UHGV virus genome: UHGV-1376702 | Source of the DNA: a virus | Strand: one strand, 5' to 3' | Length of the DNA stretch: 44,254 nt | Shown: positions 1-44,254 of the stretch, one piece after another | Layout: the number at the start of each line of letters is the position of its first letter | How positions within the stretch are numbered: the first letter of the stretch is position 1 | Notes under the pieces: model-generated | Database searches by the model: none | What the model saw: the letters and a program-made list of their open reading frames with translations, nothing else | Told to the model about the DNA's origin: nothing | Program-made: the position numbers and the translations under genes

Positions 1-273
1 ATGGATGGGAAGGACGTAGACACCCAGAAACTCATCGGTGAGTCCGTGATGGGTATGAGTGCCATTGGCGGTGTATCCTTACTACAGGATATCTTCCTGG
101 GGGATTCTCCCCGTCACTCATTGGCATCTATGGGTTACGTCACAGGACTACTTGGGGCTGTGCAGGACCTGGCTACCGGTAATATGGATATCAAGACCTT
201 CACTAAGCAGGTGCCGTTAATCCAGGAATTCGCACCTACGCGAGCTATCATCAATAACTTCGGAGACGATTAA
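1..273 (+). CDS. C-terminal fragment of large internal virion (ejection) protein; 5'-truncated by window start
   Basis: ORF is open from base 1 and is in phase with the ORF that runs off the 3' end (40829..44254 is 3426 nt, a multiple of 3), as expected if the sequence is a circular permutation. Confidence 0.5.
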   Translation: MDGKDVDTQKLIGESVMGMSAIGGVSLLQDIFLGDSPRHSLASMGYVTGLLGAVQDLATGNMDIKTFTKQVPLIQEFAPTRAIINNFGDD

Positions 274-274
274 T

Positions 275-1231
275 ATGGCATACAGCTGGCAAGAACAAAT
301 CAAGCCAGCTGGTACCCAGGATATCCAGTGCGATATTGAATATTTGGACAAGTCCTATATTCATGTATACCTAGACGGTGTGGAAACCACTGGGTACACC
401 TGGACCAGCTCTACTAATATCAGGCTTAATTCGGCCTTAGCGGCAAGCACTACTGTGCTACTAATCCGTAAGACAGAGCGAGAGTATCTGTACATTGAGT
501 TCGCCAGTGGTTCTCCGTTCATTGAGGTAAACGTAGACTCCCAAAACACGCAGTTCCTGCACCTTGCGCAGGAACTAGTGGAGGGCCGGGCTATACCCGG
601 ATTCTATGGCGCTATCAGCATGAACGGGTACCGGATAACCAACTTAGCCAACCCAATCAGTGCCCAAGATGCCGCCACTAAGGCTTATGTAGATGCCGCC
701 GATGCCTTACTAGGACAGCGCATTGACGCAGAGCATTCGGGGTGGGTATCCGCTGTACAGGCCGAAGCCGTTACACGGAAGGCAGCAGATGACGCGCTGA
801 GTGCCCGTACCTCCGCCTTGGAGAACACCTTTATAAGCGGTGTAGAGACGGTAAGCTACCCGTGGAGCACGGTCCTGGCCACTGATACGGACGAAGTAAC
901 TCCAGGCTTAGCCTTCACTAAGGCTGTAGTAGAGGTTAACGGGGTTGGGCAGATTCGTGGCTACAGTTTCGATATTGTAGATAATACCATACTGTTTGCA
1001 GAGACCTTACCTGCGGGCACTATTGTAGCCGCTCGGCTGGGGGTTGATGTAACTGCGGGGGACGGTTTTGCTACGCAAGCATCCCTAGATTACTTAGCCG
1101 ACTCTTTGGGAGATTTGGCGTATCTGGACAAGGCTGCAGCTGTATCCAACGCAACCGGCACCGGGGATGTAGTGGCTAAATTTAACGCACTGCTGGCAGC
1201 GCTACGCACCAGTGGGGTGCTGTCTACATGA
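275..1231 (+). CDS. tail fibre / tailspike adaptor protein (T7 gp17 N-terminal-domain-like)
   Basis: 318 aa; RBS GGAGA upstream; N-terminal region and the segment GRAIPGFYGAISMNGYRITNLANPISAQDAATKAYVD resemble the tail-attachment domain of T7-type fibres; lies between internal virion protein and terminase as in T7-like genomes. Confidence 0.6.
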   Translation: MAYSWQEQIKPAGTQDIQCDIEYLDKSYIHVYLDGVETTGYTWTSSTNIRLNSALAASTTVLLIRKTEREYLYIEFASGSPFIEVNVDSQNTQFLHLAQELVEGRAIPGFYGAISMNGYRITNLANPISAQDAATKAYVDAADALLGQRIDAEHSGWVSAVQAEAVTRKAADDALSARTSALENTFISGVETVSYPWSTVLATDTDEVTPGLAFTKAVVEVNGVGQIRGYSFDIVDNTILFAETLPAGTIVAARLGVDVTAGDGFATQASLDYLADSLGDLAYLDKAAAVSNATGTGDVVAKFNALLAALRTSGVLST

Positions 1232-1243
1232 TAGGAGAAGAGC

Positions 1244-1546
1244 ATGGCAGGGGCAGCTAAACGCAGTCGCCTCTCGGAGCTGCACCGTATGTTCACCGAG
1301 GCCTTGATTGAAGAAATCAAGCAGTCTAAGGAAGATGAGGTGCCGCTCCCCGCAGCAGATAAATCGGTCATTGCTAAGTTCTTGAAGGATAACGACATCA
1401 CCGCGGACGCAGATTCCGAGGAGATGCAGGACCTTCGTGACGAATTCGATGACGAGCTAGCGGCGCGCAGAGAGGCGCGTAAGCAAGAGATTCTAAATAA
1501 AGTTGGTGGTTCAGACTCTGAGGACTTACTAGAAGGAATTGTCTAA
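1244..1546 (+). CDS. terminase small subunit (putative)
   Basis: 100 aa acidic protein with RBS AGGAGAAG; stop overlaps the start of the large terminase gene (TAATGG); position and size typical of T7-like small terminase. Confidence 0.5.
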   Translation: MAGAAKRSRLSELHRMFTEALIEEIKQSKEDEVPLPAADKSVIAKFLKDNDITADADSEEMQDLRDEFDDELAARREARKQEILNKVGGSDSEDLLEGIV

Positions 1547-3402
1547 TGGTATCGGTGAAGACTGCGCGAAGACTGCGCATGCTCAACCAGAAACTTACTG
1601 GTTATAGTGCGAATCCGCGCAGTATTCCCAAAGAGGAGCGCGAGGATATCGCGATGATGATGGCCGCGGCGCTAAGCGACTTCCGGGAATTCGCGTACAT
1701 CGGTATGCGGTTCCTGGGCTTTACGCTCACGGACATGCAGGCCGACATTGCAGAGTACATGCAGAAGGGCCCTAGGAAGCGAATGGTGGCCGCGCAGCGT
1801 GGTGAGGCTAAGTCTACACTAGCTGCGCTGTACGCCGTCTGGAGGCTCATACAGGACCAATCCTGCCGTATCCTGATTGTGTCTGGTGCAGAGAAGCAGG
1901 CGTCCGATGTAGCGAACTTAATCATTCGTATGCTGGAAACCTGGCCGCTGCTGTGCTACTTGAAGGCTGACTCTACTCGTGGGGACCGTACTTCATTCGA
2001 AGGTTATGATGTTCACTGCGACCTGAAACCTCTAGATAAGTCCGCCAGCGTAGCCTGTGTAGGTATCACTGCATCCCTGCAGGGGAAGCGTGCGGACCTG
2101 CTGATTCCGGATGATATCGAGACCACCAAGAATGGTTTAACGCAAACCCAGCGTGAGCAGCTGCTGATGATTTCTAAAGACTTCGCGGCTATCTGTACGC
2201 ACGGGGATACGCTGTACCTGGGTACACCACAGACCAAGGACAGTATCTATAAAACCCTGCCGGGACGTGGCTTCGAGGTCCGCGTGTGGCCCGGGCGCAT
2301 TCCGTCTGTTGAAATGGAAGAGCGATATGGAAGTACACTTGCTCCTTATATCCTGGAGCTTATTGAGCGCGGCTATAAACGCACCGGCTTCGGAGTCGAT
2401 GGGACGCTAGGCGAGAGCACGGACCCCGGGCGCTATGACGAGGATGCACTGATTGAGAAGGAGCTGGACTTTGGTCCGGAAGGCTTCCAGCTGCAGTACA
2501 TGCTCGACACCACCCTGTCCGACCAAATGCGTACGCGTATCAAGCTTTCGGATATGCTGGTTTACTCTGGCAGCCAGGAGTCCTCACCGGAGACGTTCTC
2601 CTACATCGCGGACCGCCGGTACCTGTACCAGCATGAGCATGAGGGGATTATGGGTCAGCAGATGTACTTCCCGGCATTCTACGGGGACATGCACCTGCCG
2701 TACCAGCATAAGGTACTGGTGGTGGACCCGGCTGGTTGTGGTGGGGACGAAGTGTCCTACGCTGCTGGAGGTGCTGCGAACTCGTACATTCACCTATTCT
2801 CCGTAGGCGGATTCCAAGGAGGTATCAGCGAAGAGAACATTGATAAACTGATTGACCTGTGTGTAGAGTTGGACATCCCGGATATGGTGGTGGAGAGCAA
2901 TATGGGGCACGGTACCGTGTCTATGCTTATCCTGAACCGATTACGTGAGCGGCGTCTCGCCGGTATCGGTGTAAGGGACCTGAATAACTCCACGCAGAAA
3001 GAGCGTCGTATCATCGACACAATCAGCCCAGTTACTCGTCGCCATCGCCTGATAGTGCATGAGCGTGCTATTCACGACGATATCAGTACCTGTATGGCAT
3101 ATTCCCGCGATAGGCGTTGGCTGTACTCTGCGTTCGCGCAGTTGTCCGGTATCACGTACGACCGCGGTAGCCTTGCGAAGGATGACCGGGCAGACGCAAT
3201 CGCCATGATGGTGGCTACGCTGAATGGGCATCTGGTGGAAGATGAGAAAGTGGTGGCTGAGCGTGAGTCTGAGAAGATGGCTCGGGCCTTCATTGAGAAC
3301 CCGCTGGATTGGGCACAGAGCAAAGTGTCTAAGGGCCTTCGGGGTGTAGCTGCTCGGCTGCATAACCGAGGCAGAGGTAAACAACATAGAGGAAGAAGAT
3401 AA
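1546..3402 (+). CDS. terminase large subunit
   Basis: 618 aa; N-terminal ATPase-like region (RMVAAQRGEAKST) and C-terminal nuclease-like region (VVDPAGCGGDEVSYAAGG); size and synteny match T7 gp19-type TerL. Confidence 0.85.
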   Translation: MVSVKTARRLRMLNQKLTGYSANPRSIPKEEREDIAMMMAAALSDFREFAYIGMRFLGFTLTDMQADIAEYMQKGPRKRMVAAQRGEAKSTLAALYAVWRLIQDQSCRILIVSGAEKQASDVANLIIRMLETWPLLCYLKADSTRGDRTSFEGYDVHCDLKPLDKSASVACVGITASLQGKRADLLIPDDIETTKNGLTQTQREQLLMISKDFAAICTHGDTLYLGTPQTKDSIYKTLPGRGFEVRVWPGRIPSVEMEERYGSTLAPYILELIERGYKRTGFGVDGTLGESTDPGRYDEDALIEKELDFGPEGFQLQYMLDTTLSDQMRTRIKLSDMLVYSGSQESSPETFSYIADRRYLYQHEHEGIMGQQMYFPAFYGDMHLPYQHKVLVVDPAGCGGDEVSYAAGGAANSYIHLFSVGGFQGGISEENIDKLIDLCVELDIPDMVVESNMGHGTVSMLILNRLRERRLAGIGVRDLNNSTQKERRIIDTISPVTRRHRLIVHERAIHDDISTCMAYSRDRRWLYSAFAQLSGITYDRGSLAKDDRADAIAMMVATLNGHLVEDEKVVAERESEKMARAFIENPLDWAQSKVSKGLRGVAARLHNRGRGKQHRGRR

Positions 3403-3776
3403 TGGCATCAATCATCGCAGCTAAAACTGCGGACGTACAGTACGCCATTGTAGGCACGTGCCAGAACCTGGAGAAGCAGGCGTCGCCGGACTACAACGTA
3501 GGCTTCGTAGGTACGACTGCCTTGACTAAGCTGAACGCGTTCTTCACGTACATGCAGTCCCAGGGCTATACGGCTACTCGTGCCGGTACAGCCTTCAAGG
3601 ATGACGGTACGCTGCAGGCGCGCCTGTTCAGCATGCTGTCACAGCTCTCTAAGACTGGCTACGTCGCCCTTACGGGTACAGGTATGCCGCTCGGTGAGGG
3701 CTCCGGTACAGCGTTTGATGATTCGTTCACTGCACTGCAGAGTGCGTTCGTAGCCGCCACTGACGCGGCAGAATAA
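3402..3776 (+). CDS. hypothetical protein
   Basis: 124-aa ORF, start overlaps terminase stop (ATAATGG); protein-like composition; no recognisable motif. Confidence 0.45.
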   Translation: MASIIAAKTADVQYAIVGTCQNLEKQASPDYNVGFVGTTALTKLNAFFTYMQSQGYTATRAGTAFKDDGTLQARLFSMLSQLSKTGYVALTGTGMPLGEGSGTAFDDSFTALQSAFVAATDAAE

Positions 3777-3787
3777 GGAGAGTACAC

Positions 3788-3970
3788 ATGGCAATTGCAA
3801 AAGCAACCCCAGCGCAACAGCAGGAGCTGCTGCGTCAGCTGAACATTCTCGGTAAGGACCTGTATGCTATCCTTACGCAGCCGCAGAACGTGGCCCAGAC
3901 TGGTGCTGCCTTCGATACCAAGATTGCTGCGCTTGAAGCCGCGGTGGCCGCAGTGAAGGCTGCTAGCTAA
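3788..3970 (+). CDS. hypothetical protein
   Basis: 60-aa ORF with RBS GGAGAG upstream; Ala/Gln-rich, helix-like; no transmembrane segment. Confidence 0.35.
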   Translation: MAIAKATPAQQQELLRQLNILGKDLYAILTQPQNVAQTGAAFDTKIAALEAAVAAVKAAS

Positions 3971-4374
3971 TGCGTAAACTGGTCGCTGGGTTGCTGCTCG
4001 CGGTTACTCTGACTGGTTGCTCGGCGACCTCTGCACTCACCGGATTAGTTGGTTCTAAGCCGGATGTATCTGCTCAGGTTGGTGCCGAGAACACCAAACA
4101 AACCGTTGGCTTGAATAACAAGGTGGACTCCAGCACCACCAACAAAACTGATGTACAGGATTCTAACGTAGGCACTTTGGACACGTCCAGTAAGAAGCAG
4201 GTGCAAACTATTAGCACCGGGACAATCCAGGCAGAACGCCTGCAGGTGGTTAACAATGATAGTTACAGTCTTATCCTCGCCGGATTAGCTGGGGCCAGTA
4301 TTCCTCTGGTCTTCCTAGTGGTCATTCTGGTGATTCGTAAGCTGTTCAGGAAGAAGGGGCAGCAGGATGATTAA
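3970..4374 (+). CDS. unimolecular spanin (u-spanin) candidate
   Basis: 134 aa; N-terminal lipoprotein signal with lipobox LTGC; Ser/Thr/Gln-rich middle; C-terminal TMD (LILAGLAGASIPLVFLVVILVI) then RKLFRKK. This is the architecture of T1 gp11-type u-spanins; no Rz/Rz1 pair is visible. Confidence 0.6.
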   Translation: MRKLVAGLLLAVTLTGCSATSALTGLVGSKPDVSAQVGAENTKQTVGLNNKVDSSTTNKTDVQDSNVGTLDTSSKKQVQTISTGTIQAERLQVVNNDSYSLILAGLAGASIPLVFLVVILVIRKLFRKKGQQDD

Positions 4375-4618
4375 GGTGGGAGACATGGTTGGAGCAGACC
4401 TCGCTACCCGGGCAGGTGCAGCAGTTACCGGCGCTACGGTATCAGGAGGTTGGTTGGCAGAGTTAATGAGCTGGAACTGGAGCACTATCAGCTTCATCAC
4501 TGCGACTGTGTGCGCAGTGCTAACCCTGGCGTGGAATGCGTATTACAAACGACGTACATTCAAGCTCCTAGAGGAGCAGGCACGTAAGGGGACTATTAAA
4601 TATGAGTTTAAGGACTAA
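4367..4618 (+). CDS. pinholin / holin candidate
   Basis: 83 aa (alternative start ATG 4385 with RBS AAGGTGGGAG); weakly hydrophobic Gly/Ala-rich segment (AGAAVTGATVSGGWLA) followed by a strongly hydrophobic TMD (WSTISFITATVCAVLTLAW) and a basic C-terminus; immediately 5' of a SAR endolysin. Confidence 0.5.
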   Translation: MIKVGDMVGADLATRAGAAVTGATVSGGWLAELMSWNWSTISFITATVCAVLTLAWNAYYKRRTFKLLEEQARKGTIKYEFKD

Positions 4619-5210
4619 GGTTATTGCGGCCCTCACGGGGGCCACTATGCTTGGCGGTGCCATTACCGGGGTGGTTCAGCACAACGAGGGGTTGAGCCTT
4701 ACCGCCTATAAGGATAGTGCCGGTGTCCCTACAATCTGCTACGGAGAGACAAAGGGCGTCAAGATGGGTCAGAGAGCCACGCTGAGCGATTGTCAGAAGC
4801 AACTGATAGAATCAGCAGGGGCACATGCAAAGGCTCTTGACGGGCTTCCTGTGCAGCTCTCTGACGTAGCTCTGGTTGGGTCTGTAGACTTCATTTATAA
4901 CGTAGGCGTAGCTGGCTTCAACGGCAGTGCTGTGAAGCGGCATCTCAAAAGCCTGAATTACGCAGCAGCTGGAAAGGCTGTACTGGACTGGCGCTATATT
5001 AGCAAGTACCAGCAGAAATCCCCGGGCATCGGTTGGGTGTACAAGGGCAGCAACCGCTGGACCTTCGACTGCTCTCAGTATATTAACGGGCAGCGCAATA
5101 AAGTGTGCTGGGGCCTATGGGAGCGCAGACAGTGGCAGAGCAAGGCCATTGGGAATCAGTATAAGAATGTAAATGCTGCGGTGGCAGCTCTTACTAAGAC
5201 CGGAGGATAA
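4602..5210 (+). CDS. SAR endolysin (T4-lysozyme-like muramidase, GH24-type)
   Basis: 202 aa; N-terminal signal-arrest-release-like weakly hydrophobic stretch (VIAALTGATMLGGAITGVV); catalytic motif E-x8-D-x5-T (NEGLSLTAYKDSAGVPT) typical of T4L/lambda R-type lysozymes. Confidence 0.8.
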   Translation: MSLRTKVIAALTGATMLGGAITGVVQHNEGLSLTAYKDSAGVPTICYGETKGVKMGQRATLSDCQKQLIESAGAHAKALDGLPVQLSDVALVGSVDFIYNVGVAGFNGSAVKRHLKSLNYAAAGKAVLDWRYISKYQQKSPGIGWVYKGSNRWTFDCSQYINGQRNKVCWGLWERRQWQSKAIGNQYKNVNAAVAALTKTGG

Positions 5211-7166
5211 ATGGCGTTAATTAGATTAGTAGCTCCAGAGCGGGTATTCTCCGACTTGGCGAGCATGGTAGCATATCCAAACTTTCAGGTACAGGACAAG
5301 ATTATCCTGCTGGGCAGCGCCGGTGGGGACTTCACCTTTACTACTGCTGCGTCGGTAGTGGATAACGGAACTGTGTTTGCTGTACCCGGTGGGTATCTGC
5401 TTCGTAAATTCGCGGGCCCGGCATACAGCTCCTGGTTCAGCAATTGGGCGGGCATAGTCACGTTCATGAGTGCACCTAATAGGCACCTGGTTGTGGACAC
5501 AGTCTTGCAGGCCACGAGTGTGCTCAACATCAAAAGCAACTCTACGCTAGAGTTTACTGACACCGGAAGAATCCTGCCGGATGCTGCGGTTGCACGTCAG
5601 GTGCTTAACATTATCGGCTCGGCACCATCGGCGTTCGTGCCGTTAGCAGCGGATGCCGCAGCGGGCAGCAAAGTCATTACGGTGGCTGCCGGGGCTTTGT
5701 CTGCGGTAAAAGGTACGTACTTGTATCTTCGCTCTAACAAGCTGTGCGACGGTGGGCCTAACACGTACGGTGTAAAGATTTCCCAGATTAGGAAAGTGGT
5801 GGGAGTCAGCACCTCCGGTGGCGTCACCAGTATTCGGCTGGATAAAGCGCTGCACTATAACTACTACCTGTCTGATGCCGCGGAAGTAGGCGTCCCTACA
5901 ATGGTAGAGAACGTAACCCTAGTATCTCCGTACATCAACGAGTTCGGCTACGACGACTTGAACCGGTTCTTTACTATCGGTATCTCTGCCAACTTTGCCG
6001 CGGACTTGCACATCCAGGACGGGGTTATTATTGGCAACAAACGCCCCGGGGCTTCTGATATAGAAGGGCGTAGTGCTATCAAGTTCAATAACTGCGTAGA
6101 TAGTACCGTTAAGGGTACGTACTTCTACAACATCGGATGGTATGGGGTAGAGGTGCTCGGCTGCTCAGAGGACACGGAAGTACACGATATCCACGCCATG
6201 GACGTACGCCACGCAATCTCTCTGAACTGGCAGAGCACTGCAGACGGGGACAAGTGGGGAGAGCCTATCGAGTTCTTAGGCGTTAACTGCGAAGCCTACA
6301 ACACAACCCAAGCTGGGTTTGATACTCATGACATTGGTAAGCGTGTGAAGTTCGTTCGATGCGTTTCGTACGACAGTGCTGACGATGGGTTCCAAGCGCG
6401 CACTAACGGGGTAGAGTACTTGAACTGTCGAGTTTACCGTGCAGCTATGGACGGGTTCGCCTCCAACACCGGTGTAGCCTTCCCTATCTATAGGGAGTGC
6501 CTAGCTTATGACAACGTACGCTCTGGCTTTAACTGCTCGTACGGCGGTGGCTACGTTTATGACTGCGAGGCTCACGGTAGCCAGAATGGTGTGCGAATCA
6601 ACGGGGGCCGTGTTAAGGGTGGTCGGTACACCCGCAACTCCAGCTCTCACATCTTCGTTACTAAGGACGTAGCTGAGACAGCGCAGACACCCCTGGAGAT
6701 TGATGGCGTGAGCATGCGCTACGACGGTACCGGGAGAGCTGTGTACTTCCACGGGACTATGGGCATTGACCCTACCCTGGTATCTATGTCCAATAACGAC
6801 ATGACCGGTCACGGCTTGTTCTGGGCATTGCTGAGCGGCTACACCGTTCAACCTACGCCTCCGCGCATGTCCATGAACTTACTGGATGACACAGGTATCC
6901 GTGGAGTGGCAACTCTGGTGGCTGGTGAGGCTACAGTCAACGCCCGTGTACGCGGAAACTTTGGCAGCGTAGCTAACTCCTTCAAGTGGGTGTCTGAGGT
7001 TAAGTTGACGCGGTTGACCTTTCCCTCTAGTGCTGGGGCCTTGACGGTTACTGGCGTAGCTCAGAACCAGGATGTGCCTACACCTAATCCGGACCTAAAC
7101 AGCTTCGTGATTAGGAGCAGTAACGCAGCGGACGTATCCCAGGTAGCCTGGGAGGTGTATCTCTAA
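5211..7166 (+). CDS. tailspike / probable polysaccharide depolymerase (beta-helix)
   Basis: 651 aa; start directly follows the endolysin stop; Gly/Asn/Val/Thr-rich sequence with repetitive short beta-strand pattern (e.g. NCVDSTVKGTYFYNIGWYGVEV) typical of right-handed beta-helix tailspikes; last structural-type gene before the non-coding terminus. Confidence 0.6.
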   Translation: MALIRLVAPERVFSDLASMVAYPNFQVQDKIILLGSAGGDFTFTTAASVVDNGTVFAVPGGYLLRKFAGPAYSSWFSNWAGIVTFMSAPNRHLVVDTVLQATSVLNIKSNSTLEFTDTGRILPDAAVARQVLNIIGSAPSAFVPLAADAAAGSKVITVAAGALSAVKGTYLYLRSNKLCDGGPNTYGVKISQIRKVVGVSTSGGVTSIRLDKALHYNYYLSDAAEVGVPTMVENVTLVSPYINEFGYDDLNRFFTIGISANFAADLHIQDGVIIGNKRPGASDIEGRSAIKFNNCVDSTVKGTYFYNIGWYGVEVLGCSEDTEVHDIHAMDVRHAISLNWQSTADGDKWGEPIEFLGVNCEAYNTTQAGFDTHDIGKRVKFVRCVSYDSADDGFQARTNGVEYLNCRVYRAAMDGFASNTGVAFPIYRECLAYDNVRSGFNCSYGGGYVYDCEAHGSQNGVRINGGRVKGGRYTRNSSSHIFVTKDVAETAQTPLEIDGVSMRYDGTGRAVYFHGTMGIDPTLVSMSNNDMTGHGLFWALLSGYTVQPTPPRMSMNLLDDTGIRGVATLVAGEATVNARVRGNFGSVANSFKWVSEVKLTRLTFPSSAGALTVTGVAQNQDVPTPNPDLNSFVIRSSNAADVSQVAWEVYL

Positions 7167-7261
7167 GTAGATCCCTGGGGTATCTCTACGGTATCCCGGG
7201 GCACTGCTGGGGTGCACGTCTATACCTGGACATGAAATTTATTAGACTTTAAAATGAGGAT

Positions 7262-7723
7262 ATGTCTATGAACATCAAATATGACACAACATCCCCTAGC
7301 TGCTTGGTGTGGCTCAAGGGTAGGCGCGCCGGTGCTCCAGCGGGTACCCGCAACACTCGTGGCTACTGGGTGGTACAGGTATCTGGTAGAAAGATACAGG
7401 CACACCGCCTCATCTGGGAACTACACAACGGGCCTATTCCAGACGGATATGTGGTGGACCACATCAACCAAAACCCCAGTGACAACAGATTAGAGAACCT
7501 GCGCTTAGCTACGGTTAGCGAAAACAACTGTAACGCACGCAGGTCTAAGCGGGAACATCCTAGGGGTGTATACTACACTGGCACCTGCTGGCGCGGGGAG
7601 TTCTGGAAGGACGGTAAGCGTTACATGAAGAAGCACAGCTCCTACGAAGTTATCTGCAAGTGGGTACTAGAGAAACGTCAAGAGCAACACAAGGCCTTCA
7701 CCCCGGGGCATGTGTATACCTGA
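7262..7723 (+). CDS. HNH homing endonuclease
   Basis: 153 aa; HRLIWELHNGPIPDGYVVDHINQNPSDNRLENLRLAT matches the HNH_3-type motif of free-standing phage homing endonucleases; RBS AATGAGGA. Confidence 0.8.
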   Translation: MSMNIKYDTTSPSCLVWLKGRRAGAPAGTRNTRGYWVVQVSGRKIQAHRLIWELHNGPIPDGYVVDHINQNPSDNRLENLRLATVSENNCNARRSKREHPRGVYYTGTCWRGEFWKDGKRYMKKHSSYEVICKWVLEKRQEQHKAFTPGHVYT

Positions 7724-7810
7724 AACCAAAAATTATTATACTCACCCTTGGGCCTCCCTCACCCTCAACGCGCCCAATTGCCCCCATAGGGGGTGCCTAG
7801 CGTCAATTTA

Positions 7811-7821
7811 GGGGGGGGGGG
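7811..7821. repeat. G11 homopolymer tract
   Basis: Eleven consecutive G in the non-coding region. Confidence 0.9.
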
Positions 7822-7928
7822 CACTGGTGGGGCCTGCTAGTGCGCACTAGAGCGCCTCAGCGGGCCTGTGCTGCGCTCTAAGGCTATTGCCAGTGCTACC
7901 CTATGGCTATCACTGTGCGTTCACTAGG

Positions 7929-7972
7929 GCGCTTCCTGTGCGCTTCCTGTGCGCTTCCTGTGCGCTTCCTGT
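7929..7972. repeat. tandem direct repeat, 4 x 11 bp (GCGCTTCCTGT)
   Basis: Four perfect head-to-tail copies read directly from the sequence. Confidence 0.9.
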
Positions 7973-8240
7973 GGGCCATAGGGGCGTGCTCTGCCTTGCT
8001 TATTTTGTGCGCCTCAGTGGGCCTGCCTAGTGCCTGTCTAGTGCCTGCGCAGTGGGGCCATAGGGTATGCCTAGTGCTATCCCTAGTGTGCACTAGGCTA
8101 TCCACTGGCTATCCTTAGTGCTTTACATTGTGCTAATTATGTGCTACGCTGCGCGCTCCCCACTAGGGCGCACATCCACCACACCGCACTATCCAGCGCT
8201 ATCCCTTTGCTCTTACTTTCATTCGAAAGCTATTATGAAA

Positions 8241-8260
8241 TGATGTTACAGGAGTAGGAG
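8241..8260 (+). promoter_or_regulatory. conserved motif copy 1 (ATGTTACAGGAGTAGGAG); candidate phage-RNAP promoter
   Basis: One of three identical copies of a 17-19-nt sequence (others at about 29667 and 41572); this copy is intergenic near the putative genome left end. Confidence 0.35.
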
Positions 8261-8527
8261 GGTTTTAGGGCACTATATACACTACTTAATACTAGTCCTT
8301 ACTAGTCCCTACTAGGCACTCACTAGTATGGCCCTGTGCCTACGTAGTAGGCTGCCATAACTACATAGTCACCGCATCACTACGTTCCTTCACTTACGTT
8401 ACGTCACTACGTTCTGCTTTATGTAGTATTAGATAGTATTGGCTAGACGTGGCTAGTATTGGCTACAGCCAGTGTCAGCACAGTGCTATCCCTAGTGGCT
8501 ATCCCTATAATATATAAGGAGTTATAC

Positions 8528-9082
8528 ATGTTACCATCTAGTCGGGCTACGGCTAAAGCCACTGGTAGTACATACTACTACACAGGGAAGCACTGTAAGT
8601 ACCAGCACACGGCAAAGCGCCTCACCAGTTCAGGGGAGTGCTCCGAGTGCTTTAAGATTAGGAGTACCAGCCCAGCTACTAAGGAGCGTATGCGGGAGTA
8701 CCATAAGGTTTATCAGGTACGTAAGGCAGAGGCCTTGAGAGAGTACCGTAAGACACGCCGACCTAAGCACATTATGACAGAGGAGCAATTACAGCGTAAG
8801 GTTCGCCACAATGCGCGATACCGTGCTGCGCGTACTCAATCCGTACCCTCATGGTATGGCGAGTGGGATGAGTTTGTTATGTTGGAGGCTATCGCTTTAG
8901 CAGCCGAGAGGGCGGAGTGTACTGGCATAGCGTGGCATATTGACCATATGCTACCGCTAAAGGCTAAAGAGGTGTGCGGCTTACACTGTGCGGGGAACAT
9001 TCAGGTGATACCCGCAACGCTTAATACACATAAGTGTAACAGGCTGCTATTCACGGAGCCGTTGGAGTGGCTAAAGGCATAA
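8528..9082 (+). CDS. HNH endonuclease with N-terminal zinc ribbon
   Basis: Start refined to ATG 8528 (RBS AAGGAG, TATAAT just upstream); Cys-x-x-Cys pairs near the N-terminus; C-terminal HNH motif AWHIDHMLPLKAKEVCGLHCAGNIQVIPATLNTHKCN. Confidence 0.7.
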   Translation: MLPSSRATAKATGSTYYYTGKHCKYQHTAKRLTSSGECSECFKIRSTSPATKERMREYHKVYQVRKAEALREYRKTRRPKHIMTEEQLQRKVRHNARYRAARTQSVPSWYGEWDEFVMLEAIALAAERAECTGIAWHIDHMLPLKAKEVCGLHCAGNIQVIPATLNTHKCNRLLFTEPLEWLKA

Positions 9083-9088
9083 ACTTGA

Positions 9089-9127
9089 GGTAATACAGTA
9101 CTATAAATGCTGTATTACCTTTTTTTA
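9089..9127 (+). terminator. rho-independent terminator
   Basis: Perfect 10-bp stem GGTAATACAG / CTGTATTACC with an 11-nt loop followed by T7, directly after the HNH gene stop. Confidence 0.6.
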
Positions 9128-9263
9128 TAAAAAGTGCTTGCTTTTTTAAATCTGCTAGGTGTATATTTATCCCATCGAAAGCGATACGGTCTACCGGGTA
9201 GCTCTAGATTCCAGAGTCAACTGGATAAGTAGACAGCCTGATAAGTCATATGAAAAACAGGTA

Positions 9264-9292
9264 TTGACAATAGCAGTAAACGCTTTTATAGT
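9264..9292 (+). promoter_or_regulatory. sigma70-type promoter (TTGACA-N17-TATAGT)
   Basis: Perfect -35 hexamer, 17-bp spacer, 5/6 match at -10; predicted start near 9299-9300. A weaker candidate (TTGCTT-N18-TATATT) lies at about 9138-9167. Confidence 0.6.
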
Positions 9293-9541
9293 TTGAACCA
9301 TGTTGCGGAGCAGTGTAGCGCCTAAAGGTGCTCTGACCACTAACCCTAGATACATGATAGTAGTAAGCGTGCCGGACGTTATCACCGGGGTTCTGAGACA
9401 AACCACACTGTCGAGGCGAGAGCAGCTCGCTCCTCTGAATCGAGGGAACAAGGCGCGGAGAGTATCCCGCAAAGAGCATATAACATAGCGTAGCAGTAAC
9501 AAGGCTGCGCTAGATTATGTTCTCTGAGAGGTAAGAAGATT

Positions 9542-9739
9542 ATGCGCAAAGCAAAGCGTTTAGCTTTACGGCGGAATATGCAGTTATCACTGAATCCCAC
9601 CGACAACGTGCCACTCACTGTGAAGCCAAGTAAACAAGGCCTGAGCTGTGAGCACAGGGTGAGAGGTAAGCAAAAGCAACGTGCTGGCAGTAAACAACCT
9701 TCGGGGTGGTCTACTATGAATGCACAGTTCGGACACTAA
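9542..9739 (+). CDS. small basic protein (hypothetical)
   Basis: 65-aa ORF with RBS GAGAGGTAAG 5-9 nt upstream; very Lys/Arg-rich; coding status uncertain. Confidence 0.3.
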   Translation: MRKAKRLALRRNMQLSLNPTDNVPLTVKPSKQGLSCEHRVRGKQKQRAGSKQPSGWSTMNAQFGH

Positions 9740-9743
9740 TTAC

Positions 9744-9775
9744 AGCCTATAGCATCCTATGGGGTGCTATGTGAA
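9744..9775 (+). promoter_or_regulatory. conserved hairpin element, copy A
   Basis: AGCCTAT + 7-bp stem (AGCATCC/GGGTGCT, one G-U) with 4-nt loop + ATGTGAA; about 40 nt upstream of the start at 9815; second copy at 10533. Confidence 0.4.
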
Positions 9776-9814
9776 GTAATTCGTAAAGTAAACAACCAAT
9801 CAAAGGGGTGCATT

Positions 9815-10399
9815 ATGACTAATTCCACCAATTCAACAGGTAAAGTATTCAAGCTCACCGCTGCTGGCAGCATTCGTAAAGCGCTGGGCGACGTAGTGGA
9901 AGCAAAGCGTAACATCACTATCAGCGCGCTCTTCCACGGCCTGATTAGCAGCAACGTATCATGGGCTACGGATATGCAGCGTAGCGATGCCGCTGACTTC
10001 GATATGGTGCTGCGTACGCTGTTGCCTATCAAGCTCAACAAGGAGTCCGGCAAATATGAGTTCAACGCTAAGAAGTGCTATGTGTCGGCTGAAAAGCTGG
10101 GTATCGAACTGGACACTATGCGTCTGGACTACAAACAAGCTGACAAGCAAGGCCGCGAAGTAATCGTAGCTAGATTTTATAGCTCCTGTATGGCCCTGTA
10201 CGCCGCCGAAGCAGAGCAGGTGAAGAATGACGCACTGGATGCCGATACAGTGCGCCTGCAAGCGCTGGGGCGCGTTAAAAACGCTATTAAGAAGGCTAAA
10301 GAGACTGGCGTAAGCGATGCTGACCTCGTGTCTATGCTGGTATCGCAAGGCGTGGACGTACGCGCTGTACTGGACGCAACTTTGAAGGCAGCGGCATAA
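9815..10399 (+). CDS. hypothetical early protein
   Basis: Start refined to ATG 9815 (RBS AAAGGGG); 195 aa; no recognisable motif. Confidence 0.55.
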   Translation: MTNSTNSTGKVFKLTAAGSIRKALGDVVEAKRNITISALFHGLISSNVSWATDMQRSDAADFDMVLRTLLPIKLNKESGKYEFNAKKCYVSAEKLGIELDTMRLDYKQADKQGREVIVARFYSSCMALYAAEAEQVKNDALDADTVRLQALGRVKNAIKKAKETGVSDADLVSMLVSQGVDVRAVLDATLKAAA

Positions 10400-10532
10400 T
10401 TTATAAAGTTCCGGTTATCAAGTGGTGGGCCTTGTGCCCTGCGGCCAACGATGCCGACGCTTTCGATATCCCTGTGCGGGCAATAGCTCAAAAATGGGTG
10501 TACGAGGGATTGGGCGAGTATCTCTAGTGGCA

Positions 10533-10564
10533 AGCCTATAGCGTCCTACGGGACGCTATGTGAA
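10533..10564 (+). promoter_or_regulatory. conserved hairpin element, copy B
   Basis: AGCCTAT + perfect 7-bp stem (AGCGTCC/GGACGCT) with 4-nt loop + ATGTGAA; about 25 nt upstream of the start at 10589; compensatory A:T to G:C change relative to copy A. Confidence 0.4.
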
Positions 10565-10588
10565 TGCAACTGGCGTATGAGGTGGCAT

Positions 10589-10810
10589 ATGAAAGCAATA
10601 CTGGTTTATCCGGGTCATGAACTCTGGCCCGTGTGGTGCAATCGCAAGTACGACGAATACAACTACACTGTGGTTATATTCTCTGACAAAGACACCAATC
10701 AGGAATCCCCATTCGAATTTGTGGATACCTACACCGAAATGGCTGCCCGCACTGTGCTGGACGCCGTTAATCTTGGCATCATCACCGATTGGAGACAACT
10801 ATATGGTTAA
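10589..10810 (+). CDS. hypothetical small acidic early protein
   Basis: Start refined to ATG 10589 (RBS GAGGTGG); 73 aa, Asp/Glu-rich. Confidence 0.5.
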   Translation: MKAILVYPGHELWPVWCNRKYDEYNYTVVIFSDKDTNQESPFEFVDTYTEMAARTVLDAVNLGIITDWRQLYG

Positions 10811-11066
10811 TGTATTCAACATCATTGTGACCAGCGCTATGCTGGTGCTGGGCAACGACGTAAACAACCCAATCCCATACTGCACAGTGCAGTTGCAGCA
10901 ACCCGCAACGCAGGAACCGCAGCCGCGCCCTGAGTATGACCTCTTTGAAGACCCCGAGGGCGGCTGCAAAGAGCTAGGCGCGCGTATTCTTGCCGCGGTG
11001 CAGGAGCAGTACCCGGACGCCGCCGTTACGCTTACGGTGGACGGTAAGAGCAACAGCGATATTTGA
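10803..11066 (+). CDS. hypothetical small early protein
   Basis: In-frame ATG 10803 overlapping the previous stop (ATATGG); hydrophobic N-terminus then acidic Pro/Gln/Glu-rich region; the upstream part of track ORF 10617..11066 overlaps the previous gene out of frame. Confidence 0.45.
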   Translation: MVNVFNIIVTSAMLVLGNDVNNPIPYCTVQLQQPATQEPQPRPEYDLFEDPEGGCKELGARILAAVQEQYPDAAVTLTVDGKSNSDI

Positions 11067-11144
11067 GGTTGGGCATGCACGGAAAGAATCCTGAGACGCT
11101 GCTAAAGCTAGGCTGCACCCAACCACTCCTACTGGGAGGCTCAC

Positions 11145-11489
11145 ATGATGACGGTAGATGAAGCTGCTGTTTTCATGTGGAAGCTGCTGGAAACGCAGGG
11201 CAAGTGCGGGTGCCCTTGGGGAACATTCAAAGAGGTTCCTAATGAACTCAAGCAAATCATACCGGTCGAGCGCAGACTCCTCCGTGTTCGTAGGCAGGAC
11301 TCTACGGTGGTGCTCACAACCTATCGCGAGTATACAGAATCTGCCGCGCGGCAGTTGCAAGAGCACATTCAGTTCGATGTGGTTGCAGCACTGCTACGGT
11401 ACGGGTATCGTGGAGCATATACAAGATTTAGGGCGGCAGTACGGGCATATTATAAGCAAGCGCAGATCGCTGCATGGTACGCACGCTGA
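11145..11489 (+). CDS. hypothetical early protein
   Basis: 114 aa; RBS GGAGG before ATGATG; protein-like composition, unlike the overlapping frame. Confidence 0.5.
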   Translation: MMTVDEAAVFMWKLLETQGKCGCPWGTFKEVPNELKQIIPVERRLLRVRRQDSTVVLTTYREYTESAARQLQEHIQFDVVAALLRYGYRGAYTRFRAAVRAYYKQAQIAAWYAR

Positions 11490-11538
11490 CTTAGTGGTTG
11501 GCGATGAACTCAAAGAACCTATTCAGGAGCAAACTAAA

Positions 11539-13215
11539 ATGCAAGAGACTAACACAGCACCTATCGAATGGAAAATCGTATTACCGGAAGGTGCAAACGC
11601 ACTGCCGATTAAAGAATCAATGTATTCCAGCGGTGATTACTGGACCCCGTTCCAGGACTTGCAAATGCAAGGGGAGGACCATCCCCACACTGAGGGTCCG
11701 CTGCAGGTGCTTATGGGTCTCCGCACTGTCAGTGCGCACACTCCAGGCTTAGAGGTGACTATAGGCGGGGCACTGCACCCAGAGTATCGCGAATCAACGA
11801 TGACGCTCGGCCCGTTGCAAAAGGTGGACCTGTACCGGTCCGGAACTTTCTGCGAACTCTTTGAACCGGTGCGAATCACCATAGACAGCAAGTTCTGGGA
11901 ACGCCGCCGCGACTTCTATGAGGGCGAGGATGTAGTGGTTGAGCGCGTAGTTGCTTGCGTCGAAGAATTCACAGGTTACAAGGTGCACAAGCAGGCCGTG
12001 CAGTTATTTGAGCGCATCATGCTTGCACCAGAAGAGCAGCAGCGCCGCTTATACACTGGCTACGATTACGGCCGCCACACCCGCGATGGCAACTTAGCTG
12101 CGCTGCTCATGAAGTTGCACGGATTCATAGTATCTAGATTCGCCGTGCCATTGGGCTTTGGTTTCCGCAACGGTGAGCCTATCGTGATGCTGGGGCAGCC
12201 GCGGATGCACAAGGACTTCGCCGCAGTTACCGAGTACCGTTGTGTGGAGATGCGCGTAGGTAAGTGGCTCGCTAACTACTACGGCAATGGCGTAGACTTC
12301 CGCGATGCTATCGAAGACCTCAAGGCTATGAACGTAGAGCCTACAACGTACCTGTGCAAGACCGAGCAGGAATGGTACGACTCCTACGAGAATGGCCCGA
12401 GTAGCTGCATGAGTGGATACTCATTTGAGCATAGCCCGGTGCGGGTGTATGCTACTACCAGCCACGGGCTGCCGGACAACGGGCTGCGCCTGTTCATCCA
12501 GTACACCGGGGAACTGTTCGGGGATGACTTCGAAGTGCAGGCACGGGCAATCGTTAACACAGAAACTAACGAGTACGTCCGCGCTTACGGCAACGCTGCG
12601 GATGCAATCCTGCGGGGGCATGGGTACACCAAAAACATTGAATGTCTCGAAGGGGTAATGCTGGCGCGAATACCGCACCCAACATACAACGGCGCAGTGC
12701 TGATGCCATACCTAGATAGCAGCCAGTGCGGCGTAGATGAGTATGGGGATGATGCCTTTGTAATCCGTGATGCTTATGAGTACGAGGCACAAGACTCAGA
12801 AGGATACATCTACGTAGGCACTGAGTCTGCTGGGTGCTGCTGCTGTGAATGTCGCTACTCTGTAGATGACATGCAGGAGACCGCAGATGGTGATATGGTC
12901 TGCGACGGCTGCGTAGAAGAAGGGGATTTTGTGTACGTAGTTGGGCGTGATGGTCTGCATAATCGCTGGAGCTGCACCTGGTCTGATTACCACGACGCCT
13001 ATGTATACGACGAGGACATAGAGCGCTGCGAAGTAGAGGGTGTAGTGCACGACCAAGAGGAACTGGTGTTTGCACAGGACCGGCAAGTGCTTATTGAACA
13101 CGCAGAAGAACACCCAGTGCACGGGTTAATTCTCACTGAGCATGCAGCTGATTGCTTGGGAGAGAAGTACCTGGGAAACGATGAAGATGAAGAAGAAGCA
13201 GAGGAGGCAGCTTAA
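11539..13215 (+). CDS. large early protein of unknown function (Cys cluster, acidic C-terminal tail)
   Basis: Start refined to ATG 11539 (RBS AGGAGC); the 127-codon 5' extension in the track has junk-like composition. 558 aa; CCCCEC and CDGC clusters near the C-terminus; ends NDEDEEEAEEAA. Confidence 0.55.
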   Translation: MQETNTAPIEWKIVLPEGANALPIKESMYSSGDYWTPFQDLQMQGEDHPHTEGPLQVLMGLRTVSAHTPGLEVTIGGALHPEYRESTMTLGPLQKVDLYRSGTFCELFEPVRITIDSKFWERRRDFYEGEDVVVERVVACVEEFTGYKVHKQAVQLFERIMLAPEEQQRRLYTGYDYGRHTRDGNLAALLMKLHGFIVSRFAVPLGFGFRNGEPIVMLGQPRMHKDFAAVTEYRCVEMRVGKWLANYYGNGVDFRDAIEDLKAMNVEPTTYLCKTEQEWYDSYENGPSSCMSGYSFEHSPVRVYATTSHGLPDNGLRLFIQYTGELFGDDFEVQARAIVNTETNEYVRAYGNAADAILRGHGYTKNIECLEGVMLARIPHPTYNGAVLMPYLDSSQCGVDEYGDDAFVIRDAYEYEAQDSEGYIYVGTESAGCCCCECRYSVDDMQETADGDMVCDGCVEEGDFVYVVGRDGLHNRWSCTWSDYHDAYVYDEDIERCEVEGVVHDQEELVFAQDRQVLIEHAEEHPVHGLILTEHAADCLGEKYLGNDEDEEEAEEAA

Positions 13216-14261
13216 TGTTCTTGAATCCGCATGGGATTGATATGCAGCTGCTCTTGCAGATACTGCGAACGCACCGGCCTAGCTGGGCAAGCACTAAGTG
13301 GTTCGATCCGCTGCTTATGCAGGCGCTGGGTAGTGGTATGCACTACGTAAAGGATAAGCACGGGAACTACTTCGTGCTGGTGGGGGACTCAGAGCAAAGT
13401 GATGTAGCGTTTACGTCTCATCTCGATACGGTGGCCCGCCCAACCAGCGCTGCACCGGACGTCGGCTGCACTAACAAGGGCGTGCTGTTCGTAAAGAATC
13501 CGCAACAAGCTGACTGCTTGGGGGCGGACTGCGGTGCCGGTGTCTACCTGATGCTGGAGATGCTGCGGCGGGGTGTGCACGGACGCTACTGCTTCTTCGT
13601 GGATGAGGAGGTTGGCTGCGAAGGCAGCGCTGCATCGGTCAAGGATGACACTGGATTTTGGACTGGTGTCAAGGCGATGATTAGCTTTGACCGCCGCGGA
13701 GATGGTATCATTACGCACCAGCGGTACATGCGCTGCTGCTCTGATACCTTTGCCAAGACTCTGGCAGAGCGCCTAGGACGCACGGAGCAGCACTTACAAA
13801 AGGGTGTGTATACTGACTCAGCCGAGTTCGTCGGCATCATCCCTGAGTGCACCAACGTCGGTGTAGGGTACATGCACGAGCACACTCCGGATGAGGTGCT
13901 GGACCTGAACATCCTGGGGAAAGTGCTTGAGCGGGTACTGCAAGATGGTACGTTCTCGCACCTTCCGATTGAGCGGGACCCGAAGGTAGTAGAGCCGGAC
14001 CAATGGCTCTCAGCATCGACGCTCAGTTTACGGCAGCCATGGGATATGCCGCCAGACGAGGACCCGCAATTGCTGGCAGCGTTCCGTGTAGTGTCGCAGC
14101 TTTCTAAACAACAACTGGTTAGCTGGGTGCAGGAGAATCCAGAGAAGGCGGCGGAGTACATAATGGTGTTCTCCGATTACGGCTTTAAAGAAGAACTGAT
14201 TGAATTAGGCACCCGAGTCGTAGAAGACTGGGGTGGATACGATAATATTGTGGAGGGTTAA
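13215..14261 (+). CDS. di-zinc metallopeptidase-like protein (clan MH, M20/M28/M42-like)
   Basis: 348 aa; ordered motifs SHLDTV (His-x-Asp), GADCGAG (bridging Asp), DEEVGCEGS (Glu-Glu), FDRRGDG, GYMHEH match the metal-ligand pattern of M20/M28 aminopeptidase/deacylase folds; recognised by eye only. Confidence 0.45.
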   Translation: MFLNPHGIDMQLLLQILRTHRPSWASTKWFDPLLMQALGSGMHYVKDKHGNYFVLVGDSEQSDVAFTSHLDTVARPTSAAPDVGCTNKGVLFVKNPQQADCLGADCGAGVYLMLEMLRRGVHGRYCFFVDEEVGCEGSAASVKDDTGFWTGVKAMISFDRRGDGIITHQRYMRCCSDTFAKTLAERLGRTEQHLQKGVYTDSAEFVGIIPECTNVGVGYMHEHTPDEVLDLNILGKVLERVLQDGTFSHLPIERDPKVVEPDQWLSASTLSLRQPWDMPPDEDPQLLAAFRVVSQLSKQQLVSWVQENPEKAAEYIMVFSDYGFKEELIELGTRVVEDWGGYDNIVEG

Positions 14262-14263
14262 TT

Positions 14264-14722
14264 ATGTCTAATTTTAAAGTTGGTGATAAAGTTGTGCGTA
14301 CAGTTGAGAGCAAAACGTTCTGGCTCATTCAAGGCGTTAAGAATTATTACATTGTAACGGATGTTGGCGCAGGTGGTTACTGGTTACAGTTGGATGGGGT
14401 GCGAGATAAGGAGGACCCCCGTCCGTGGTACGCGCCAAACTTCGAACTGTACCAAGAGCCCGAGGACGAGGAGCTGCCGCCGGTTCCAGCCAGTGTAACC
14501 TACGTGAACTCCAAGCGCGATTCTGGAAATGACCAGCGCCTAGTCCTTGATAAGGACAACGGTGAAGGGGAAGGATTAATGTACATCGGAGTAATCCCTC
14601 GCAAGGGAAGTACTCGAGCACAGATGGAGATTGGGATTAACATCGACCCTGATTCAGCCCTGCAGTTGGCGCACGACCTGCGCCGCATGGCTATGGATAT
14701 CAAACGTAAGGAGAAAGCATAA
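14264..14722 (+). CDS. hypothetical protein
   Basis: 152-aa ORF; A+T-rich 5' half relative to the surrounding genome; no motif. Confidence 0.45.
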   Translation: MSNFKVGDKVVRTVESKTFWLIQGVKNYYIVTDVGAGGYWLQLDGVRDKEDPRPWYAPNFELYQEPEDEELPPVPASVTYVNSKRDSGNDQRLVLDKDNGEGEGLMYIGVIPRKGSTRAQMEIGINIDPDSALQLAHDLRRMAMDIKRKEKA

Positions 14723-14910
14723 TGAAAGTAAAAGCTCTAGAAAATAGCCCAGAGAACTTTCTGTTCACGGACAGAACCTATACCTTAATTAACGTAAAGG
14801 ATGGTCGCGCCACTATAAAAGATGATTTAACCAATTTAACTACGGTGGTTAAAGTGGAGCGAATTTTACTCACAGAGGGTAACGCTACCGATGGACCAGC
14901 CCTGGCTTAG
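14722..14910 (+). CDS. hypothetical small protein
   Basis: 62-aa ORF; start overlaps previous stop (TAATG); A+T-rich. Confidence 0.35.
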   Translation: MKVKALENSPENFLFTDRTYTLINVKDGRATIKDDLTNLTTVVKVERILLTEGNATDGPALA

Positions 14911-15676
14911 AGCGTGCAAGCGCCTGGCCGTGGGGCAGAGGGCACGCTTTCGGTGCTGCGGCAGGGACGCCGCCGGGGTGCTCTACAATAACCCGGATGC
15001 CTGGGAATACTATTGCCACCGCTGCAAACAGGTGGGCAAGGAGCACAAGCAGTACCAGCGCATACAGTTACAGGAAGAGCCGAGGGTGCAGCCCTCTGCA
15101 CCTGCAGATGCAATTTGCATTAGCCAAGCGCCTGCGGAAACGCAGAGTTTTATTTACGGATTCCTGACCACAAAGGGAATCATGCCTGAAATGGTGGAGG
15201 ATGCAGAATGGAGCAAAGAGAAACAGCGGATAATCTTCCGTGTCGGAAGCGCTGCTCTAGGCCGTGCAGTGCATGCTCGGCAGCAACCGAAGTGGGTAAT
15301 GTACGGCCAGCCAATAGCTTTCGCTGTCGCGGCACCTGCCGTAGCACCGGCTGTAGCTGCGGCCGCACCTCTAAAGGTCGTGCTCACCGAGGACTTACTC
15401 TCAGCCCGGAAGATACAGCACGCAGTTACGAGCTACAGTGCGTTGAACGTGCAGGCTATAGCTATGCTGGGTACACGCTTGCCCACGCCGCTGAGGGCTT
15501 GGCTGATACAGAATCGCCCGGAAGTGATTCTGATGCTGGACAATGACCCAGCAGGGCACGCTGGAGTAGCGGCGGCGCGCCGCGCACTGCGTCCGTTCAT
15601 GCAGTGTCGTGAGCATTACTTCGCTGCGGACCCGAAGGATGCAGAAATCAAAGAGATTCTGGAGGCTTTACAATGA
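14891..15676 (+). CDS. DNA primase (zinc ribbon + TOPRIM)
   Basis: 261 aa; N-terminal CCG...CHRC zinc-ribbon; TOPRIM-like acidic motifs (VVLTEDLL and ILMLDNDPAGHAG). Confidence 0.75.
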   Translation: MDQPWLRACKRLAVGQRARFRCCGRDAAGVLYNNPDAWEYYCHRCKQVGKEHKQYQRIQLQEEPRVQPSAPADAICISQAPAETQSFIYGFLTTKGIMPEMVEDAEWSKEKQRIIFRVGSAALGRAVHARQQPKWVMYGQPIAFAVAAPAVAPAVAAAAPLKVVLTEDLLSARKIQHAVTSYSALNVQAIAMLGTRLPTPLRAWLIQNRPEVILMLDNDPAGHAGVAAARRALRPFMQCREHYFAADPKDAEIKEILEALQ

Positions 15677-15867
15677 ATATGGGTATCTGGGTTTTAATCA
15701 TGGCGATTAATGGCAGTGCGGTTAGCGACACAGACTTCGCTGCGCTAACCACTCAAGAGTTCACAACGGAGGCTGCCTGCAACAAGGCGGCCAAGGCGTT
15801 CGAAGAGAAGTTTGACACATTCAGGGTGTATACCGCTAAAGCAATCTGCGTTCCGAAGGAGGTTTAA
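15673..15867 (+). CDS. small protein with signal-peptide-like N-terminus
   Basis: 64 aa; hydrophobic N-terminus MNMGIWVLIMAINGSAVS; overlaps primase stop. Confidence 0.35.
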   Translation: MNMGIWVLIMAINGSAVSDTDFAALTTQEFTTEAACNKAAKAFEEKFDTFRVYTAKAICVPKEV

Positions 15868-16305
15868 TTGGACCTAATAGGTGATTGCATAGACCACGGG
15901 AGAAAGGGCAACCACAATGGGTATGGAGTAACCTCGTGGCCTGGAAACAGGAAACGCACAGCACTGAAACACAGGGTTGTGATGGCTAATAAATTAGGCG
16001 TCCCATTGGAGGCAATAAGCGGAAAGGTTGTCAGGCATAAGTGTGACAATCCCCGCTGTATAAACCCGGACCACTTAGAACTTGGCACTCAACTTGACAA
16101 CGTAGAAGATGCCAGAAAGAGGGGCCGGGTTTCTAGTGGCTCAAGACACTACAAGGCAACTGTTTCAGCGGACTTGATACAGTGGGTACGTGATGTGTAC
16201 GTAAAGCGCAGCAAAGAGTACAACCAGTACGCCTTAGCCAAGAGACTGGGAGTATCCCGCTCGTGTATAAACAACTGGCTCAACAACTACACTAGGGGTG
16301 GGTGA
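15868..16305 (+). CDS. HNH homing endonuclease
   Basis: 145 aa (TTG start after RBS AGGAGG); motifs CIDHG, HR, VRHKCDNPRCINPDHLELGT...N shared with four paralogues in this window. Confidence 0.8.
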   Translation: MDLIGDCIDHGRKGNHNGYGVTSWPGNRKRTALKHRVVMANKLGVPLEAISGKVVRHKCDNPRCINPDHLELGTQLDNVEDARKRGRVSSGSRHYKATVSADLIQWVRDVYVKRSKEYNQYALAKRLGVSRSCINNWLNNYTRGG

Positions 16306-17588
16306 GTATGGATTTAATAGTTGTGCGTGCGATGTGCACGCAGAAGGTTTGGAACCGACTGCGAGAGCAGATTCCTAAGTCGATGCTTGCGCCGGATACG
16401 TCGAACCTTCTGGACTGGGTGGGGCTGTACTGGAACACGTACCCGGAGCACCAGGAGGTGCAATGGGATGCGATGCAGAGCATGCTCAACCTCCGGGCGG
16501 GGCACCTATCCCGGGAAGAGCGGGTAATCATGGACGAGCTTATGCGGGGAGTACAAGCCGTGCCGCAGGATTCTGTGGTGGGGATTGTCCAGACCCTGAA
16601 TGAGCTGGCCTACAGCGGGGAGGTAGCAGCGCTGACGCAGCGCTACCAAGACGGTGAGGAGATTGATTACCTGCTGGAAATGAAGCACCTACAGCGCAAG
16701 TACGGTGACGGCGCTGCGGTGCATGATTCGCTGCTTGAATGGGAGAGCGGTAGTGTTGACGAAATACTTGCCGCGACTGACGAGAGCGGAGGTCTTAAAC
16801 TGGGCGTGTTCGAGCAACTCTCTAGCAACATCCGGGGCCTACGCGGCGGGGACTGCATCGCAGTGGCTGCCCCTGTGGACTCTGGTAAAACTAGCCTGCT
16901 TGCTGCTATTGCTGTGGACTTTGCTGAGCAGATGCAGCAGCAGCCGGAAGTATACGGGGACCGCCCGATTCTCTGGCTGGTTAACGAGGGTCCGGCGACG
17001 CGTACGGTGCCGAGGGTATATCAAGCGGCGCTGCACTGGACTCTGGCAGAGATTAAGGACAGGCACAGTAAGCAAGAGTTCGTGCCAGCCTACCTCAAGA
17101 AAGTAGGCAGGGCTGACCGGATTCGTGTTAAGGCTGCGCACTCCTTGACGATGGCGCAGATATCCACGCTCATGGAGGAGATGCGCCCTGCGGTAATCAT
17201 CATCGACATGGTGGCGAACATCCGTGGCGGCACTATGGAGACCGAGCACCAGAACCTCGAGGCGAAATGGCAGGAGCTGCGCATACTTGGGTGCGAGAAC
17301 GACTGCGCTATTGTAGGCACTATGCAGCTTTCACTCGAAGGTTACAACATGCTGTTCCCGCCGCTCACCGCTATGAAGCAGAGCAAGATTGGCGTACAGG
17401 GTGCCCTGGACTTGGCTATTATGATGGGATGCTTGGACAGAAACGAGCAGCCGCACATGCAAAACGTCCGTGGTATCAGTACTCCGAAGAACAAGATGGC
17501 ACTGTCTGGTAAAGAGTCGCTACTGCAATTCGAGGTGGGATTCGAGCCGGGTCGTTGCCGCTTTGACGAGGGCCAGATTAACCGGTGA
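16302..17588 (+). CDS. replicative DNA helicase (DnaB/T7 gp4-like)
   Basis: 428 aa; Walker A (VAAPVDSGKTSLL), Walker B-like (VIIIDMVANI). Confidence 0.8.
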   Translation: MSMDLIVVRAMCTQKVWNRLREQIPKSMLAPDTSNLLDWVGLYWNTYPEHQEVQWDAMQSMLNLRAGHLSREERVIMDELMRGVQAVPQDSVVGIVQTLNELAYSGEVAALTQRYQDGEEIDYLLEMKHLQRKYGDGAAVHDSLLEWESGSVDEILAATDESGGLKLGVFEQLSSNIRGLRGGDCIAVAAPVDSGKTSLLAAIAVDFAEQMQQQPEVYGDRPILWLVNEGPATRTVPRVYQAALHWTLAEIKDRHSKQEFVPAYLKKVGRADRIRVKAAHSLTMAQISTLMEEMRPAVIIIDMVANIRGGTMETEHQNLEAKWQELRILGCENDCAIVGTMQLSLEGYNMLFPPLTAMKQSKIGVQGALDLAIMMGCLDRNEQPHMQNVRGISTPKNKMALSGKESLLQFEVGFEPGRCRFDEGQINR

Positions 17589-17640
17589 CTTCCCTAGCGC
17601 CTTCTCTGAGGGCGCTATGTAGGTACAATAGGAGGCTACT

Positions 17641-17796
17641 ATGCTTAAACCGTCAGACATTAACTACCTCGATGAAGAGGTAATCAAGGCGTACGCTGCA
17701 TCTGCAGGTACTTTCCGTAAACAGTTTGCACTGGACAGCAGCCAGCTGATTGTGCATCTGGCGATTAATAAGGCTCGGAGGGCTAATTGGAAATGA
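17641..17796 (+). CDS. hypothetical small protein
   Basis: 51-aa ORF with strong RBS AGGAGG; its stop overlaps the ATG of the next HNH gene (ATGA). Confidence 0.35.
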   Translation: MLKPSDINYLDEEVIKAYAASAGTFRKQFALDSSQLIVHLAINKARRANWK

Positions 17797-18242
17797 CAGG
17801 TTGTATTGACCACGGACAGAAGGGAAGCACTTGCCGAGGAAAGGGCGCTGGGTATGGCCGCTCCAGATTTGACGGGAAGACAACTGGCAGCCACCGCAAA
17901 GCATACTGTGTAGCTCACAACTTGAAGCTGAGCGATATCGCGGGACTTGTAGTCCGGCATTCGTGCGACAATCCTCGGTGCATAAATCCGGAGCACCTGC
18001 TACTAGGGACTTCTAGCGATAATATGCAGGACCGAAATAAAGGTGCGCGTAATTTGCTGGGCAGCCGCAACCCTGCTGCCAGACTTACCCCAGAAGACGT
18101 GCACAGCATACGAGAAGCATACGCTGGCGGTGAGACCCAGGTATCTATAGCGAGACGCTTCGGGACAAGTCAAGGATACATATCTAATATCATAAAGGGG
18201 AGGGTATGGAATGAGCAGAAGCATCCTGATAACGGATTATGA
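17793..18242 (+). CDS. HNH homing endonuclease
   Basis: Motifs CIDHG, HR, VRHSCDNPRCINPEHLLLGT...N; track start 17787 is TTG, ATG at 17793 is more likely. Confidence 0.8.
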   Translation: MTGCIDHGQKGSTCRGKGAGYGRSRFDGKTTGSHRKAYCVAHNLKLSDIAGLVVRHSCDNPRCINPEHLLLGTSSDNMQDRNKGARNLLGSRNPAARLTPEDVHSIREAYAGGETQVSIARRFGTSQGYISNIIKGRVWNEQKHPDNGL

Positions 18243-20610
18243 GACGCAAAACCACCCATATTACGGTAGTGTTGCTTCCCCGTACTGTCCGGATAATTAC
18301 ATCGTAGAATCAGCGTGGCGTATTGACCGCACGCACGATGACGGTACGGTAGAAGTAGGCCCCGTAGAGAGTGTACGGTATAACAGTCGCGCGCACTTTG
18401 AAGCGGCACCTGTATCAGAATGGCTCCCAATACCAGCTGACTGTTGGCTGATTGTGGCTCACAACGCCGCATATGAGATTAGCTGGTTCCTAACCTTTGC
18501 GCGCGCCGAGTTTGAGGCCTTCCTAAAGCGGGGAGGTCGCGTATTCTGTACGATGCATTCTGAGTACATCGCCTCGGACTTTCAGAGCATGTATCCGTCG
18601 CTGGACGAGACGGCTCCTAAGTACGGTGGTACGCACAAAGTAGACGGGGTTAAGCTTCTGTGGGAGCAGGGTGTGCTAACTTCCCAGATTGACCCGATGC
18701 TGCTGCATGACTACCTGGTTAACGGGGACATCCCGAACACGGCCCTGTGCTTCTACGGCCAGTGCGCTACGTTCGCCCAGCGCAATCAGATGCAGTACGT
18801 GTGGGAGCGTATGGATGCCTTGCTGGCTTGGGCGTACTGCGAATGGTTCGGCCTGTTCGTTAATATGCCAATTGCACGCAAGAACCAGGAGGAGCAGGAG
18901 CAGCGCATCCGTGAGATTAAGCAGGAACTGCAGCAGTACATCCCGAAGGACTTACCAGAGACGCTAGATTTCAACTTCGGGTCGGACTTCCATATGTCAG
19001 CACTGGTGTACGGCGGGCCTATCAAGTACCGCAAGAAGGTGCCATATGACCCGCCGCAGTACGTCAAGGCCGACTTCTATAAGTACGAGGACGGAGAGGG
19101 TGCGCACACCTATATACCTGTACACGACACGCACATGCAAGAACTTCAAACGGAAGGCGGATGGTGGCGTGTAGTGACATATCGTGCGGGTAAGAACAAG
19201 GGGCTACCCAAAGTATTCCGCCTAGACACCGAGGAGGAGAAGCTAAAGTGGGAAGATGACCTTTACTTCTGCCCGGGCCTAGTGAACATACAGGAGCTGC
19301 CGGAAGTTATCCGGGAGAAGTATGCAGAGCGTGGAGAGTTCCGACAGGCGCGCACCATGCAGGACGGTACGCCAGTATACAGCACCAGCACTGACGCAAT
19401 GGAGGCGCTAGCCCGCCAAGGGTTCGAGTTCTGTAAGTTGGTGAATGAGCTGGCGGCGCTGGAGAAGGACACTGGAACTTACTACTTGCGTGAAGTTCTG
19501 GACGCAGAGGGTAAAGTCAAAGAGCGGAAGGGTATGTTACAGTACGTAATCCCTGAGCGTCCTGATGGTTCTGGCATCATACACCACCGACTGAATACAT
19601 GCGCCACCGTAACCGGGCGCCTGAGTAGCTCTAACCCGAACCTGCAGAACCTACCCCGACCGGATGAAGACGGGGATGGGGTAGCTAAATCCAAGGTGAA
19701 GCAGGTATTCACCAGCCGATTCGGGGATAACGGACGCATCACTGAGGTTGACTACTCGGCGCTGGAAGTGGTTATGTCCTGTGTGCATACGGGGGACACC
19801 AAACTACTGGGGCTGCTGCAGGGCGGCACGGATATGCACTGTTACCGCCTAGCTTTCCGCGAGGAACTGCCGTATGAAGAAGTGTATGAGCGCTGCCACA
19901 ACAAGAAGCACGAGCTGCATCCGCTTTGGAAGGCAATGCGTACAGGTATTAAGGCTCCTAGCTTCGCAGCCCAGTATGGCGCTACGGCTAAGGGGATTGC
20001 GTTTGCTACTGGATGTACGGTGGAATTCGCACAGGCTTTCTTGGACAACGAGGCTGCGCTGTTCCCGCAAACAATTGGCTTCCGCGCTGTTATCAAGGAA
20101 GAAGTAGAGCGCACCGGGGCAGCCGGGCGCATGTACCGCGAGCAGGCTGACGATGGCAGCTACCGAGTCTACCGCATCGGGACGTGGACTAGCCCAGCAG
20201 GTGCCCGCTATAGCTTCCGCCAGAAGGAGCAGTGGAAAGAGGTTGTGCCTGGGCAGCGTAAGCAGAAGGTAATGGACTACAAGGAAACAGAGATGGCTAA
20301 CTACTGGTGCCAGGGGGAAGCATTCTTCCTGATGGCGGTAGCCGCCGGTATGGTTCTGCGTGCACTCCTGGCCCGTGACTGGTTCGACAATCAGGTGTGC
20401 CTGATTACGAACGTGCACGATGCGTTGTATCTGGACAGCGCCAACCCGGAGGTTGGACGTGAGGCGAGCCTGCTGGTTAAGCAGTGCATGGAGGATGCAC
20501 CTAAGCGTATTCACCAGCTCTGGCCTAACTACGGCATCATTGGTGAGGTCCCGTTCCCAGCAGAGGCTGAGATGGGTACGAGTATGTACAGTAAGGAGAA
20601 GGTAGAATGA
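18211..20610 (+). CDS. DNA polymerase, family A (T7 gp5-like) with 3'-5' exonuclease domain
   Basis: 799 aa; exo motif ILITDYETQN; pol motif A (EVDYSALEVV), motif B (R..IKAPSFAAQYG), motif C (VHDALY); TGRLSSSNPNLQNLP. Confidence 0.9.
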   Translation: MSRSILITDYETQNHPYYGSVASPYCPDNYIVESAWRIDRTHDDGTVEVGPVESVRYNSRAHFEAAPVSEWLPIPADCWLIVAHNAAYEISWFLTFARAEFEAFLKRGGRVFCTMHSEYIASDFQSMYPSLDETAPKYGGTHKVDGVKLLWEQGVLTSQIDPMLLHDYLVNGDIPNTALCFYGQCATFAQRNQMQYVWERMDALLAWAYCEWFGLFVNMPIARKNQEEQEQRIREIKQELQQYIPKDLPETLDFNFGSDFHMSALVYGGPIKYRKKVPYDPPQYVKADFYKYEDGEGAHTYIPVHDTHMQELQTEGGWWRVVTYRAGKNKGLPKVFRLDTEEEKLKWEDDLYFCPGLVNIQELPEVIREKYAERGEFRQARTMQDGTPVYSTSTDAMEALARQGFEFCKLVNELAALEKDTGTYYLREVLDAEGKVKERKGMLQYVIPERPDGSGIIHHRLNTCATVTGRLSSSNPNLQNLPRPDEDGDGVAKSKVKQVFTSRFGDNGRITEVDYSALEVVMSCVHTGDTKLLGLLQGGTDMHCYRLAFREELPYEEVYERCHNKKHELHPLWKAMRTGIKAPSFAAQYGATAKGIAFATGCTVEFAQAFLDNEAALFPQTIGFRAVIKEEVERTGAAGRMYREQADDGSYRVYRIGTWTSPAGARYSFRQKEQWKEVVPGQRKQKVMDYKETEMANYWCQGEAFFLMAVAAGMVLRALLARDWFDNQVCLITNVHDALYLDSANPEVGREASLLVKQCMEDAPKRIHQLWPNYGIIGEVPFPAEAEMGTSMYSKEKVE

Positions 20611-20828
20611 GTATAAAGTCTGGCAGTGTTGTGGAGTTGATGGACCTGGGGCCTGAGCCGATAGACCCGCGGTATGCAGCATACTTCGCCCCGGGTACGA
20701 GGCACACGGTTATGTTCTTCGACCCGGTTACTGGGGAGATAGAACTAAGTTATCCTGGACTAGTAGTAAGTAGACCGGGGGATGGTGTTACCTTCTTCCC
20801 GGGGGAGTACAAGCTTATCGTGGAATAG
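20607..20828 (+). CDS. hypothetical small protein
   Basis: 73-aa ORF overlapping the DNA polymerase stop (ATGA). Confidence 0.4.
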   Translation: MSIKSGSVVELMDLGPEPIDPRYAAYFAPGTRHTVMFFDPVTGEIELSYPGLVVSRPGDGVTFFPGEYKLIVE

Positions 20829-20931
20829 TGATAGGTGGACCCTTGGGTGGTGTAGGGGGTTAGGGTAGCATGGAAATACACTGGGGTCAACTAAATAATT
20901 AAATAAAATTATTTGTTGACTCTAGCTTGAT

Positions 20932-20946
20932 TCTGTGATTCACAGA
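20932..20946. promoter_or_regulatory. perfect 15-bp palindrome TCTGTGA-T-TCACAGA (operator-like)
   Basis: Read directly; lies in the 160-bp intergenic region upstream of HNH gene 20990, next to a TTGACT hexamer and an A+T-rich tract. Confidence 0.3.
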
Positions 20947-20989
20947 GAATTAATGTGATACGAGTAGGAACAACACAAGAGGATACCGA

Positions 20990-21424
20990 ATGTCGATGTG
21001 TATTGACCACGGGTATAACAAATGCCTTAACAAGAACGGATACCGCCGGGCATGGTATAAGCCGACCAGGCGATTGGAGCTGCTGCATCGGGTGGTGTAT
21101 GCTGAGCATAACGGGCTGGATATAAGGGCGCTGGCTGGCCTGTCTGTTAGACATACCTGCGATAACCCCAGGTGCATTAACCCTAAGCACTTAGTATTGG
21201 GAACGCATATGGATAATATGCGGGACCGTGCAGAGCGCGGAAGGAACCCAGATGTGCGTGGGGATAGGAACCCAAAAGCGCAGTTAACTTGGGATGCTGT
21301 GCAGGATATCAGGGATAACTATATCCCATACAAGAAAGGTATGCGGCAACACTTTGCTAATAAGTACGGTGTAGGTGTACATGTAATTAGTGACGTAATA
21401 AGTAACAGGAGCTGGAATGCCTAA
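20990..21424 (+). CDS. HNH homing endonuclease
   Basis: 144 aa; RBS AAGAGGA; motifs CIDHG, HR, VRHTCDNPRCINPKHLVLGT...N. Confidence 0.8.
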   Translation: MSMCIDHGYNKCLNKNGYRRAWYKPTRRLELLHRVVYAEHNGLDIRALAGLSVRHTCDNPRCINPKHLVLGTHMDNMRDRAERGRNPDVRGDRNPKAQLTWDAVQDIRDNYIPYKKGMRQHFANKYGVGVHVISDVISNRSWNA

Positions 21425-22397
21425 GTTAAACACAATAAAGCTATTCACCAAAGAGCAACACATAGATATCTTGAGCAAGCACAGCTCTAACGTGGATGCT
21501 GCTGCCGCCTATAATAAGCTGGCGGGACTGGACGAGCCAGTGGTGTATCGACAGATGGTGAAGTACTGGCGCAGCATATTCCTAGACCACGCTGGGAGCA
21601 AGGGTAAGGCAATATCACACATGAAGGAGGCACTAAAGCTCATACAGCCCAGTCCCACTGATGACATCGGCAAAACCTTCGTGCCGGAAGTGTGCCACCG
21701 TATTCTCGTAGTTGGGGATTTGCATGCCCCCTATACGCACGTAGATGCTATGGCCTTCTTAGAATCTGTGCGAGACGCCTACTGTCCGGACATGGTTGTA
21801 CAGGTAGGCGACGAGACGGACGGCCACGCTATATCATTCCACGAAAGTAACCCGAACCTGGATAGCGCCGGGGTGGAGCTGGAGAAAGCTAAGCTCGTAC
21901 TGGAGGAGCTACATGAACTGTTCCCGAACCTATTGGTTTGCGATTCCAATCACGGCAGTCTGGTTTACCGCAGGGCGAAAGCTCACGGGCTACCAGTGCA
22001 ATTCATCAAGAAGTACCGAGATATACTTTTCCCTGAACATGGTGCCCCGGCGTGGTCTTGGGCTGACGCGTGGGTACTCAATACCCCACTTGGCCCGGTT
22101 AGATTCCAGCATCAAGTGTCGGGTGACTTCATGCTCAACGCTAGCCACGAAAGAACCAGCCTTGTCCTTGGTCACGAACATGGTCGCTTTGAGGTGCAAT
22201 ATGCAGCTAGCTCAACAGCTTTGTACTTTGGTGCGTATGCTGGGTGTCTGATTGACCGTAAGAGCATGGCCTTTGCTTACGGCAGACTCACCCGCAAGAA
22301 ACCAATCCTGGGTGTGATGGTAATCACCGAGGGTTGCCCGCAGTTAATTCCGATGCTGCTTGACGACGATGGTCGTTGGGTTGGTCGTACTAAATAA
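21417..22397 (+). CDS. calcineurin-like metallophosphoesterase
   Basis: 326 aa; GDLH ... GDETD ... CDSNHG motifs in canonical order (GDxH, GDxxD, GNH). Confidence 0.6.
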   Translation: MPKLNTIKLFTKEQHIDILSKHSSNVDAAAAYNKLAGLDEPVVYRQMVKYWRSIFLDHAGSKGKAISHMKEALKLIQPSPTDDIGKTFVPEVCHRILVVGDLHAPYTHVDAMAFLESVRDAYCPDMVVQVGDETDGHAISFHESNPNLDSAGVELEKAKLVLEELHELFPNLLVCDSNHGSLVYRRAKAHGLPVQFIKKYRDILFPEHGAPAWSWADAWVLNTPLGPVRFQHQVSGDFMLNASHERTSLVLGHEHGRFEVQYAASSTALYFGAYAGCLIDRKSMAFAYGRLTRKKPILGVMVITEGCPQLIPMLLDDDGRWVGRTK

Positions 22398-22407
22398 CAC
22401 AGAGGTG

Positions 22408-22578
22408 ATGATGAAAATGGGAATCTGTTCTGTACTGGGCCTTATCTTTGTAACCTTGAAACTGACTGGCGTTATCGCCTGGTCCTGGTTGTGGGTGCTG
22501 CTCCCGTTCTGGGGGCCTATGGCACTCGGCGTAATCCTAGTGTTCTTGGCGGTGGCCCTCAAAGCTGCCTCCCGCTAA
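22408..22578 (+). CDS. small membrane protein (two predicted TMDs)
   Basis: Start refined to ATG 22408/22411 (RBS AGAGG); about 56 aa; hydrophobic segments ICSVLGLIFVTL and MALGVILVFLAVAL. Confidence 0.4.
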   Translation: MMKMGICSVLGLIFVTLKLTGVIAWSWLWVLLPFWGPMALGVILVFLAVALKAASR

Positions 22579-22629
22579 GCCCTGCATCTGCACGTAAATA
22601 TCATTCAAACTAAACGAGGAAGTAATTAT

Positions 22630-23418
22630 ATGACGATGAATGCACTGGACACCCTGAACTCCCTGGTAGCGGCTGCTATTGAAACGCAGGATGTTGATAT
22701 GACTGAAACCGCACAGGGCGGTGCGTATGAGGACGCGCTGCTGCCGAAGGGTGAATACTACGGCTACTTCACCGAGTACGTAGAAATCGGTAAGCGCCTG
22801 CCGACTAAGGGTGGCAAGCCGACCGGTAAGCCCGCAGTAGCTAACGTACGCATCGGCATTGTAGTGTTCGGTCCTAACGGCGAAGTGAAGCGTATCCGCC
22901 CGTTCCCGATGGCTATCAGTAACTTTGAGCGCGCAGGCTTCAAGAAGTTCTTCGACAAGCTCAACTACGACAATAGCATTAAGCATGCAGCACAGCGTCT
23001 GGGCCAGGCCTTCACCTTCCCGATTGATGAGCACACCAGCGCCGCGGGCAAGAAGTCCAACATCGTGGACCTGTCCGGTATCCGCCCGATTCCGAAATTC
23101 GACCCGAACACTGGCGAGCCTATCAAGATGCCTGCCATGGATGCCTCTGAGATTAAGCTGTTCCTGTGGAACAACCCAACCAAAGAGACCTGGGATAGCC
23201 TGCACATCGAAGGCACCTTCGACGATGGTAAGAGCAAGAACTGGATTCAGGAGGATATGTACAAGGCTGTAGACTTCCCTGGCAGTGCTCTGGATATTCT
23301 GCTGAACGCTGGCTCGGTTCCTAGTCCGGCAGCTATGCAGGCACCCGCAGCCCCGGCTGCACCAGTGGCCCCTGCAGCCCCTGTGGCGCCAGCAGCACCC
23401 GCCGCACCTCAAGCCTAA
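22630..23418 (+). CDS. hypothetical protein with Pro/Ala-repeat C-terminal tail
   Basis: 262 aa; RBS GAGGAAG; C-terminus APAAPAAPVAPAAPVAPAAPAAPQA. Confidence 0.5.
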   Translation: MTMNALDTLNSLVAAAIETQDVDMTETAQGGAYEDALLPKGEYYGYFTEYVEIGKRLPTKGGKPTGKPAVANVRIGIVVFGPNGEVKRIRPFPMAISNFERAGFKKFFDKLNYDNSIKHAAQRLGQAFTFPIDEHTSAAGKKSNIVDLSGIRPIPKFDPNTGEPIKMPAMDASEIKLFLWNNPTKETWDSLHIEGTFDDGKSKNWIQEDMYKAVDFPGSALDILLNAGSVPSPAAMQAPAAPAAPVAPAAPVAPAAPAAPQA

Positions 23419-23471
23419 TCAACCCTAACCTAAACTAATACGGCCCCTCCTAGGGGCCTTAGAGGAAGCCT

Positions 23472-23726
23472 ATGAGCATCATCAAGATTCTCATCAAACT
23501 CCTGAGCGCAGCCTACACAGCAGAAGCTAAACGCGCCGATGCCAAAGTGCAGTTTAACGAGCAGTTGTCAGTTAAATTCGCAGACGACGCAGTGCGTCTG
23601 GCCGCTCAATCCGAGGCGCGCGTAGAGGCATCCAAGCATAGCAAAGAGTTAGCCGAGGCGTGCGCTTGCCATGCTGATAACCTGCGCGCTAAGCGTGGTG
23701 AAGTAGCTAACTTCCTGGAGGTATAA
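23472..23726 (+). CDS. hypothetical protein (hydrophobic N-terminus)
   Basis: 84-aa ORF with RBS GAGGAAG. Confidence 0.4.
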   Translation: MSIIKILIKLLSAAYTAEAKRADAKVQFNEQLSVKFADDAVRLAAQSEARVEASKHSKELAEACACHADNLRAKRGEVANFLEV

Positions 23727-24005
23727 ATGCGCATAATCACATGGGCCAAAGAACAGTACGCTGTGTTTCTGCTTCTGCGTGCACAGCGTTTGCAGAAGCG
23801 AGCAAACGACTGGCACTGGGCAGCTAATTCTCACGCACACAGGGCAAGCCTTCTGGGTGCCGAGATTAGCGCACACCGCTATCACTTGACTCGCCAGTGC
23901 GCCAAGTCCCGACGCCGTGCATACGCCCTGGGTGCAGAGGCTACGGCCACTGAGACCAAAGCCCACAATTTCATTTCAAAACACAAATTGAAAGGATTTG
24001 ACTAA
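23727..24005 (+). CDS. hypothetical basic protein
   Basis: 92-aa ORF directly abutting the previous stop; Arg/His/Lys-rich. Confidence 0.4.
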   Translation: MRIITWAKEQYAVFLLLRAQRLQKRANDWHWAANSHAHRASLLGAEISAHRYHLTRQCAKSRRRAYALGAEATATETKAHNFISKHKLKGFD

Positions 24006-24379
24006 TGGACAAAGTACTAGACGCATACAAGAAACTGGTTCTGGCTGTAGGTTACGTGAACTGTAGCGCCGTTCAAGGTTTCGACAATGGTGACCAGCTC
24101 GGCGCTGTGTACGATGCTCTGGACAAGCTGGCGGCCCTGTACGGCATGGACCTGGAGTTGGCTGCTACCGCCTTCAAGGAGCACAATGACCTGGCGGCAC
24201 ATGCCGATAAGTTACGGGGTGATGACCTAGTGCTTATCCGCATTGTGGGTACCCTAAGCATCGGGCTGGCGGAGATTGGTTCCTGCATCTACGACGTAGA
24301 CCAGAGCCTGCGTACCACGGAAGTAATCGGGGACATGCTTGGCACCGTGTTGGTGCTATCTGAACTGGAGGGTATATAA
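24005..24379 (+). CDS. hypothetical protein
   Basis: 124-aa ORF; start overlaps previous stop. Confidence 0.45.
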   Translation: MDKVLDAYKKLVLAVGYVNCSAVQGFDNGDQLGAVYDALDKLAALYGMDLELAATAFKEHNDLAAHADKLRGDDLVLIRIVGTLSIGLAEIGSCIYDVDQSLRTTEVIGDMLGTVLVLSELEGI

Positions 24380-24540
24380 TGCGTAAATTTATATCCTACA
24401 TAATTTCAGTCCCAGCACTGGTACTACTTGCAATCAGCTTGATGCTAATGGCGCTGGCGCTCAGTGTAGCCGGAGGCTCTAAGGGCGTGGCTATGCTGGG
24501 CCGTGCAATCCATGCTTTTACTGACCACTTAAAGGTGTAG
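24379..24540 (+). CDS. small membrane protein (about 53 aa)
   Basis: Not in the ORF track (under 60 aa); ATG after GGAGGG; single hydrophobic helix ISVPALVLLAISLMLMALALSVA. Confidence 0.3.
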   Translation: MRKFISYIISVPALVLLAISLMLMALALSVAGGSKGVAMLGRAIHAFTDHLKV

Positions 24541-24543
24541 AGA

Positions 24544-24706
24544 ATGCGTAACTTCTTTGCAAAATCATTTTACTTCCTGTTAGTAGCCCCGCTAGTGCCT
24601 GTAGCTATCCTGTGCTGGGCATTTGAGAAGGTAGAAAACAGTCAGGCGCTGACCGCCTGGGAATCCTGGGCGCGTAAGTTGACCAAGAAGGTTACGGGGG
24701 TCTGAT
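24544..24706 (+). CDS. small membrane protein (about 53 aa)
   Basis: Not in the ORF track; hydrophobic segment FYFLLVAPLVPVAILCWAF; stop overlaps the exonuclease start. Confidence 0.3.
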
Positions 24707-25673
24707 GATTATCAACGGGGTTGACTTGTCCCAGCTCGGGGAGCAGTTAGCTCCGCAGAACTCTGGGAAGATTCTGCTGTACGACGCGGATTTCACAGTT
24801 TATAAATCTGCTGCTACAGTGAAACGTTTGGATACCGCGATACGCCGCTTCTATCAGCTGGTGCTTGAGGACATGTTCCTGGTCGGCTGCTCAGAAGCAG
24901 TGGCGTATCTGACGCCTACGGGGTGTGCTAAGTGCCTGCGCTGGCACCTGCCTACGGCTAAGCCGTACCAAGGGAACCGCAATAAGCGTCAGGAGCTGCC
25001 ACTCAAGGCACCGTTGAAGCGGCACCTGATTGAGAACCCGGACCAGTATTCTGAGCATGGCATACAAGTGGTAAGCAGTGACTACTTTGAGGCCGACGAC
25101 CTATTTGTAATGGATTCGTACAGCTTCGGGGGCCGGGGAATCCTGATGTCACAGGACAAGGATTCTTGGCTCAGCCCTATGGCTCGGTTCGATATCCCTA
25201 CCGGAACCGTGTGGCCTGCCTTGGATAACCCATTCGGCTGGATTAAGTGGGATGATACCCAGGCTATGCCGGTACGAGCGCATGGCACTAAGTTCTTCTG
25301 GTGGCAAATGCTAGCAGGAGATGACGCAGATAACGTCAAAGGCATCACATTGCTTGATGGAAAGCTCTGTGGGAAGCGAACGGCCTTTGATGCTATCAAC
25401 CCTATTACCTCAGAGCAGGACGCCGCAGAATTCGTTGTAGCGGCCTATGCTCGAAACAACCAAGACGTACTCGCAGAGGCAGAATGCCTGTGGCTGAGGC
25501 GCTCCCAATCAGATTCAGCGTACCTGTATCTGATGTCACTGTTGACTACTCCCAGTCTGCGTGACTGGGTGCATTCTCTGCACGAGTACCATAAACAGCA
25601 CATACAGTGGATACAGGAGCACCCAGACAATGGCGAAGATGTCTGCGAAGGAGATGAGCCTGCGGGCGATTGA
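24705..25673 (+). CDS. 5'-3' exonuclease (T7 gp6 / FEN-like)
   Basis: 322 aa; acidic clusters in gp6-like order (LLYDADF, EADDLFVMDSY, SQDKD, GDDADNVKGIT); located after DNA polymerase. Confidence 0.65.
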   Translation: MIINGVDLSQLGEQLAPQNSGKILLYDADFTVYKSAATVKRLDTAIRRFYQLVLEDMFLVGCSEAVAYLTPTGCAKCLRWHLPTAKPYQGNRNKRQELPLKAPLKRHLIENPDQYSEHGIQVVSSDYFEADDLFVMDSYSFGGRGILMSQDKDSWLSPMARFDIPTGTVWPALDNPFGWIKWDDTQAMPVRAHGTKFFWWQMLAGDDADNVKGITLLDGKLCGKRTAFDAINPITSEQDAAEFVVAAYARNNQDVLAEAECLWLRRSQSDSAYLYLMSLLTTPSLRDWVHSLHEYHKQHIQWIQEHPDNGEDVCEGDEPAGD

Positions 25674-25830
25674 GTTATACTACGAGGGGAAACACGATGA
25701 ACTTGAAACTATTCTGGATGCGCTGCGTGAACGAGCACCCAAAACACATCGAAGAACGGTTGAGCATTTGGATTCTCTCATTCACGACAATGCTATGCTG
25801 GATGTAGTAGGGGAGATTCAGGTATGGTAA
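25630..25830 (+). CDS. hypothetical small protein
   Basis: In-frame ATG about 25630 with RBS AGGAGC; overlaps the exonuclease 3' end out of frame; stop overlaps the next HNH start. Confidence 0.3.
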   Translation: MAKMSAKEMSLRAIELYYEGKHDELETILDALRERAPKTHRRTVEHLDSLIHDNAMLDVVGEIQVW

Positions 25831-26273
25831 TGAACACACCTTGTATAGACCACGGTTGCAAAGGCATGGGCCTAGGCTACGCCACTGCTTGGTTTAGGGT
25901 GAACGGGGTTCGGAAGAGCACCACCAGGCACCGGATTGTATTCTATGCGGCACACGGATACTTCCCGGAGGTCGTAGAGCATGTATGCAACAACCCGCGC
26001 TGTATAAACGTGGAACATCTACGTGCAGGTACACATAAAAGTAACGCAGAATACAAGCACGCATGTGGGCGCGGTAATATAGAGGCGGCCACTAGGAAGG
26101 GCACGGATAATGGACGCGCTAAACTGGACGACTCCTTAGTGCGGTATCTCCGACAGATGTACGTGCCTAACGACCGAGAGTGGGGTGCGTCCGCTATAGC
26201 TAGGAGGTTAAATATGGGCGTTTCTAGTACACACAGAATGCTAACGGGGGCAGCATGGCGGCACGTCGTATAA
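25824..26273 (+). CDS. HNH homing endonuclease
   Basis: 149 aa; motifs CIDHG, HR, VCNNPRCINVEHLRAGT; same paralogue family. Confidence 0.75.
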   Translation: MVMNTPCIDHGCKGMGLGYATAWFRVNGVRKSTTRHRIVFYAAHGYFPEVVEHVCNNPRCINVEHLRAGTHKSNAEYKHACGRGNIEAATRKGTDNGRAKLDDSLVRYLRQMYVPNDREWGASAIARRLNMGVSSTHRMLTGAAWRHVV

Positions 26274-26677
26274 CTAGGGGTCAGGTCAGGGCCGTAACAT
26301 TGAAGCTGCTAAAAGAGCAATGTGGGCTGTGTCTAATATGTGGCAAGCCTATAGAGATTACTGCCAAGAGCACCTCTGGGGATGGGCCCGCGCTAGACCA
26401 CTCGCACCGCACCGGACACATCCGAGGGGTGTTGCACCGCTCATGTAACGGGGGTATTGGCCGAGCAGAGTCTGTAATAGGCCGGTGGGTTACAGGGTCT
26501 ATGCAAGATGAGGCGGCCATTGTCGAGGATATGCAGCGTATGGTAGACTATCTACGTAGGCCCGAAACTGAGTTAATTTACTACACACACCGCAGTCCAG
26601 AAGAATTGGCACAGGCACAGAAGCTCAAGGCCCGCAAGGCCCGGGCACGACGCAAAGCACGGGAGACTATTAAATGA
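26255..26677 (+). CDS. endonuclease VII-like (T4 gp49-type) junction-resolving nuclease
   Basis: 140 aa; CGLCLIC ... LDHSHRTGHIRGVLHRSCNGGIG matches the endo VII zinc/HNH-like core; basic C-terminal tail. Confidence 0.65.
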   Translation: MAARRITRGQVRAVTLKLLKEQCGLCLICGKPIEITAKSTSGDGPALDHSHRTGHIRGVLHRSCNGGIGRAESVIGRWVTGSMQDEAAIVEDMQRMVDYLRRPETELIYYTHRSPEELAQAQKLKARKARARRKARETIK

Positions 26678-27051
26678 CAGGTACTGTTCTAGCCAACTGC
26701 GCAGGTTACTGTGAGGCCTGCAATGGGGATGACCGCTACCCGCACAGAGACTCTATAGCGGTTAGGATGCAAAGAGCTAAACTAGCAACCACCCCGGAGC
26801 CTACTGTAGTAGGTACTACAGATGCAGTGAACTCCCCGAAGCACTACCAGTTCTTCCCGGACCTGGAGGCAATTGAGGTGATTGCACGCAGTATGACGAA
26901 AGAGCAGTTCTACGGATACTGCCTGGGGAACCGGCTCAAGTACAGACTGCGCGCCGGGAACAAGGATAAGCTGGAACAAGACATTGCCAAGTCCGACAAG
27001 TACTCAGAACTATACGAGCAACACAGAGGTAAGTGCATTGACGCCAAGTGA
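26674..27051 (+). CDS. conserved phage protein with DUF3310-like C-terminal motif
   Basis: 125 aa; Cys-rich N-terminus (C-x3-C-x2-C); C-terminal SPKHYQ ... EAIEV ... GNRLKYRLRAGNK pattern recalled for DUF3310-type phage proteins; low certainty. Confidence 0.4.
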   Translation: MTGTVLANCAGYCEACNGDDRYPHRDSIAVRMQRAKLATTPEPTVVGTTDAVNSPKHYQFFPDLEAIEVIARSMTKEQFYGYCLGNRLKYRLRAGNKDKLEQDIAKSDKYSELYEQHRGKCIDAK

Positions 27052-27192
27052 GTGGTGCCACGGGATGTGGTGGAAAGCAGTAGAGCGGGGAGACGAACGC
27101 GCCGCTAAAGACTACCTGGAGATGTACAATCTCTGGGTAAGTCGCAATCAGTAGTTAGAAGTACCGGACATAACCAAGGAGACTAAGCGCCT

Positions 27193-29661
27193 ATGATTAG
27201 CGCCCTGAATACGGTTGTAGTACCAGAGGAAGCACTGGTGAAACGCCAGCTGGAGCTCGAAGAGACCTATAAGATTCGCGGAATCGAGCGGGCACGTAAG
27301 CTGATTACGGACGCATTGCAGAACGGCGGGATTATGAACCTGCCGATGACGCAGCGTATGCTCACCTCGGCATATGAGGTGGCTGCTGCCGCTATCGACG
27401 AGATGCGAAACGTCAAAGTCCCGGGCATTGGTGGTAAGTACCGCCGGTTCCTGCGCTTAGTCCCCTTGGATGTCCTGACCACACTGAGCCTGTGCACAAT
27501 GTTTGAAGCGTTTAGCGTCGCCCCCGGCGAGTCTGCTAGTCGCCGCCAGACTGCGCAGGCGGTAATGTCCGCACTGGGCCGGAACGTGCAGTCAGAGCTA
27601 CTGGCTCTGCAGTTACGCAACGTAGCCCCAGCGTACATGGACCGAGTATATGAGTATCTCACAGAGCGCCGTACGAAGTCCCCTACGCACATCCTGCGTA
27701 CGCTCCGTGCCAGTGCCGAGAATGTGCACTATGGGCACGAGCCTTGGACCAATGCCCAGAACATCTCCGTAGGGCGTCTGCTGTGTGCCGCGGTGTTTGA
27801 GACTGGCTTGTTCCAGTGGAAGACAGGTAGCGGGAACCTGAGCATGCTCTACCCGGCTGATGACGTTATGGAGGCCTTCCAGAAACTGGTGGAATCTGCC
27901 GACACTGTAACGATGAAGCCGCCTATGCTGGTCCCCCCGGTGCAGCACACCACTATGTGGGATGGTGGGTACCTTACTCCTATCGACAACCGCGGTACGT
28001 ACCATAACTCGCACATCGACCGCTCCAGGCTGCGTGAAGTGGCGGAAGCATTTAAGTCCGCGGATGGCATCAAGAAGGCGCTTAATAAGGCACAGGAAAC
28101 CCCATACCGTATTAATAAGCGCATACTGGAACTGGTGCAAGAAGCACGGGCCCTGGGTATTGGGATAGGTATGCCCCGCTCAATACCGGAGCCGAAGCCT
28201 GAGTGGTACTTGGATGGTGTACCAAAAGAGAACTACACCGAAGAAGAACTGGACCGCTTCGGTGAGTGGAAGACGCGTATGTCCCTGTGGTACAGTGCTG
28301 ACCGTAAGCGTGTGTCGCAACTACGCAGCCTTCTGACTACGTTGGAGATGGCAGAGGAATTCAAAGATGAGAAAGCCCTGTACTTCCCGACTTGTGTGGA
28401 CTGGCGCTACCGCCTGTACTTCAAGTCCTCGTTGCACCCGCAGGGTTCTGATTTGCAGAAGGCTCTGCTGGAATTCGGTAGAGGTAAACCTCTTGGAGAG
28501 AGAGGGTTGTTCTGGCTTAAAGTGCACGTCGCCACTTGCTTTGGTTATGACAAAACCCTATTCGAAGACCGCGCAGATTGGGTGGATAAAAATATGGCAG
28601 TTGTCCGCTCAGTTGCAGAGAATCCATTTGATTCGGACGCTTTTAAGCAGGCCGATTCACCGTGGTGTTTCTTGGCAGCAGTGCTCGACCTGGTGGCTGC
28701 TCTGGATTCTCCGTGCCCAGAAGAGTACATCTCCAGAACTCCGGTTGCTATGGACGCCACAAACTCAGGTGGACAGCACCTCTCAGCGCTCCTGAGAGAC
28801 CCTGTAGGCGGTCGTCTGACGAACCTGTACTGGGAAGGTAACGACAAGAAAGCGGACCTGTACATGGACGTGAAGCGCCGCACGGATGAGAAGGTGATAC
28901 TGGACCTGGACAAGGAGGATTTCGTTATCCAGAGCACGTACTGGAGAGAGAACGAAATCACCCGCAGCATGACCAAGCGCCCAAGTATGACCTACTTCTA
29001 CAGCGCCACGGTGCGTAGCTGCAGCGACTACATCTTTGAAGGCGCTTGCGCTGAGGGATACGAGGGTACCGATACTAACAGTCTGTGGAACCTGTCGTGC
29101 TACCTGGCACCGCGTATGCGCGCCGCTATAGAGGAGGCAAACCCCGCTGCTGCGGCAGTTATGGGGTACTTGCAGAATCTCGCTAGACGCGTACCGGCAA
29201 GCCAGCACCTGCAGTGGTATACGCCGCTGGGTGGGCTCGTAATGAACCGTTACACGCAGCGTGAAGAAGTGCGTGTACGTATTGACTGCATGAACCTGTC
29301 AGCGGTACTGGTACACAACCGGGACTTCAAAACTTGTAACAAGCGCAAGGCGGCCTCCGGGATTGCCCCAAACTTTGTGCATAGCCTGGACAGTACGCAC
29401 TTGATGATGGTGCTCTGCGCTGCGGAGGGGTTGGACATTGTGCCTATTCACGACTCGCTGGCTACTCACGCAGCTGACGTCGACACTATGCATAGGCACA
29501 TCCGTGAGCAGTTTGTGCGTCTATATGAAGAGAATGACCTGCTTGGCGATATTACTCGGGCAGCGGCAGCAGCCGGGGCAGACTTGACGGACCTGGACAT
29601 GCCAGAGGTGGGCACTTTGGACATCCGGCAAGTGCTAGAATCCCCGTTCTTCTTCTGCTAA
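27193..29661 (+). CDS. single-subunit DNA-directed RNA polymerase (T7-like)
   Basis: 822 aa; catalytic motifs DATNSGGQHLSALLRD (T7: DGSCSGIQHFSAMLRD) and PNFVHSLDSTHLMM (T7: PNFVHSQDGSHL). Confidence 0.95.
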   Translation: MISALNTVVVPEEALVKRQLELEETYKIRGIERARKLITDALQNGGIMNLPMTQRMLTSAYEVAAAAIDEMRNVKVPGIGGKYRRFLRLVPLDVLTTLSLCTMFEAFSVAPGESASRRQTAQAVMSALGRNVQSELLALQLRNVAPAYMDRVYEYLTERRTKSPTHILRTLRASAENVHYGHEPWTNAQNISVGRLLCAAVFETGLFQWKTGSGNLSMLYPADDVMEAFQKLVESADTVTMKPPMLVPPVQHTTMWDGGYLTPIDNRGTYHNSHIDRSRLREVAEAFKSADGIKKALNKAQETPYRINKRILELVQEARALGIGIGMPRSIPEPKPEWYLDGVPKENYTEEELDRFGEWKTRMSLWYSADRKRVSQLRSLLTTLEMAEEFKDEKALYFPTCVDWRYRLYFKSSLHPQGSDLQKALLEFGRGKPLGERGLFWLKVHVATCFGYDKTLFEDRADWVDKNMAVVRSVAENPFDSDAFKQADSPWCFLAAVLDLVAALDSPCPEEYISRTPVAMDATNSGGQHLSALLRDPVGGRLTNLYWEGNDKKADLYMDVKRRTDEKVILDLDKEDFVIQSTYWRENEITRSMTKRPSMTYFYSATVRSCSDYIFEGACAEGYEGTDTNSLWNLSCYLAPRMRAAIEEANPAAAAVMGYLQNLARRVPASQHLQWYTPLGGLVMNRYTQREEVRVRIDCMNLSAVLVHNRDFKTCNKRKAASGIAPNFVHSLDSTHLMMVLCAAEGLDIVPIHDSLATHAADVDTMHRHIREQFVRLYEENDLLGDITRAAAAAGADLTDLDMPEVGTLDIRQVLESPFFFC

Positions 29662-29666
29662 AAATT

Positions 29667-29685
29667 TAATGTTACAGGAGTAGGA
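29667..29685 (+). promoter_or_regulatory. conserved motif copy 2 (TAATGTTACAGGAGTAGGA); candidate phage-RNAP promoter
   Basis: Identical 17-mer core immediately downstream of the RNAP gene and directly abutting the ATG at 29686. Confidence 0.35.
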
Positions 29686-30126
29686 ATGAAGTTAAAACAC
29701 ACTAGTAAAACTTCCGACTACACTCTCAAGGTTCTGTATAAATCTGACGACGTTACAGACGCAGTGAAGCAACTGCACGAACTGGGCCATGGCATTAGTC
29801 GGGGCCTGGCTCCAGAGCAGCACTACTGGAGGGTGTTGGGAAGTATACTGGGTAAACAGTATATACTAGGAGTCTATGACTCCAAAGGCGACTTAGTCGG
29901 TGCTGTCAGCTACTACCCAGAGGCTGTAGAGGACTGTCATTACGTAGAGCCTGTGCTGTATACAGACTTCTTCGTATTGAAACCGGACAACGGCGCGGCA
30001 GTGTCTGTGATTATGCAGGGCCTGCACGCAATAGCCAAGTGCATGCGCGCTGGGCGTATCGCCATTAGCCGAAGCACGTCCAGTAACACGTACAAAACAA
30101 CTTATCATTTAGTGAGGTCAGAATGA
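29686..30126 (+). CDS. hypothetical protein
   Basis: 146-aa ORF, A+T-richer than neighbours; no secure motif. Confidence 0.5.
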   Translation: MKLKHTSKTSDYTLKVLYKSDDVTDAVKQLHELGHGISRGLAPEQHYWRVLGSILGKQYILGVYDSKGDLVGAVSYYPEAVEDCHYVEPVLYTDFFVLKPDNGAAVSVIMQGLHAIAKCMRAGRIAISRSTSSNTYKTTYHLVRSE

Positions 30127-30386
30127 GTGGTGGTTTAGGTAAACTGTTAGGCAAGGCCACGGATATGCTGGGCCTTACTGACAACGCAGGATTAGAGGCG
30201 CAGCAGCGCTTGGCAGAGCAACAGGCCAGCGCAGCTAAACAACAGGCTGCCTTAGAGGCTAATAGCGCCGCAGATAATATTGCTGAGATTGACCCTGCAG
30301 GGGCTGCCTCTGCATCTGCAGATGCAATTACGTCTGAGCAGAAGAAACGGCGACAAGCAGGGCAGAGCAATCCTCTGGGCCTGTAA
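30123..30386 (+). CDS. hypothetical small protein
   Basis: 87 aa, Ala/Gln-rich; immediately upstream of the portal gene. Confidence 0.45.
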   Translation: MSGGLGKLLGKATDMLGLTDNAGLEAQQRLAEQQASAAKQQAALEANSAADNIAEIDPAGAASASADAITSEQKKRRQAGQSNPLGL

Positions 30387-30395
30387 GGGGGTAGC

Positions 30396-31991
30396 TTGGA
30401 ACAAAAAGCAACATTAGCAGAACTCTTTAAGAAGGACCAGGACGCGGGCGTCTTGGATGCCTCTGAGAAGTTCGCGCAGTGGACACTCAGCACTATCTTT
30501 ACCCGGGACGATTCCCTGGACGGTAGACGCAGACCGCTAGAGCGTGACTACCAGAGCACCGGAGCGCAGCTGGTCAACACTGCAGCCACTAAGATTGTAG
30601 GCGCACTGTTCCCGCAAGGCACTAGCTTCTTCCGGTTCTCCAAGAGTTCGGACCTGGACGAGTTCATTAGTTCGCTGGGTAGTGCAGCTACAGCAGAATC
30701 TAAGCTGGCCGAGGTCGAGAACACAGCGTCACAGAAAGTATTTGAGAAAGACGGTTATGCTGCGAAGTTGCAAGCTGTGAAGCTGCTGCTGGTTACAGGT
30801 AACGCGTTGGAGTATATTGATGAGCGGACAGGTAAATCCATCGTCTACTCAGTCCGTAACTTTACCGTTCGAAGGGATGGCAGCGGGAACGTCCTGCGAC
30901 TCATTATCAGAGAGCGCGCAAGCGTCCAGGACCTGCCAGAGAGTTTCCAGAACACCTTCTACCGTGACAAAGACCCATACGGCGACGTTGATATCTACAC
31001 TGCCGCTTGTCGCAAGGTTAAGCGGACAGAGGAAGGCGTAGAGGTAGTAAGCTACGAGGTGTACCAAGAAGCAGACGGACACCGCATTGGGGACAGCAGC
31101 ACCTATCCTGAGCTGGAGCTTCCATACAACGTGCTGGTGTGGAACCTTGTTAGCGGTGAGCACTACGGACGCGGCTTGGTAGAGGACTACGCCGGGGACT
31201 TCGCTAGATTATCAGTGCTGTCAGAAGCGTTAACTAACTACGAAGTTGAGTCTGCGCGGTTAATTCCGCTGGTTGACGCAAGCTCCGGGCTGGACGTGGA
31301 CGAATTCGCAACGTCGGAGACGGGCGAGGCTGTGCAGGTGGGTGGTGGTGGTTCCAACGGGAACAACAAGTCCCCAGTCACTGCTTACGAGGGCGGCTCT
31401 GCCCAGAAGATTCAGTGGATTGCCAGCAACATTCAGATGCTCGAACAGAAACTGTCTCGTGCGTTTATGTACACCGGTAACTCACGGCAAGGTGAGCGTG
31501 TCACGGCTTACGAGATTCGCCAGAATGCCAAAGAGGCGGAAGCCGCTATGGGCGGTGGGTTCAGTATCCTGAGCGACACCTGGCTGCGTAAGCTGGCGTA
31601 CCTGTATACTGCACTGGTGTATCCTCGCTTTAAGCTTTATCTCAGCGAAGGTGTAGTGAACATCAACGTTACGGTGGGTACTTCTGCACTGGCTAAAGCC
31701 GCGGCGGCGGACAAGCTGTTAGAGGCGGCACAATCCATGCAGCTGGCTATCCCGGTGCTTGAGCAGATTACTCCGCGCTTCAACAAAGATGCGTGCGTAG
31801 ATTGGTACTTCGACGCCTACGGTATCGTCAGCGAGCCGTTCATGTACACCGAAGAGCAGCTGCAGCAGAAGCAACAGGTTCAGGATGCGTCTGCCGATGT
31901 ATCCGCGGGTGCAGCGCAGGACCAACTCCAGGGCTTGACAGCAGCAGACCCGACAGTAGCAGGTAAGCAGCTGGGCTTATTACCAAGTTAA
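30396..31991 (+). CDS. portal (head-tail connector) protein
   Basis: 531 aa (TTG start after TAAGGGGG); size and position (first large gene of the structural module, before scaffold and capsid) match T7 gp8-type portal. Confidence 0.8.
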   Translation: MEQKATLAELFKKDQDAGVLDASEKFAQWTLSTIFTRDDSLDGRRRPLERDYQSTGAQLVNTAATKIVGALFPQGTSFFRFSKSSDLDEFISSLGSAATAESKLAEVENTASQKVFEKDGYAAKLQAVKLLLVTGNALEYIDERTGKSIVYSVRNFTVRRDGSGNVLRLIIRERASVQDLPESFQNTFYRDKDPYGDVDIYTAACRKVKRTEEGVEVVSYEVYQEADGHRIGDSSTYPELELPYNVLVWNLVSGEHYGRGLVEDYAGDFARLSVLSEALTNYEVESARLIPLVDASSGLDVDEFATSETGEAVQVGGGGSNGNNKSPVTAYEGGSAQKIQWIASNIQMLEQKLSRAFMYTGNSRQGERVTAYEIRQNAKEAEAAMGGGFSILSDTWLRKLAYLYTALVYPRFKLYLSEGVVNINVTVGTSALAKAAAADKLLEAAQSMQLAIPVLEQITPRFNKDACVDWYFDAYGIVSEPFMYTEEQLQQKQQVQDASADVSAGAAQDQLQGLTAADPTVAGKQLGLLPS

Positions 31992-32005
31992 CAACAGAGG
32001 CATAG

Positions 32006-32848
32006 ATGGATAACGTAGAAAACGGTCAGAACGTAGAAACTACACAGGTAGAGAACCAAGGTGGCCCTAAGATTCCGGGCCTAGGTGCTCCCCTTAGCGC
32101 CCCGAACAATCAAGGCGTGCAGGATGCACAGACCCCTACCCAGCAGCAACAGGGCAAAGATTCCCCTGACCCTGCTAAGATTCCTCTGGATATCGAAGCC
32201 CTAAAAGCGGCCCTGGATAAGGGTGGCGATAGCGCTAAAGAGCAGCCCCAGGAGCTGGCTAAGACAGGCAACCCGACGATTGATGCCGGTGTAGCTATGT
32301 TGCAGAAAGTCTCTGGGTTAACTGACTCTGATATGGTGCGGGCACTTGGTAAGGCCCTGGAGTATCAGGACCCTAACCTAATCGATACGGCCTTCATTAA
32401 GGAACGTTTCGGAGAGCACGCTGCTTATGCAGAGTTGCTGGCTAAAGCGTACCTGGAAGACCAGGTTGGTCAAGCCACCAAAGCAGTACAAGAAGCTTAC
32501 GATATCGTGGGCGGTAAGGAGAACTGGGAGGTAGCAGCGCAGCTGTTTAATTCCAAGGCCCCTGAACCTCTGCGTAACGCAGCTCGTGTACTCGCTAACT
32601 CGGGTGAGCTCAAGCAGGCCGCTGAGTTGGTAGCAAGCTTCTGCCGGGATATGGGTCTTATCAAGACACAGAACCCAATGGTACGAGGCGTGGCCAGCAA
32701 CAATGCACTGTCTGCTGCGGAATTCCGCGCAGAATATACCAAACTCCGTCAGGAAGCGGGCAACCGTAGCTTGGCGTCTCCACAGTTCAGTCAACGTTAT
32801 AACGATTTGCTCGCACGCCGTGAAGCTGGTAAGCGCGTAGGTCTTTAA
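32006..32848 (+). CDS. scaffolding protein
   Basis: 280 aa, acidic and Ala/Gln-rich helical protein between portal and capsid genes. Confidence 0.7.
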   Translation: MDNVENGQNVETTQVENQGGPKIPGLGAPLSAPNNQGVQDAQTPTQQQQGKDSPDPAKIPLDIEALKAALDKGGDSAKEQPQELAKTGNPTIDAGVAMLQKVSGLTDSDMVRALGKALEYQDPNLIDTAFIKERFGEHAAYAELLAKAYLEDQVGQATKAVQEAYDIVGGKENWEVAAQLFNSKAPEPLRNAARVLANSGELKQAAELVASFCRDMGLIKTQNPMVRGVASNNALSAAEFRAEYTKLRQEAGNRSLASPQFSQRYNDLLARREAGKRVGL

Positions 32849-32873
32849 TTTTATTTATAAAGGAAACTAAAGC

Positions 32874-33893
32874 ATGGCCAACACTATTTATAATGGCAAC
32901 CTGACTCGTCCGCACTGGGGCGGCGCAGACTCCGACGTAGACGTTCACCTGGAAGTGTACCAGAACGAAGTGGATACCCGCTTCCAGTACCAGGCTCTAT
33001 TCCTGGGCCTCTCCAGCCAGCGCTCTATCAGCGGTTCCAACACCTACCGTATTGACCGACTGAACACCTCCTCGGTGAAAGGTCGTCGCTCCGGTGAGGC
33101 GCTGGATAGCACTCCGGTCCGTAACGATAAGATGATTATCGTGGTGGATACGGTGCTGTATATCCGTAACCCGATTGACTACCAGGATGACTGGACCGGT
33201 CCGGACTTCCTGACTGAGATGGGCCAGAACAACGGCTCGGAGTTCGCGGAGACCTTCGACCAGGCGCACCTGATTCAGCTCATCAAGGGCCGTTCCTGGG
33301 TTGCTCCGGCGCACTTGAAACCGGCGTTCAACGACGGTATCGAGGTAGGCGCAGCTATCCTGGTTCCGGGTACCACCACCGCCACTCAGCTGACCCAGGC
33401 TGAGATGGAGGCGAACGCCATGAACATCAACCTGGCCCACAAGGCTGGTATTGACGAACTCATCAAGCGTAAGACCCCGCTGGCGGACATGATTACCCTG
33501 GTGGACGTCGATACCTATTCGCGTCTGCTGGAGCATCCGAAGCTCCTGAACCTGGACTTCGGCGCGTCCAACAATGATGGTTACAAAGACCGTCGTGTAG
33601 TGAAGATGAACGGTGTACCTGTAGTTGAGTGCACCGAGTTCCCGACCGCTGCTGGTACGCACCCGCTGGGCTCCGCTTACACCATCACCGCTGACGACGC
33701 GCTGTGCCGTATGGTGACTTTCAGCAAGTCCAAGACCCTGGTGACTGTTGAGGCTAAGCCGTTCACCTCCCGTATCTGGGATGATGAGCGAGAGTTCAGC
33801 AACGTGCTGGACTGCTACGCAATGTACAACATCGGTCTGCGTCGTCCGGACACCGCTGCAGTGACCAAGTTCACCTTCACCACCAAGTCCTAA
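32874..33893 (+). CDS. major capsid protein
   Basis: 339 aa; RBS AAGGAAA; co-linear resemblance to T7 gp10A (e.g. KMIIVVDTVLYIRNPIDYQD versus T7 KVITIDGLLTADVLIYDIED); followed by a strong terminator. Confidence 0.85.
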   Translation: MANTIYNGNLTRPHWGGADSDVDVHLEVYQNEVDTRFQYQALFLGLSSQRSISGSNTYRIDRLNTSSVKGRRSGEALDSTPVRNDKMIIVVDTVLYIRNPIDYQDDWTGPDFLTEMGQNNGSEFAETFDQAHLIQLIKGRSWVAPAHLKPAFNDGIEVGAAILVPGTTTATQLTQAEMEANAMNINLAHKAGIDELIKRKTPLADMITLVDVDTYSRLLEHPKLLNLDFGASNNDGYKDRRVVKMNGVPVVECTEFPTAAGTHPLGSAYTITADDALCRMVTFSKSKTLVTVEAKPFTSRIWDDEREFSNVLDCYAMYNIGLRRPDTAAVTKFTFTTKS

Positions 33894-33904
33894 TTGGAGG
33901 TTCA

Positions 33905-34087
33905 ATGGCAGTAATCGCTACGTTCGGTCTGGAGACTCTCCGGGCCAATGCAGCTCAGCGGGAGGCGGTTAAGGCCGCCACCGATGTAGCGAAGAACATC
34001 CAGGTGGCTTCGGTTGAATCTGGCCGCAAGGCTACCAAGAAAACCCGTAAGGCGGCTGACGCAGCCGCTGATACTACGGAAGAGTAA
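33905..34087 (+). CDS. hypothetical small protein in capsid transcription unit
   Basis: 60 aa; RBS GGAGG 7 nt upstream; Ala/Lys-rich. Confidence 0.4.
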   Translation: MAVIATFGLETLRANAAQREAVKAATDVAKNIQVASVESGRKATKKTRKAADAAADTTEE

Positions 34088-34136
34088 ACAGTTAACGGCA
34101 ATTGAACCTGCCTAGTTCCGTTTGATGAGGAAACCT

Positions 34137-34469
34137 ATGAAAGATATCCGTAACATTATAACCGGTATGACCCGCATGGAGGCCATAACCCAAGGTGGTG
34201 TAGAGTACGGCACAGAGGTGTGGCACAAACGCTGCACTGGGGACAGTACAGCCAATGCTCTGCGCATCATCTCAGAGGCCATGTTAAAGCAGGCTGTACC
34301 TGTTAGGGTTGAGCAGTACGTAGTAAGCGGCACCCACACCCGGGAACCTAAGCACGTGTTTGATTTGTGCCGATATCTGGTGGATGTTATGGGTCTTCGG
34401 GGTTTTACGTTTAACGCAGCAGCTAGAACTGTTGAGTGTAACGTGTTCGAGCCTGTTAACAAACAGTAA
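34137..34469 (+). CDS. hypothetical protein in capsid transcription unit
   Basis: About 110 aa from ATG 34137 (RBS GAGGAAACC); track ORF 34122 starts at an upstream TTG; four Cys residues; directly followed by the terminator. Confidence 0.45.
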   Translation: MKDIRNIITGMTRMEAITQGGVEYGTEVWHKRCTGDSTANALRIISEAMLKQAVPVRVEQYVVSGTHTREPKHVFDLCRYLVDVMGLRGFTFNAAARTVECNVFEPVNKQ

Positions 34470-34474
34470 TACGC

Positions 34475-34512
34475 GCCCCTGGTGCCTTCGGGTGCCAGGG
34501 GCTTTTTTTTTG
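34475..34512 (+). terminator. strong rho-independent terminator (UUCG tetraloop hairpin + U9)
   Basis: CCCCTGGTGCC-TTCG-GGTGCCAGGGG (11-bp stem with two G-U pairs) followed by nine T; analogous in position to T7 T-phi after the capsid gene. Confidence 0.75.
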
Positions 34513-34556
34513 TCCCTGTCTTAAGGGTCCAAGGGGTCTTTAATAGAGGAACAAAT

Positions 34557-35117
34557 ATGAGAGAATTAGACGCTGTGAACCTGACGCTGGAAGCCCTGGG
34601 GGAGTCCCGCGTTATGGACATCAACACCAGCAACCCAAGCGCTGGGTTAGCTCGCTCTGCGCTTGCGCGCAATCGGCGCGGGCTGCTCAGCACAGGGTTC
34701 TGGTTTAACGTGGTCGAGCGTGAAGTTGCCCCTACTGCTGACGGCTTTATTAAAGTGCCGTGGAACCAACTGGCCGTGTACGATGCTGGCTCTGACTCCA
34801 AATACGGGGTCCGTGATGGGAACCTGTACGACCTTATGGAGCAGAACCAGTACTTCGACAGCTCCGTTAAGCTCAAAATAGTCCTGGACTTGGACTTTGA
34901 GGACCTGCCGGAGCATGCGGCTATGTGGGTGGCTAACTACACCACTGCACAGGTGTATCTAAACGACCTGGGCGGCGACAGTAACTACGCTAATTACGCA
35001 CAGGAAGCTGAGCGCTACAAGAGCATGGTGCTGCGTGAGCATCTGCGCAACCAGAGATTCAGCACCAGCAAGACCCGCTTTGCTCGTAGAATCCGCCGCG
35101 CTCGTTTTATGGTTTAA
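34557..35117 (+). CDS. tail tubular protein A (T7 gp11-like)
   Basis: Start refined to ATG 34557 (RBS AGAGGA); the track's 5' extension from 34482 runs through the terminator hairpin. About 186 aa; N-terminus parallels T7 gp11. Confidence 0.75.
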   Translation: MRELDAVNLTLEALGESRVMDINTSNPSAGLARSALARNRRGLLSTGFWFNVVEREVAPTADGFIKVPWNQLAVYDAGSDSKYGVRDGNLYDLMEQNQYFDSSVKLKIVLDLDFEDLPEHAAMWVANYTTAQVYLNDLGGDSNYANYAQEAERYKSMVLREHLRNQRFSTSKTRFARRIRRARFMV

Positions 35118-35126
35118 GGAGAGGTT

Positions 35127-37487
35127 ATGGCGCGATCATTAGAAGGTACTATTCAGAGCTTGCTGCAGGGCGTTTCCCAGCAGGTTCCGAGAGAGCGCCA
35201 ACCAGGACAACTGGGGGCGCAGCTGAACATGCTCAGCGACCCGGTTTCCGGTATCCGCCGCAGACCCCCGGGTGAGATTGTCTGGGAAAGCACGATTGAT
35301 AATCCAGGGCTTGATTCCCTGTTCACTGAATACGTAGAGCGTGGAACTGACGGCAGGCACCTGCTGATTAACACCAGCAACGGTAACTGGTGGTTACTGG
35401 CTAAGAATGGAAAGACCATCCTTAACTCCGGAAAAGACCCGTACTTTATTACCACCGTGGGTCAGACCTCTTTGCAGACCGCGAGTATTGCTGGACTGAC
35501 TTATATCCTGAATACGGAGATGGCCCCGAACACAACCGTGGACAATACGGGGCGTATTGACCCAGGCACCACTGGGTTCTTCTACGTTAAATCTGCAGCA
35601 TTCCAGAAACGCTGGAACATCACTGTTACATCTGCCGGGGTAGATTACTCCGGGGACTACACCGCCCCAGCTGCTGGCAGTACCAGTGGTAACGCTGAGG
35701 AGGTATCAGGTGCCTACGTTGCTCAGCAGCTGCGAGACTCTCTTGTAGCGAATGGATTGCCAGCTGGGAACGTTAGCGTACGCGGCGCATACTTGTTCTT
35801 CTATGGGTTGAGCAACTGTGTGGTATCCTCCGACGCTGGCGATACTTATGCTGGGGTATCCAACCAGTCTCGTGTAGACCAGGAGCAGGACCTACCTGCA
35901 CAGCTCCCAGCGCAAGCTGACGGGGCGATGTGTCGTGTAGGTGCAGCCTCGTCTGAGACAGCGTGGTACCAGTTCAGCTACAGCACCCGCACCTGGTCTG
36001 AGGTGGGAGCGTACGGCAGCATCACCAAGATTACGAACATGCCCCGAGAGCTTGCTGCAGATGACAACATTATTGCGCGGGATTGGGAGGGGCGTTTAGC
36101 TGGTAACGACGACAATAACAGCGACCCCGGATTCGTGGAGAATGGATACATCACCGGCATTGCAGCTTTCCAGGGCCGCTTGGTTCTGCTTAGTGGTAGC
36201 TCCGTGGATATGTCTGCCTCAGGTCTGTACCAGCGCTTCTACCGCTCCACTGTGACGTCTCTGCTGGATACGGACCGTATCAGCATTAGCTCTGCGTCTG
36301 CACAGGATTCTGTGTATCGTACCGCTGTGCAGTTCAACCGGGACTTGGTCCTGTTTGCTAACAGCATGCAGGCGGTTGTGCCGGGTTCAGCGGTACTCAC
36401 CCCCACTAACGCAAGTATTAGCATCACCAGCACCTACGAGTGTGATAGCCGTGTGACTCCGGTAATGGCGGGGCAGACGGTAATCTACCCGAATAAGCGC
36501 AACAACAACTACGCGGGTATACTGGAGCTAATCCCATCACCTTACACCGCGGCACAGTACACTACACAGGATGCCACGGTGCACCTACCCCGGTATATCC
36601 CAGGCAGGGTATTGCAGATGCAAAACTCCAGTGTCACCAATATGGCCTTCTCGCGCATGTCTGGAGAGCGTAATAGCCTGCTGGTCTATGAGTTTATGTG
36701 GGGTGGGAGTGATGGTGCTAAGATGCAAGCGTCGTGGCATAAATGGACGTTCCCATATCCAATCCTGAGCGTGCAGGCGCTGGAGGATGAGGTGTTCTTG
36801 TATATACAAGGGCCCAGTCCCAGCAACAAGCTTTTGATTGTGTCTATGGACCCGCGTGAAGGTTATCAGCTGGGTTCGGAGTACCGCGAAGCCTACTCGG
36901 ATTTGCAGAAGCAAGTTCAAGTGCAGGATGGGGTGTTTACTGTTCCGGCGGTACTGCGCCCCGTCGGGTGGGCTGACCGTTACAAGGAAGAGCTTATCTT
37001 AACGTACCTACCCAGCAACCCTATGGGGCCTACTGAGGTTGGCATCAAGGAGATTGCCGGGGAGAACACCCTACGGGTTGTGCGCGGCGTACCTGATGGC
37101 ACTTATGTAATCGGGAGACGTTACCGTAGTACGTTCACGCTAACTACGCCTATTCTACGGGACCAGAATGACAAGCTCGTGGGGAGTGGACATGTGCGCC
37201 TGCTGCGTCTGGACGTGGCAGTACGTAACTCTGGGCACTTCGATGTACAGGTACTAGACACCCCTCGGGACGTCAATTGGGGTGGGGAGCTAACTGGTAT
37301 CCTGATGAACTCAAAGGAGCTGACGCTTGGGCAGGCCCTGCGTATGGACCTGGCTACGATTACCGTGCCATGTCGTACCAACGCAGACACAACCGAGGTG
37401 TCACTATTTACTGACGGTTCTATGGAACTGAACGTGTTGGATATATCGTACATCCTGCGCTACAACCAACGCAGACGGAGGATTTAA
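35127..37487 (+). CDS. tail tubular protein B (T7 gp12-like)
   Basis: 786 aa; size and position after tail tube A match gp12-type nozzle protein. Confidence 0.8.
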   Translation: MARSLEGTIQSLLQGVSQQVPRERQPGQLGAQLNMLSDPVSGIRRRPPGEIVWESTIDNPGLDSLFTEYVERGTDGRHLLINTSNGNWWLLAKNGKTILNSGKDPYFITTVGQTSLQTASIAGLTYILNTEMAPNTTVDNTGRIDPGTTGFFYVKSAAFQKRWNITVTSAGVDYSGDYTAPAAGSTSGNAEEVSGAYVAQQLRDSLVANGLPAGNVSVRGAYLFFYGLSNCVVSSDAGDTYAGVSNQSRVDQEQDLPAQLPAQADGAMCRVGAASSETAWYQFSYSTRTWSEVGAYGSITKITNMPRELAADDNIIARDWEGRLAGNDDNNSDPGFVENGYITGIAAFQGRLVLLSGSSVDMSASGLYQRFYRSTVTSLLDTDRISISSASAQDSVYRTAVQFNRDLVLFANSMQAVVPGSAVLTPTNASISITSTYECDSRVTPVMAGQTVIYPNKRNNNYAGILELIPSPYTAAQYTTQDATVHLPRYIPGRVLQMQNSSVTNMAFSRMSGERNSLLVYEFMWGGSDGAKMQASWHKWTFPYPILSVQALEDEVFLYIQGPSPSNKLLIVSMDPREGYQLGSEYREAYSDLQKQVQVQDGVFTVPAVLRPVGWADRYKEELILTYLPSNPMGPTEVGIKEIAGENTLRVVRGVPDGTYVIGRRYRSTFTLTTPILRDQNDKLVGSGHVRLLRLDVAVRNSGHFDVQVLDTPRDVNWGGELTGILMNSKELTLGQALRMDLATITVPCRTNADTTEVSLFTDGSMELNVLDISYILRYNQRRRRI

Positions 37488-37488
37488 T

Positions 37489-38076
37489 ATGTGGTGGATG
37501 GTTGCGGCCATGGCCGCTAAGACCGTTCTGGGGCAGGGTGCTCAGATTGAAGTGTCCAAGGCCAGGAACAAGGCTGTGATTCAACAGACAGCCAAACAGC
37601 TAAACGACATCGCGCTACAGCGCGCCCAGTCCAGGGACCGGACTGAGGTGTCTCTGTTTAACATTCAGCAGCAGAAGCTGCAAGCACAGAGCCAAGTGGG
37701 ACTACAAGCAGCAGCCTCCGGTACTATGGGGGCCTCTGTTAAAGACGCCGTAGCCACAGTGAACACTGTAGCCGGGCGACAAGAGGCCAGCGTACGTGAC
37801 CAGCAGGCAACTCAGGAAGAGGGTTTCCGTCTAATGACGGACAAGGCCGTGGACAGCGGCCTGGCTAACATGGACATGGAGGACCCCTACGATAACATGT
37901 TTAACTCATTGCTGAGTGTTGGGGCATCTGCCGTTGGACAGTACGCTGGTAACGCTGCGTCGTCTACTGACTCTGGTAGCTCAACACCCGGAAGTGGTGC
38001 AGCGGCTACTCAGAACATGGCGTCCTCCTATGATTTATGGGGGAGCAAAGGTAACAGCTCAGTTCATACGTGGTAA
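37489..38076 (+). CDS. internal virion protein (gp14-like)
   Basis: 195 aa; hydrophobic N-terminus (MWWMVAAMAAKTVL); first of three consecutive internal-core genes. Confidence 0.6.
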   Translation: MWWMVAAMAAKTVLGQGAQIEVSKARNKAVIQQTAKQLNDIALQRAQSRDRTEVSLFNIQQQKLQAQSQVGLQAAASGTMGASVKDAVATVNTVAGRQEASVRDQQATQEEGFRLMTDKAVDSGLANMDMEDPYDNMFNSLLSVGASAVGQYAGNAASSTDSGSSTPGSGAAATQNMASSYDLWGSKGNSSVHTW

Positions 38077-38093
38077 CTTAAGAGGAATGTCAA

Positions 38094-40778
38094 ATGCCTG
38101 TGATTCAACCCAGTAGACAGGGGTTAAATATCGGAGGAGTGCAACTGCAGTCCAACGATGTTAGCTTACCGTCAACGGTAAGTGAGGTGTCTGTTGATAC
38201 CTCCAAAGCAAAACGCCTAGCTGCCCTGTCAGGGTTCGTGCAGGACTTCGGCGTAGGGTTTGACGAAGCAGTAAAAGAAAACGCTGCAGCCGCCACGGTG
38301 CGCGGCGCAATGGATGCCCAGGGCGCAGTAGATGCAATGGCTTCCAAAGATGAGGCTGTACAGAAGCAGAACATCTTCGTACGCGAGGCCTATCAGGATG
38401 GCTACGTATCCGCCGCTGCATACGACTCTCTAGCCAAATGGCGCACGGATAGCATCGCACGAGCTAAGAAAGCTGCTGAGTCTGGTCTGACTGACGAGGA
38501 GTTCCAGCAGCAAGAGCAAGAGCACGTACAGTCAATGGCAGACAAGCTCGGGATGTATCTCCCGGACATGTCCAAACAGTCTGCCACGAATATACTGCAG
38601 CAGCTCCGTGCTACGAGCATGGCGAACTATACAGCCTTCCAGAAAGGGCGCGCGGCGTTTGCCGTGGCTCAGGCTGACCGCGCACTTGACCGTGGCCTCA
38701 GCTCGTCCAGTGATGAGTTCTATCAGCGTCTACAGGCAGGACAGGGTGCCGCCGCGCAGATGTCTATCAAGACCGGCTTAGACAGCATCCTGGCTGCTGA
38801 GCACCTGGACAAGAGCAAGAAGCTGGACCGGGCCAAGCAGTATCTGGTCAGCGTAGCGCAGCAGACTCAGGACCCGCTGGTAATCAACCAGCTGCAAGGA
38901 CTGGCTACCAAGGAACTCGGGGTTAACTCAGTGGACGTCAACGCGGCTCTGTATCAGGAGTTCAAGCGCGCTGGTGCTCAGATTGAGACGCAGGCCCGTT
39001 TTGAAATCTCTGACACAATCTCTTCCTTAGAGGGGCAGACTCCTGAGCAGCAGGAACAGACTATGGCGCGCATTCGTAGTCGTGTCATTGAGCTGTCGGC
39101 ATCGGACGTGCTCAGCGCTGGAACCAGCATGGAGTTCTGGAACAAGGCCCAGACCATTCGTGAGAAGGCAGCGGACACCCAGGCATTGCGCACAGCGATT
39201 ACTGGGAACATGCCAAGCTCCACCCTGGCGGGGATGTACAAGGGGGACCTGGGTAAGGCTCGCAGCGAGCTGCTCAAGAGCTTTCCGGATACCCCGGAAG
39301 GGAACCTGCAGCTGCTGGCATACGGAAGCAACAGCAAGGATGCGTGGGCCGTCAACGAGGCGCACAAGCGTATGTCTTCGGACATGGCACGTACACTGAC
39401 TACGCTGGACCAGCTCGGTGAGGACGGTGAGGTTTCCCGTGAGAACGTCAGCAGCATCAACTTGTGGGCACAGGCTTATAGTACCAGTACGGACTTAGGT
39501 AAGATGGCGCTGCTGTCTGAGGTACCGTCTGAGTGGCAGGGGGTGGTGCAGAAAGCTATCGCACAAAACCCGAGCAATGCCAGCGATACTATTTTGGATG
39601 ACCTGCGCCGCCAGGCACGTAACAAGGCCAGTGGGCGCTACAGCAATATCCAGAGTAACCCAACTGACAAGATGGTGGACCCTAGTGGCACCAGCAACTG
39701 GTTCAGTTTCTTCGGTGATGCCGACGCTCAGCGCCAGGAAGCGCGCGCTGCTATGGAAGAGGAGTATCGTTATACGTACAGCCGCAATCCGGAATCTCTG
39801 GTAGGTAAGGATGCTGAGGACATCAACACGATGCTCAAAGGCAACATCCAAGCCCGTAAGCTGGAGCTGGAGATTGCAGGCACACCGAGGCACGTGTATC
39901 TGCCTGCAGGTACCTCTCTGCAGTCTATCATGGGCGACTACAAGGGCGACCAGGAGCAGTTCAAGGCTACTCTGCAACAGCAGATTCAAAACCAAGTCCA
40001 GGCCATCACCGACCCCAGCAACATGGAACGTGTAGTGGTGCAGGCTGCCACAGCAGGCAACGCGGGTCAGAACATGACCGTAACCGTGTTCGACAAGAAG
40101 GGCACATTCCAGACTATGTCTGTGAACCTCCGTGACGTTCAGGCTACTGCGCAGGCTGCGTACGATTCGGCACTGGCTGGGGATATGAAGATTGGCAGCG
40201 AGCAAGTGGGCGTACGTCCTGCCACCTTCTACGACCACGACAATGGGCGCGCTGTCAGCGTACAGGTCAACGGTCGTAACGCGGTGGGGCTGGAACCATC
40301 GCTGTTTAGTGACATCCTCGCCACCACTATGAAGTTCGAAGGGTTCCGAGAAGGCAAGGGCAGGGGTAGCGTAGGCTTCGGTCTGCACGTTAACTCGGGC
40401 ATGCCTGTCCCTCAGAAAGTAACCATTGACGACGGTATCAGTATCCTTAAATCCTCTATGGAGAGGCAGTACGTTCCGAACGTGCAGAAGCAACTCAAGG
40501 GGCAGGGTTTGAATGCCTCCGATGAGGCGTTAAAGGTTATGGTGGACCTGAACTATCACGGTGGTAACGGTAGCTCTGGTCCTGTAGCAGAGGCGATGGC
40601 ACAGGTACGTAAGGCTGCCAAGTCCCCGGTGGGGGCGTATCAGTATCCTGTATCTGAGGCCCAGGGTAGGGCTTGGCAAGCGCTGAGGAATACCCCGGCG
40701 TACAAGCAGGCCCAACCTGAGCGTAAGAAGTACCTGGAACAAAACCTACGTGATTGGCTCTTTGAGGCAACACACTAA
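38094..40778 (+). CDS. internal virion protein with C-terminal lysozyme-like domain (gp15-like)
   Basis: 894 aa; helical Gln/Ala-rich body; C-terminal segment MKFEGFREGKGRGSVGFGLHV resembles a lysozyme-type E...G..G.G core (inference). Confidence 0.65.
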   Translation: MPVIQPSRQGLNIGGVQLQSNDVSLPSTVSEVSVDTSKAKRLAALSGFVQDFGVGFDEAVKENAAAATVRGAMDAQGAVDAMASKDEAVQKQNIFVREAYQDGYVSAAAYDSLAKWRTDSIARAKKAAESGLTDEEFQQQEQEHVQSMADKLGMYLPDMSKQSATNILQQLRATSMANYTAFQKGRAAFAVAQADRALDRGLSSSSDEFYQRLQAGQGAAAQMSIKTGLDSILAAEHLDKSKKLDRAKQYLVSVAQQTQDPLVINQLQGLATKELGVNSVDVNAALYQEFKRAGAQIETQARFEISDTISSLEGQTPEQQEQTMARIRSRVIELSASDVLSAGTSMEFWNKAQTIREKAADTQALRTAITGNMPSSTLAGMYKGDLGKARSELLKSFPDTPEGNLQLLAYGSNSKDAWAVNEAHKRMSSDMARTLTTLDQLGEDGEVSRENVSSINLWAQAYSTSTDLGKMALLSEVPSEWQGVVQKAIAQNPSNASDTILDDLRRQARNKASGRYSNIQSNPTDKMVDPSGTSNWFSFFGDADAQRQEARAAMEEEYRYTYSRNPESLVGKDAEDINTMLKGNIQARKLELEIAGTPRHVYLPAGTSLQSIMGDYKGDQEQFKATLQQQIQNQVQAITDPSNMERVVVQAATAGNAGQNMTVTVFDKKGTFQTMSVNLRDVQATAQAAYDSALAGDMKIGSEQVGVRPATFYDHDNGRAVSVQVNGRNAVGLEPSLFSDILATTMKFEGFREGKGRGSVGFGLHVNSGMPVPQKVTIDDGISILKSSMERQYVPNVQKQLKGQGLNASDEALKVMVDLNYHGGNGSSGPVAEAMAQVRKAAKSPVGAYQYPVSEAQGRAWQALRNTPAYKQAQPERKKYLEQNLRDWLFEATH

Positions 40779-40828
40779 CTAGAGGCCCTCCGGGGCCTCC
40801 CCTTATCAAAATTCTTTTAGGAGATATT

Positions 40829-43800
40829 ATGGCTCAGTTTCTGAACCAAGAACCGAATCCACAGGAAAAGGATTCTGCTAAGGGCGCAACACTTAAACCT
40901 GCGCCTGAGCGCGTAGATTGGAACGATGCCGGAGACAACGGCTTAAACGCACTGGAGCGTGCCTCCTTACTGGCGCAGGCCAAGACCCCAGCTACTACAG
41001 CCGGGGAGAGCTTTGCGTCTGGTATGGGTAACAGCATCATCGCCGCAGCTATCCGTAAGGCCTCTGCCCCGGCATTTGACCGGGACCAGAACTTTAACGC
41101 CAAGCAGACTCTGAGCAGCGATACCAGGGCTAAGCTGTATGCTCCGAATCAGGAAGAGATTGAGTACCTGCACGACTCTGTATCGGTCGAGGATTACAAC
41201 TACCGCATGCAGCAGATGCTTGAGCAACGCAACCGTGACCGCTTAATGGCTGACAACACGGTAGCCGGGTTCGCGGGTATGTTGGTGGGTGATTCTCCGT
41301 TCATCCTGGCCCCGATGTCTGCCGCTGGTATTGCTGGCCGCGCAGGCTTAGCTGCACGGACTGCTATCCGCGCTGCTGACGTAGGCTCCGCATTCTATGC
41401 GCAGGACCAACTGGGCCAGTCTGCTGCGGTAACTGCACTGGTAGCGGGCGTAGCTGGGTTGGACCAGCTCTGGGATATGTCTAGGGCTGCTAAAGCTGCT
41501 GCTAAGGCTCGTACTGGGCGTGAGCCTATGTTCGACCCAGAAGCGCCTACAACTCGTACAGCGAGGGACGCTAATGTTACAGGAGTAGGAGAGGGAGAGG
41601 AAATTCTCACTAAGACACTGGGTGAAAGCATCCAAGTATCGAGAAACAATACCGCCTCCGTGAACATGAAAGCACAGCACGTAGTTCAGTTCTTGAAGAA
41701 GTCTGAGCACTTGACAGCAGGACAGAAGGCTATTCTGGACACGCTGGGCGATGCTGTAAATGACATTGATTTTAAACTGGTAGCAGGCTCCGCAAACCGT
41801 AGCCGCTACACTTACGCACAACAAGATTTAGCTAAGCGTGGAGAGATATCCCTGCGCGCGCCTAAGCAAGCTAACGGCAGCACCTGGACTACAGTCGGTG
41901 ATGCGCTGCGCGCTATGGATGCAGATACAAGCAAGGTGGCCGTGCACGAACTGATTCATGCCGCTACTGCGCGCGCCATTGACAGTAATCCCGAGATTGC
42001 TAAACGCCTGGAGGAAGTGCGCGCTGTTATTGCAGCTGACTCCACCCTGACACCGCGTATGCGGTATTACGCAAGTAATGTGCATGAGATGCTGGCAGGT
42101 TTAGGCGACAGCCCTGAGTGGGTTGAGCACCTGGCACGTACGCAGTCTCCCACCGGTAAGAGCATGCTCCGCCAACTGGGTGAGTACATCATGAATGCCT
42201 TGGGCATCAAAGCCAAGGGCTCTGCCTTGGAGGATGTCCTGGATGCGTATGAGGACGCAGTTAAGTGGACCGCTAAGGATTATGCAGACCAAGCCCAGAG
42301 CTTCCGTAGCGAAGCCTTCCAGGACCTGGCGGGCAGCACCACCCTCAATGAGGCTAAGAGCGCCCAAGCTATGCTGGACGGCGCCAAGAAGAAGCTCTCC
42401 ACTATGTTTGCCCTGTACGATAATATCGCTCAAGGCAACGAAGACTTGGCTAAACTGCTAGTGTCGGATGCGTCCGCAGTAGGCGGCCGTCGCCCGTCAG
42501 TGGTAGACTACAAGCGTAACCTCACTTTGGAGATGGATGCTCGCGCCAGCGTAGTGGAAGATGCTATCCTGGGTGCGTTGAAGGATAAGGGTGTAGGGGT
42601 GCTCTCACGCTTCTTCCATCGTAGTAATTTCCGCGCTGAGCGGGCTGCGCTGGAAGACCGCCTGAGTAAGTACCTGGATGCTGCCTACAGCGCTGACGTA
42701 AACGGTCGCGCTGTTCCGGTACCGGATGCAGAGATTGCTCCGCTGGTTGATGCCTATCATCGCTCTGGCTGGGCTAGCAAGTGGCATGATCACATGACCG
42801 CTGCTGGCTTGGTGGATGATGGTGCGTTGGTTAAATCCGACTACTACTTCCCGCGCCAGTACAGCTACGACAAGATGCGCCAAGGTATCGCACAGGGTAA
42901 CACTCTGGATGACTACCGCGCCCTGTTCCGGTCCGCCCTGCGGGACGTGTACCCGAGCATGGAGTCAGAGGTAGTGCAGCGTGTTGCTAAGGAGATGGTT
43001 GACGGTATCTACAACGGCCGTGCTGGGCAGTCTGGTCCTATGTGGAAGCAGCTGATTAACGGTATGGGTAACGACGAGGTCGTTATGGCTATGCGTAGCG
43101 CTGGTGTAGAAGAGTCTGCAATCCAGAGCTTCCTGGCTGGTAACGTACGAGAATCCGGCAGCACATCCCCTGCGCGGAACCTGCGTCAGCGTACTCGGTT
43201 CAACATGGACAAAGAGTACCTGATTAACGGAAAGAGCATGCGCATGCAGGACCTGATGGATACTGACGTAGCCAAGGTTATGCACGGGTACACTAACCGT
43301 ATGTCTGGACGTGTAGGCATGGCCTATGCAGGCGTACAGGACCTGGGGCAGCTCGCTAAGATGATTGATGAGTCTAAGCACGCACTGGCGGATTCCGCTA
43401 AGTGGGAGAAGACCGTTAATGACACCATCGACTTTATCCTGGGCGGGGCACCTGCTGACGCCGGGCAGCTTCCGGACTTGCTGCGAGCAGCTGGGAACAT
43501 GGCTAACGCTACCATGCTTAAGAACTCCGGCCTGTATCAGCTGACTGATACTGCTCTGGCTATGAAGGAGTTCGGTATGGCTAGAGTGCTGCGCAGTATG
43601 CGTGACCAGCCTTGGTTCAAGGAAGGTGCCGTAGCTATCAATACTCCGGATATGGCTGCCCGTCTAGACACCGTGCTGCGAGGCAATATCCAGAAGGAGA
43701 TGCGATTCCGCTGGCTGAATACATACGCTGACGATAACCTGGACCTGACCCGTCAGGCCTCCTGGTTCAACGTCACTCAGAACGTCGGGCAGGCTGCACG

Positions 43801-44254
43801 CCACGTCAACGGCATGAGTATGGTGCACCGGCTGCAGGTTAACCTGAACTCCGGTATTGTGGCGGATGAGCTTACGCAGATGTTCAAGGGCGACGCTGAG
43901 GCGTTTAAGCGTCTGGAGCGTTTTGGGCTTACCCGCGAAATTGCAGACCGTGCTATCGCTGCCAACAAGGCTAACCCTGGCACTATGTTCCAGCCGGACC
44001 TGCAGATGCAAGTTGAGGTTGTAGGTACGCGTATGATGGACTACCTTGTACAGCAGATTCGTACTGGAGAGACCTCGCACTTTGCACAGTTCAATCCTAT
44101 CGGCAAAGTCATTGTAGGGTACCAGAGCTTCGCACTGGCTGCCACTAACAAGATTCTGCGTAGAGAGTTGAACGATGCTGGGTGGATTGGTGTGGCCCAC
44201 ATTATGGCGTACCAGTTCCCGTTGATGCTGCTGGCTACTATGGCTAAGCACAGC
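40829..44254 (+). CDS. large internal virion / ejection protein (gp16-like), 3'-truncated by window end
   Basis: ATG 40829 after RBS AGGAGA; ORF stays open for 1142 codons to the end of the window; together with 1..273 it would give about 1232 aa, typical of T7 gp16-class proteins. Confidence 0.7.
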   Translation, partial: MAQFLNQEPNPQEKDSAKGATLKPAPERVDWNDAGDNGLNALERASLLAQAKTPATTAGESFASGMGNSIIAAAIRKASAPAFDRDQNFNAKQTLSSDTRAKLYAPNQEEIEYLHDSVSVEDYNYRMQQMLEQRNRDRLMADNTVAGFAGMLVGDSPFILAPMSAAGIAGRAGLAARTAIRAADVGSAFYAQDQLGQSAAVTALVAGVAGLDQLWDMSRAAKAAAKARTGREPMFDPEAPTTRTARDANVTGVGEGEEILTKTLGESIQVSRNNTASVNMKAQHVVQFLKKSEHLTAGQKAILDTLGDAVNDIDFKLVAGSANRSRYTYAQQDLAKRGEISLRAPKQANGSTWTTVGDALRAMDADTSKVAVHELIHAATARAIDSNPEIAKRLEEVRAVIAADSTLTPRMRYYASNVHEMLAGLGDSPEWVEHLARTQSPTGKSMLRQLGEYIMNALGIKAKGSALEDVLDAYEDAVKWTAKDYADQAQSFRSEAFQDLAGSTTLNEAKSAQAMLDGAKKKLSTMFALYDNIAQGNEDLAKLLVSDASAVGGRRPSVVDYKRNLTLEMDARASVVEDAILGALKDKGVGVLSRFFHRSNFRAERAALEDRLSKYLDAAYSADVNGRAVPVPDAEIAPLVDAYHRSGWASKWHDHMTAAGLVDDGALVKSDYYFPRQYSYDKMRQGIAQGNTLDDYRALFRSALRDVYPSMESEVVQRVAKEMVDGIYNGRAGQSGPMWKQLINGMGNDEVVMAMRSAGVEESAIQSFLAGNVRESGSTSPARNLRQRTRFNMDKEYLINGKSMRMQDLMDTDVAKVMHGYTNRMSGRVGMAYAGVQDLGQLAKMIDESKHALADSAKWEKTVNDTIDFILGGAPADAGQLPDLLRAAGNMANATMLKNSGLYQLTDTALAMKEFGMARVLRSMRDQPWFKEGAVAINTPDMAARLDTVLRGNIQKEMRFRWLNTYADDNLDLTRQASWFNVTQNVGQAARHVNGMSMVHRLQVNLNSGIVADELTQMFKGDAEAFKRLERFGLTREIADRAIAANKANPGTMFQPDLQMQVEVVGTRMMDYLVQQIRTGETSHFAQFNPIGKVIVGYQSFALAATNKILRRELNDAGWIGVAHIMAYQFPLMLLATMAKHS
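41572..41591 (+). promoter_or_regulatory. conserved motif copy 3 (TAATGTTACAGGAGTAGGAG); candidate phage-RNAP promoter
   Basis: Identical core inside the gp16-like ORF; in T7, late promoters also lie inside upstream structural genes. Confidence 0.3.

Follow-up and report, generated by a model that had tools for sequence, protein, structure and literature searches.

RESULTS

One gene spans both edges of the window

The stretch of DNA analysed here (the window; 44,254 nt, UHGV virus genome UHGV-1376702) ends within one open reading frame and begins within another, which raises the question of whether it holds a whole phage genome and, if so, where the ends of the packaged DNA lie. A preliminary description had proposed that the two frames are in phase, that the genome is complete, T7-like and circularly permuted, with all modules present once, and that its physical ends lie near 7.8-8.5 kb. 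We find that the window contains, in a single copy, the complete genome of a Klebsiella podophage of the KP34-like (Drulisvirus) group (Table 1) and that the record was opened at an arbitrary point inside the ejection-protein gene, an ordinary record-keeping artefact rather than new biology.

The frame that runs into the right edge comprises 3426 nt, or 1142 codons, without a stop (by our own arithmetic, a chance of (61/64)^1142, about 1e-24), and its start codon at 40829 is the first ATG past a stop, with GGAG 8 nt upstream. Joining the end of the window to its start gave, as proposed, a single open reading frame of 1232 codons, with no frame break or internal stop and its sole stop at the terminus; base 1 of the window falls at the in-frame Met1143. 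In five reference Drulisvirus genomes with annotation (NTUH-K2044-K1-1, hereafter K2044, KpV71, KP-Rio/2015, KP34, and fHe-Kpn01) and in two close relatives (RCIP0044 and RCIP0106), the homologous gene measures 3699 nt, enough for 1232 aa and a stop codon. In the two homologues aligned, those of K2044 and KpV71, the joined protein matched with 0 gaps and 89% identity, and 600 nt spanning the junction aligned over 600/600 positions, again with 0 gaps.

Identity of only 63-70% just past the junction against K2044, KpV71, and KP-Rio had prompted the idea of a chimeric join at the edge. This was ruled out, since in 100-nt bins on either side of the junction identity continues at 88-97% against KP34, fHe-Kpn01, and an IMG/VR contig; the drop against the other three is a local mosaic patch. 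Moreover, the exact 32-nt junction sequence lies in the interior of an independent 43.6-kb IMG/VR contig. No assembler-type overlap links the two ends of the window: prefix and suffix were not identical at any length tested from 10 to 399 nt.

The joined protein has the hallmarks of a gp16-type protein: it is the largest of three consecutive internal virion proteins (195, 894, and 1232 aa, in gene order) and is homologous to a tetrameric ejection protein, matching PDB 8vb2 ("tetrameric ejection protein gp48") nearly over its full length (residues 36-1223 versus 30-1252, E 7.9e-91). A second near full-length match was to PDB 23sg_S (E 0). The former is gp48 of Pectobacterium phage ΦM1, a functional equivalent of T7 gp16 that forms a tetramer stacked on an octameric ejection protein inside the capsid (PMC11440229); ΦM1 belongs to another genus and infects another host, and the window protein is likened to it by sequence. 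The internal virion and capsid proteins were identified through PHROGs and PDB sequence searches: Pfam gave no family for the capsid protein, none at E ≤ 0.01 for the 1232-aa and 894-aa internal proteins, and no N-terminal lytic transglycosylase domain of the T7 gp16 type in the window counterpart, whose alignment to phrog_342 begins at profile position 180.

Table 1 Features of the window and the evidence for them
Feature	Position	Strand	Evidence or remark
Ejection protein, final 90 codons and TAA, same gene as 40829..44254	1..273	+	gapless alignment across junction to 1232-aa homologues
Tail fibre/adaptor protein, T7 tail-fibre N-terminal domain	275..1231	+	PF03906, E 6.3e-20
Small terminase subunit, T7-type (T7 gp18-type)	1244-1546	+	PF11123 DNA_Packaging_2, E 1.7e-19
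Large terminase subunit, T7-type	1546-3402	+	PF22530 Terminase-T7_RNaseH-like, E 1.3e-30
Spanin	3970-4374	+	PHROGs (cassette: phrog_1804, phrog_20, phrog_7)
Holin	4367-4618	+	PHROGs (same cassette)
Endolysin	4602-5210	+	PHROGs (same cassette)
Tailspike, K1 capsule-specific polysaccharide lyase, last structural gene before right end	5211..7166	+	Pfam K1-lyase_N, Rider, and C domains
HNH endonuclease, last gene before terminal repeat	7262..7723	+	phrog_99, E 6.5e-47
Terminal-repeat sequence, single copy, predicted 235 bp, boundaries ±2 nt	7757..7991	.	homology to relatives' repeats, conserved boundaries
Non-coding leader, terminal repeat to first early gene, dense short tandem repeats (period 10-14 nt)	7992..8527	.	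homologous to non-coding region after left repeat in KpV71 and K2044
Early and DNA-metabolism region	8528..27051	+	peptidase to nucleotide kinase, plus four paralogous HNH genes
Peptidase	13215-14261	+	early/DNA-metabolism region
Primase	14891-15676	+	early/DNA-metabolism region
Helicase	16302-17588	+	early/DNA-metabolism region
DNA polymerase	18211-20610	+	early/DNA-metabolism region
Phosphoesterase	21417-22397	+	early/DNA-metabolism region
Exonuclease	24705-25673	+	early/DNA-metabolism region
Endonuclease VII	26255-26677	+	early/DNA-metabolism region
Nucleotide kinase	26674-27051	+	early/DNA-metabolism region
Single-subunit RNA polymerase, just ahead of structural genes	27193..29661	+	PF00940, E 2.4e-92; PF14700
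Portal	30396-31991	+	structural block 30396..40778
Scaffold	32006-32848	+	structural block
Major capsid	32874-33893	+	structural block
Tail tube A	34482-35117	+	ORF listed from a GTG; homologues 561 nt
Tail tube B	35127-37487	+	structural block
Internal virion protein A	37489-38076	+	structural block
Internal virion protein B	38094-40778	+	structural block
Internal virion (ejection) protein, first 1142 codons, T7 gp16 counterpart, cut by window edge	40829..44254	+	phrog_342 "internal virion protein", E 5.7e-242

The rotated window is collinear with reference genomes

Completeness was borne out when the window was rotated to start at 7757: it is then collinear end to end with the five reference genomes, all alignment blocks lying on the plus strand, and its bases 1 to 44489 align with K2044 and KpV71 from the first base of each to the last. 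Length and content match those of the relatives, whose genomes measure 42.2-45.2 kb. The 52 genes cover about 94% of the sequence, a self-comparison of the window found no internal DNA duplication, and each core function is present once, in line with the preliminary description, the only paralogues being HNH endonucleases. A tRNA scan of the window returned none.

Individual genes follow the same pattern. The RNA polymerase (822 aa, 2469 nt) has the same length in KP34, K2044, and KpV71, and its gene falls 44-49% of the way along the genome when counted from the predicted left end; the HNH gene that precedes the terminal repeat has an equivalent in the same position in KpV71 and K2044. The true start of tail tube A is probably an internal ATG, given the length of its homologues. 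The tailspike is 97.7% identical at the amino acid level to ORF34 of K2044.

Conserved boundaries place the predicted ends at 7757 and 7991

Terminal repeats are annotated in KpV71 (246 bp), KP34 (216 bp), and fHe-Kpn01 (222 bp), and we detected one of 234 bp in K2044, where the record does not annotate it. Each of the four maps once in the window, to 7757-7991, between the last gene and the early leader, where the sequence is arranged like a concatemer junction. Both boundaries are conserved in all four phages, the left one as ...GGGCCTC/CCTCACCCT... and the right one as ...GCTC/TGCCTTGCTTATTTTG (slashes mark the boundary). At least 12 related phage records start or end exactly at the equivalents of 7757 or 7991, and several of these annotate a "concatemer junction" or terminal repeat. 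In fHe-Kpn01, blunt ends and 222-bp repeats were established by restriction mapping, ligation followed by Sanger sequencing, and PhageTerm; a third read-start peak in that phage marks a nick, not an end (PMC7291057). KP-Rio/2015 proved of little use as a boundary reference, its record being offset and its "direct repeat" annotations marking sub-repeats.

By homology (78-90% identity within the repeat), the phage in the window is thus predicted to have blunt ends at 7757 and 7991. These positions sit at the left margin of the stretch, rich in repeats, where the ends had been anticipated; 10 of the 22 Tandem Repeats Finder (TRF) rows indeed fall within 7837-8485, which makes up 1.5% of the window. 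A second copy of the terminal repeat was not found in the window, where only chance matches of 14-17 nt occur. Because the window holds the repeat once, virion DNA should be about 235 bp longer than the window, for a predicted total of 44,489 bp. The exact figure of 235 bp is itself a prediction, uncertain by a few nucleotides, since the deposited boundaries of relatives differ by 1-2 nt per end and their repeat lengths vary.

Fixed ends might alternatively lie in the same non-coding region at positions other than exactly 7757 and 7991, with a shorter or longer repeat that reaches, for instance, into the arrays at 7992-8130. The spread of repeat lengths among relatives (from 216 bp to the aligned span of up to 266 bp in SAA231) and of their deposited boundaries would allow this, as would the perfect array of 4 x 11 nt at 7929-7973, an expansion particular to this phage that, like the G11 run also found in the repeat, is prone to assembly error. 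We nevertheless consider such a shift improbable, as conservation extends to the sequences at both boundaries, which align with those mapped by experiment in fHe-Kpn01.

It is tempting to speculate, and we do so only tentatively, that elements conserved around the repeat in this phage are the cis-acting signals, as yet undefined in Drulisvirus, that direct terminase cutting and duplication of the repeat, and that the phage represents a previously undescribed species of the genus (it is at most 86% similar to the seven genomes compared). Candidate elements are the CCCCCATAGGGGG hairpin, which is invariant and lies 25 nt from the left end; the motif GGGCCATAGGGG, on the inner side of the right boundary at a distance of about 10 nt; and tandem arrays of 10-14 nt found immediately within the left repeat. 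A sigma-70 promoter scan of 7150-9800 returned 3 sites versus 3.2 expected from shuffles and hence lends no support to placing early promoters there. As a separate observation, TTGACA-17-TATAGT at 9264-9292 is a good sigma-70 match.

Permutation is probably a property of the record

In T7, terminase cleaves concatemeric DNA at the edges of the repeat, which is duplicated by DNA synthesis during packaging. The window has the structure of one monomer of a replicative concatemer, in which a single repeat copy separates the last gene from the early leader. By analogy with T7, the T7-type terminase may cut such concatemers at both edges of the repeat, and a second repeat copy may arise through DNA synthesis during packaging. 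Virion DNA would then start at 7757, run through 44254 and on to 1, and end at 7991, with 7757-7991 present at both ends. Short-read assembly would collapse the two copies, and the genome would therefore circularize, so that it may be opened at any point. Hence, we are highly confident that the window is a complete, arbitrarily opened genome unit of a lytic Drulisvirus whose virion DNA is linear and non-permuted, with a predicted 235-bp direct terminal repeat. "Circularly permuted" accordingly holds for the sequence record; it would not describe the virion DNA, as the genus has fixed blunt ends and a short direct terminal repeat (PMC7291057). Permutation is thus probably a property of the record, not of the virus.

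Headful (pac-type) packaging, which would yield circularly permuted, terminally redundant virion DNA without fixed ends, is compatible with the perfect circle into which the window closes, and collapsed short repeats are indistinguishable from headful redundancy by sequence alone. It is nonetheless very unlikely: the terminase matches the T7 family rather than a headful type, congeners have fixed blunt ends with exact repeats of 216-246 bp (one set mapped experimentally), the window preserves the repeat together with the sequences that bound it, and these two positions are where 12 independent records end. We give hardly any credence to the window edges being real physical ends, or to sequence missing or duplicated at the break; the linear form of the record and an ATG at the window start that could mimic a gene start speak for this and nothing further, while the break falls inside an essential gene that is intact and equally long in seven relatives, alignments cross it without gaps, and length and content fit the relatives. 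Equally hard to credit is that the sequence represents a genuinely circular replicon or else an integrated element (prophage or plasmid-prophage), a reading that has circular closure and nothing else in its favor, against the lack of any integrase, repressor, or partition family match among the genes scanned (40/52), the lack of tRNA genes, the placement of all genes on one strand in standard Autographiviridae order, and close relatives that are all isolated lytic Klebsiella phages.

The value of locating these ends is practical rather than conceptual, and current understanding stands unchallenged. As deposited, the record splits an essential gene and omits one repeat copy, so that automated annotation would call two partial proteins and understate the genome by 235 bp; re-opening it at 7757 and appending 7757-7991 gives a form that makes biological sense and can be compared with KP34, KpV71, and fHe-Kpn01. 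Because its K1 capsule lyase is almost the same as that of K2044, the phage bears on phage research into hypervirulent K1 Klebsiella pneumoniae.

Relation to T7 and placement in Drulisvirus

Features common to T7 and the window are the single-subunit RNA polymerase, small and large terminase subunits of T7 type, a short direct terminal repeat (predicted in the window) with short repeat arrays adjoining, and three internal core proteins in a row with the tail fibre gene after them. The T7 features used in this comparison are reportedly those of Dunn and Studier (1983). Unlike in T7, where it lies near the left end, the RNA polymerase gene of the window is mid-genome, and the lysis cassette differs; the megablast and blastn matches listed included no T7 record. 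"T7-like" is thus apt at the family level only, where the phage, like Autographiviridae, encodes a single-subunit RNA polymerase of its own, a terminase of T7 type, a portal, tail tubes A and B, and three internal core proteins. In the strict sense it is KP34-like, with a spanin-holin-endolysin cassette and the RNA polymerase gene mid-genome rather than early near the left end as in Studiervirinae.

The phage belongs to the genus Drulisvirus (Slopekvirinae, Autographiviridae). Genome-wide similarity to the seven compared genomes is 75-86% (75.5% to the type phage KP34, and 81-86% to K2044, KpV71, and RCIP0044/0106), above the genus line, now at 70%, and below the species line of 95%; the founding members of the genus ("Kp34likevirus") are 75-79% similar to KP34 (PMC4411677). 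Gene content and order on one strand are conserved across five members from first to last base, and the order spanin, holin, endolysin found in the window is, with a unimolecular spanin, a lysis-cassette trait of the genus (PMC4411677). The same description names conserved recognition and specificity loops of the RNA polymerase as a further trait; for the polymerase in the window, the analysis covered Pfam domains and length. Matches comprised hundreds of Klebsiella Drulisvirus records at 90-96% identity.

RCIP0044, RCIP0106, and KpV71 are the closest whole genomes compared (85-86% similar, with collinear gene order). All three share with the window an ejection protein of 1232 aa and a tailspike gene of 1956 nt (K1-lyase domains were searched for in the tailspike of the window only). 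The RCIP records were likewise opened arbitrarily, in the terminase gene, and carry the repeat internally, whereas the KpV71 record, unlike the window, carries both copies. Similarity to these three phages stays under the species line, and the repeat region is only about 82% identical. KP34 and fHe-Kpn01 have the same architecture, lysis cassette, and mid-genome RNA polymerase as the window, and their repeat boundaries align to 7757 and 7991, but they are only 75-76% similar to it, their tailspikes differ, and the window repeat is a predicted 235 bp with its perfect 4 x 11-nt array. Finally, the window carries additional HNH genes at 17787-18242 and 25824-26273, along with other short stretches, that are absent from the five references.

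The ejection-protein gene across the window edges

The preliminary description had proposed that a long gp16-like open reading frame (ORF), open to the last base of the window, continues in a shorter one that is open from its first base. Both ORFs have the lengths reported there, 3426 nt with 1142 sense codons and no stop, and 90 sense codons followed by TAA, and joining base 44254 to base 1 (the junction) gives one 1232-codon ORF with a single stop at its end. Its start is preceded in frame by a stop and lies 8 nt downstream of a GGAG ribosome-binding site; since a stop-free run of 1142 codons would arise by chance with a probability of ~1e-24 (our own arithmetic), the upstream ORF is real. 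The homologous gene measures 3699 nt (1232 aa plus stop) in the Klebsiella phages NTUH-K2044-K1-1 (K2044), KpV71, KP-Rio/2015 (KP-Rio), KP34, fHe-Kpn01, RCIP0044, and RCIP0106, and the joined protein is 89% identical to those of K2044 and KpV71, with gaps in none of the sequences. Around the junction, 600 of 600 nt centered on it align with 0 gaps to the K2044 and KpV71 genomes, and both flanks show 88-97% identity (100-nt bins) to KP34, fHe-Kpn01, and an IMG/VR contig. This 43.6-kb contig, from an unrelated sample, contains the exact 32-nt junction sequence and is contiguous for ~6.1 kb before and ~0.7 kb after it. A comparison of the end sequences revealed no overlap between the two window ends. 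Zero bases are lost or doubled at the edges. That the window edges are the real physical ends is very unlikely, being contradicted by the break itself, which lies inside a 1232-aa gene that is gapless across the junction. Bases 1-3 are an in-frame ATG (Met1143 of the protein), on which a random break is unlikely to fall, suggesting that software picked the opening point as an apparent ORF start.

The joined protein matches PHROG 342 (E 5.7e-242), the 1239-aa PDB chain 23sg_S (E 0), and ΦM1 gp48 (PDB 8VB2; E 7.9e-91, residues 36-1223). Given that ΦM1 gp48 and T7 gp16 are both tetrameric ejection proteins (PMC11440229), the label "gp16-like" is right in function and position. Pfam detected no transglycosylase domain in the 1232 aa. 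The first 200 nt of the window, encoding part of the C terminus, share 63-70% identity with K2044, KpV71, and KP-Rio and 89-95% with KP34 and fHe-Kpn01. A misjoin at the window edge was considered for this local drop and rejected, as the drop is confined to the first three phages; the stretch is a small mosaic patch in an otherwise conserved gene.

Predicted physical ends and packaging

Among the relatives, repeats are annotated in KpV71 (a long terminal repeat of 246 bp), KP34 (left and right direct repeats of 216 bp), and fHe-Kpn01 (direct repeats of 222 bp); K2044 has a 234-bp repeat without annotation. All four map to one window site, a 235-bp segment with conserved flanks at its left (...TTATACTCACCCTTGGGCCTC followed by CCTCACCCTCAACGCG) and right (...GGGCCATAGGGGCGTGCTC followed by TGCCTTGCTTATTTTG) boundaries. 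Restriction mapping, ligation with Sanger sequencing, and PhageTerm showed the fHe-Kpn01 ends to be blunt (PMC7291057); when aligned, these ends fall exactly on 7757 and 7991, and boundaries in other records are 1-2 nt off. When the segment alone was searched against phage records, 12 distinct phages (NTUH-K2044-K1-1, Kp_Pokalde_001, Ou2, Henu1_1, Henu1_2, AttikonH1, AttikonH1N2, KpV71, KpV475, SAA231, KpV74, and P6418) had a record terminating precisely on one of its two outermost bases, several of these records labeling it "short direct terminal repeat," "long terminal repeat; redundant region in virion DNA," or "concatemer junction." In most other records it is internal, as in the window; the RCIP series, for instance, is opened at the terminase gene. 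The window holds one copy and no second. On the basis of these alignments, virion DNA is predicted to run 7757→44254→1→7991 (44,254 + 235 = 44,489 bp).

True ends had been proposed as probably lying in the repeat-rich region near 7.8-8.5 kb, and the relatives' repeats predict them at its left edge. That region, 7837-8485, holds 10 of the window's 22 tandem-repeat rows in 1.5% of its length; one array lies in the terminal repeat, toward the right-hand boundary, and the others fill the early leader, so that the interval spans both. The T7 terminal repeat is reportedly adjoined by short-repeat arrays as well.

In the large terminase, Pfam detects the T7-terminase RNaseH-like domain (E 1.3e-30), while the small subunit matches the T7 gp18-type family (E 1.7e-19); together with the fixed blunt ends of the congener fHe-Kpn01, these matches point to T7-style packaging. 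By analogy with T7, a concatemer would hold a single repeat copy at each junction; cleavage at fixed positions and duplication of the repeat would leave a copy at both ends of each virion DNA. Short-read assembly collapses the two copies, and the resulting circle may be opened at any point. Headful packaging, in which virion DNA would be truly permuted, is very unlikely, being contradicted by the T7-type terminase, the fHe-Kpn01 ends, and the 12 records ending at repeat boundaries. The term "circularly permuted" holds for the deposited record; the virion DNA would be non-permuted.

Most collection Drulisvirus records (e.g., OR532838.1, OR532900.1, and MN116494.1) are likewise opened arbitrarily, with the repeat internal and unannotated, and some have ORFs over it labeled "hypothetical protein"; this artifact is widespread in the genus. 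Within the repeat, a hairpin 25 nt from the left end is invariant in 5/5 aligned phages. The G11 run, the genome's longest homopolymer (the sole other run of 8 or more is a T9), is G11-G14 in KpV71 and K2044, is interrupted in KP34 and fHe-Kpn01, and is likely a sequencing-error hotspot.

Coordinates of features in the window
Feature	Position	Remark
Ejection-protein gene, before junction	40829-44254	
Ejection-protein gene, after junction	1-273	
Tailspike, K1 capsule-specific lyase	5211-7166	Pfam K1-lyase N, Rider, C domains
HNH-type endonuclease genes (n=5)	15868-16305, 17787-18242, 20990-21424, 25824-26273, 7262-7723	
Predicted terminal repeat	7757-7991	235 bp
Hairpin CCCCC-ATA-GGGGG	7782-7794	
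G11 run	7811-7821	
Perfect 11-nt array	7929-7973	4.1 copies, GCGCTTCCTGT
Remaining arrays	8021-8485	periods 10-14 nt
Early leader	up to first early gene at 8528	536 nt, non-coding
First ORF past leader	8528-9082	184 aa
Terminator-like hairpin	9087-9121	strong
Putative sigma-70 promoter	9264-9292	near-consensus
32-nt motif (4 copies)	9744-9775, 10533-10564, 17592-17623, 43960-43991	1-3 mismatches
Extra stretch	34088-34461	
ORF in extra stretch	34122-34469	115 aa, TTG start
T9 run	34503-34511	

Genus and completeness

Megablast with three segments (~86% of the window, all but 34001-39999) gave hits to hundreds of Klebsiella phage records (90-96% identity), of which those with annotation are classed as Autographiviridae, Slopekvirinae, Drulisvirus. 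Over the whole genome, similarity is 75.5% with the type phage KP34 and 85-86% with KpV71, RCIP0044, and RCIP0106, the closest genomes compared, placing the window inside the genus and under the 95% species line, at least against the seven genomes compared; the phage adds at most one new member to a familiar genus. Of the published Drulisvirus traits (PMC4411677), the window shows the similarity, gene order, and spanin-holin-endolysin cassette.

Rotated to start at 7757, the window aligns end to end with K2044 and KpV71, the terminal bases of each genome included, and is collinear, on the + strand, with 5/5 annotated reference genomes; self-comparison detected no internal DNA duplication. Profile searches assigned one copy each of primase, DnaB-type helicase, family A DNA polymerase, 5'-3' exonuclease, endonuclease VII, and single-subunit RNA polymerase; portal, scaffold, and major capsid protein; tail tube proteins A and B, internal virion proteins of 195, 894, and 1232 aa, tail fibre/adaptor, and tailspike; small and large terminase; and the lysis cassette. 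No tRNA genes were found in the window, and the 40 genes scanned include no integrase or repressor family, which makes a circular replicon very unlikely. Single core functions and the lack of duplication and of such families support the claim of a complete genome with each module present once: the window represents one whole Drulisvirus genome, whose record is permuted and presumably has the terminal repeat collapsed. The situation is ordinary, and the preliminary finding was correct and well reasoned. "T7-like" applies at the family level; unlike in the narrow T7-like layout, the RNA polymerase gene lies mid-genome (44-49%), away from the left end.

The only paralogues are HNH endonucleases, four of the five being mutually related (30-43% aa identity). 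Two copies, one separating helicase from DNA polymerase (17.8 kb) and the other separating exonuclease from endonuclease VII (25.8 kb), fall in regions for which the five references show no match and therefore look like strain-specific homing-endonuclease insertions. The tailspike is 97.7% identical to K2044 ORF34, although the whole genomes are only 81% similar, which implies that the host has a K1 capsule and that the receptor-binding gene is exchanged as a module.

None of the five references has the extra stretch that separates tail tube protein A from a small ORF behind the capsid gene; its ORF has matches among PHROGs of unknown function, and RCIP0106 has an additional ORF at the corresponding position. 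For the first ORF past the early leader, the matching PHROG (E 3e-22) bears the annotation endonuclease VII; this ORF is followed by the terminator-like hairpin and then the putative sigma-70 promoter. A conserved 32-nt motif (core ...CCTA..GGG.GCTATGT...), one copy of which falls within the ejection-protein gene, is annotated as a phage promoter in KP-Rio; alternatively, it could mark single-strand nicks (PMC4411677).

Follow-up and report, generated by a model that had tools for sequence, protein, structure and literature searches.

The window, a 44,254-nucleotide stretch of viral DNA (UHGV virus genome UHGV-1376702), is a circularly permuted Drulisvirus genome, and its receptor-binding system is very probably of the two-component type that is standard in Klebsiella podophages related to KP34 (genus Drulisvirus), which Latka et al. 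2019 class as 'group A'. Group A KP34virus combine a truncated RBP1, consisting of anchor and branching domain, with a depolymerase that docks via an N-terminal MALxxLV motif, and the 318-aa/651-aa pair of the closest relative, ORF28/ORF34 of Klebsiella phage NTUH-K2044-K1-1, was listed in this group when the model was published (Latka et al. 2019; PMC6872550). For the ORF34 K1 lyase a crystal structure is already in print as well (PDB 7W1C), together with the catalytic residues (PMC8822698). The two-part layout is real, but earlier work on very close relatives has described it, tested it and solved its structure, and the adaptor-plus-depolymerase interpretation of the initial annotation, which we can sharpen to a K1-specific lyase and to homologues named adaptors, is right but not new.

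Nucleotide identity to NTUH-K2044-K1-1 is ~93% over positions 94-7400, with identical gene order. Together with 26 substitutions in the adaptor (91.8% identical to ORF28, both 318 aa) and 15 in the tailspike (97.7% identical to ORF34, both 651 aa), this identity points to a distinct isolate or lineage. The gene for a 1232-aa internal virion protein, the counterpart of NTUH-K2044-K1-1 ORF27 by synteny and identical length, wraps the window end (40829-44254, then 1-273); the physical terminus therefore lies inside the window, at the single repeat copy listed in Table 1.

Table 1. Positions in the window of the receptor-binding genes, their domains and neighbouring features.
Feature	Position	Strand	Basis
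RBP1 tail adaptor ('truncated tail fibre'), 318 aa	275-1231	+	ORF; PHROG match phrog_2710, tail fibre
Anchor domain, T7 gp17 N-terminal type, aa 13-141	311-697	+	Pfam Phage_T7_tail PF03906, E=6.3e-20
Branching (docking) domain, about aa 193-259	851-1051	+	Alignment A1; homology to K1-5 320-aa protein and to second matched stretch of HRP29 Gp44
Adaptor C-terminal tail, aa 260-318	1052-1228	+	Alignment A1
Terminase small subunit	1244-1546	+	Pfam PF11123 and PF22530 across both terminase genes; synteny with NTUH-K2044-K1-1 ORF29/ORF30
Terminase large subunit	1546-3402	+	As for small subunit
Lysis cassette	3970-5210	+	Spanin 3970-4374, holin 4367-4618, endolysin 4602-5210
Ribosome-binding site GGAGGA in last endolysin codons	5201-5206	+	Sequence reading, CGGAGGATAAATG
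RBP2 tailspike, K1 capsule-specific polysaccharide lyase, 651 aa	5211-7166	+	7W1C match, ORF34 identity, Pfam
Docking heptapeptide MALIRLV (MALxxLV motif)	5211-5231	+	Conservation in drulisvirus RBP2s; Latka et al. 2019
Tailspike N-terminal domain, aa 1-71	5211-5423	+	Pfam K1-lyase_N PF24145, E=2.6e-39
'Rider' beta-barrel insertion in beta-helix, aa 142-230	5634-5900	+	Pfam K1-lyase_Rider PF24149, E=7.3e-38; PMC8822698
Span of key codons	6141-6626	+	Y311 6141-6143, H373 6327-6329, R397 6399-6401, R472 6624-6626
C-terminal beta-sandwich domain, aa 563-649	6897-7157	+	Pfam K1-lyase_C PF24146, E=2.1e-16
HNH endonuclease gene	7262-7723	+	Pfam PF13392, E=9.6e-23; matches NTUH-K2044-K1-1 ORF35
Single copy of direct terminal repeat (genome terminus)	about 7758-7991		Homology: NTUH-K2044-K1-1 record end at 7991, start at 7758
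Tail tubular protein A	34482-35117	+	Pfam PF17212 and PF25675 across tail tubular protein A and nozzle
Nozzle	35127-37487	+	As for tail tubular protein A

The open reading frames, domains and split layout of the initial annotation stand: both genes have the coordinates and lengths it gave, and the tailspike, said to lie about 4 kb downstream beyond terminase and lysis genes, starts 3,979 bp after the adaptor ends. The interval holds both terminase genes, two small unknown ORFs, spanin, holin and endolysin, the lysis genes being identified by Pfam matches to LPAM_1, Phage_holin_2_1 and Phage_lysozyme, in agreement with the annotation of relatives. What does not stand is the placing of the tailspike as the last gene before the terminus. 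The HNH endonuclease gene lies between tailspike and terminal repeat, as does ORF35 in NTUH-K2044-K1-1, so that the tailspike comes last among the structural genes only. This HNH gene is outside the receptor-binding system and, judging by annotations, is absent after the tailspike in seven other drulisviruses: in KP34, SU552A, KpV48, NKA196, Pokalde_001 and KpV41 the right terminal repeat is annotated directly 3' of the tailspike, and in VLC5 nothing is annotated as a gene there, the repeat feature being unannotated as well. The + strand showed no convincing terminator-like site between positions 1 and 7166.

The T7 gp17-like tail-attachment N-terminus proposed for the 318-aa protein is borne out by its PF03906 domain and by the match of the adaptor family profile (A1, from an alignment of 10 adaptors from six genera) to T7 gp17 (PDB 7boz, E=3e-13). 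By analogy with T7-like virion structures, tail tubular protein A and the nozzle would be the expected seat of this anchor. Most of the adaptor's length is homologous to adaptors solved in virions or complexes. PDB matches are 23sh_r ('tail fiber gp9', E=2e-175 against the 318-aa adaptor), HRP29 Gp44 (8es4_G) and 7y22_e, and with the family profile E ranged from 1e-72 to 1e-126 for solved chains that bear the names gp9, Gp44 and 'tail adaptor protein'. The branching part of the profile, in which invariant residues include P196, W197, P210, F214, G223, V224, Q226, G248 and G256, also matches 9k4a, 9d80/9d83 and 6w4q. In the 307-aa adaptor of KP34 a T4gp10-like fragment was put at aa 186-242 (Latka et al. 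2019; PMC6872550), a likeness that we did not reproduce from sequence for the branching domain (hhalign probability 0.3 versus T4 gp10). The C-terminal tail is missing in a 250-aa Minorna homologue and divergent in other genera; K25PH129C1 has a 61-aa RBP2 with a similar C-terminus, and aa 285-316 of the adaptor give a weak, sub-threshold Pfam Phage_head_fibr match. For the adaptor, AlphaFold run on the single sequence gave a model too poor for use (pLDDT 38.6).

The 651-aa protein was predicted to be a beta-helix, and over its whole length it aligns with 7W1C, the solved K1 lyase, which is a trimeric beta-helix (1440 bits). It also contains all three K1-lyase Pfam domains, together with a weak Beta_helix match (25.2 bits versus a cut-off of 25.9 bits). 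The crystal structure of the K1 lyase shows a collagen-XVIII-like trimerisation barrel made up of aa 10-70 (PMC8822698). The protein does appear to be the only one of its kind: none of 16 further ORFs (which cover most ORFs of at least 195 aa; the wrapping 1232-aa gene left out) had a Pfam or PHROGs match to a beta-helix or tailspike protein. That it determines capsule specificity, as had been suggested, is supported by its identity to ORF34 and by residue conservation. In ORF34, Y311, H373 and R397 are catalytic and R472 belongs to a second site (PMC8822698); all four are conserved here, as are R378, K291, E314, R333 and H334. Nothing separates the endolysin TAA from the tailspike ATG, GGAGGA lies 5 nt upstream of this start codon, and translation of the two genes is coupled.

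Comparison among relatives reproduced the module swapping, synteny and peptide conservation of the published model. An N-terminal MAL-x-x-(L/N)-(V/T) is common to the tailspike and six further drulisvirus full-length RBP2s annotated from such a start, and NKA196 RBP2 would begin MALQKIT if an upstream in-frame start were used. Beyond this heptapeptide the compared RBP2s show no relation to the K1 lyase (no blastp E below 0.64), with the exception of phiKpS2, whose RBP2 gives a weak N-terminal match (31%, E=0.003). In KP34gp57 the first 26 residues are disordered and have been described as a virion anchor (PMC10653864). Across the phage collection, the endolysin was found in 241 records and the adaptor in 248 at 60% identity or more, and only 51 records had the K1 lyase with at least 95% identity (versions of 95-99%), several of them from K1 hosts. 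KpV41 has the same K1 lyase as its second RBP, next to a first RBP of 858 aa.

These data suggest the following mechanism. A trimer of the adaptor would plug its T7 gp17-type N-terminal anchor in at the point where tail tube protein A meets the nozzle, and a helical linker would lead from there to the small branching domain, on which a tailspike trimer may dock via the flexible, hydrophobic MALIRLV peptide. The beta-helix lyase would bind K1 capsule and cut it by beta-elimination (Tyr311, His373, Arg397), with a second, non-catalytic sugar site (Arg472) probably required for adsorption; through this binding and cutting the tailspike would set the host range to K1-type K. pneumoniae. The tailspike gene lies at the genome's right end, between a conserved endolysin gene upstream and the conserved terminal repeat downstream, and such conserved flanks would allow the cassette to be swapped while the adaptor stays constant. 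Our analysis documents homology, the domains present, conserved residues, synteny and the swapping of cassettes between relatives; for close relatives, the literature has established enzyme activity, structure, the adsorption role of Arg472 and the requirement for a branching domain and a docking peptide (PMC8822698, PMC13352976). By analogy, the present phage probably behaves as they do, contact between adaptor and tailspike included.

Could the 318-aa protein instead be a receptor-binding fibre in itself, engaging a secondary receptor with its C-terminal 60 residues, while the tailspike sits elsewhere on the tail, for example on the nozzle? In alignment A1, residues 260-318 indeed occur in the Klebsiella group A forms only, but we consider this reading highly improbable, as Pfam and PHROGs searches detected no receptor-binding or enzymatic domain in the protein, its solved homologues are named adaptors or occur in tailspike complexes (HRP29 gp44/gp52 being treated as a complex; PMC11654681), and a Pfam scan found no PF03906 anchor in the tailspike itself. 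Engineered phages, mainly KP32 and K11 with the KP34 RBP2 as a graft, have moreover been used to test how branching domain and docking peptide interact, and a KP32 first RBP without its branching domain failed to bring the second RBP into virions (PMC13352976).

An adaptor-borne tailspike is likewise to be preferred over a mainly soluble enzyme set free at lysis with a role in lysis or dispersal. The latter would suit a gene directly after, and translationally coupled to, the endolysin gene, and free depolymerase does make halos (PMC13352976). However, changing R472 alone to alanine in the ORF34 gene of the near-identical phage lowered adsorption and infectivity (PMC8822698), which implies that the virion carries the protein; RBP2s that are otherwise unrelated share the docking peptide, and the known K1-5 tailspikes occupy the same gene position, leaving the soluble enzyme the least probable of the alternatives, with hardly any chance of being correct. 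A drift of the tailspike, such that its 15 substitutions altered specificity or stability and K1 capsule were no longer targeted likewise, would find its best argument in R555M, seen in this one alone of four K1 lyases compared, which abolishes the salt bridge R555-E596 between chains that has been described as a trimer lock (PMC8822698), so that stability or fine specificity could differ. Yet every catalytic and sugar-binding residue checked is conserved, overall identity is 97.7%, and the 51 records at 95-99% include several from K1 hosts; targeting of K1 is therefore retained in our preferred reading, and such a drift is very unlikely.

Among known systems the nearest is ORF28/ORF34 of NTUH-K2044-K1-1 (PDB 7W1C, 7W1D, 7W1E), of the same genus and with the same gene order, protein lengths, and catalytic and second-site residues. 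The group A prototype KP34 (gp49 and gp57) shares the anchor, branching domain, docking heptapeptide and position of RBP2 after the endolysin at the right end. In contrast, its gp57 is K63-specific and unrelated in sequence to the present tailspike beyond the heptapeptide, its adaptor has 11 residues fewer in the helical linker, and its tailspike is followed by no HNH gene.

More distantly, coliphage K1-5, to which K1E and SP6 are related, encodes an adaptor-position protein of ~320 aa directly after the internal virion protein, and its tailspikes gp46 and gp47 after the terminase and lysis genes. This protein, which we take to be gp37, is 31% identical to our adaptor over aa 38-259 (E=1e-22), its N-terminal part aligning only from about aa 38. 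K1-5 gp37 reportedly has two docking sites and carries two tailspikes, whereas the present phage has one docking domain and one tailspike. T7 gp17 (553 aa), homologous in its tail-attachment domain, runs on into its own shaft and receptor-binding tip; the adaptor here, unlike gp17, ends after the branching domain and relies on a separate tailspike. Finally, the structurally solved short adaptors of Shigella phage HRP29 (Gp44, PDB 8ES4; tailspike gp52) and of 7Y22 ('tail adaptor protein'), of 260 and 328 aa, are homologous across anchor and branching domain but serve other tailspike families and hosts and lack the Klebsiella-type C-terminal tail.

The adaptor-plus-depolymerase reading proposed in the initial annotation is correct: the virion anchor, the branching domain, the MALxxLV peptide and the K1 lyase domains are all present. 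They lie in two open reading frames, a 318-aa adaptor (RBP1) and a 651-aa tailspike (RBP2), whose positions and lengths agree with those first called (see table). The arrangement itself is already known, having been modelled in 2019, engineered in 2021–2026, characterised biochemically and crystallised in a 98%-identical protein. What the window adds is a further naturally occurring version of two well-studied proteins (tailspike 97.7% identical, adaptor 91.8%), and no new mechanism.

The window is a complete, circularly permuted Drulisvirus (KP34-like Autographiviridae) genome of 44,254 bp. Its closest relative is the Klebsiella phage NTUH-K2044-K1-1 (NC_025418), to which positions 94-7400 show 93.0% nucleotide identity with identical gene order. 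The permutation is evident from a 1232-aa internal virion protein that wraps around the window end (40829-44254 joined to 1-273) and equals ORF27 of NTUH-K2044-K1-1 in length. Every gene within and around the adaptor–tailspike region lies on the + strand and, as had been claimed, the tailspike gene stands beyond both terminase and lysis genes, with the terminase subunits, two conserved ORFs, spanin, holin and endolysin intervening. All drulisviruses inspected have these two ORFs in the same place, after the terminase large subunit and before the spanin; an ‘exonuclease’ label on a homologue of the longer one in a single record has no visible support.

Genes from the adaptor to the HNH endonuclease in the UHGV-1376702 genome, with profile matches
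Feature	Position	Strand	Match
Adaptor (RBP1), 318 aa	275-1231	+	Phage_T7_tail (PF03906), aa 13-141, E=6.3e-20
Terminase small subunit	1244-1546	+	
Terminase large subunit	1546-3402	+	
Conserved ORF, 124 aa, function unknown	3402-3776	+	phrog_7128
Conserved ORF, 60 aa, function unknown	3788-3970	+	phrog_7375
Spanin	3970-4374	+	
Holin	4367-4618	+	
Endolysin	4602-5210	+	
Tailspike (RBP2), 651 aa	5211-7166	+	K1-lyase_N (PF24145, E=2.6e-39); K1-lyase_Rider (PF24149, E=7.3e-38); K1-lyase_C (PF24146, E=2.1e-16)
HNH endonuclease	7262-7723	+	PF13392, E=1e-22

The tailspike is a predicted K1 capsule-specific polysaccharide lyase of the family of ORF34, the K1 lyase of NTUH-K2044-K1-1. The two proteins are identical at 636 of 651 positions (97.7%), the three family-specific K1-lyase Pfam domains are recognized around a right-handed beta-helix, and PDB 7W1C (‘K1 lyase’) aligns with the tailspike end to end at 1440 bits. 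Tu et al. (2022; PMC8822698) established that ORF34 forms a trimer with a beta-helix fold and cleaves the K1 capsule by beta-elimination into units of one to three repeats, using Tyr311, His373 and Arg397. Depolymerisation, phage adsorption and infectivity also require another sugar site, non-catalytic and centred on Arg472 (PMC8822698). All four of these residues, together with K291, E314, R333, H334 and R378, are kept in the window tailspike. From its residue 46 on, the window tailspike shares its catalytic module with a 922-aa K1-specific depolymerase (9k4a), where the module sits behind other N-terminal domains. The general Beta_helix Pfam match is weak (25.2 bits, just under the cut-off); the view that this is the sole beta-helix protein stood, as no other was found among the remaining ORFs scanned with Pfam or PHROGs. 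Which Klebsiella capsule type is open to infection is decided by the tailspike. Hypervirulent strains that cause liver abscesses carry the K1 capsule, and so this enzyme family already figures in phage therapy, anti-virulence and glycoconjugate vaccine work.

The adaptor is 91.8% identical to ORF28, its counterpart in NTUH-K2044-K1-1. The T7 gp17-like N-terminus attributed to it is borne out by the Pfam anchor match and by a profile built from ten adaptor homologues from Klebsiella, Escherichia, Enterobacter, Pectobacterium, Vibrio and Salmonella phages, which matches T7 gp17 itself (7boz, E=3e-13). Above threshold, the anchor is the only Pfam match in the adaptor, and its PHROGs matches are confined to tail-fibre N-terminal families. 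Chain r of PDB 23sh (‘tail fiber gp9’, 307 aa) aligns with the adaptor along its whole length (92% identical, E=2e-175), and the ten-homologue profile also finds 7Y22, whose ‘tail adaptor protein’ has 328 aa (E=3e-72). Within the literature library searched, no publication was found for 23sh or for an in-situ drulisvirus tail structure; one candidate paper (PMC11633184) concerns an unrelated phage with a baseplate. Single-sequence AlphaFold2 prediction of the adaptor (mean pLDDT 38.6, pTM 0.26) was unusable for fold search.

Behind the anchor lies a branching, or docking, domain (approximately aa 193-259) whose core is invariant among the ten homologues (P196, W197, P210, F214, G223, V224, Q226, G248, G256). 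This domain is common to known adaptors. HRP29 Gp44 (8es4_G) matches the window adaptor twice, once over the anchor and once over aa 169-272 (E=1e-22), and the aa 178-259 portion of the profile by itself matches domains in 9k4a, 9d80/9d83 and 6w4q. Coliphage K1-5 encodes, directly after its internal virion protein, a homologous 320-aa protein that is 31% identical over aa 38-259 (E=1e-22) and that we take to be gp37. The K1-5 layout is likewise split, with the adaptor after the internal virion protein and the tailspikes after the terminase and lysis genes. The label ‘T4 gp10-like’ for the branching domain comes from the HHpred analysis of Latka and colleagues (2019; PMC6872550); our own hhalign comparison with T4 gp10 (from NC_000866) did not reproduce it at sequence level, the match being non-significant (probability 0.3) with a shallow profile (10 sequences, Neff 2.5).

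The two proteins would connect as in the anchor-branch system that Latka et al. (2019; PMC6872550) described for group A KP34viruses. There, RBP1 is cut down to the anchor and a T4gp10-like fragment, and the depolymerase belongs to a separate RBP2 whose gene stands behind that of the endolysin and whose first seven residues are MALxxLV. Table 2 of that study gives NTUH-K2044-K1-1 exactly the sizes found here, 318 aa for RBP1 and 651 aa for RBP2 (PMC6872550). The window adaptor falls within the length range of truncated group A RBP1s (about 307–318 aa), and its tailspike begins with MALIRLV. Post-endolysin genes elsewhere start with MALTKLV (KP34, KpV48), MALAELV (SU552A), MALVDLV (phiKpS2), MALVKLT (VLC5) and MALVENV (Pokalde_001), so that six further full-length drulisvirus RBP2s conform to MAL-x-x-(L/N)-(V/T); in NKA196, MALQKIT is read if translation begins at an in-frame start further upstream. 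Beyond the heptapeptide these proteins are unrelated to the K1 lyase (blastp E 0.64 or worse), with the exception of phiKpS2, which shows a weak N-terminal match. Crystallography of the K1 lyase shows an N-terminal domain that is folded from Glu10 onward (PMC8822698), and KP34gp57 has 26 disordered residues at its N-terminus, described as the virion anchor (PMC10653864). Whether the RBP2 N-terminus binds the branching domain of RBP1 has been tested for KP32 and K11, with the RBP2 of KP34 serving as a graft (PMC13352976). A PDB search with the N-terminal 100 aa of the tailspike returned only 7W1C and 9k4a (the latter from aa 46), and no other solved chain with the docking peptide.

Other distributions of receptor-binding activity can be envisaged for this genome. 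Under the group B architecture a second depolymerase would reside on RBP1; KpV41, which has the same K1 lyase as its second RBP and a first RBP of 858 aa with its own C-terminal extension, has been assigned to that group (PMC6872550). We reject this architecture for the window because its RBP1 is only 318 aa long and Pfam detected no enzymatic domain in it. Another tailspike might be encoded elsewhere in the genome, and none was found among the ORFs scanned. Across the phage collection the tailspike gene shows cassette behaviour: the endolysin is found in 241 records at ≥ 83% nucleotide identity and the adaptor in 248 at ≥ 60% protein identity, while the K1 lyase is found at ≥ 95% identity in only 51. 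Within the window, the tailspike ATG abuts the TAA of the endolysin gene and is preceded at 5 nt by GGAGGA, and no convincing terminator-like site was seen on the + strand upstream of the tailspike; the two genes may thus be co-transcribed late and translationally coupled.

One earlier statement, that the tailspike is the last gene before the terminus, was wrong. An HNH endonuclease gene, the counterpart of ORF35 in NTUH-K2044-K1-1, lies between the tailspike and the terminal repeat, which leaves the tailspike as the last of the structural genes but not of all genes. Its position after the endolysin, at the right end of the genome, is that of group A KP34viruses, with the HNH gene before the terminal repeat as one variation. 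The annotated terminal repeat directly follows the tailspike, without an HNH gene, in KP34, SU552A, KpV48, NKA196, Pokalde_001 and KpV41; VLC5 has no gene annotated after its tailspike and lacks the HNH gene too. The best sigma-70-like match of the region (10/12) is at 7227-7255, ahead of the HNH gene. The NTUH-K2044-K1-1 record ends at window position 7991 and starts at 7758, an overlap of ~234 bp; by this homology, the direct terminal repeat is present at ~7758-7991 as one copy, collapsed in the record. On the + strand, a terminator-like hairpin lies at 7981-7997. The records of two other drulisviruses, ZX11 and VLC1, stop ~130–290 bp past the endolysin with no tailspike ORF there; presumably these records are permuted differently and have RBP2 at their opposite end, or the gene is absent.

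Point substitutions and the HNH insertion, the latter common to the closest relative, are the only departures from the known system. Among the substitutions, tailspike codon 555 is ATG (6873-6875), giving Met instead of Arg, while E596 is retained. An inter-chain Arg555–Glu596 salt bridge locks the K1 lyase trimer (PMC8822698), and R555M takes it away in the window tailspike. Arg555 is present, and Met555 absent, in all three K1 lyases compared (NTUH-K2044-K1-1, RCIP0043 and KpV41). The bridge is a stabilising feature and not a family-defining one. The practical value of the window is limited to correct annotation of the adaptor, the K1 lyase and a K1 host range, and R555M exemplifies the further data point that it offers on natural sequence variation.

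The C-terminal tail of the adaptor (aa 260-318, 1052-1228) ends in a helical motif, …FNALLAALRTSGVLST. Its terminal part, …VAKFNALLAALRTSGVLST (aa 286-318, 1130-1228), resembles the C-terminus of a 61-aa ‘truncated RBP2’ of phage K25PH129C1 (positions 3212-3397 of its record), with 43% identity over 35 aa (pairwise E=3e-4). This small protein begins with the docking peptide MPLVKLV; the 61-aa ‘truncated RBP2’ of some drulisviruses combines a docking peptide with this adaptor-type C-terminal motif. The adaptor C-terminus also gives a weak, sub-threshold Pfam match to Phage_head_fibr, and the motif bears a faint likeness to the end of the head fibre of phi29. It is conceivable, though we think it improbable, that aa 260-318 are not inert and that the motif is a small trimerisation or capping module swapped between RBP1 and RBP2 genes, that the 61-aa proteins would be functional plugs for an empty docking site and not dead remnants, and that, separately, R555M would shift tailspike stability.

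Three further genes beyond the terminal repeat are of note. A 207-aa ORF with a TTG start just past it (8459-9082) has no Pfam match at E ≤ 0.001, and its Cys pairs and H-x-D-H…N…H-like motif suggest that it may encode another HNH-type nuclease. The largest uncharacterised gene of the genome (11158-13215) lies in the early region; its 685-aa product has no counterpart in Pfam and matches only phrog_6980 (unknown function). The 348-aa early protein at 13215-14261 has a weak Peptidase_M28 match (E=3.5e-5; 24.1 bits vs a 21.3-bit cut-off).

Follow-up and report, generated by a model that had tools for sequence, protein, structure and literature searches.

The window analysed here, a 44,254-nucleotide stretch of viral DNA (UHGV virus genome UHGV-1376702), comes from a Klebsiella phage of the KP34-like genus Drulisvirus (Autographiviridae, Slopekvirinae). 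On its + strand, two small genes with ATG starts, encoding proteins of 124 amino acids (3402-3776) and 60 amino acids (3788-3970), lie between the gene for the large terminase subunit (1546-3402; Pfam Terminase-T7_RNaseH-like, 1.3e-30; PHROG terminase large subunit, 1e-116) and the lysis cassette (3970-5210). The cassette, also on the + strand, was recognised from Pfam, PHROG and hydropathy. First comes the spanin gene (3970-4374), whose product has both a lipobox and, at its C-terminus, a transmembrane domain (TMD); next are the genes for a holin (4367-4618) and for an endolysin of lysozyme type that is hydrophobic at its N-terminus (4602-5210). An earlier sequence-only reading had placed the two open reading frames in this slot, and the ORF, Pfam and PHROG evidence agrees with it. 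Reading of the + strand gives a Shine-Dalgarno site for each gene, GAGGA at 3389-3393, 8 nt 5' of the ATG of the longer gene, and AAGGAG at 3775-3780, 7 nt 5' of the ATG of the shorter gene, where it overlaps the stop codon of the longer one (3774-3776). At both ends of the pair a TAATG joins a stop to a start codon. At 3400-3404 the terminase stop TAA (3400-3402) overlaps the ATG of the 124-residue gene (3402-3404), and at 3968-3972 the stop of the 60-residue gene overlaps the start of the spanin gene. A terminator scan found no terminator-like site on the + strand from 2166 to 7981, and promoter and terminator scans of the + strand between 3300 and 4400 gave nothing above chance. Given the overlapping junctions and the lack of a + strand terminator, both proteins are very probably co-expressed with the terminase and spanin, as had been suspected from their position beside packaging and lysis genes. 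Rfam at gathering thresholds and a tRNA scan gave no matches in the whole window, so no RNA element accounts for the region. Other ORFs inside the two genes lie at 3580-3753 and 3864-3956 on the + strand and at 3639-3806 and 3659-3817 on the - strand.

Both ORFs are real genes and not chance ORFs, because they have Shine-Dalgarno sites, full-length PHROG matches, homologues in many phages and low dN/dS. The 124-residue protein matches PHROG 7128 over its full length (E 7.8e-80) and the 60-residue protein PHROG 7375 (E 2.9e-39). Homologues were found by tblastn in 213 and 265 phage records, respectively, and the host tallies include phages of Klebsiella, Escherichia, Shigella, Enterobacter, Cronobacter, Salmonella, Acinetobacter and Listeria; the few records inspected are all of Slopekvirinae type. 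Neither protein gave a tblastn match at E <= 0.01 in Pseudomonas phages. Conservation in related genomes, on which the sequence-only reading had let its proposal depend, is extensive, with both genes kept in more than 200 Drulisvirus genomes. Across 47 distinct related loci dN/dS is 0.133 for the longer gene and 0.125 for the shorter one, which indicates purifying selection; the terminase, spanin and endolysin genes have comparable values (0.074, 0.107 and 0.106).

The sequence-only reading was also right that neither protein has a TMD or a recognisable motif. The maximum Kyte-Doolittle mean over 19 residues is 0.98 for the 124-residue protein and 1.12 for the 60-residue protein, versus 2.66 for the spanin, and no Pfam family scored below E 0.1 with either. 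A signal sequence and a match to a nucleic-acid-binding family are likewise absent from both. The classical decoration families modelled in Pfam, such as lambda gpD, T4 Hoc and Soc and Ig-like domains, were considered and have no match to either protein. Both PHROGs are listed as 'unknown function'. The sequence-only reading and most annotators saw nothing because Pfam was empty and the PHROGs offered only this label. In public records the labels are almost throughout 'hypothetical protein' or 'unknown function', and in a few of them the pair is mislabelled as 'tail tip protein', 'tail assembly protein', 'tail fiber protein' or 'exonuclease'. Such annotations would suit a pair of non-structural small late proteins, acting as accessory factors of packaging or lysis, and so would position taken by itself, since the pair shares overlapping stop and start codons with the terminase and spanin genes and no promoter or terminator sets the two genes apart from these neighbours.

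The pair had been called unannotatable and its role unknown, and in this the sequence-only reading was mistaken, as a sequence search of the PDB names both products as decoration proteins. The hits of the 124-residue protein are 23sf_A, 'decoration protein gp6' (E 2.9e-72, with residues 1-124 aligned to 1-124), and 8eld_M, Gp47 of the Shigella phage HRP29/Buco (E 6.5e-45, 1-121 on 1-120). Those of the 60-residue protein are 23sf_G, 'decoration protein gp5' (E 2.5e-29), and 8eld_H, HRP29 Gp48 (E 2.6e-20), in both cases with residues 1-60 on 1-60. Profile searches with the two families gave E values of 3e-66 and 1.4e-61 for the longer protein and 7e-37 and 7e-26 for the shorter one against 23sf and 8ELD. 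Identity to gp6 and gp5 of 23sf is about 95% and 97% over the full length, that is, 2 to 6 substitutions; identity to the 8ELD chains is 57-69% in Foldseek structural alignments. The protein roles in 23sf are the depositors' molecule names. The major capsid protein of the window (339 aa; 32874-33893, + strand) matches 'major capsid protein gp17' of 23sf (E 1.4e-222), Gp37 of 8ELD (E 2.7e-178) and, at E 4.5e-92, the major capsid protein gp38 of the Pectobacterium phage PhiM1. Its gene lies about 14.8 kb upstream of the decoration genes on the permuted circular map, or about 29 kb from them in window coordinates.

In 23sf, gp6 and gp5 have the same lengths as the two proteins here, 124 and 60 aa, and are accompanied by a homologous major capsid protein. 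The sister entry 23sh contains a homologue of the tail fibre of this phage (E 2.3e-175). The 23sf phage is evidently another Drulisvirus, a different isolate whose record, to judge from its gene numbers, runs the other way round; four phage records carry its gp6 at 99.2% identity and none at 100%. Gp47 and Gp48 of HRP29/Buco are also of 124 and 60 aa and adjacent by number, and they are full-length homologues with the same folds and a homologous capsid protein. They differ in coming from a phage of another host, Shigella, and of another genus within the Slopekvirinae, and in the lower identity. Because near-identical chains have been modelled in capsid entries, we take the two products to be virion structural proteins and not packaging or lysis accessories. 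We are highly confident that the products of both genes are auxiliary proteins of the capsid (decoration or cement proteins) in this Drulisvirus, probably of the type of alpha-claw clamps between capsomers. The identity of both proteins is already known, and the HRP29/Buco and 23sf capsids provide the prior explanation. The identity of about 95% to gp6 of 23sf suggests that the outer capsid of the present phage carries its protein as well, with the major capsid protein as the probable binding partner of both decoration proteins.

Profile and structure searches, which had been proposed as a check on the two genes, both gave strong matches to capsid chains. The AF2 model of the 60-residue protein (pLDDT 88, pTM 0.69) has helices at residues 8-30 and 35-59 joined by the turn QPQN (31-34), and in Foldseek it superposes on the experimental chain 8eld_H with TM 0.82/0.88 and an rmsd of 1.2 A. 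That of the 124-residue protein (pLDDT 88, pTM 0.83) has four helices (10-33, 40-53, 69-92 and 99-119). It superposes on the experimental chain 8eld_L with TM 0.77/0.82 and an rmsd of 2.5 A over 118 columns, and on the BFVD model of Buco Gp47 with TM 0.94. HRP29/Buco provided the sole significant Foldseek matches in the PDB and BFVD. The 60-residue model also found two PhiM1 chains, 8vb0_N and 8vb0_J (the latter the alpha-paw chain), at ranks 2 and 4 of 162 matches with TM 0.63-0.68 and 30-31% identity; their probability is 0.82-0.87 and their E value only about 1, and a two-helix hairpin is a very common shape. The models thus predict the 60-residue protein to be an alpha-claw-like helix-turn-helix hairpin. 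In the 124-residue protein the predicted C-terminal hairpin (approximately residues 69-119) bears the claw motif and an N-terminal hairpin completes a four-helix unit.

The motif is common to the two proteins at the level of sequence as well. In hhalign the C-terminal half of the 124-residue family aligns with the 60-residue family at P 4e-4 to 1e-3 and 34-36% identity. The score of 22.2 was reached in 0 of 150 column shuffles, which gave 9.0 +/- 1.9. The residues paired are, with the longer protein named first, K84/K23, Y87/Y26, L90-T91/L29-T30, G102/G39 and F105-D106/F42-D43. Invariant columns gather at the end of helix 1 and in the turn, namely T30-Q31-P32 in the shorter protein and K84-P96 in the longer one; in PhiM1 it is at this region of helix 1 and turn that the clip loop contacts the capsid (PMC11440229).

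PhiM1 (PDB 8VB0; PMC11440229), a phage of a different subfamily, the Corkvirinae, offers a parallel in which both organisation and mode of binding are described. Its alpha-claw (62 aa) and alpha-paw (179 aa) have a common helix-turn-helix capsid-binding motif, so that, as here, one decoration protein is the motif alone and the other an extended form, and claw dimers clip adjacent capsomers together (PMC11440229). The two PhiM1 genes, at 39733-39921 and 39932-40471, directly follow the large terminase (maturase B) and precede the lysis genes, and they match the claw and paw chains of 8vb0 at E 1.7e-32 and 2.6e-94. The PhiM1 pair therefore occupies the same slot between terminase and lysis genes and has a homologous HK97-fold capsid protein as its partner. 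Its gene order is reversed relative to the window, with the short gene first. The alpha-paw has an N-terminal claw followed by a long 'forearm' rich in Ala, Thr and Val, whereas in the 124-residue protein the claw is C-terminal and the extra hairpin N-terminal. In hhalign the 60-residue family showed no significant similarity to the alpha-claw (P 0.035 over 14 columns) or the alpha-paw (P 0.089). Searched as a profile against 1.84 billion representative proteins, the same family gave only about 10 genuine short relatives and no apparent bridge to the claws of PhiM1 or phiKMV. Long matches to this profile with several Ala/Gln-rich stretches were regarded as low-complexity noise.

A third system is the phiKMV-like Ar-KM, in which dimers of gp55 form four-helix-bundle 'staples' of capsomers. 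The decoration protein gp55 and the spike gp54 share a helical core (about 55-59 residues), which dimerises into such a bundle, and the authors call them analogous to Buco gp47/gp48 (bioRxiv 10.64898/2026.05.18.726046). As published, gp54 carries this core at its N-terminus and a barrel at its C-terminus, unlike the longer protein here. It is highly improbable that the two proteins are non-structural small late proteins. Their near-identical counterparts are modelled alongside the major capsid protein in capsid reconstructions, their predicted folds match capsid chains, and a phage of another subfamily, PhiM1, encodes decoration proteins in the same slot. The absence of a TMD, a signal sequence and a nucleic-acid-binding family match also argues against that reading.

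If the two are capsid clamps, the comparison with HRP29, PhiM1 and Ar-KM suggests how they may act. Two copies of the 60-residue protein would pair antiparallel into a four-helix bundle, which would sit on the outer surface of the capsid, on a two-fold or quasi-two-fold axis between capsomers. The 'clip loop' of each hairpin, T30-Q31-P32-Q33, would plug into a pocket of the major capsid protein on either side, and the loops would thereby staple adjacent hexamers and pentamers. In the 124-residue protein the C-terminal half would present this capsid-binding hairpin, with the second, N-terminal hairpin packed compactly against it and with T91-P96 expected to enter the 'clip pocket' of the capsid protein, and the protein may fill a distinct subset of the sites between capsomers. 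Both proteins would be late products, made alongside those of the terminase and lysis genes, and would join the shell after or during expansion. Dimerisation, the exact sites and the stabilising function are proposed by analogy with PhiM1 and Ar-KM and from secondary accounts of Gp47 and Gp48.

How the longer protein fills its sites may be envisaged in more than one way. It may be a single-chain claw that has been internally duplicated, a pseudo-dimer that occupies a whole site between capsomers; this is compatible with a decoration role for the pair, and we regard it as possible, if somewhat doubtful. In the compact model (pTM 0.83) the four helices form a pair of hairpins about equal in size, the whole model matches the experimental HRP29 chain (TM 0.77/0.82), and the N-terminus MASIIAAK resembles MAIAKAT of the shorter protein. 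In hhalign the two halves are weakly similar, with the register kept (P 0.017, a score reached by 4 of 150 shuffles). The chain counts fit as well. Per asymmetric unit a T=7 shell offers 3.5 two-fold sites between capsomers; the 23sf entry contains 3 chains of gp5 (1.5 dimers) and 2 of gp6, which makes 3.5 sites if each gp6 fills one site, and the PhiM1 entry has 5 + 2 chains, or 3.5 dimers. On the single-chain model 23sf would imply some 90 dimers (180 copies) of the shorter protein and roughly 120 copies of the longer one per capsid. In Ar-KM as in PhiM1, however, the longer protein is also present in 2 copies per asymmetric unit that form one homodimer, so that the count fits a dimer equally well. 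The N-terminal half, moreover, shows no similarity to the 60-residue family, with 33 of 150 shuffles reaching the score, and does not have the K-Y-LT-G-FD motif. Because this comparison gives no signal and that between the halves is only suggestive, internal duplication of the 124-residue protein is a suggestion and not an established feature.

A further reading accepts that the proteins are on the capsid and places their main role elsewhere than in reinforcement. In particular, the 124-residue protein could be a surface adhesin or display module, directed at capsule, mucus or surfaces, for which the claw is only an anchor. The longer of the two proteins has variable outward-facing extras in related phages, such as the forearm of the PhiM1 alpha-paw, for which its authors suggested adhesion (PMC11440229), the variable C-terminal barrel of Ar-KM gp54 (bioRxiv 10.64898/2026.05.18.726046), and the Gly/Thr-rich tail that follows a claw-like N-terminus in gp57 of phiKDA1. 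In the Cronobacter phage Peggy the slot holds an additional GDSL-hydrolase gene, the enzyme part of which is 47-48% identical to proteins annotated as hoc or head decoration in T4-like phages. In the family alignment of the 124-residue protein, the N-terminal half is also more variable than the C-terminal half. Here, however, the extra part is only a helical hairpin of 60 residues, which is predicted to pack on the claw hairpin (pTM 0.83) and not to project. It has no similarity to known binding domains in Pfam or in Foldseek searches of the PDB and BFVD, and a dN/dS of 0.13 gives no sign of diversifying selection. We therefore consider an adhesive or display role distinctly unlikely as the main function and favour the clamp. 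The N-terminus of the Peggy GDSL protein was also considered as a claw-like sequence and gave no signal against the 60-residue family (P 0.38).

The diversity of the longer proteins permits a wider speculation, which we put forward as an unlikely but not negligible reading. The slot between terminase and lysis genes could be a modular 'capsid-display' locus, conserved in several subfamilies of the Autographiviridae, in which a hairpin of about 55-60 residues anchors interchangeable cargo. Under this same joint reading, the cargo would be the forearm in PhiM1, a small barrel in phiKMV-like phages and the Gly/Thr-rich tail in phiKDA1, and the 124-residue protein of Drulisvirus and Buco would be the single-chain duplicated claw; in Peggy the cargo could be a GDSL esterase derived from Hoc. 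The idea of a modular anchor has been voiced before for Ar-KM gp54.

For this window the result carries little scientific weight, because cryo-EM of HRP29/Buco (2023-24) and of a nearly identical phage of Klebsiella (23sf) had already established the proteins and their role. Its practical value lies in mending the 'hypothetical protein' labels in more than 200 Drulisvirus genomes, many of which are therapeutic candidates against K. pneumoniae. Clamps exposed on the surface of the capsid would have a bearing on the stability, formulation and immunogenicity of these phages, and the hairpin of 60 residues may have a bearing on the choice of a display anchor in engineered Klebsiella phages.

Between the terminase genes and the lysis cassette the genome has two ORFs on the + strand, of 124 aa (3402-3776) and 60 aa (3788-3970), at exactly the positions given in the sequence-only reading. 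Each has a good Shine-Dalgarno sequence (GAGGA at 3389-3393 and AAGGAG at 3775-3780, respectively). The stop codon of the large terminase gene overlaps the ATG of the 124-aa ORF, that of the 60-aa ORF overlaps the ATG of the spanin gene, and no promoter-like or terminator-like sites above chance were found on the + strand between the two ORFs and their neighbours. In a comparison of 47 distinct related loci, dN/dS was 0.133 for the 124-aa gene and 0.125 for the 60-aa gene (dS ~0.41), while the neighbouring genes ranged from 0.07 to 0.24. The two genes are real, constrained and expressed as proteins, which confirms the observation. The proposed absence of a transmembrane domain also stands, the maximum 19-residue Kyte-Doolittle mean being 0.98 for the 124-aa and 1.12 for the 60-aa protein, neither of which has a hydrophobic segment.

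The region 3300-4100 shares 96-97.5% DNA identity with over 150 genomes of Klebsiella phages from the genus Drulisvirus (KP34-like; Autographiviridae, Slopekvirinae). Upstream lie the small (1244-1546) and large (1546-3402) terminase genes, and downstream the overlapping genes of the lysis cassette (3970-5210), in the order spanin (3970-4374), holin (4367-4618) and lysozyme-type endolysin (4602-5210). The spanin has both a C-terminal membrane segment (Kyte-Doolittle mean 2.66, residue 104) and a lipoprotein signal (lipobox LTGC; Pfam LPAM_1) on one polypeptide, the layout of a unimolecular spanin, and is variously named 'Rz-like spanin', 'U-spanin' or hypothetical in public records. The hydrophobic N-terminus of the endolysin (1.82 at residue 7) suggests a signal-anchor-release type. 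In Pfam, the tailspike (5211-7166) hits each of the three domains of the K1 capsule-specific polysaccharide lyase (E 2.6e-39 for the N, 7e-38 for the Rider and 2e-16 for the C domain), and the target of the phage is probably K1-capsule Klebsiella pneumoniae. Shortly after the tailspike gene comes a gene for a 153-aa HNH_3 homing-type endonuclease (7262-7723; Pfam E 1e-22); in vB_Kpl_K39PH122C2, the sole relative inspected, the equivalent stretch (5973-7504 of locus L001) has no annotated gene. An ORF of ~1232 codons, which judged by its position probably encodes an internal core/ejection protein, starts at 40829 and runs over the end of the sequence (44254) into 1-273. The 44,254-base genome is therefore complete and circularly permuted, and the 90-aa 'ORF' at 1-273 is simply the C-terminal end of this gene.

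Neither protein has a match in Pfam, both PHROGs (7128 for the 124-aa and 7375 for the 60-aa protein) are of 'unknown function', and nearly all GenBank records label the two genes hypothetical. The suggestion that they are unannotatable and of unknown role does not survive a PDB sequence search, in which both match named decoration proteins or chains of capsid entries. The 124-aa protein matches 'decoration protein gp6' of a Klebsiella phage capsid (23sf_A; E 2.9e-72) over its full length with six substitutions, and Gp47 of Shigella phage HRP29, also called Buco (8eld_M; E 6.5e-45, residues 1-121 on 1-120). The 60-aa protein matches, also over its full length, 'decoration protein gp5' (23sf_G; E 2.5e-29, two substitutions) and Gp48 of HRP29 (8eld_H; E 2.6e-20). 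The names in 23sf are those of its depositors, and 8ELD is an icosahedral reconstruction of HRP29. The major capsid protein (32874-33893) has homologues in the same entries (23sf gp17, E 1.4e-222; 8ELD Gp37, E 2.7e-178), and the sister entry 23sh contains a homologue of the tail fibre; the capsid and tail fibre matches therefore indicate that 23sf is the capsid of a closely related Drulisvirus. In a search of 5.8 billion proteins the sole informative name was 'Chain L, Gp47 [Shigella phage Buco]', given to a protein 69% identical to the 124-aa one; being designated a chain, that protein belongs to a solved structure. A few records carry misleading names: the 124-aa gene is a 'tail tip protein' in Kpn BHU2 and an 'exonuclease' in vB_KpnP_Ou2, and the 60-aa gene a 'tail assembly protein' in phage KA and a 'Tail fiber protein' in vB_Kpn_HF0522. 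In the fHeKpn01 record the 124-aa protein is a 'putative structural protein'.

AlphaFold2 models built from homologue alignments had a mean pLDDT of 88 for each protein. The 60-aa model is a helix-turn-helix hairpin (residues 8-30 and 35-59) that superposes on the experimental Gp48 chain of HRP29 with TM 0.82/0.88 and rmsd 1.2 A. The 124-aa model is compact (pTM 0.83), with four helices forming two hairpins (10-33 and 40-53; 69-92 and 99-119), and superposes on the experimental Gp47 chain with TM 0.77/0.82 and rmsd 2.5 A over 118 columns, and on the BFVD model of Buco Gp47 with TM 0.94. Beyond HRP29/Buco, no significant match to the 124-aa model was found in PDB or BFVD. The best PDB matches of the 60-aa model after HRP29 are capsid chains of Pectobacterium phage PhiM1 (8vb0_N and 8vb0_J; TM 0.63-0.68, 30-31% identity). 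By sequence and predicted fold, we assign the two proteins to the HRP29 Gp47 and Gp48 families.

The two families also share a motif. In profile-profile comparison, positions 72-116 of the 124-aa family pair with positions 11-53 in the 60-aa family (P 4e-4 to 1e-3, 34-36% identity), with a score of 22.2 against 9.0 +/- 1.9 in column shuffles, none of 150 of which reached it. The invariant or near-invariant residues of each family fall on the same columns (K84 with K23, Y87 with Y26, L90-T91 with L29-T30, G102 with G39 and F105-D106 with F42-D43) and are grouped where the first helix ends, in the turn and where the second helix begins, the pattern predicted by capsid contact through a clip loop at the hairpin turn. 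An internal duplication within the 124-aa protein is suggested by the likeness of its N-terminal to its C-terminal hairpin; this is not established, because that likeness is weak (P 0.017; 4 of 150 shuffles reach the score) and the N-terminal hairpin does not resemble the 60-aa protein (33 of 150). Two predicted proteins from metagenome contigs, P0050 (86 aa; contig of only 551 bases) and P0175 (55 aa), are in-frame chimeras of a 124-aa N-terminus and a 60-aa C-terminal part, in which the former ends ...TKLN in one and ...IVGK in the other. Either natural deletions between the two paralogous genes or artefacts of assembly could account for them.

PhiM1 has two decoration proteins with a common helix-turn-helix motif, the 'alpha-claw' (62 aa) and the 'alpha-paw' (179 aa). 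Each makes homodimeric four-helix bundles, which span the two-fold and quasi-two-fold axes between capsomers at 5:2 chains per asymmetric unit, with additional contacts to two further subunits; the authors regarded HRP29 as the only other phage with such a decoration fold (PMC11440229). The claw and paw genes (L050:39733-40471, JX290549) lie directly after the large terminase gene and before the lysis genes, as do the two genes here, but in the opposite order, starting with the short gene. The paper's numbering of the two PhiM1 proteins (gp44, gp43) disagrees with the JX290549 locus tags. The capsid proteins of the two phages are homologous (E 4.5e-92). Membership of the PhiM1 claw system is not demonstrable by sequence; the relationship is backed by structure, by synteny and by the homology of the capsid partners. 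The gp55 dimers of the phiKMV-like phage Ar-KM are four-helix 'staples' between capsomers, and its gp54 joins a variable domain facing outward to the same core of 55-59 residues; the authors consider this pair analogous to Buco gp47/gp48 (bioRxiv 10.64898/2026.05.18.726046).

Most likely, then, both proteins work like the PhiM1 alpha-claw system. Borrowing the mechanism from these described relatives, we explain both best as clamps between capsomers, produced late in infection, that would attach to the expanded shell and strengthen it against the pressure of the DNA inside; the 60-aa protein would be the minimal claw and the 124-aa protein a claw with an added helical hairpin. The latter may form a paw-like dimer, or a single chain may fill one site as a pseudo-dimer. 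A T=7 asymmetric unit has 3.5 sites, and the chain counts (three gp5 and two gp6 in 23sf, four Gp48 and two Gp47 in 8ELD, five and two in PhiM1) fit either reading.

Both genes are conserved in related genomes: 213 phage records hold the 124-aa family and 265 the 60-aa family, most of them from Klebsiella phages and some from phages of Escherichia, Shigella, Salmonella, Cronobacter and Enterobacter. In sequence the 60-aa family has a narrow range, as only ~10 genuine clusters came up when 1.84 billion representative proteins were searched with its profile. The 60-aa gene is retained in Enterobacter phage phiKDA1, where the 124-aa gene is replaced by one for a 95-aa protein, gp57 (L002:3703-3990). 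The first 54 residues of gp57 align with the 60-aa claw family (hhalign P 1e-4, 42% identity), and its Gly/Thr-rich C-terminal tail bears a weak likeness to the last part of the alpha-paw of PhiM1 (BLASTP E 0.03). This layout is paw-like, and thus the longer decoration protein differs in architecture among genera. Cronobacter phage Peggy has an additional 393-aa gene between its 124-aa and 60-aa homologues (PV796109.1 39380-40561; L003:2817-3998). Its product has a GDSL/SGNH hydrolase domain at residues 213-376 (Pfam E 8e-17), and over residues 63-387 it has 47-48% identity to proteins that T4-like Enterobacter and Klebsiella phages carry under the annotation 'hoc / head outer capsid / head decoration'; these proteins lack its first 62 residues. 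A podophage capsid may here carry an enzyme by means of a swapped anchor; a claw-like N-terminus is unsupported (hhalign P 0.38).

The identity of both proteins was already known and is not new here; the label of an unannotatable gene pair reflects database lag, not biology. The main use of the result is the transfer of annotation to hundreds of Drulisvirus genomes.

Follow-up and report, generated by a model that had tools for sequence, protein, structure and literature searches.

The 44,254-nt window, which is the whole stretch of UHGV-1376702 analysed here, carries three overlapping ORFs on the + strand, each with an ATG start: 3970-4374 (134 aa), 4367-4618 (83 aa), and 4602-5210 (202 aa). 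They encode a putative spanin followed by a holin and an endolysin, in that order, so that the placement of the spanin ahead of the other two genes, as described in a first-pass annotation of this DNA, is confirmed. The start of the holin gene overlaps the spanin stop codon (ATGATTAA), with 8 nt shared, and the holin and endolysin genes share 17 nt. It appears that the three genes are transcribed together and that these overlaps couple them; a promoter and terminator scan of positions 1-9000 gave nothing above shuffle expectation inside the cassette.

The region matches 249 phage records, nearly all of them Klebsiella Drulisvirus (top match 97.9%), and the identical 134-aa spanin sequence is present on 416 contigs. 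The cassette is therefore not a product of chance, and by these sequence matches the window is identified as the genome of a Klebsiella Drulisvirus, i.e., a KP34-like podovirus. NCBIfam models gave only matches far below threshold (spanin2_3, 22 bits where 80 is the cut-off; BgtA, 42 where it is 315). All functional assignments made below for the cassette proteins are based on homology, and no bench experiment on a KP34-type lysis protein came up in our literature search. Phage KBNP1315 (PMC4640515) was considered as such a test and set aside, as it is an SP6-like phage with an unrelated endolysin.

The holin gene

The gene at 4367-4618 (+) encodes an 83-aa protein of the P21 holin S (S21 pinholin) family and is the orthologue of KP34 gp55, with 98.8% identity. 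Its match to Pfam PF04971 (P21 holin S) is marginal, with a score of 26.6 bits where the cut-off is 26 (+0.6 bits), and it matches PHROG 20 (holin) with an E value of 5e-17. PF04971 is also precomputed for nearly all of its close homologues. The orthologue in PP16 scores 28.4 bits, and that in Bucovirus (Buco) scores 31.8 bits, the latter covering profile positions 5-59 of 64 and both transmembrane domains (TMDs).

Two segments can be distinguished in the protein. The first (4412-4468, + strand, residues ~16-34) is weakly hydrophobic and rich in Gly, Ala, Ser, and Thr, and from its composition and alignment we propose it as a SAR-like TMD1; the second (4484-4546, + strand, residues ~40-60) is a clearly hydrophobic TMD by hydropathy and is followed by a charged C-terminal tail. 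The KP34 literature describes this holin differently. The record of KP34 gp55 is annotated with one transmembrane domain (PHOBIUS, TMHMM), and one TMD is likewise given for KP34-type holins on the basis of TMHMM, Phobius, or TOPCONS (PMC4411677; PMC10194101). The protein could accordingly be a holin other than an S21-type pinholin, with a single TMD in an N-out, C-in topology resembling class III and a Gly/Ala-rich N-terminus that is never embedded in the membrane, or it could form large holes. Within residues 1-32, the mean Kyte-Doolittle value stays below 1.0 for every stretch of 19 residues, R15 and E32 enclose only ~16 uncharged residues, and an hhalign comparison of the holin alignment with EssD, an S21-like holin, covered TMD2 alone, at 46% probability.

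The same predictors, however, miss the TMD1 of experimentally studied S21-class holins, which is equally weak on the same scales. The first segment of the window's holin has a Hessa-scale sum of 5.7 with 59% small residues, compared to 6.5 and 65% for TMD1 of EssD, and its hydrophobicity is as weak as that of TMD1 in both EssD and T1 gp13. BLASTP, which together with Pfam is more informative here than hhalign, aligned the N-terminal segment with TMD1 of EssD. In addition, the Buco orthologue that matches both TMDs of PF04971 has an uncharged N-terminus of 30 residues (AAYGSSASAGVMGW, compared to the S21-like AYGTSAGSAGYW), and residues G17, G27, and G28 are invariant among homologues. We consider the single-TMD or large-hole alternative unlikely, and, in place of the "one-TMD class III holin" given in the KP34 literature, the protein is probably an S21-type pinholin with two segments. 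This agrees with the two-segment, pinholin-like protein proposed in the first-pass annotation, the term pinholin being assigned from homology and composition.

The family of the holin and its pairing with a putative SAR endolysin suggest that it would form small (about 2 nm), depolarising holes, with no release of soluble endolysin. A SAR endolysin does not in itself prove a pinholin, because SAR endolysins can pair with large-hole holins. Phage N4 reportedly has a SAR endolysin-holin system, going by the title of a preprint.

The holin gene also contains an in-frame ATG at codon 7, located behind a Shine-Dalgarno-like sequence (AAGGTGGGAG). The ATG or GTG at this codon follows the Shine-Dalgarno-like AAGGTRGGRG by five bases, and the synonymous positions of that sequence vary between purines only. 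An ATG or GTG occupies codon 7 in 41 of the 52 distinct relatives; the other 11 have GTA, ACG, ACA, or TTA there, and KP34, with ACG, is among them. M7 is not conserved in the protein, and a strict S21-like M1/M7 dual start was rejected on that ground; after the codon tally, it was kept only as a lead of low probability. The MKSM dual-start motif of S21 is not reproduced as such either. It is doubtful, but conceivable, that most Drulisvirus holin genes yield two products, one from the conserved ATG over the spanin stop and one from the ATG or GTG at codon 7, which would form a pinholin/antiholin pair in some members, including this phage, and be absent in others such as KP34. If so, lysis timing would be polymorphic within the genus.

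The endolysin and its N-terminal segment

The gene at 4602-5210 (+) encodes a 202-aa GH24 lysozyme with a SAR-like N-terminal anchor and is the orthologue of KP34 gp56 (93.1% identity). The protein matches Pfam PF00959 with 75.8 bits, and its top PDB match is full-length R21 (3HDE; E 6e-10), in an alignment that begins at residue 2 and includes the SAR segment. The catalytic triad E29-x8-D38-x5-T44 (4686-4733, + strand) can be read from the sequence with exactly the spacing given in the first-pass annotation, and E29, D38, and T44 are invariant in an alignment of six endolysins including T1 gp12 and RrrD.

The SAR-like segment comprises residues 7-25 (VIAALTGATMLGGAITGVV; 4620-4676, + strand), placed after R4 and K6 and identified by its composition and the R21 alignment. 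It consists of 65% Gly, Ala, Ser, and Thr and has a mean Kyte-Doolittle value of 1.5-1.8. The segment contains no Cys, which argues for refolding of the R21 type rather than the disulfide route of P1 Lyz; the first Cys of the protein is C46, and Asp rather than Cys occupies the middle position of the triad.

A signal peptide has been predicted for the orthologous endolysin of JKP2 (PMC10194101), and the small residues I21-T22-G23 could in principle be used by signal peptidase I, as would be needed if the N-terminus were a cleavable Sec signal peptide of a secreted enzyme (fOg44 Lys44 type) instead of an uncleaved SAR domain. The N-terminus, however, has no A-x-A site and aligns residue for residue with the SAR domain of R21, which stays with the protein and, on refolding, is incorporated into the active enzyme. 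Moreover, T1 gp12 and the orthologues of Buco and PP16 conserve the segment, and the catalytic Glu29 lies only four residues past it. Cleavage is thus very unlikely, and we retain the SAR label that had been proposed together with the E-x8-D-x5-T triad; the triad is observed, and the label is an assignment by homology and composition. A single-sequence AlphaFold2 model of the endolysin had a mean pLDDT of 33.6 and was unusable.

The spanin and the search for Rz/Rz1

The first gene of the cassette (3970-4374, + strand) encodes a 134-aa protein orthologous to KP34 gp54 (99.3% identity). It matches PHROG 1804, a lysis/spanin family, with an E value of 6e-52, and is 42% identical to T1 gp11 across 125 of its 134 aa; it thereby falls within the T1 gp11 family of unimolecular spanins as delimited by Kongari et al. 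(2018), whose limit is 40% or more identity to a family member across 40% or more of the length. The same study placed the spanins of KP34 and NTUH-K2044-K1-1 in this family (Table 5; PMC6139136).

The N-terminus consists of MRK, a hydrophobic stretch, and the lipobox L14-T15-G16-C17 (4009-4020, + strand), in which Cys17 is the predicted site of lipid attachment. Pfam LPAM_1 scores 20.3 bits here against a cut-off of 20. The +2 residue is Ser18 and not Asp, which fits outer-membrane sorting, and a [LV][TSAG]GC lipobox followed by Ser occurs in 79 of 79 related viral loci. At the other end of the protein lies a predicted inner-membrane TMD (residues ~100-123; 4267-4338, + strand), with mean Kyte-Doolittle values of up to 2.66 and a basic tail, RKLFRKK, directly after it; this TMD is kept in all 79 relatives. 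Cys17 is the only Cys of the protein, which consequently has no periplasmic cysteine, as has been noted for all u-spanins (PMC6139136). The lipobox and C-terminal TMD noted in the first-pass annotation are thus borne out, and so is its u-spanin assignment, with homology supporting membership of the T1 gp11 family. Within the u-spanin family, experimental testing covers the prototype T1 gp11 alone, which complements a lambda RzRz1 defect, and spanins of the T1 gp11 family sit in pinholin/SAR-endolysin cassettes, except in J8-65 and Limezero (PMC6139136). The database homologues retrieved for the spanin were all at least 98% identical, an alignment too shallow for a useful model. A periplasmic domain rich in beta-strands, a mark of the T1 gp11 family, would be expected for this protein.

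The 134-aa protein is labelled "outer membrane lipoprotein SlyB" or only "hypothetical protein" in some sources, which would leave room for a lipoprotein of superinfection exclusion or receptor blocking, of the T5 Llp or Cor type, with no part in lysis. This is highly improbable given the identity to T1 gp11, which has the complementing activity cited above, and the C-terminal TMD, which exclusion lipoproteins do not have; in addition, the gene always adjoins the endolysin gene, in either the spanin-first or the T1-like order, and no other outer-membrane disruptor was found in the genome.

It is equally hard to credit that a two-component spanin is hidden, whether embedded in a different frame or at some other place in the genome. 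Embedded Rz1 genes are easy to miss, and the positional neighbour in PP16 is annotated as a "putative Rz-like lysis protein". We therefore scanned the whole 44-kb window with strict and relaxed lipobox patterns, in six frames and from every ATG, GTG, and TTG start. No second lipobox ORF was found; the ORF at 3970 carries the sole credible lipoprotein signal, and the other relaxed matches are out-of-frame fragments without a credible signal. With no further lipobox ORF in any of the window's six frames, there is no Rz1, in keeping with the earlier statement that an Rz/Rz1 pair is lacking. Nor was an i-spanin-like protein found among the window's other proteins with hydrophobic segments. Two candidates were rejected: a 207-aa ORF (8459-9082), whose N-terminus is hydrophobic, matches endonuclease VII, and the PP16 neighbour, orf53, lacks a TMD and shows no similarity to the upstream gene of the window.

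Probable lysis route and comparison with known cassettes

With the ORFs, motifs, homologies, gene order, and absence of Rz1 as observed, we interpret the locus as the cassette of late lysis genes of a Klebsiella Drulisvirus, which very likely uses the pinholin/SAR-endolysin/unimolecular-spanin route worked out in phages 21 and T1. For this cassette, we infer export, timing, hole size, and membrane fusion as follows. The 202-aa lysozyme would be exported by Sec and tethered to the inner membrane via its weakly hydrophobic N-terminal segment, and, with Glu29 only four residues from the membrane, the tethered enzyme would be kept inactive. Meanwhile, the 83-aa S21-family holin would build up in the inner membrane until its small holes, formed at a fixed time, collapse the membrane potential. 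Depolarisation would let the SAR segment exit the bilayer, upon which the endolysin may refold like R21 and degrade the cell wall. The 134-aa spanin would bridge the envelope, with the lipid on Cys17 in the outer membrane and the C-terminal TMD in the inner membrane, and, once freed from the peptidoglycan mesh, would fuse the two membranes. For the KP34 clade as a whole, this mechanism is drawn from homology to T1, phage 21, and phiKMV.

The cassette itself is already known; it has been in print since 2015 and is present in hundreds of sequenced phages. According to Eriksson et al. (2015), a hallmark of the KP34-like genus is the order u-spanin, (pin)holin, SAR endolysin (PMC4411677, section 3.7), an identical arrangement is a hallmark of Phimunavirus (PMC6115819, section 3.9), and the reading of the cassette in two other studies agrees (PMC4559738; PMC10194101). 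The first-pass annotation had called this a non-canonical lysis cassette: the arrangement it described stands, but "non-canonical" overstates the case for a published hallmark (PMC4411677; PMC6115819). As such, the cassette matters little beyond its correct annotation. It does recur, with hardly any change, in the genomes of hundreds of phages that are under study as candidates for phage therapy. GenBank labels for the cassette genes are inconsistent and include "hypothetical protein", "Rz-like spanin", and "SlyB", as well as a truncated holin in Buco.

The closest described counterpart is KP34 gp54-gp55-gp56, in which the three genes, their order, their start/stop overlaps, and the junction sequences are all the same. 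The flanks are also shared: a large terminase gene and two small genes of unknown function precede the cassette, and a tailspike gene follows it. Compared to KP34, the spanin and the holin have one substitution each (I119V and M7T), and the endolysin has 14. By contrast, the downstream tailspike is unrelated to that of KP34 (19% identity) and is of the K1-lyase type of NTUH-K2044-K1-1.

The holin belongs to the same Pfam family as S21 of phage 21 and EssD of the E. coli prophage DLP12, with which it probably shares the layout of two segments and a basic tail, at only ~28% identity. R21 and RrrD (DLP12) are the best solved-structure matches to the endolysin; the E-x8-D-x5-T triad is shared and the SAR segment aligns, although the window's enzyme has a shorter linker between this segment and the catalytic Glu. 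Both phage 21 and DLP12 carry a two-component Rz/Rz1 downstream, whereas the window has a u-spanin. Similarly, phiKMV is, like the phage in the window, a podovirus of the Autographiviridae, with a pinholin and a SAR endolysin, KMV45 (Briers et al. 2011, cited in PMC4411677), as predicted for the window, but it has a two-component spanin (Rz, Rz1) after the endolysin; the similarity between the phiKMV and KP34 cassettes is ~30% at 22% coverage (PMC4411677).

The T1 cassette provides the counterpart for all three proteins. Besides the spanin (gp11, 42% over 125 aa), homology extends to the endolysin (gp12, 28%, including the N-terminal segment) and to the C-terminal half of the holin (gp13, 34% over 35 aa). 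The window's endolysin differs from that of T1 by an insertion of ~27 aa carrying a Cys pair, and the T1 holin falls below the PF04971 cut-off, which the window's holin exceeds. The gene order also differs, being holin-endolysin-spanin in T1 and Webervirus and spanin-holin-endolysin here. Nevertheless, with T1 described as encoding a class II pinholin, a SAR endolysin, and a spanin of the unimolecular type (PMC4559738), the logic of the window's cassette is the same.

A predicted unimolecular spanin and the search for Rz/Rz1

The 134-aa product of 3970-4374 (+ strand) begins with MRK and a hydrophobic stretch leading into an LTGC lipobox, in which Cys17, the sole cysteine of the protein, is followed by Ser; the Pfam lipoprotein attachment model scores barely over its cut-off. 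Residues ~100-123 form the strongest hydrophobic segment of the region, with a basic tail after them. Among related viral loci, a canonical lipobox followed by Ser is present in 79/79 and, at the C-terminus, a transmembrane domain (TMD) in 79/79. Both features noted in the first-pass annotation hold. The protein falls within PHROG 1804 (lysis, spanin; E 6e-52) and shares 42% identity across 125 residues with T1 gp11, the prototype of unimolecular spanins (u-spanins), which complements a lambda RzRz1 defect (PMC6139136). This passes the threshold for u-spanin families of 40% identity over 40% of length applied in that study, whose Table 5 already assigns KP34, F19 and NTUH-K2044-K1-1 to the T1 family, and which reports that periplasmic Cys is absent from u-spanins. 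The family match and the likeness to T1 gp11 thus support the predicted u-spanin. The exact protein is recorded on 416 contigs.

Lipoprotein signals were sought from each ATG, GTG and TTG in six frames of the entire window, in a strict and then a loose pass. The ORF at 3970 alone qualified; no second lipoprotein-signal ORF was found, including any embedded Rz1-like ORF with its own lipobox. Likewise, no i-spanin-like protein was found among the remaining + strand ORFs that contain hydrophobic segments; these encode small function-unnamed proteins and one endonuclease VII homologue. The proposed lack of an Rz/Rz1 pair is thus upheld. Outside the cassette, four small + strand ORFs (7903-8118, 22360-22578, 24379-24540 and 24544-24705; 53-72 aa) have strong hydrophobic segments, two TMDs in one case; they match unknown-function PHROGs or nothing, and for none of the four was a match to a holin family found.

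Endolysin and holin

The 202-aa product of 4602-5210 (+ strand) matches Pfam Phage_lysozyme (75.8 bits), and its top solved-structure matches are full-length R21 of phage 21 (3HDE) and RrrD of DLP12 (4ZPU). The alignment with R21 begins at residue 2, so that the N-terminal segment is aligned with the R21 signal-anchor-release (SAR) domain. Residues 7-25, preceded by R4/K6, consist of 65% small residues and are free of Cys, pointing to refolding of the R21 type over the disulfide route of P1 Lyz. E29, D38 and T44 are invariant among six aligned endolysins, with the E-x8-D-x5-T spacing described previously, and alignment, composition and triad agree with the predicted SAR endolysin. In addition, Autographiviridae-clade endolysins contain a ~27-residue insertion with C157 and C169 relative to T1 and R21, which could be a disulfide-stapled hairpin. 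It corresponds to approximately 5019-5099 (residues ~140-166), C157 being inside and C169 just after; it is common to Shigella phage Buco and Pectobacterium phage PP16 and absent from T1 gp12 and R21/RrrD.

The 83-aa holin encoded at 4367-4618 (+ strand) was read in the first-pass annotation as a two-segment, pinholin-like protein, whereas one TMD is given by predictors in the KP34 gp55 record and reported in two papers (PMC4411677; PMC10194101). Those calls come from TMHMM, Phobius or TOPCONS, and such predictors miss a weak SAR-type TMD1, which would account for them. The evidence better supports a two-segment protein of the S21 family. The holin scores 0.6 bits above the cut-off of PF04971 (P21 holin S family), and nearly all its homologues in the database carry a precomputed match to this model; the Buco and PP16 orthologues score 31.8 and 28.4 bits, the former spanning profile positions 5-59 of 64, i.e., both TMDs. 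BLASTP aligns both segments and the basic tail to EssD, the S21-like holin of DLP12. The second segment (residues 40-60) is clearly hydrophobic. The first (residues ~16-34) is weak, at 5.7 on a Hessa-type scale with 59% Gly/Ala/Ser/Thr, compared with 6.5 and 65% for EssD TMD1 and 5.0 and 76% for T1 gp13.

The GenBank holin of Buco (57 aa, start at position 2923 of its locus) looks truncated; the full ORF (2851-3096 of that locus, 81 aa), whose ATG overlaps the spanin stop codon, has a first segment that is uncharged and S21-like, and it matches both PF04971 TMDs. A 73-aa metagenome homologue is holin-like for ~28 residues and then follows an alternative frame of 4450-4587, most likely through a frameshift or sequencing error on its contig.

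A possible second holin start

Codon 7 of the holin (4385-4387) is an in-frame ATG, five bases past a Shine-Dalgarno-like AAGGTGGGAG (4373-4382). Of 52 distinct relatives, 28 have ATG at this codon and 13 have GTG (41/52), and synonymous-position variation in codons 4 and 5 is confined to purines. Codon 7, behind this purine-preserved sequence, is thus a weak lead as a candidate second start. Its ATG could also be neutral variation; the codon is a non-start in 11 of the relatives, and in KP34, the Drulisvirus type phage, it is ACG.

Locus organization and known cassettes

From the large terminase (1546-3402) through two small genes without a named function (3402-3776 and 3788-3970) and the cassette to the tailspike (5211-7166), all genes in the ORF list are on the + strand and densely packed, with start and stop codons overlapping or abutting throughout. 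The spanin-to-holin junction is ATGATTAA, there is a 17-nt overlap between the holin and endolysin genes, and the tailspike ATG is directly 3' of the endolysin TAA. The cassette coordinates, taken from the ORF list and the sequence, agree exactly with those in the first-pass annotation and bear out that the spanin precedes the holin and endolysin. A consensus scan of the cassette found no promoter or terminator signals above shuffle expectation.

The two small genes between terminase and spanin encode conserved proteins without TMDs (PHROG 7128 and 7375, unknown-function families), and GenBank names for their counterparts vary (e.g., "exonuclease", "putative structural protein"). A PP16 positional counterpart labelled "Rz-like lysis protein" was rejected as a spanin part, having no TMD and no similarity to the window gene. 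In length the window corresponds to an entire Drulisvirus genome, yet it begins in the late region and contains no direct repeats of at least 40 bp (and no tRNA genes) in 1-44254; it thus looks like an assembly that is circularly permuted and whose terminal repeat has collapsed.

By megablast, 249 phage records match 3700-5300 (top identity 97.9%), 233 of them named Klebsiella phages, and annotated relatives belong to Autographiviridae, Slopekvirinae, genus Drulisvirus. Compared with KP34, the cassette junctions are identical, and the spanin (99.3%, one substitution), holin (98.8%, M7T) and endolysin (93.1%) are closely similar, whereas the tailspikes share only 19% identity, amounting to a clean host-range module swap at the endolysin stop codon. 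The window's tailspike, with K1-lyase N, Rider and C domains, is of the NTUH-K2044-K1-1 type. Just past it, near the canonical genome end, lies an HNH endonuclease ORF (7262-7723); only 8/250 matching phage records span 80% or more of 7167-8600, so this gene is accessory and probably mobile.

The order spanin-holin-endolysin occurs in 67 of the 80 viral contigs retrieved with the spanin alignment, four have a 230-260 nt gap between the spanin and an endolysin that follows it, and seven have the endolysin ahead of the spanin; two gave no order (one incomplete, one without a detected endolysin or holin). Bucovirus and Kotilavirus PP16 share the spanin-first order, and T1 and Webervirus have holin-endolysin-spanin. 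Since T1 counterparts are detectably related to all three proteins, the podovirus cassette looks like a reordered T1-type cassette.

The observation of this cassette is confirmed and its interpretation supported, but the cassette is well documented and very common, making this a re-discovery, to which we add two small refinements, evidence for a two-segment S21-family holin and the weak lead on a second holin start. Our literature search found no wet-lab studies of KP34-type lysis proteins, and the proposed mechanism in the KP34 clade rests on homology. Eriksson et al. (2015; PMC4411677, section 3.7) described the cassettes of KP34, SU503, SU552A, NTUH-K2044-K1-1 and F19, with an 83-residue holin taken as a pinholin, an endolysin that carries a SAR domain at its N-terminus, and a u-spanin, and used the spanin-holin-endolysin order as a genus criterion in contrast to phiKMV. 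The same cassette is present in Phimunavirus (Buttimer et al., 2018; PMC6115819), and pinholin/SAR-endolysin cassettes house T1 gp11-family spanins, with the exception of J8-65 and Limezero (PMC6139136).

Follow-up and report, generated by a model that had tools for sequence, protein, structure and literature searches.

Intron-encoded nicking endonucleases of the HNH_3 type (PF13392), such as I-HmuI, are known from the Bacillus phages SPO1 and SP82, and the gene for I-HmuI sits inside that of DNA polymerase, in a group I intron. The genes described here share the Pfam catalytic domain of I-HmuI and a C-terminal DNA-binding module, and one of them (7262) has the classical DHxxxxxxxNxxxNL arrangement; however, they are free-standing, and four paralogues add a Cys/His zinc-loop. 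Small free-standing HNH ORFs are also present in the DNA-metabolism region of T7, another member of the Autographiviridae. The initial annotation had held that the load found here was higher than that of the canonical T7 gene set, yet T7 is not free of such genes, as the 20990 protein is 33% identical to T7 gp7.7 over 97% of its length and 37% identical to gp2.8 over half its length, and the 7262 protein matches a further T7 HNH gene, probably gene 3.8. The two systems differ in insertion sites, in subfamily (here Slopekvirinae) and in copy number, with six copies here versus at least three homologous ORFs in T7 records.

The free-standing homing genes of T4 (seg and mob, including SegF, SegG and MobE) have been reviewed previously (PMC2988022, PMC2790892). 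Like them, the genes reported here are optional endonuclease ORFs placed between conserved essential genes and patchily distributed among relatives, with differing endonuclease genes sharing one intergenic slot and flanking markers that may be co-converted (marker exclusion). The T4 seg genes are of the GIY-YIG type, whereas the putative homing genes described here are of the HNH_3 type and reside in a 44-kb podovirus of the T7 supergroup; furthermore, unlike seg and mob, three of the four paralogues open with a start codon taken over from the gene that follows, and the fourth begins 9 nt upstream of that codon. In the "HEG islands" and HEG neighbourhoods of ICP1 and other phages, homing-endonuclease genes were shown to cluster beside essential genes and at the boundaries of genetic exchange (Barth, Dunham & Seed 2023, PMC10448857), and for the HNH endonucleases of Skunavirus marker exclusion was demonstrated (Yu et al. 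2025, PMC12724721). As in those phages, HNH genes are enriched here beside DNA polymerase and other essential genes and at sequence-exchange boundaries, and vary in number and location within one genus. The genus and host are different, and start-codon capture and quantified one-sided tracts are described here for Drulisvirus only.

The stretch of DNA analysed (44,254 nt, hereafter the window) represents the complete genome, circularly permuted, of a KP34-like Drulisvirus (Autographiviridae) of Klebsiella, and Klebsiella Drulisvirus phages share its gene order at 90-95% nucleotide identity. All six ORFs that had been singled out as HNH genes (at 7262, 8528, 15868, 17793, 20990 and 25824) were confirmed on the + strand. 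Five are clear HNH genes, probably for homing endonucleases, here named HNH_A to HNH_E in order of position, and 8528 (gene Z) is a probable sixth nuclease gene. Together they occupy about 2.8 kb of the 44.25-kb genome (6.3%), and the suggested density of roughly 1 kb per 7 kb is reached only within the 19-kb interval that holds them, not genome-wide. Iterated profiles made from 130 HNH ORFs of Drulisvirus, which would miss unrelated nuclease families, detected no further HNH genes in the window. In 47 near-complete relatives the number of HNH genes per genome ranged from 0 to 6 with a median of 3, so that a load of six is at the top of the range and high for the genus, yet not unique. Homing endonucleases were previously found to differ between Drulisvirus isolates (PMC7013548, PMC9119126). 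The paper describing the genus 'Kp34likevirus' nowhere mentions endonucleases (PMC4411677). The features of the window are listed in Table 1.

Table 1. Endonuclease genes, repeats, regulatory-like signals and linked downstream tracts in the window
Feature	Coordinates	Strand	Basis
HNH_A cassette, left flanking imperfect direct repeat (38 nt)	7211..7248	.	Alignment to HNH-less relatives
HNH_A, free-standing I-HmuI-type HNH_3 endonuclease gene	7262..7723	+	Pfam HNH_3 9.6e-23, phrog_99 6.5e-47
HNH_A cassette, right flanking imperfect direct repeat (38 nt)	7705..7742	.	29/38 identical to left copy
Terminator-like hairpin (9087-9121) and sigma-70-like promoter TTGACA-17-TATAGT (9264-9292)	9087..9292	+	Consensus scans only
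HNH_B, zinc-loop HNH_3 with C-terminal helix-turn-helix	15868..16305	+	Pfam HNH_3 1.6e-10, HTH_23
Diverged/recoded helicase 5' tract, linked to HNH_B	16302..16400	+	Identity to HNH-less alleles
HNH_C, paralogue on captured RBS and ATG-ACA start of DNAP	17793..18242	+	Pfam HNH_3 3.3e-07
Diverged DNAP 5' tract (~350 nt), linked to HNH_C	18211..18560	+	Identity to HNH-less alleles
HNH_D, paralogue before metallophosphoesterase gene	20990..21424	+	Pfam HNH_3 2.1e-09, zf-His_Me_endon 28.5 bits
Metallophosphoesterase gene, whole allele diverged, linked to HNH_D	21417..22397	+	Identity to HNH-less alleles
HNH_E, paralogue on captured RBS and ATG-GTA start of endonuclease VII	25824..26273	+	Pfam HNH_3 1.1e-11
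Endonuclease VII, core gene for a Holliday-junction resolvase and no homing gene	26255..26677	+	Pfam Endonuclease_7 1.4e-12

The assignment of the five HNH genes was borne out by Pfam, as all of them scored above the gathering cut-off of HNH_3 (24.8 bits), with 80 bits for 7262, 40.8 for 15868, 30.3 for 17787/17793, 37.3 for 20990 and 44.5 for 25824, and HNH endonuclease families of the PHROGs collection were matched at 1e-17 to 1e-47. The motifs initially described (CIDHG, HR and a DNPRCINP-type element) proved accurate for the four paralogues HNH_B to HNH_E, which carry CIDHG, HR and V(R/E)HxC(D/N)NPRCINxxHLxxGT, with a slight deviation in the 25824 protein (EHVCNNPRCINVEHL); the 7262 protein has the classical form VDHINQNPSDNRLENL. 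In all five proteins the residues H57, N61 and N78 (numbered as in the 15868 protein) and the upstream HR motif are invariant; from what is known of the HNH_3 family, these three residues presumably have catalytic or metal-binding roles. The four paralogues have a C-terminal helix-turn-helix and in addition a Cys/His zinc-loop, the latter with weak matches to zf-His_Me_endon, and the 20990 protein gave no match to PDB sequences. All five ORFs are intact, with full-length orthologues in other phages that are 84-100% identical. As had been proposed, the paralogues are diverged from one another (30-43% identity), occupy separate slots and are each linked to a downstream tract of their own, which fits several independent acquisitions.

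The comparison with relatives lacking the genes, which the initial annotation had called for, located the insertion junctions and showed the genes to be sporadic. In megablast searches of related phages the gene plus its flanks was present in 12 of 249 records for 15868, 27 of 260 for 17793, 17 of 261 for 20990 and 13 of 249 for 25824; in the remaining records the flanks were joined without the HNH gene, and the slot lengths were bimodal. Each of the six genes occurs in about 5-10% of some 250 related GenBank phages, and for all six, presence/absence polymorphism was found at the same locus among close relatives. None is thus a core gene, and the possibility that they are conserved components at fixed positions in all relatives does not hold, since only a small minority carries each of them. 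The closest relative, RCIP0044, has only HNH_A and HNH_D, which points to a fast turnover of HNH genes. The insertion slots used by HNH genes in Drulisvirus number at least 20, and in other relatives HNH genes of unrelated classes occupy the slots seen here. The HNH genes are stand-alone, with full-length neighbouring ORFs that abut them or overlap by 0-32 nt; no reading frame is interrupted, and the layout of the ORFs shows no intron or intein context. Judged from these sequence comparisons, all six genes are optional, putatively selfish inserts that come and go among relatives.

The position of the inserts relative to their neighbours is precise. The four paralogues lie at, or no more than 9 nt from, the start codon of the genes for helicase, DNA polymerase (DNAP), phosphoesterase and endonuclease VII, and the junctions show a captured start codon or ribosome-binding site (RBS) together with short imperfect duplications. 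HNH_B, HNH_C and HNH_E open with the RBS and the initial codons (one to four) of helicase, DNAP and endonuclease VII, respectively. At its 3' end each of HNH_B to HNH_E supplies the displaced gene with a new ribosome site and a recoded start, and this essential gene would thereby still be expressed. The insertion point of HNH_B is in the opening codons of the helicase gene. HNH-less alleles have the sequence ...GAAGGAGGTTTAA TTGGACCTAATAG TAGTT..., with a helicase starting LDLIVV; in the window this RBS and TTGGACCTAATAG form the beginning of HNH_B, and a recoded ATGGATTTAATAG restarts the helicase at 16308. The displaced start of DNAP (18211) lies within the 3' end of HNH_C, with an overlap of 32 nt, and HNH_E overlaps that of endonuclease VII (26255) by 19 nt. 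HNH_D sits 9 nt before the start of the phosphoesterase gene, and its overlap with the new start (21417) is 8 nt; it is 100% identical in RCIP0044 and 90% identical to gp21 of KpV71, there labelled 'endonuclease'.

HNH_A has the tail-spike gene (5211-7166) on one side and the natural end of the genome or terminal repeat (~7758) on the other. HNH_A-less relatives have a single copy of the repeat that flanks the cassette, their alignment to the window skipping from 7248 to 7705, and the right copy encodes the final HNH_A residues, PGHVYT*. Orthologues were found in 27 phage records at 80% or higher amino acid identity, among them a 99.3% identical protein of phage Bp5 labelled 'putative HNH endonuclease'. 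A packaging-associated HNH of the HK97 gp74 type was considered and rejected, as the terminase genes (1244-3402) have no adjacent HNH gene and all six genes are sporadic.

Sequence divergence around the inserts is one-sided. In pairwise global alignments, and with the same pattern in a fast MAFFT multiple alignment, identity in the upstream flanks mostly stays at ~85-100% as far as the junction, with lower values of 75-84% in the short variable gene that precedes HNH_D, and the downstream tracts are 45-87% identical to HNH-less alleles. In the helicase gene identity to HNH-less alleles is 76% over the first 50 nt, 87% over the first 100 nt and 95% further on, and the first bin is 97% identical in loci with an orthologous HNH_B. 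The DNAP tract is 45-68% identical to HNH-less alleles, rising to ~90% beyond 350 nt, and 99-100% identical in the five loci with an orthologous HNH_C (linkage 5/5 vs 0/56). For the phosphoesterase the corresponding identities are 55-85% without and 82-97% with an orthologous HNH_D (4/4 vs 0/55 at an 85% threshold). Beside HNH_E, the first ~350 nt of the endonuclease VII gene are 52-69% identical to HNH-less alleles, followed by 97%; the protein is 63% identical to that of RCIP0044, as compared to 98.7% for the RNA polymerase. Linkage is complete for HNH_C and HNH_D and looser for HNH_B and HNH_E, the last being loose because the endonuclease VII allele type of the window (81-84% identity) occurs in four loci without HNH_E. 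As comparative evidence, the linked tracts are consistent with co-conversion of downstream sequence together with the endonuclease gene.

Our favoured explanation, to which we assign a probability of roughly 0.8, is that the HNH_3 genes are free-standing, selfish and dispensable homing-endonuclease genes that would move by intron-less homing with marker exclusion. Upon co-infection with a relative lacking a given HNH gene, the endonuclease would nick or cut that relative's DNA near the empty site, most likely in the 5' part of the essential gene immediately downstream. Recombinational repair from the HNH-bearing genome would then copy in the HNH gene and the adjacent tract, and the diverged tract would represent a cleavage-resistant allele that travels with it. 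We found no published report of cleavage, nicking or unidirectional inheritance for any Drulisvirus HNH, and the diverged tracts could also have arisen from ordinary mosaic recombination at gene boundaries, without cutting there. Drulisvirus genomes are indeed highly mosaic, with variable small genes and alternative alleles (for instance the gene after endonuclease VII and the early region), and this mosaicism, like the occurrence of the endonuclease VII allele type without HNH_E at some loci, would suit inactive or decaying HNH genes that are passive passengers of recombination, their tracts merely marking the donor lineage. We consider this unlikely, since decaying passengers would not be expected to have five intact ORFs with invariant catalytic residues and full-length, closely similar orthologues in other phages, nor would they account for the recurrence of unrelated HNH classes in the same slots beside essential genes, the complete linkage of HNH_C and HNH_D to their tracts or breakpoints exactly at start codons that come with engineered re-initiation signals. 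Intact ORFs, recurring slots, complete linkage and start-codon breakpoints make selection on the element itself hard to avoid.

More improbable still is that the nucleases have been domesticated for phage exclusion, for degradation of host or rival DNA (especially gene Z) or as a packaging cofactor resembling HK97 gp74. It is true that gene Z lies in the early region with terminator-like and promoter-like signals of its own, that HNH_A is located at the genome end near the packaging region, and that homing endonucleases mediate competition between co-infecting phages through marker exclusion (PMC12724721, PMC2988022). Nevertheless, each gene is missing from at least 90% of close relatives infecting the same host species, and therefore none of the six provides a needed function; nor does any HNH gene adjoin the terminase genes. 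As competition and homing are not mutually exclusive, domestication would be an added benefit more than an alternative to selfish homing.

Gene Z was initially described as a zinc-ribbon HNH and as the first early gene. The ribbon (CxxC) and a conserved DH..N..N motif are present in its protein, but Pfam, NCBIfam and PDB sequences gave no match, and profile-profile and fold searches did not bear out an HNH domain, so that the designation rests on the motif and a PHROG label. That label, recombination endonuclease VII, was rejected, as the protein has no PF02945 match and BLASTP against the endonuclease VII of the window gave E=6.9. Counted from the left end, gene Z is the second ORF and not strictly the first, being preceded by a 71-aa ORF (7903-8118) that is the counterpart of KpV71 gp01. 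Orthologues at 60% or higher identity were found in 16 records. The hairpin and promoter-like signal lie directly 3' of gene Z, inside a segment (~8508-9361) in whose place most relatives have other sequence, a replacement and not a clean insertion, and positions ~9206-9283 match the early-promoter region of T3/T7-type phages at an identity of roughly 90%. Gene Z is probably a mobile nuclease cassette with its own putative terminator and promoter.

A broader and tentative proposal, which we regard as possible rather than probable, joins these observations: the paralogues may form a specialised class of start-codon-capturing cassettes, each exploiting the translation-initiation region of an essential replication gene and carrying a self-immune, recoded 5' segment of it, that drives mosaicism of the replication module, and gene Z may found a new nuclease family. 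If so, a genome with six elements would be a dominant donor that overwrites the replisome alleles of co-infecting relatives, homing endonucleases would be the chief force behind mosaicism in this module of Drulisvirus, and the gene Z family (zinc ribbon plus DH-N-N motif) would stand outside Pfam, NCBIfam and solved structures.

The six-gene load itself is an ordinary case of a well-described phenomenon, and the type of element is already known. Cutting is predicted in HNH-less relatives at the 5' ends of four genes, those for helicase, DNA polymerase, phosphoesterase and endonuclease VII, and RCIP0044, which lacks four of the six genes, provides a natural test partner. Drulisvirus phages are in wide use as candidates for the treatment of Klebsiella pneumoniae, and near-identical isolates differ in gene content mainly through their HNH genes. 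When phages are combined in cocktails or meet in mixed infections, these genes could bias recombination, leading to changed replisome alleles.

All six ORFs that the initial annotation had read as HNH endonuclease genes were found to be present, and its observation was confirmed with corrections. Five of them score above the curated Pfam HNH_3 cut-off of 24.8 bits, and in PHROGs they fall into HNH-endonuclease families (1e-17 to 1e-47). As had been proposed, the four paralogues HNH_B to HNH_E have the motifs CIDHG, HR and V(R/E)HxC(D/N)NPRCINxxHLxxGT in common; they show a pairwise identity of 30-43% and weak Pfam matches to zf-His_Me_endon (zinc-loop), and in all but HNH_D a C-terminal helix-turn-helix profile was matched. 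The motif of HNH_A has the classical I-HmuI-like form, and H57, N61, N78 and the HR motif are invariant across all five HNH_3 proteins. Iterated profiles from about 130 Drulisvirus HNH ORFs identified no further HNH genes in the window.

Confirmed and probable nuclease genes of the window, their occurrence with both flanks (megablast records) and the divergence of the gene downstream from HNH-less alleles
Gene	Position	Pfam HNH_3 (bits)	Records with both flanks	Downstream gene	Restart	Divergent tract	Identity in tract	Identity beyond
HNH_A	7262	80
Gene 8528	8528-9082
HNH_B	15868	40.8	12/249	helicase	16308	first ~100 nt	76% and 87%	~95%
HNH_C	17787/17793	30.3	27/260	DNA polymerase	18211	first ~350 nt	45-68%	~90%
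HNH_D	20990	37.3	17/261	metallophosphoesterase	21417	whole gene	55-85%	
HNH_E	25824	44.5	13/249	endonuclease VII	26255	first ~350 nt	52-69%	97%

The sixth gene, 8528, is a less certain case, probably an HNH-like nuclease: the ORF exists, but searches of Pfam, NCBIfam and PDB sequences gave no match, and profile comparison showed no similarity to the HNH_3 set. C38, C41, D139, H140, N157 and N166 are invariant among 17 usable homologues. It matches phrog_1035 (3e-22), labelled "endonuclease VII"; the protein has no similarity to the true endonuclease VII of the genome. Its orthologues in GenBank phages are annotated as "hypothetical protein", and the family lies outside Pfam coverage. Nor is it the first early gene, as had been stated: counted from the left end it comes second, ORF 7903-8118 preceding it. 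In place of the segment carrying it (about 8508-9361), relatives have about 380-390 nt of different sequence. Downstream of the gene come a terminator-like hairpin and then a sigma-70-like promoter (TTGACA-17-TATAGT, 9264-9292). This promoter with the sequence upstream of it (9206-9292) resembles the early (A-promoter) region of T3, phiYe-F10 and many T7-like phages of Klebsiella, Escherichia and Yersinia, with about 88-92% identity across 65-80 nt around position 400-630 of those phages. They belong to a different subfamily from Drulisvirus, and the promoter module seems to be one that the two groups share or have exchanged.

The window is a complete, circularly permuted Klebsiella phage genome of the genus Drulisvirus (KP34-like; Autographiviridae, Slopekvirinae). 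When 20 kb of it served as query, 418 phage records matched, the top ones at 90-95% identity being Klebsiella phages RCIP0044, RCIP0106, KpV71, F19, KpV41 and Pone, and the annotated genomes of KpV71 and K1PH164C1 have the same gene order. Since the internal virion protein gene (1,253 codons) runs off the right edge of the window and resumes at position 1 (40830-44254 and 1-273), the sequence is a circularised assembly whose starting point is arbitrary; comparison with KpV71 places the natural left end at about 7758. Every real gene lies on the + strand. Just past the natural end, in the terminal-repeat or early non-coding region, tandem 11-nt repeats (GCGCTTCCTGT, about 3.5 copies) and recurring CCTAGTGC-type motifs occupy 7929-7983 and 8019-8132.

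Core genes would be expected in all relatives, and each of the six was found in a minority of records. In a gene-plus-flank megablast of HNH_B to HNH_E against 50,697 phage records, most of the records that did not hold the gene with both flanks had the two flanks joined or another HNH gene between them. Orthologues of HNH_A (at least 80%) and of gene 8528 (at least 60%) were recovered by tblastn in 27 and 16 records, and 59 IMG/VR Drulisvirus loci centred on DNA polymerase showed bimodal slot lengths and scattered orthologues. RCIP0044, the closest relative, carries only HNH_A (84% amino acid identity) and HNH_D (100%), the other four being missing. This patchy occurrence, together with the two of six in RCIP0044, indicates that none of the six is core, and supports the interpretation of the initial annotation.

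Among the 50 genomes with a complete peptidase-to-RNA-polymerase module (49 relatives and the window), 0, 1, 2, 3, 4 and 5 HNH genes per module were counted in 7, 14, 14, 8, 5 and 2 genomes, the window being one of the five with four. For whole genomes, 50 IMG/VR contigs were rebuilt from three overlapping locus sets, K1PH164C1 was added, and contigs with more than about 2.5 kb uncovered were left out, giving 47 near-complete relatives. Zero to six HNH genes occurred in 6, 8, 6, 13, 11, 2 and 1 of these (median 3), so that the window, with six, is at the top of the range and equalled by one relative; all such counts are lower bounds, as the search covered these HNH families alone. The earlier estimate of 1 kb per 7 kb holds within the 19-kb interval only, the six genes occupying about 2.8 kb of 44.25 kb genome-wide. 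T7, which had served as a contrast, is not free of such genes: its gp7.7 and gp2.8 are homologous to the paralogues and a further T7 HNH gene to HNH_A. At least 20 distinct HNH slots exist in the genus, and one slot can hold unrelated HNH classes in different relatives.

Other inserts were also seen. RCIP0106 (OR532900.1, 17440-19797) is 99.8% identical to window 20250-22150 yet has about 456 extra bases, suggesting an additional insert adjoining HNH_D, possibly another HNH gene. The terminase large-subunit gene, uninterrupted in the window (1546-3402), is split at residue 190/191 or 399/400 in several Drulisvirus relatives (L106, L110 and L118-L122) by an insert of about 780-800 nt. In L106 the insert (about 10570-11350) holds a ~170-aa ORF (MSKYTVGAKFKNRQG...VYGVGYIGSG...) unrecognised by the HNH profiles used here; an intron, or a homing element of some other class, is the probable explanation.

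The insertion points could be read straight off the sequence. HNH-less relatives have GAAGGAGGTTTAA-TTGGACCTAATAG-TAGTT as the helicase start (LDLIVV); HNH_B opens on this ribosome site and the 13 nt TTGGACCTAATAG, and the helicase restarts after the HNH_B stop (16305) via recoded ATGGATTTAATAG. HNH_C likewise starts on the ribosome site and ATG-ACA of DNA polymerase, which restarts 32 nt within the HNH_C end with a changed N-terminus, and HNH_E on the ribosome site and ATG-GTA of endonuclease VII, which overlaps it by 19 nt. HNH_D begins 9 nt before the former start of the phosphoesterase gene, and the restarted gene overlaps it by 8 nt. On either side of the HNH_A cassette lies one copy of a 38-nt imperfect direct repeat (7211-7248 and 7705-7742, 29/38 identical), of which HNH-less relatives have just one.

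When the window was aligned pairwise with 57-61 relatives, the divergence proved one-sided. Upstream flanks of HNH_B, C and E are about 85-100% identical to HNH-less alleles up to the junction, and the short variable gene upstream of HNH_D 75-84%; downstream tracts are 82-100% identical in loci with the orthologous HNH gene. Linkage of gene and tract is complete for HNH_C (5/5 versus 0/56) and, at an 85% threshold, for HNH_D (4/4 versus 0/55), and looser for HNH_B and HNH_E. Between the window and RCIP0044, endonuclease VII is only 63% identical at the protein level and RNA polymerase 98.7%. Directly downstream of the HNH_E cassette, the position of a DUF3310 gene (26674-27051; Pfam 4.8e-21), which follows endonuclease VII, is an alternative-allele hotspot, many relatives having a "nucleotide kinase" or "polynucleotide kinase" there, and many megablast matches end where endonuclease VII ends.

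Domain identity, patchy distribution, sites of insertion and linked tracts are demonstrated by the sequences. From them we infer that the endonucleases would cleave the downstream gene of HNH-less genomes in its 5' portion, that repair off an HNH-bearing genome would copy the HNH gene with its tract, and that the diverged tract would protect the carrier from its own enzyme. These steps make up the model of intron-less homing and marker exclusion established for the T4 seg and mob genes (PMC2988022, PMC2790892). It agrees with the general placement of phage homing-endonuclease genes next to essential genes and exchange boundaries (PMC10448857), and with marker exclusion by HNH endonucleases as shown in Skunavirus (PMC12724721). 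That the HNH genes are passive hitch-hikers on ordinary mosaic recombination seems less likely, as does their domestication for a competitive or early-nuclease role.

The phenomenon is already known: in GenBank phages, five of the six genes have orthologues that carry an HNH endonuclease annotation; five HNH ORFs were described in phage BUCT86 (PMC9119126), and homing endonucleases were noted as differences between near-identical Drulisvirus isolates (PMC7013548). What is added here is modest: a grammar of start-codon capture and quantified linked tracts, with which the predicted cut sites become testable.

Follow-up and report, generated by a model that had tools for sequence, protein, structure and literature searches.

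A predicted direct terminal repeat and early promoter region at the joined genome ends of a KP34-like Klebsiella phage

Genome context and the gene-free interval

The window, that is, the whole stretch of 44,254 nucleotides that was analysed, is a complete, circularly permuted genome of a Drulisvirus (KP34-like Autographiviridae), a Klebsiella phage group. An ORF spans the join between positions 44254 and 1, and the record is therefore a permuted circle. All genes are encoded on one strand, the left end being the leading end. They include a T7-type terminase small subunit (1244–1546; PF11123, E 2e-19), a terminase large subunit (1546–3402; PF22530, T7 terminase RNaseH-like domain, E 1e-30) and a phage RNA polymerase of 822 aa (27193–29661; PF00940, E 2e-92), equal in length to that of KP34. 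The interval under study is bordered by the following elements:

7262–7723: HNH endonuclease gene, directly upstream of the interval (HNH_3 match, E 1e-22)
8516–8521, + strand: ribosome-binding site AAGGAG, 6 nt before the ATG at 8528
8528–9082, + strand: first gene, 184 aa, no Pfam family

The gene-free interval comprised 804 nt (7724–8527), the next longest gap in the window being 325 nt. It was matched by 258 phage records, nearly all of them Klebsiella Drulisvirus, and nucleotide identity to the Drulisvirus relatives over the region was 78–87%. It is the place where both genome ends meet in the circularised assembly, an ordinary and largely documented arrangement for the group. The first gene was present in KpV71 and absent from phiKpS2 and fHe-Kpn01; this extra gene and a T7 A2-like host promoter, both located after the leader, distinguish the present genome from the Drulisvirus left ends compared.

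The short repeats that an earlier note on this DNA had listed for the interval were all found, and far above chance. In 7740–8527, CTAGTG/CACTAG occurred 11 times (0.29 expected from the density in the remainder of the genome, as for all motifs), GCTATCC six times, always on the + strand (0.20 expected), CCATAGGG four times (0.04 expected) and CTAG 17 times (1.65 expected).

Predicted direct terminal repeat and genome ends

7712–7756, + strand: unique flank of the right genome end (GTGTATACCTGAAACC...ACTCACCCTTGGGCCTC), containing the HNH gene stop codon
7757–7991, unstranded: direct terminal repeat, ~235 bp, one collapsed copy (concatemer junction), assigned by homology to mapped or annotated ends

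The proposal of the earlier note that the region contains the genome terminus was supported by homology, which placed the left end of the repeat at 7757 and its right end at 7991 (±2). In the alignment, base 7757 coincided with the mapped or annotated left end of fHe-Kpn01, KpV71, SAA231, AttikonH1N2 and KpV475, and many database records begin at the homologous base. The annotated repeat ends of the relatives, among them the annotated repeat of Kp_Pokalde_001, fell at 7757 and 7991–7993. The ends of fHe-Kpn01 are blunt, with a repeat of 222 bp, as determined by PhageTerm, restriction digestion, ligation and Sanger sequencing (PMC7291057). This phage starts with CCTCACCCTG..., its nt 1 aligning with 7757 and its boundary motif at nt 222 with 7991. 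The junction motif reproduced annotated repeat lengths of 222, 243 and 245 exactly and two others within 1 bp; measured in this way, the repeat had a length of 235 bp here, compared with 212–307 bp in 24 relatives.

Cut sites are predicted at 7756/7757 and 7991/7992 (±2). The first 40 nt of the repeat occurred a single time in the window; virion DNA would carry the repeat at both ends, so that the packaged genome would measure ~44.49 kb. The ~45 bp preceding the left cut site were conserved in 28 relatives, whatever the upstream gene. From these comparisons, the locus is considered to be the joined ends of a linear T7-type phage genome, assembled in circular form, with a probability of roughly 0.85.

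Elements inside the terminal repeat

7757–7800, + strand: terminal signature, consisting of a CCTCAC end, the 13-bp palindrome CCCCCATAGGGGG and then the first CCTAG unit
7781–7793: 13-bp palindrome CCCCCATAGGGGG, repeat nt 25–37
7811–7821, + strand: G11 homopolymer, hypervariable tract within the terminal repeat
7837–7850, unstranded: 14-bp palindrome CTAGTGCGCACTAG, built from two CTAGTG units in inverted orientation
7929–7972, + strand: four tandem copies of GCGCTTCCTGT, close to the right end of the terminal repeat

In the terminal signature, ~35 of the 44 positions were at least 95% identical across 27 relatives, the other, variable positions lying in the first 20 nt. A literature search for the palindrome sequence found nothing. 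Exact matches to the 14-mer CCCCCATAGGGGGT in viral contigs numbered more than 120 and were diverse; being within a rough chance estimate, they were given no value as evidence.

The G11 run, the 14-bp palindrome and the four tandem copies (TRF: 4.1 copies, 100% matches) were confirmed at the positions listed. The G run is the sole homopolymer of at least eight bases in the window, and its counterpart in the relatives was G10, G11, G12, G13, G15, G20 or an interrupted G5-N-G4; KP34 and fHe-Kpn01 have an interrupted run, in contrast to the uninterrupted G11 found here. Relatives carry imperfect forms of the 14-bp palindrome (CTAGTGCGCACCAG, CTAGGGCGCACCAG), and its palindromy is therefore not conserved as such. 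The 11-bp unit was represented in the 27 relatives by 0 or 1 exact copy and by at most two degenerate copies, so that the four-copy state is regarded as a recent expansion of ~33 bp. It is because of this expansion to four copies that the repeat, at ~235 bp, departs in length from those of the Drulisvirus relatives.

Right boundary and short-repeat arrays

7970–8007, + strand: conserved block across the right repeat boundary (TGTGGGCCATAGGGGCGTGCTC/TGCCTTGCTTATTTTG, the boundary lying at the slash), ~95% conserved
8019–8117, + strand: second short-repeat array with 11–12-bp spacing, containing GCCTAGTG units, GCTATCC units and the second palindrome
8083–8096: second palindrome CTAGTGTGCACTAG, within the second array

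The block at 7970–8007 is a candidate cut-site or polymerase-pause signal, and the homologous site is annotated as 'concatemer junction' in Kp_Pokalde_001. A hairpin-terminator at the repeat boundary, terminator-like in the scan, was dropped, its fold not being significant (z +1.0). The second palindrome, which had been placed near 8081, is real and its exact position is 8083–8096. Units of 6–7 nt were repeated at least five times at ~10–13-bp spacing, both inside and beside the terminal repeat, with a strict strand bias (GCTATCC 7:0, CCTGTG 6:0, TGGCTA 6:0), and the 8074–8117 portion of the second array was ~95% conserved.

Predicted promoters and leader

8122–8150, + strand: candidate host sigma-70 promoter P1 (TTTACA, 17-nt spacer, TGcTACGCT with extended −10)
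8207–8236, + strand: weaker candidate host promoter P2 (TTGCTC, 18-nt spacer, TATTAT)
8241–8256, + strand: KP34-type phage RNA polymerase strong promoter S2 (TGATGTTACAGGAGTA), predicted transcript start G8257
8257–8285, + strand: initially transcribed sequence (GGAGGGTTTTAGGGCACTATATACACTAC), highly conserved
8288–8327, + strand: TACTAG(T) array with 10-bp spacing (TRF period 10, 3.7 copies)
8424–8465, + strand: 10-bp TAGTATTGGC array (TRF period 10, 4.2 copies), 5' arm of the hairpin
8432–8490, + strand: long hairpin (−30.2 kcal/mol, z −3.0, a stability reached by none of 200 shuffles)

An early control region had also been suspected, and this was supported by the presence of the KP34 RNA polymerase promoter S2 and of a conserved sigma-70-like promoter. 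The conserved promoter block (8122–8285) combines one better-supported and one weaker host sigma-70 candidate with S2. The hexamers and the extended −10 TG of P1 were invariant in 27 of 27 relatives, the spacer being variable, from which a host promoter function is inferred. The block around P2 (8200–8243) was highly conserved; its −35 differed in some relatives (TCTCTC in fHe-Kpn01). Each of the two candidates matched 8 of 12 hexamer positions and neither was called by the consensus sigma-70 scan of 7600–8700, whose single hit lay on the minus strand and did not exceed the number expected from shuffles; P1 and P2 are therefore proposed from their conservation only. A consensus-grade sigma-70 site (11/12), T7 A2-like, was located beyond the interval, at 9264–9292.

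The strong promoter of KP34 is defined as the 16-nt sequence T(A/G)ATGTTACAGGAGTA, and S2 of that phage, a 16-nt promoter, is active in vitro (Lu et al. 2019, PMC6834552). The site found here is an exact match to the 16-nt KP34 sequence and is predicted to be an active promoter for the polymerase of the present phage. The conserved 19-mer recorded earlier at 8241 (TGATGTTACAGGAGTAGGA), with one-mismatch copies at 29667 and 41572, is real and corresponds to S2; its 16-nt core TRATGTTACAGGAGTA occurred at exactly three sites in the window (8241, 29667 and 41572) against 0.01 expected. Many relatives carry substitutions in S2 (TGAAGTTAC...), so that its importance may vary. A literature search for transcription start sites in Drulisvirus found nothing.

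The initially transcribed sequence includes TTAGGGCAC..TATA, which presumably resembles the K11 promoter minus 2 nt. The TACTAG(T) array that follows was present in 0–5 copies in the relatives, at equal offset from S2.

Comparison with other phages

Within Drulisvirus, the first bases (CCTCACCCT...), the palindrome, the junction motif and the promoter block are the same in fHe-Kpn01, KpV71 (246-bp repeat) and KP34. S2 lies at nt 475–490 from the left end in KP34 and at nt 485–500 here, and the three-site promoter layout of KP34 is also the same, with one site at the left end, one immediately downstream of the polymerase gene and one within a virion-protein gene.

The earlier note had regarded the repeat families as distinct from those of T7-type genomes. 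This holds with respect to T7, whose unit is CCTAAAG, but not in general, as the same or near-identical units were found in LIMElight (array unit GGCTATC), phiKDA1 (GGATAGC, the reverse complement of GGCTATC) and SP6 (CTTAGTG). T7 has an equivalent array, with CCTAAAG units in equivalent places, among them the stretch that separates the terminal repeat from the first promoter. The same 13-bp palindrome is found at nt 26 in T7 and at nt 25 in phiKDA1, and degenerate versions at nt 25–29 in SP6, T3, phiKMV, LIMElight and K11. Directly to the right of the repeat, phiKDA1, LIMElight and phiKMV have related motifs.

The left end resembles those of T7, T3 and K11 in the CTCAC-type end, the CCCCCATAGGGGG palindrome at nt 25–26 with a CCTA unit 2 nt further on, the 6–7-nt unit at 10–13-bp spacing within and beside the repeat, the conserved motif to the right of the repeat, the phage promoter 400–500 bp in, and the host promoters in the first kilobase (A1–A3 in those phages). 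It differs from the same three phages in that the phage promoter follows the candidate host promoters here and precedes them there, and in the motif after the repeat (TGCCTTGCTTATTTTG here, ATCTGTT there). Compared with T7, the units are CTAGTG, GCTATCC and CCTGTG instead of CCTAAAG, only the first CCTA unit being positionally equivalent. Moreover, the concatemer junction of T7 has short-repeat arrays to its left and to its right, whereas no array exists on the right-end side here, the HNH stop codon being only 33 nt away from the repeat.

T7-like fPS phages of Yersinia have been described as carrying 10/12-bp repeats and homopolymer tracts, both variable, within the terminal repeat, together with 11–34 short repeats ahead of the first phage promoter (Salem and Skurnik 2018, PMC5923468). 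These phages differ in having poly-C tracts as opposed to poly-G (+ strand), in belonging to another subfamily and in their units.

Alternative interpretations

That the interval encodes small proteins is most improbable. A 71-aa ORF (7903–8118) is present in the window and in KpV71, where its counterpart is annotated as gp01, and the annotation of AttikonH1N2 has four small ORFs in the homologous region. However, the coding reading of this ORF was rejected: its frame is broken in 25 of 26 relatives, with interruption after 8–63 codons, the homologous segments of 16 of the 26 differ in length by non-multiples of three, the product has no Pfam family, and the ORF runs over the 11-bp tandem repeat and the terminal-repeat boundary. 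Once it is discounted and the first start is set at 8528, the description of the interval as the only long stretch without an ORF stands. It is very unlikely, if slightly less so, that the G11 run and the four-copy tandem repeat arose through errors of sequencing or assembly. Both kinds of sequence, homopolymers and short tandem repeats, are error-prone, and the four-copy state of the 11-bp unit is unique among 28 sequences; against this, most independently sequenced relatives have a G10–G20 run at the equivalent position, relatives were found to have the 11-bp unit in one or two copies, and similar variation is documented in T7-like phages (PMC5923468). The short repeats could also be slippage-prone filler without sequence-specific function, constraint acting only at the cut sites and promoters. 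Such a view, to which we give about one chance in four, is favoured by the free copy number among relatives (tandem repeat 0–4, TACTAG array 0–5, TAGTAKT array 0–6, G run 5–20), by the poor conservation of 8008–8070 and 8290–8520 and by the lack of conservation of the perfect palindrome at 7837. On the other hand, each subfamily examined retains an array of its own 6–7-nt unit at the equivalent place, the GCTATCC, CCTGTG and TGGCTA units are strictly strand-specific, and the high conservation of the array at 8074–8117 argues against filler.

A replication origin had been suggested as well and is judged unlikely; on this reading, the repeats would act as iterons and transcription from S2 would prime replication. 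The T7 promoter phiOL is said to prime replication at a secondary origin, and S2, at ~485 bp from the left end, is loosely analogous to it in position (T7 nt 405, T3 366–388, K11 479–501); in addition, the repeats are helically phased and GC content falls to 0.36–0.46 downstream of S2. Nevertheless, the origin claim found no support: a search for DnaA boxes gave zero hits across the window, and a pronounced AT-rich island is lacking, the GC content per 100 nt falling no lower than 0.36 (at the promoter block). The cumulative GC skew climbs monotonically, without inflection at the interval, and the literature searched describes no origin for these phages. The repeats lie mostly upstream of S2, whereas a T7-type origin would need them downstream, and the primary origin of T7 is not at the genome end, which also counts against this reading. 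Marginally better placed, though still unlikely, is a structured RNA in the leader, with the 8432–8490 hairpin in early transcripts as a processing or stability element similar to R0.3, the RNase III site ahead of the first gene in T3 and T7. The stability of the hairpin speaks for it, and about half of the relatives have a comparable hairpin at a similar offset. Among the variant cells of its inner 12 pairs, pairing is preserved by G-U wobble in 24 and lost in 3, and the T3 annotation has an RNase III stem-loop immediately ahead of the first gene. However, covariation was not above shuffles (247 of 500), with only one double change, the S2 leader as a whole (8257–8531) folded no better than shuffles (z −0.77), and the Rfam scan of 7600–8700 at E ≤ 1 gave zero matches. 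The hairpin is also missing from many relatives and is made here of the tandem units themselves.

Proposed packaging and early expression

With the joined genome ends as the preferred reading, replication would yield head-to-tail concatemers with one copy of the repeat per junction, and the T7-type terminase would recognise conserved sequence flanking the repeat on both sides. Three stretches are candidates for its signal: the flank of 45 bp at the right end, the signature CTCAC...CCCCCATAGGGGG and the block GGCCATAGGGG...GCTC/TGCCTTGCTTATTTTG. Cutting would take place at 7756/7757 and at ~7991/7992, and the repeat would be duplicated in the course of packaging, as in T7. The CTAGTG, GCTATCC and CCTGTG units, spaced by 10–12 bp, would be the Drulisvirus counterpart of the CCTAAAG arrays of T7, most likely acting as low-specificity protein-binding or DNA-shaping elements for junction processing, although no protein is known to bind them in any of these phages and the role of the T7 arrays is itself putative. 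The arrays may grow and shrink through replication slippage, which would account for the variability of the G run and for the four copies of the tandem repeat. Host RNA polymerase would, after injection, start at P1, perhaps at P2, and at the stronger site at 9264–9292, leading to expression of the early genes; the phage polymerase, once made, would also fire from S2 at 8257.

These results fix the point at which the genome should be opened, i.e., with 7757 as the start and a second copy of 7757–7991 appended at the right end. ORFs called within the interval are to be flagged as spurious, and three predicted phage-polymerase promoters are identified.

The comparison also suggests that T7-type packaging signals could be dissected comparatively, as a fixed palindrome ~25 nt from the end plus lineage-specific phased repeats, which is of relevance to the engineering and rebooting of therapeutic Klebsiella phages. 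It constitutes a modest refinement and no new kind of system. More tentatively, and with the odds somewhat against it, the left-terminal module may represent a single ancestral element for packaging recognition across Autographiviridae subfamilies, the palindrome acting as terminase anchor and the unit co-evolving with the small terminase. If so, the repeat unit (CCTAAAG, CTTAGTG, CTAGTG, GGCTATC or its reverse complement) would set packaging specificity in each lineage.

The module consists of a CTCAC-type end, a C-run/ATA/G-run palindrome at nt 25–29 and a lineage-specific 6–7-nt unit in helical phase, and the Autographiviridae subfamilies that share it are otherwise without nucleotide similarity. 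The only mildly surprising point is that the terminal 45 bp contain the 13-bp palindrome of T7 at an equal distance from the end.

Genome affiliation and gene layout

The interval matched 258 phage records at 78–87% identity, nearly all of them from Klebsiella phages of the genus Drulisvirus, and sequence comparison places the window genome in this genus (KP34-like, Autographiviridae, Slopekvirinae). All genes of the window are carried on the plus strand. A 1163-codon ORF leaves the window end and resumes in frame at base 1; thus, the genome is complete, circularised by assembly and opened at an arbitrary point. The genes referred to here are:

1244–1546, plus strand, T7-type small terminase
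1546–3402, plus strand, T7-type large terminase
7262–7723, plus strand, HNH_3 homing-type endonuclease gene, last gene before the right genome end
8528–9082, plus strand, first gene, 184 aa, no Pfam family
27193–29661, plus strand, single-subunit RNA polymerase, 822 aa, equal in length to the KP34 enzyme

The first gene (ATG at 8528, 6 nt downstream of AAGGAG) is accessory: KpV71 and a few other phages have it, and phiKpS2 and fHe-Kpn01 lack it. It is followed by a terminator-like hairpin with a 14-bp stem and a T run (9087–9121). Only a subset of relatives carries the HNH_3 gene, whose stop codon is located inside the conserved flank on the right-end side of the junction.

The non-coding interval and its repeats

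The gene-free length was 804 nt; the second longest stretch without a plus-strand ORF (24380–24704) measured 325 nt. This agrees with the earlier note, which had described the interval as the only long ORF-less stretch. A mechanical 71-aa ORF (7903–8118) was rejected as coding, being broken in 25 of 26 relatives and having no family match. The features listed in that note were all present:

7811–7821, G11, the sole homopolymer of at least 8 bases in the 44,254-bp window
7837–7850, perfect palindrome CTAGTGCGCACTAG
7929–7972, GCGCTTCCTGT in four exact tandem copies
8083–8096, second palindrome, CTAGTGTGCACTAG

Its scattered motifs were strongly over-represented in 7740–8527 against the counts expected from motif density in the rest of the genome: CTAGTG/CACTAG (11 versus 0.29), GCTATCC (6 versus 0.20), CCATAGGG (4 versus 0.04) and CTAG (17 versus 1.65). 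An unbiased k-mer count also found CCTGTG and TGGCTA, six copies each; GCTATCC, CCTGTG and TGGCTA lie on a single strand only and CTAGTG in both orientations. Six short arrays with periods of 10–14 bp were detected by TRF.

In an alignment with 27 distinct relatives, the conserved segments were the first 44 bp of the terminal repeat, 7880–7925, 7970–8007 across its right boundary and a long block at 8074–8285; the 45 bp or so that flank the repeat on its left were also conserved, regardless of the preceding gene. The surroundings of the tandem repeat, 8008–8070 and most of 8290–8520 were variable. The conserved block 7992–8007 may be likened, as an analogy only, to a published case.

Terminal repeat

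The terminus proposed in the earlier note was located by homology. Numerous database records of relatives start exactly at the base homologous to 7757, and the annotated repeats of KpV71 (246 bp), Kp_Pokalde_001 (247 bp), SAA231 (267 bp), AttikonH1N2 (245 bp) and KpV475 (243 bp), aligned to the window, begin at 7757 (7756 for Pokalde) and end at 7991–7993. Phage fHe-Kpn01 has blunt ends and a 222-bp repeat, determined with PhageTerm, restriction digestion, fragment ligation and Sanger sequencing (PMC7291057). Its record opens with CCTCACCCTGAACG... and its repeat closes with ...GGGCGCTC|CGTCTTACCTATTTTG, while the window reads CCTCACCCTCAACG... from 7757 and ...GCGTGCTC|TGCCTTGCTTATTTTG at 7991/7992. 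Used as a ruler, this junction motif recovered exactly the annotated lengths of fHe-Kpn01, KpV475 and AttikonH1N2 and gave 235 bp for the window, which falls within the 212–307 bp measured for the genus. The location and extent of the repeat are thus established by homology to experimentally characterised relatives. Its start is present once in the window, so the two virion copies have been collapsed, and a length of about 44.49 kb is expected for the packaged DNA.

The terminal repeat encloses the G11 run, the first palindrome and the GCGCTTCCTGT tandem copies. Relatives differ widely in the G run, which is hypervariable (G10, 11, 12, 13, 15, 20 or an interrupted G5-N-G4); since these variants recur at this site, an artefact was rejected. 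When the 11-bp unit was sought in relatives, as the note had proposed, it was found in 0 or 1 exact copies, with at most two degenerate ones; among the 28 sequences compared, the four-copy state is found only in the window and, judged from this comparison, arose by recent slippage, which added about 33 bp. The 14-bp palindrome is imperfect in relatives, so palindromy there is incidental to two inverted CTAGTG units. One related viral contig (L016, IMGVR_UViG_3300045988_019900) carries the repeat start twice, in opposite orientations separated by about 160 bp; it has a G20 run and lacks all the usual downstream motifs. The inverted starts probably arose by misassembly at the end of the contig.

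Promoters

Transcript starts of KP34 were mapped by 5'-RACE by Lu et al., and T(A/G)ATGTTACAGGAGTA was identified as the strong promoter by in vitro transcription, with three sites: 475–490 (S2, TGATG...), directly after the polymerase gene, and 33721–33736 (PMC6834552). The window contains exactly three matches, listed with the candidate sigma-70 sites:

8122–8150, P1, TTTACA-17-TGcTACGCT, upstream of S2
8207–8236, P2, TTGCTC-18-TATTAT, weaker candidate
8241–8256, S2 (TGATG...), nt 485–500 from the left end
9264–9292, near-consensus sigma-70 site, TTGACA-17-TATAGT, outside the interval
29667–29682, S1 (TAATG...), 6 nt past the polymerase stop codon
41572–41587, S1 (TAATG...), within the long virion-protein ORF crossing the 44254/1 join

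The conserved 19-mer noted at 8241 is therefore the strong promoter of the KP34 RNA polymerase, an identity established by homology to experimentally characterised relatives; by analogy, transcription would start at G8257. The P1 hexamers do not change in any of the 27 relatives, and the spacer between them varies, a pattern that a real sigma-70 promoter would be expected to leave. In a consensus scan neither P1 nor P2 exceeded the threshold, and both are accordingly treated as putative. With the exact S2 match, the P1 hexamers bear out the early control region of the earlier note.

Just downstream of the S2 start, the highly conserved TTTTAGGGCACTATATAC (8262–8280) may resemble the K11/SP6-type promoter core TTAGGGCACACTATA minus two bases, which could be a relic or a coincidence. 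In a concatemer, no other strong promoter lies between the site at 41572–41587, counterpart of KP34 nt 33721–33736, and the junction downstream of it; transcripts from this site would pass through the terminase genes in the direction of the terminal repeat.

Comparison with other Autographiviridae

The window was compared with T7, T3, K11, SP6, phiKMV, LIMElight and phiKDA1 at their left ends. T7 opens TCTCACAGTGTACGGACCTAAAGTT-CCCCCATAGGGGG-TACCTAAAG and the window repeat CCTCACCCTCAACGCGCCCAATTG-CCCCCATAGGGGG-TGCCTAGCG; the 13-bp palindrome starts at nt 26 in T7 (26–38) and at nt 25 of the repeat (7781–7793), and the two phages share a CTCAC-type end as well as a CCTA unit located two bases past the palindrome. 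It also lies 25–26 nt from the left end of phiKDA1, and a degenerate form occurs at nt 25–29 in SP6, T3, K11, phiKMV and LIMElight. A literature search for CCCCCATAGGGGG found no mention of the sequence. On these alignments, the terminal palindrome keeps its position and sequence between distant subfamilies, and this is the only mildly novel element; the arrangement is otherwise of an already known kind, a Drulisvirus terminus with its early control region.

Each lineage has its own 6–7-nt unit at 10–13-bp spacing, within and beside the repeat.

Short repeat units at the left ends of the phages compared
T7: CCTAAAG, 11 copies
SP6: CTTAGT(G), 12 copies
LIMElight: GGCTATC, 6 copies
phiKDA1: GGATAGC (reverse complement of GCTATCC), 6 copies
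phiKMV: CCTGGCT, 5 copies

The earlier note had called the repeat families distinct; the units do differ from CCTAAAG of T7, but those of LIMElight, phiKDA1 and SP6 are identical or nearly so, and since other phages have lineage-specific units, such families are not peculiar to this phage. In T7-like Yersinia phages, variable 10–12-bp repeats and homopolymer tracts lie within the terminal repeat, and 11–34 short repeats precede the first phage promoter (PMC5923468). ATCTGTT begins at the right repeat boundary or 1 nt after it in T7, T3 and K11, whereas Drulisvirus, phiKDA1, LIMElight and phiKMV have a GCCTT/CTTACC-type motif there. In T7, T3 and K11, phiOL, a phage-polymerase promoter, lies 366–501 bp from the end, with host promoters adjoining.

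Alternative readings and proposed mechanism

The analogy with phiOL is the remaining argument for the origin of replication that the earlier note had also placed here; positive evidence was not obtained, as DnaA boxes were not found in the window, and there is neither a strong AT island nor an inflection of the GC skew. Non-functional slippage DNA is plausible for the variable arrays, but fits poorly with the strand bias of the units, the 95% conservation of 8074–8117 and the family-wide recurrence of such arrays. A structured RNA was considered for the hairpin at 8432–8490, made of TAGTATTGGC tandem units about 40 nt ahead of the first gene, in a position resembling the RNase III site R0.3 of T3 and T7. 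The hairpin is stable (-30 kcal/mol, z -3.0) and is found again in about half of the relatives, where the changes are of the wobble type only, but covariation was not significant, and Rfam and whole-leader folding were negative.

Under the reading as terminus and early control region, the conserved flanks and the palindrome would mark concatemer junctions with one repeat copy for recognition; the junctions would then be cut at both boundaries, the repeat being duplicated during packaging. The phased short units may serve as binding or DNA-shaping arrays in junction processing, their copy number drifting by slippage. The left end would enter first, with the host polymerase starting at P1 and at 9264–9292, and S2 would be fired later by the phage polymerase.

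A possible promoter cassette outside the interval

Positions 9216–9279 are 89% identical to T7 nt 541–605, the upstream region and -35 hexamer of host promoter A2, and contribute to the near-consensus site at 9264–9292. With 9083–9320 as query, 458 phage records matched, mostly T7-like Studiervirinae; coverage of at least 80% was reached in only 27, with PSK2, BUCT-H1 and PTF1 among the matches listed. The segment 9216–9292 has the appearance of an early-promoter cassette that subfamilies have exchanged.
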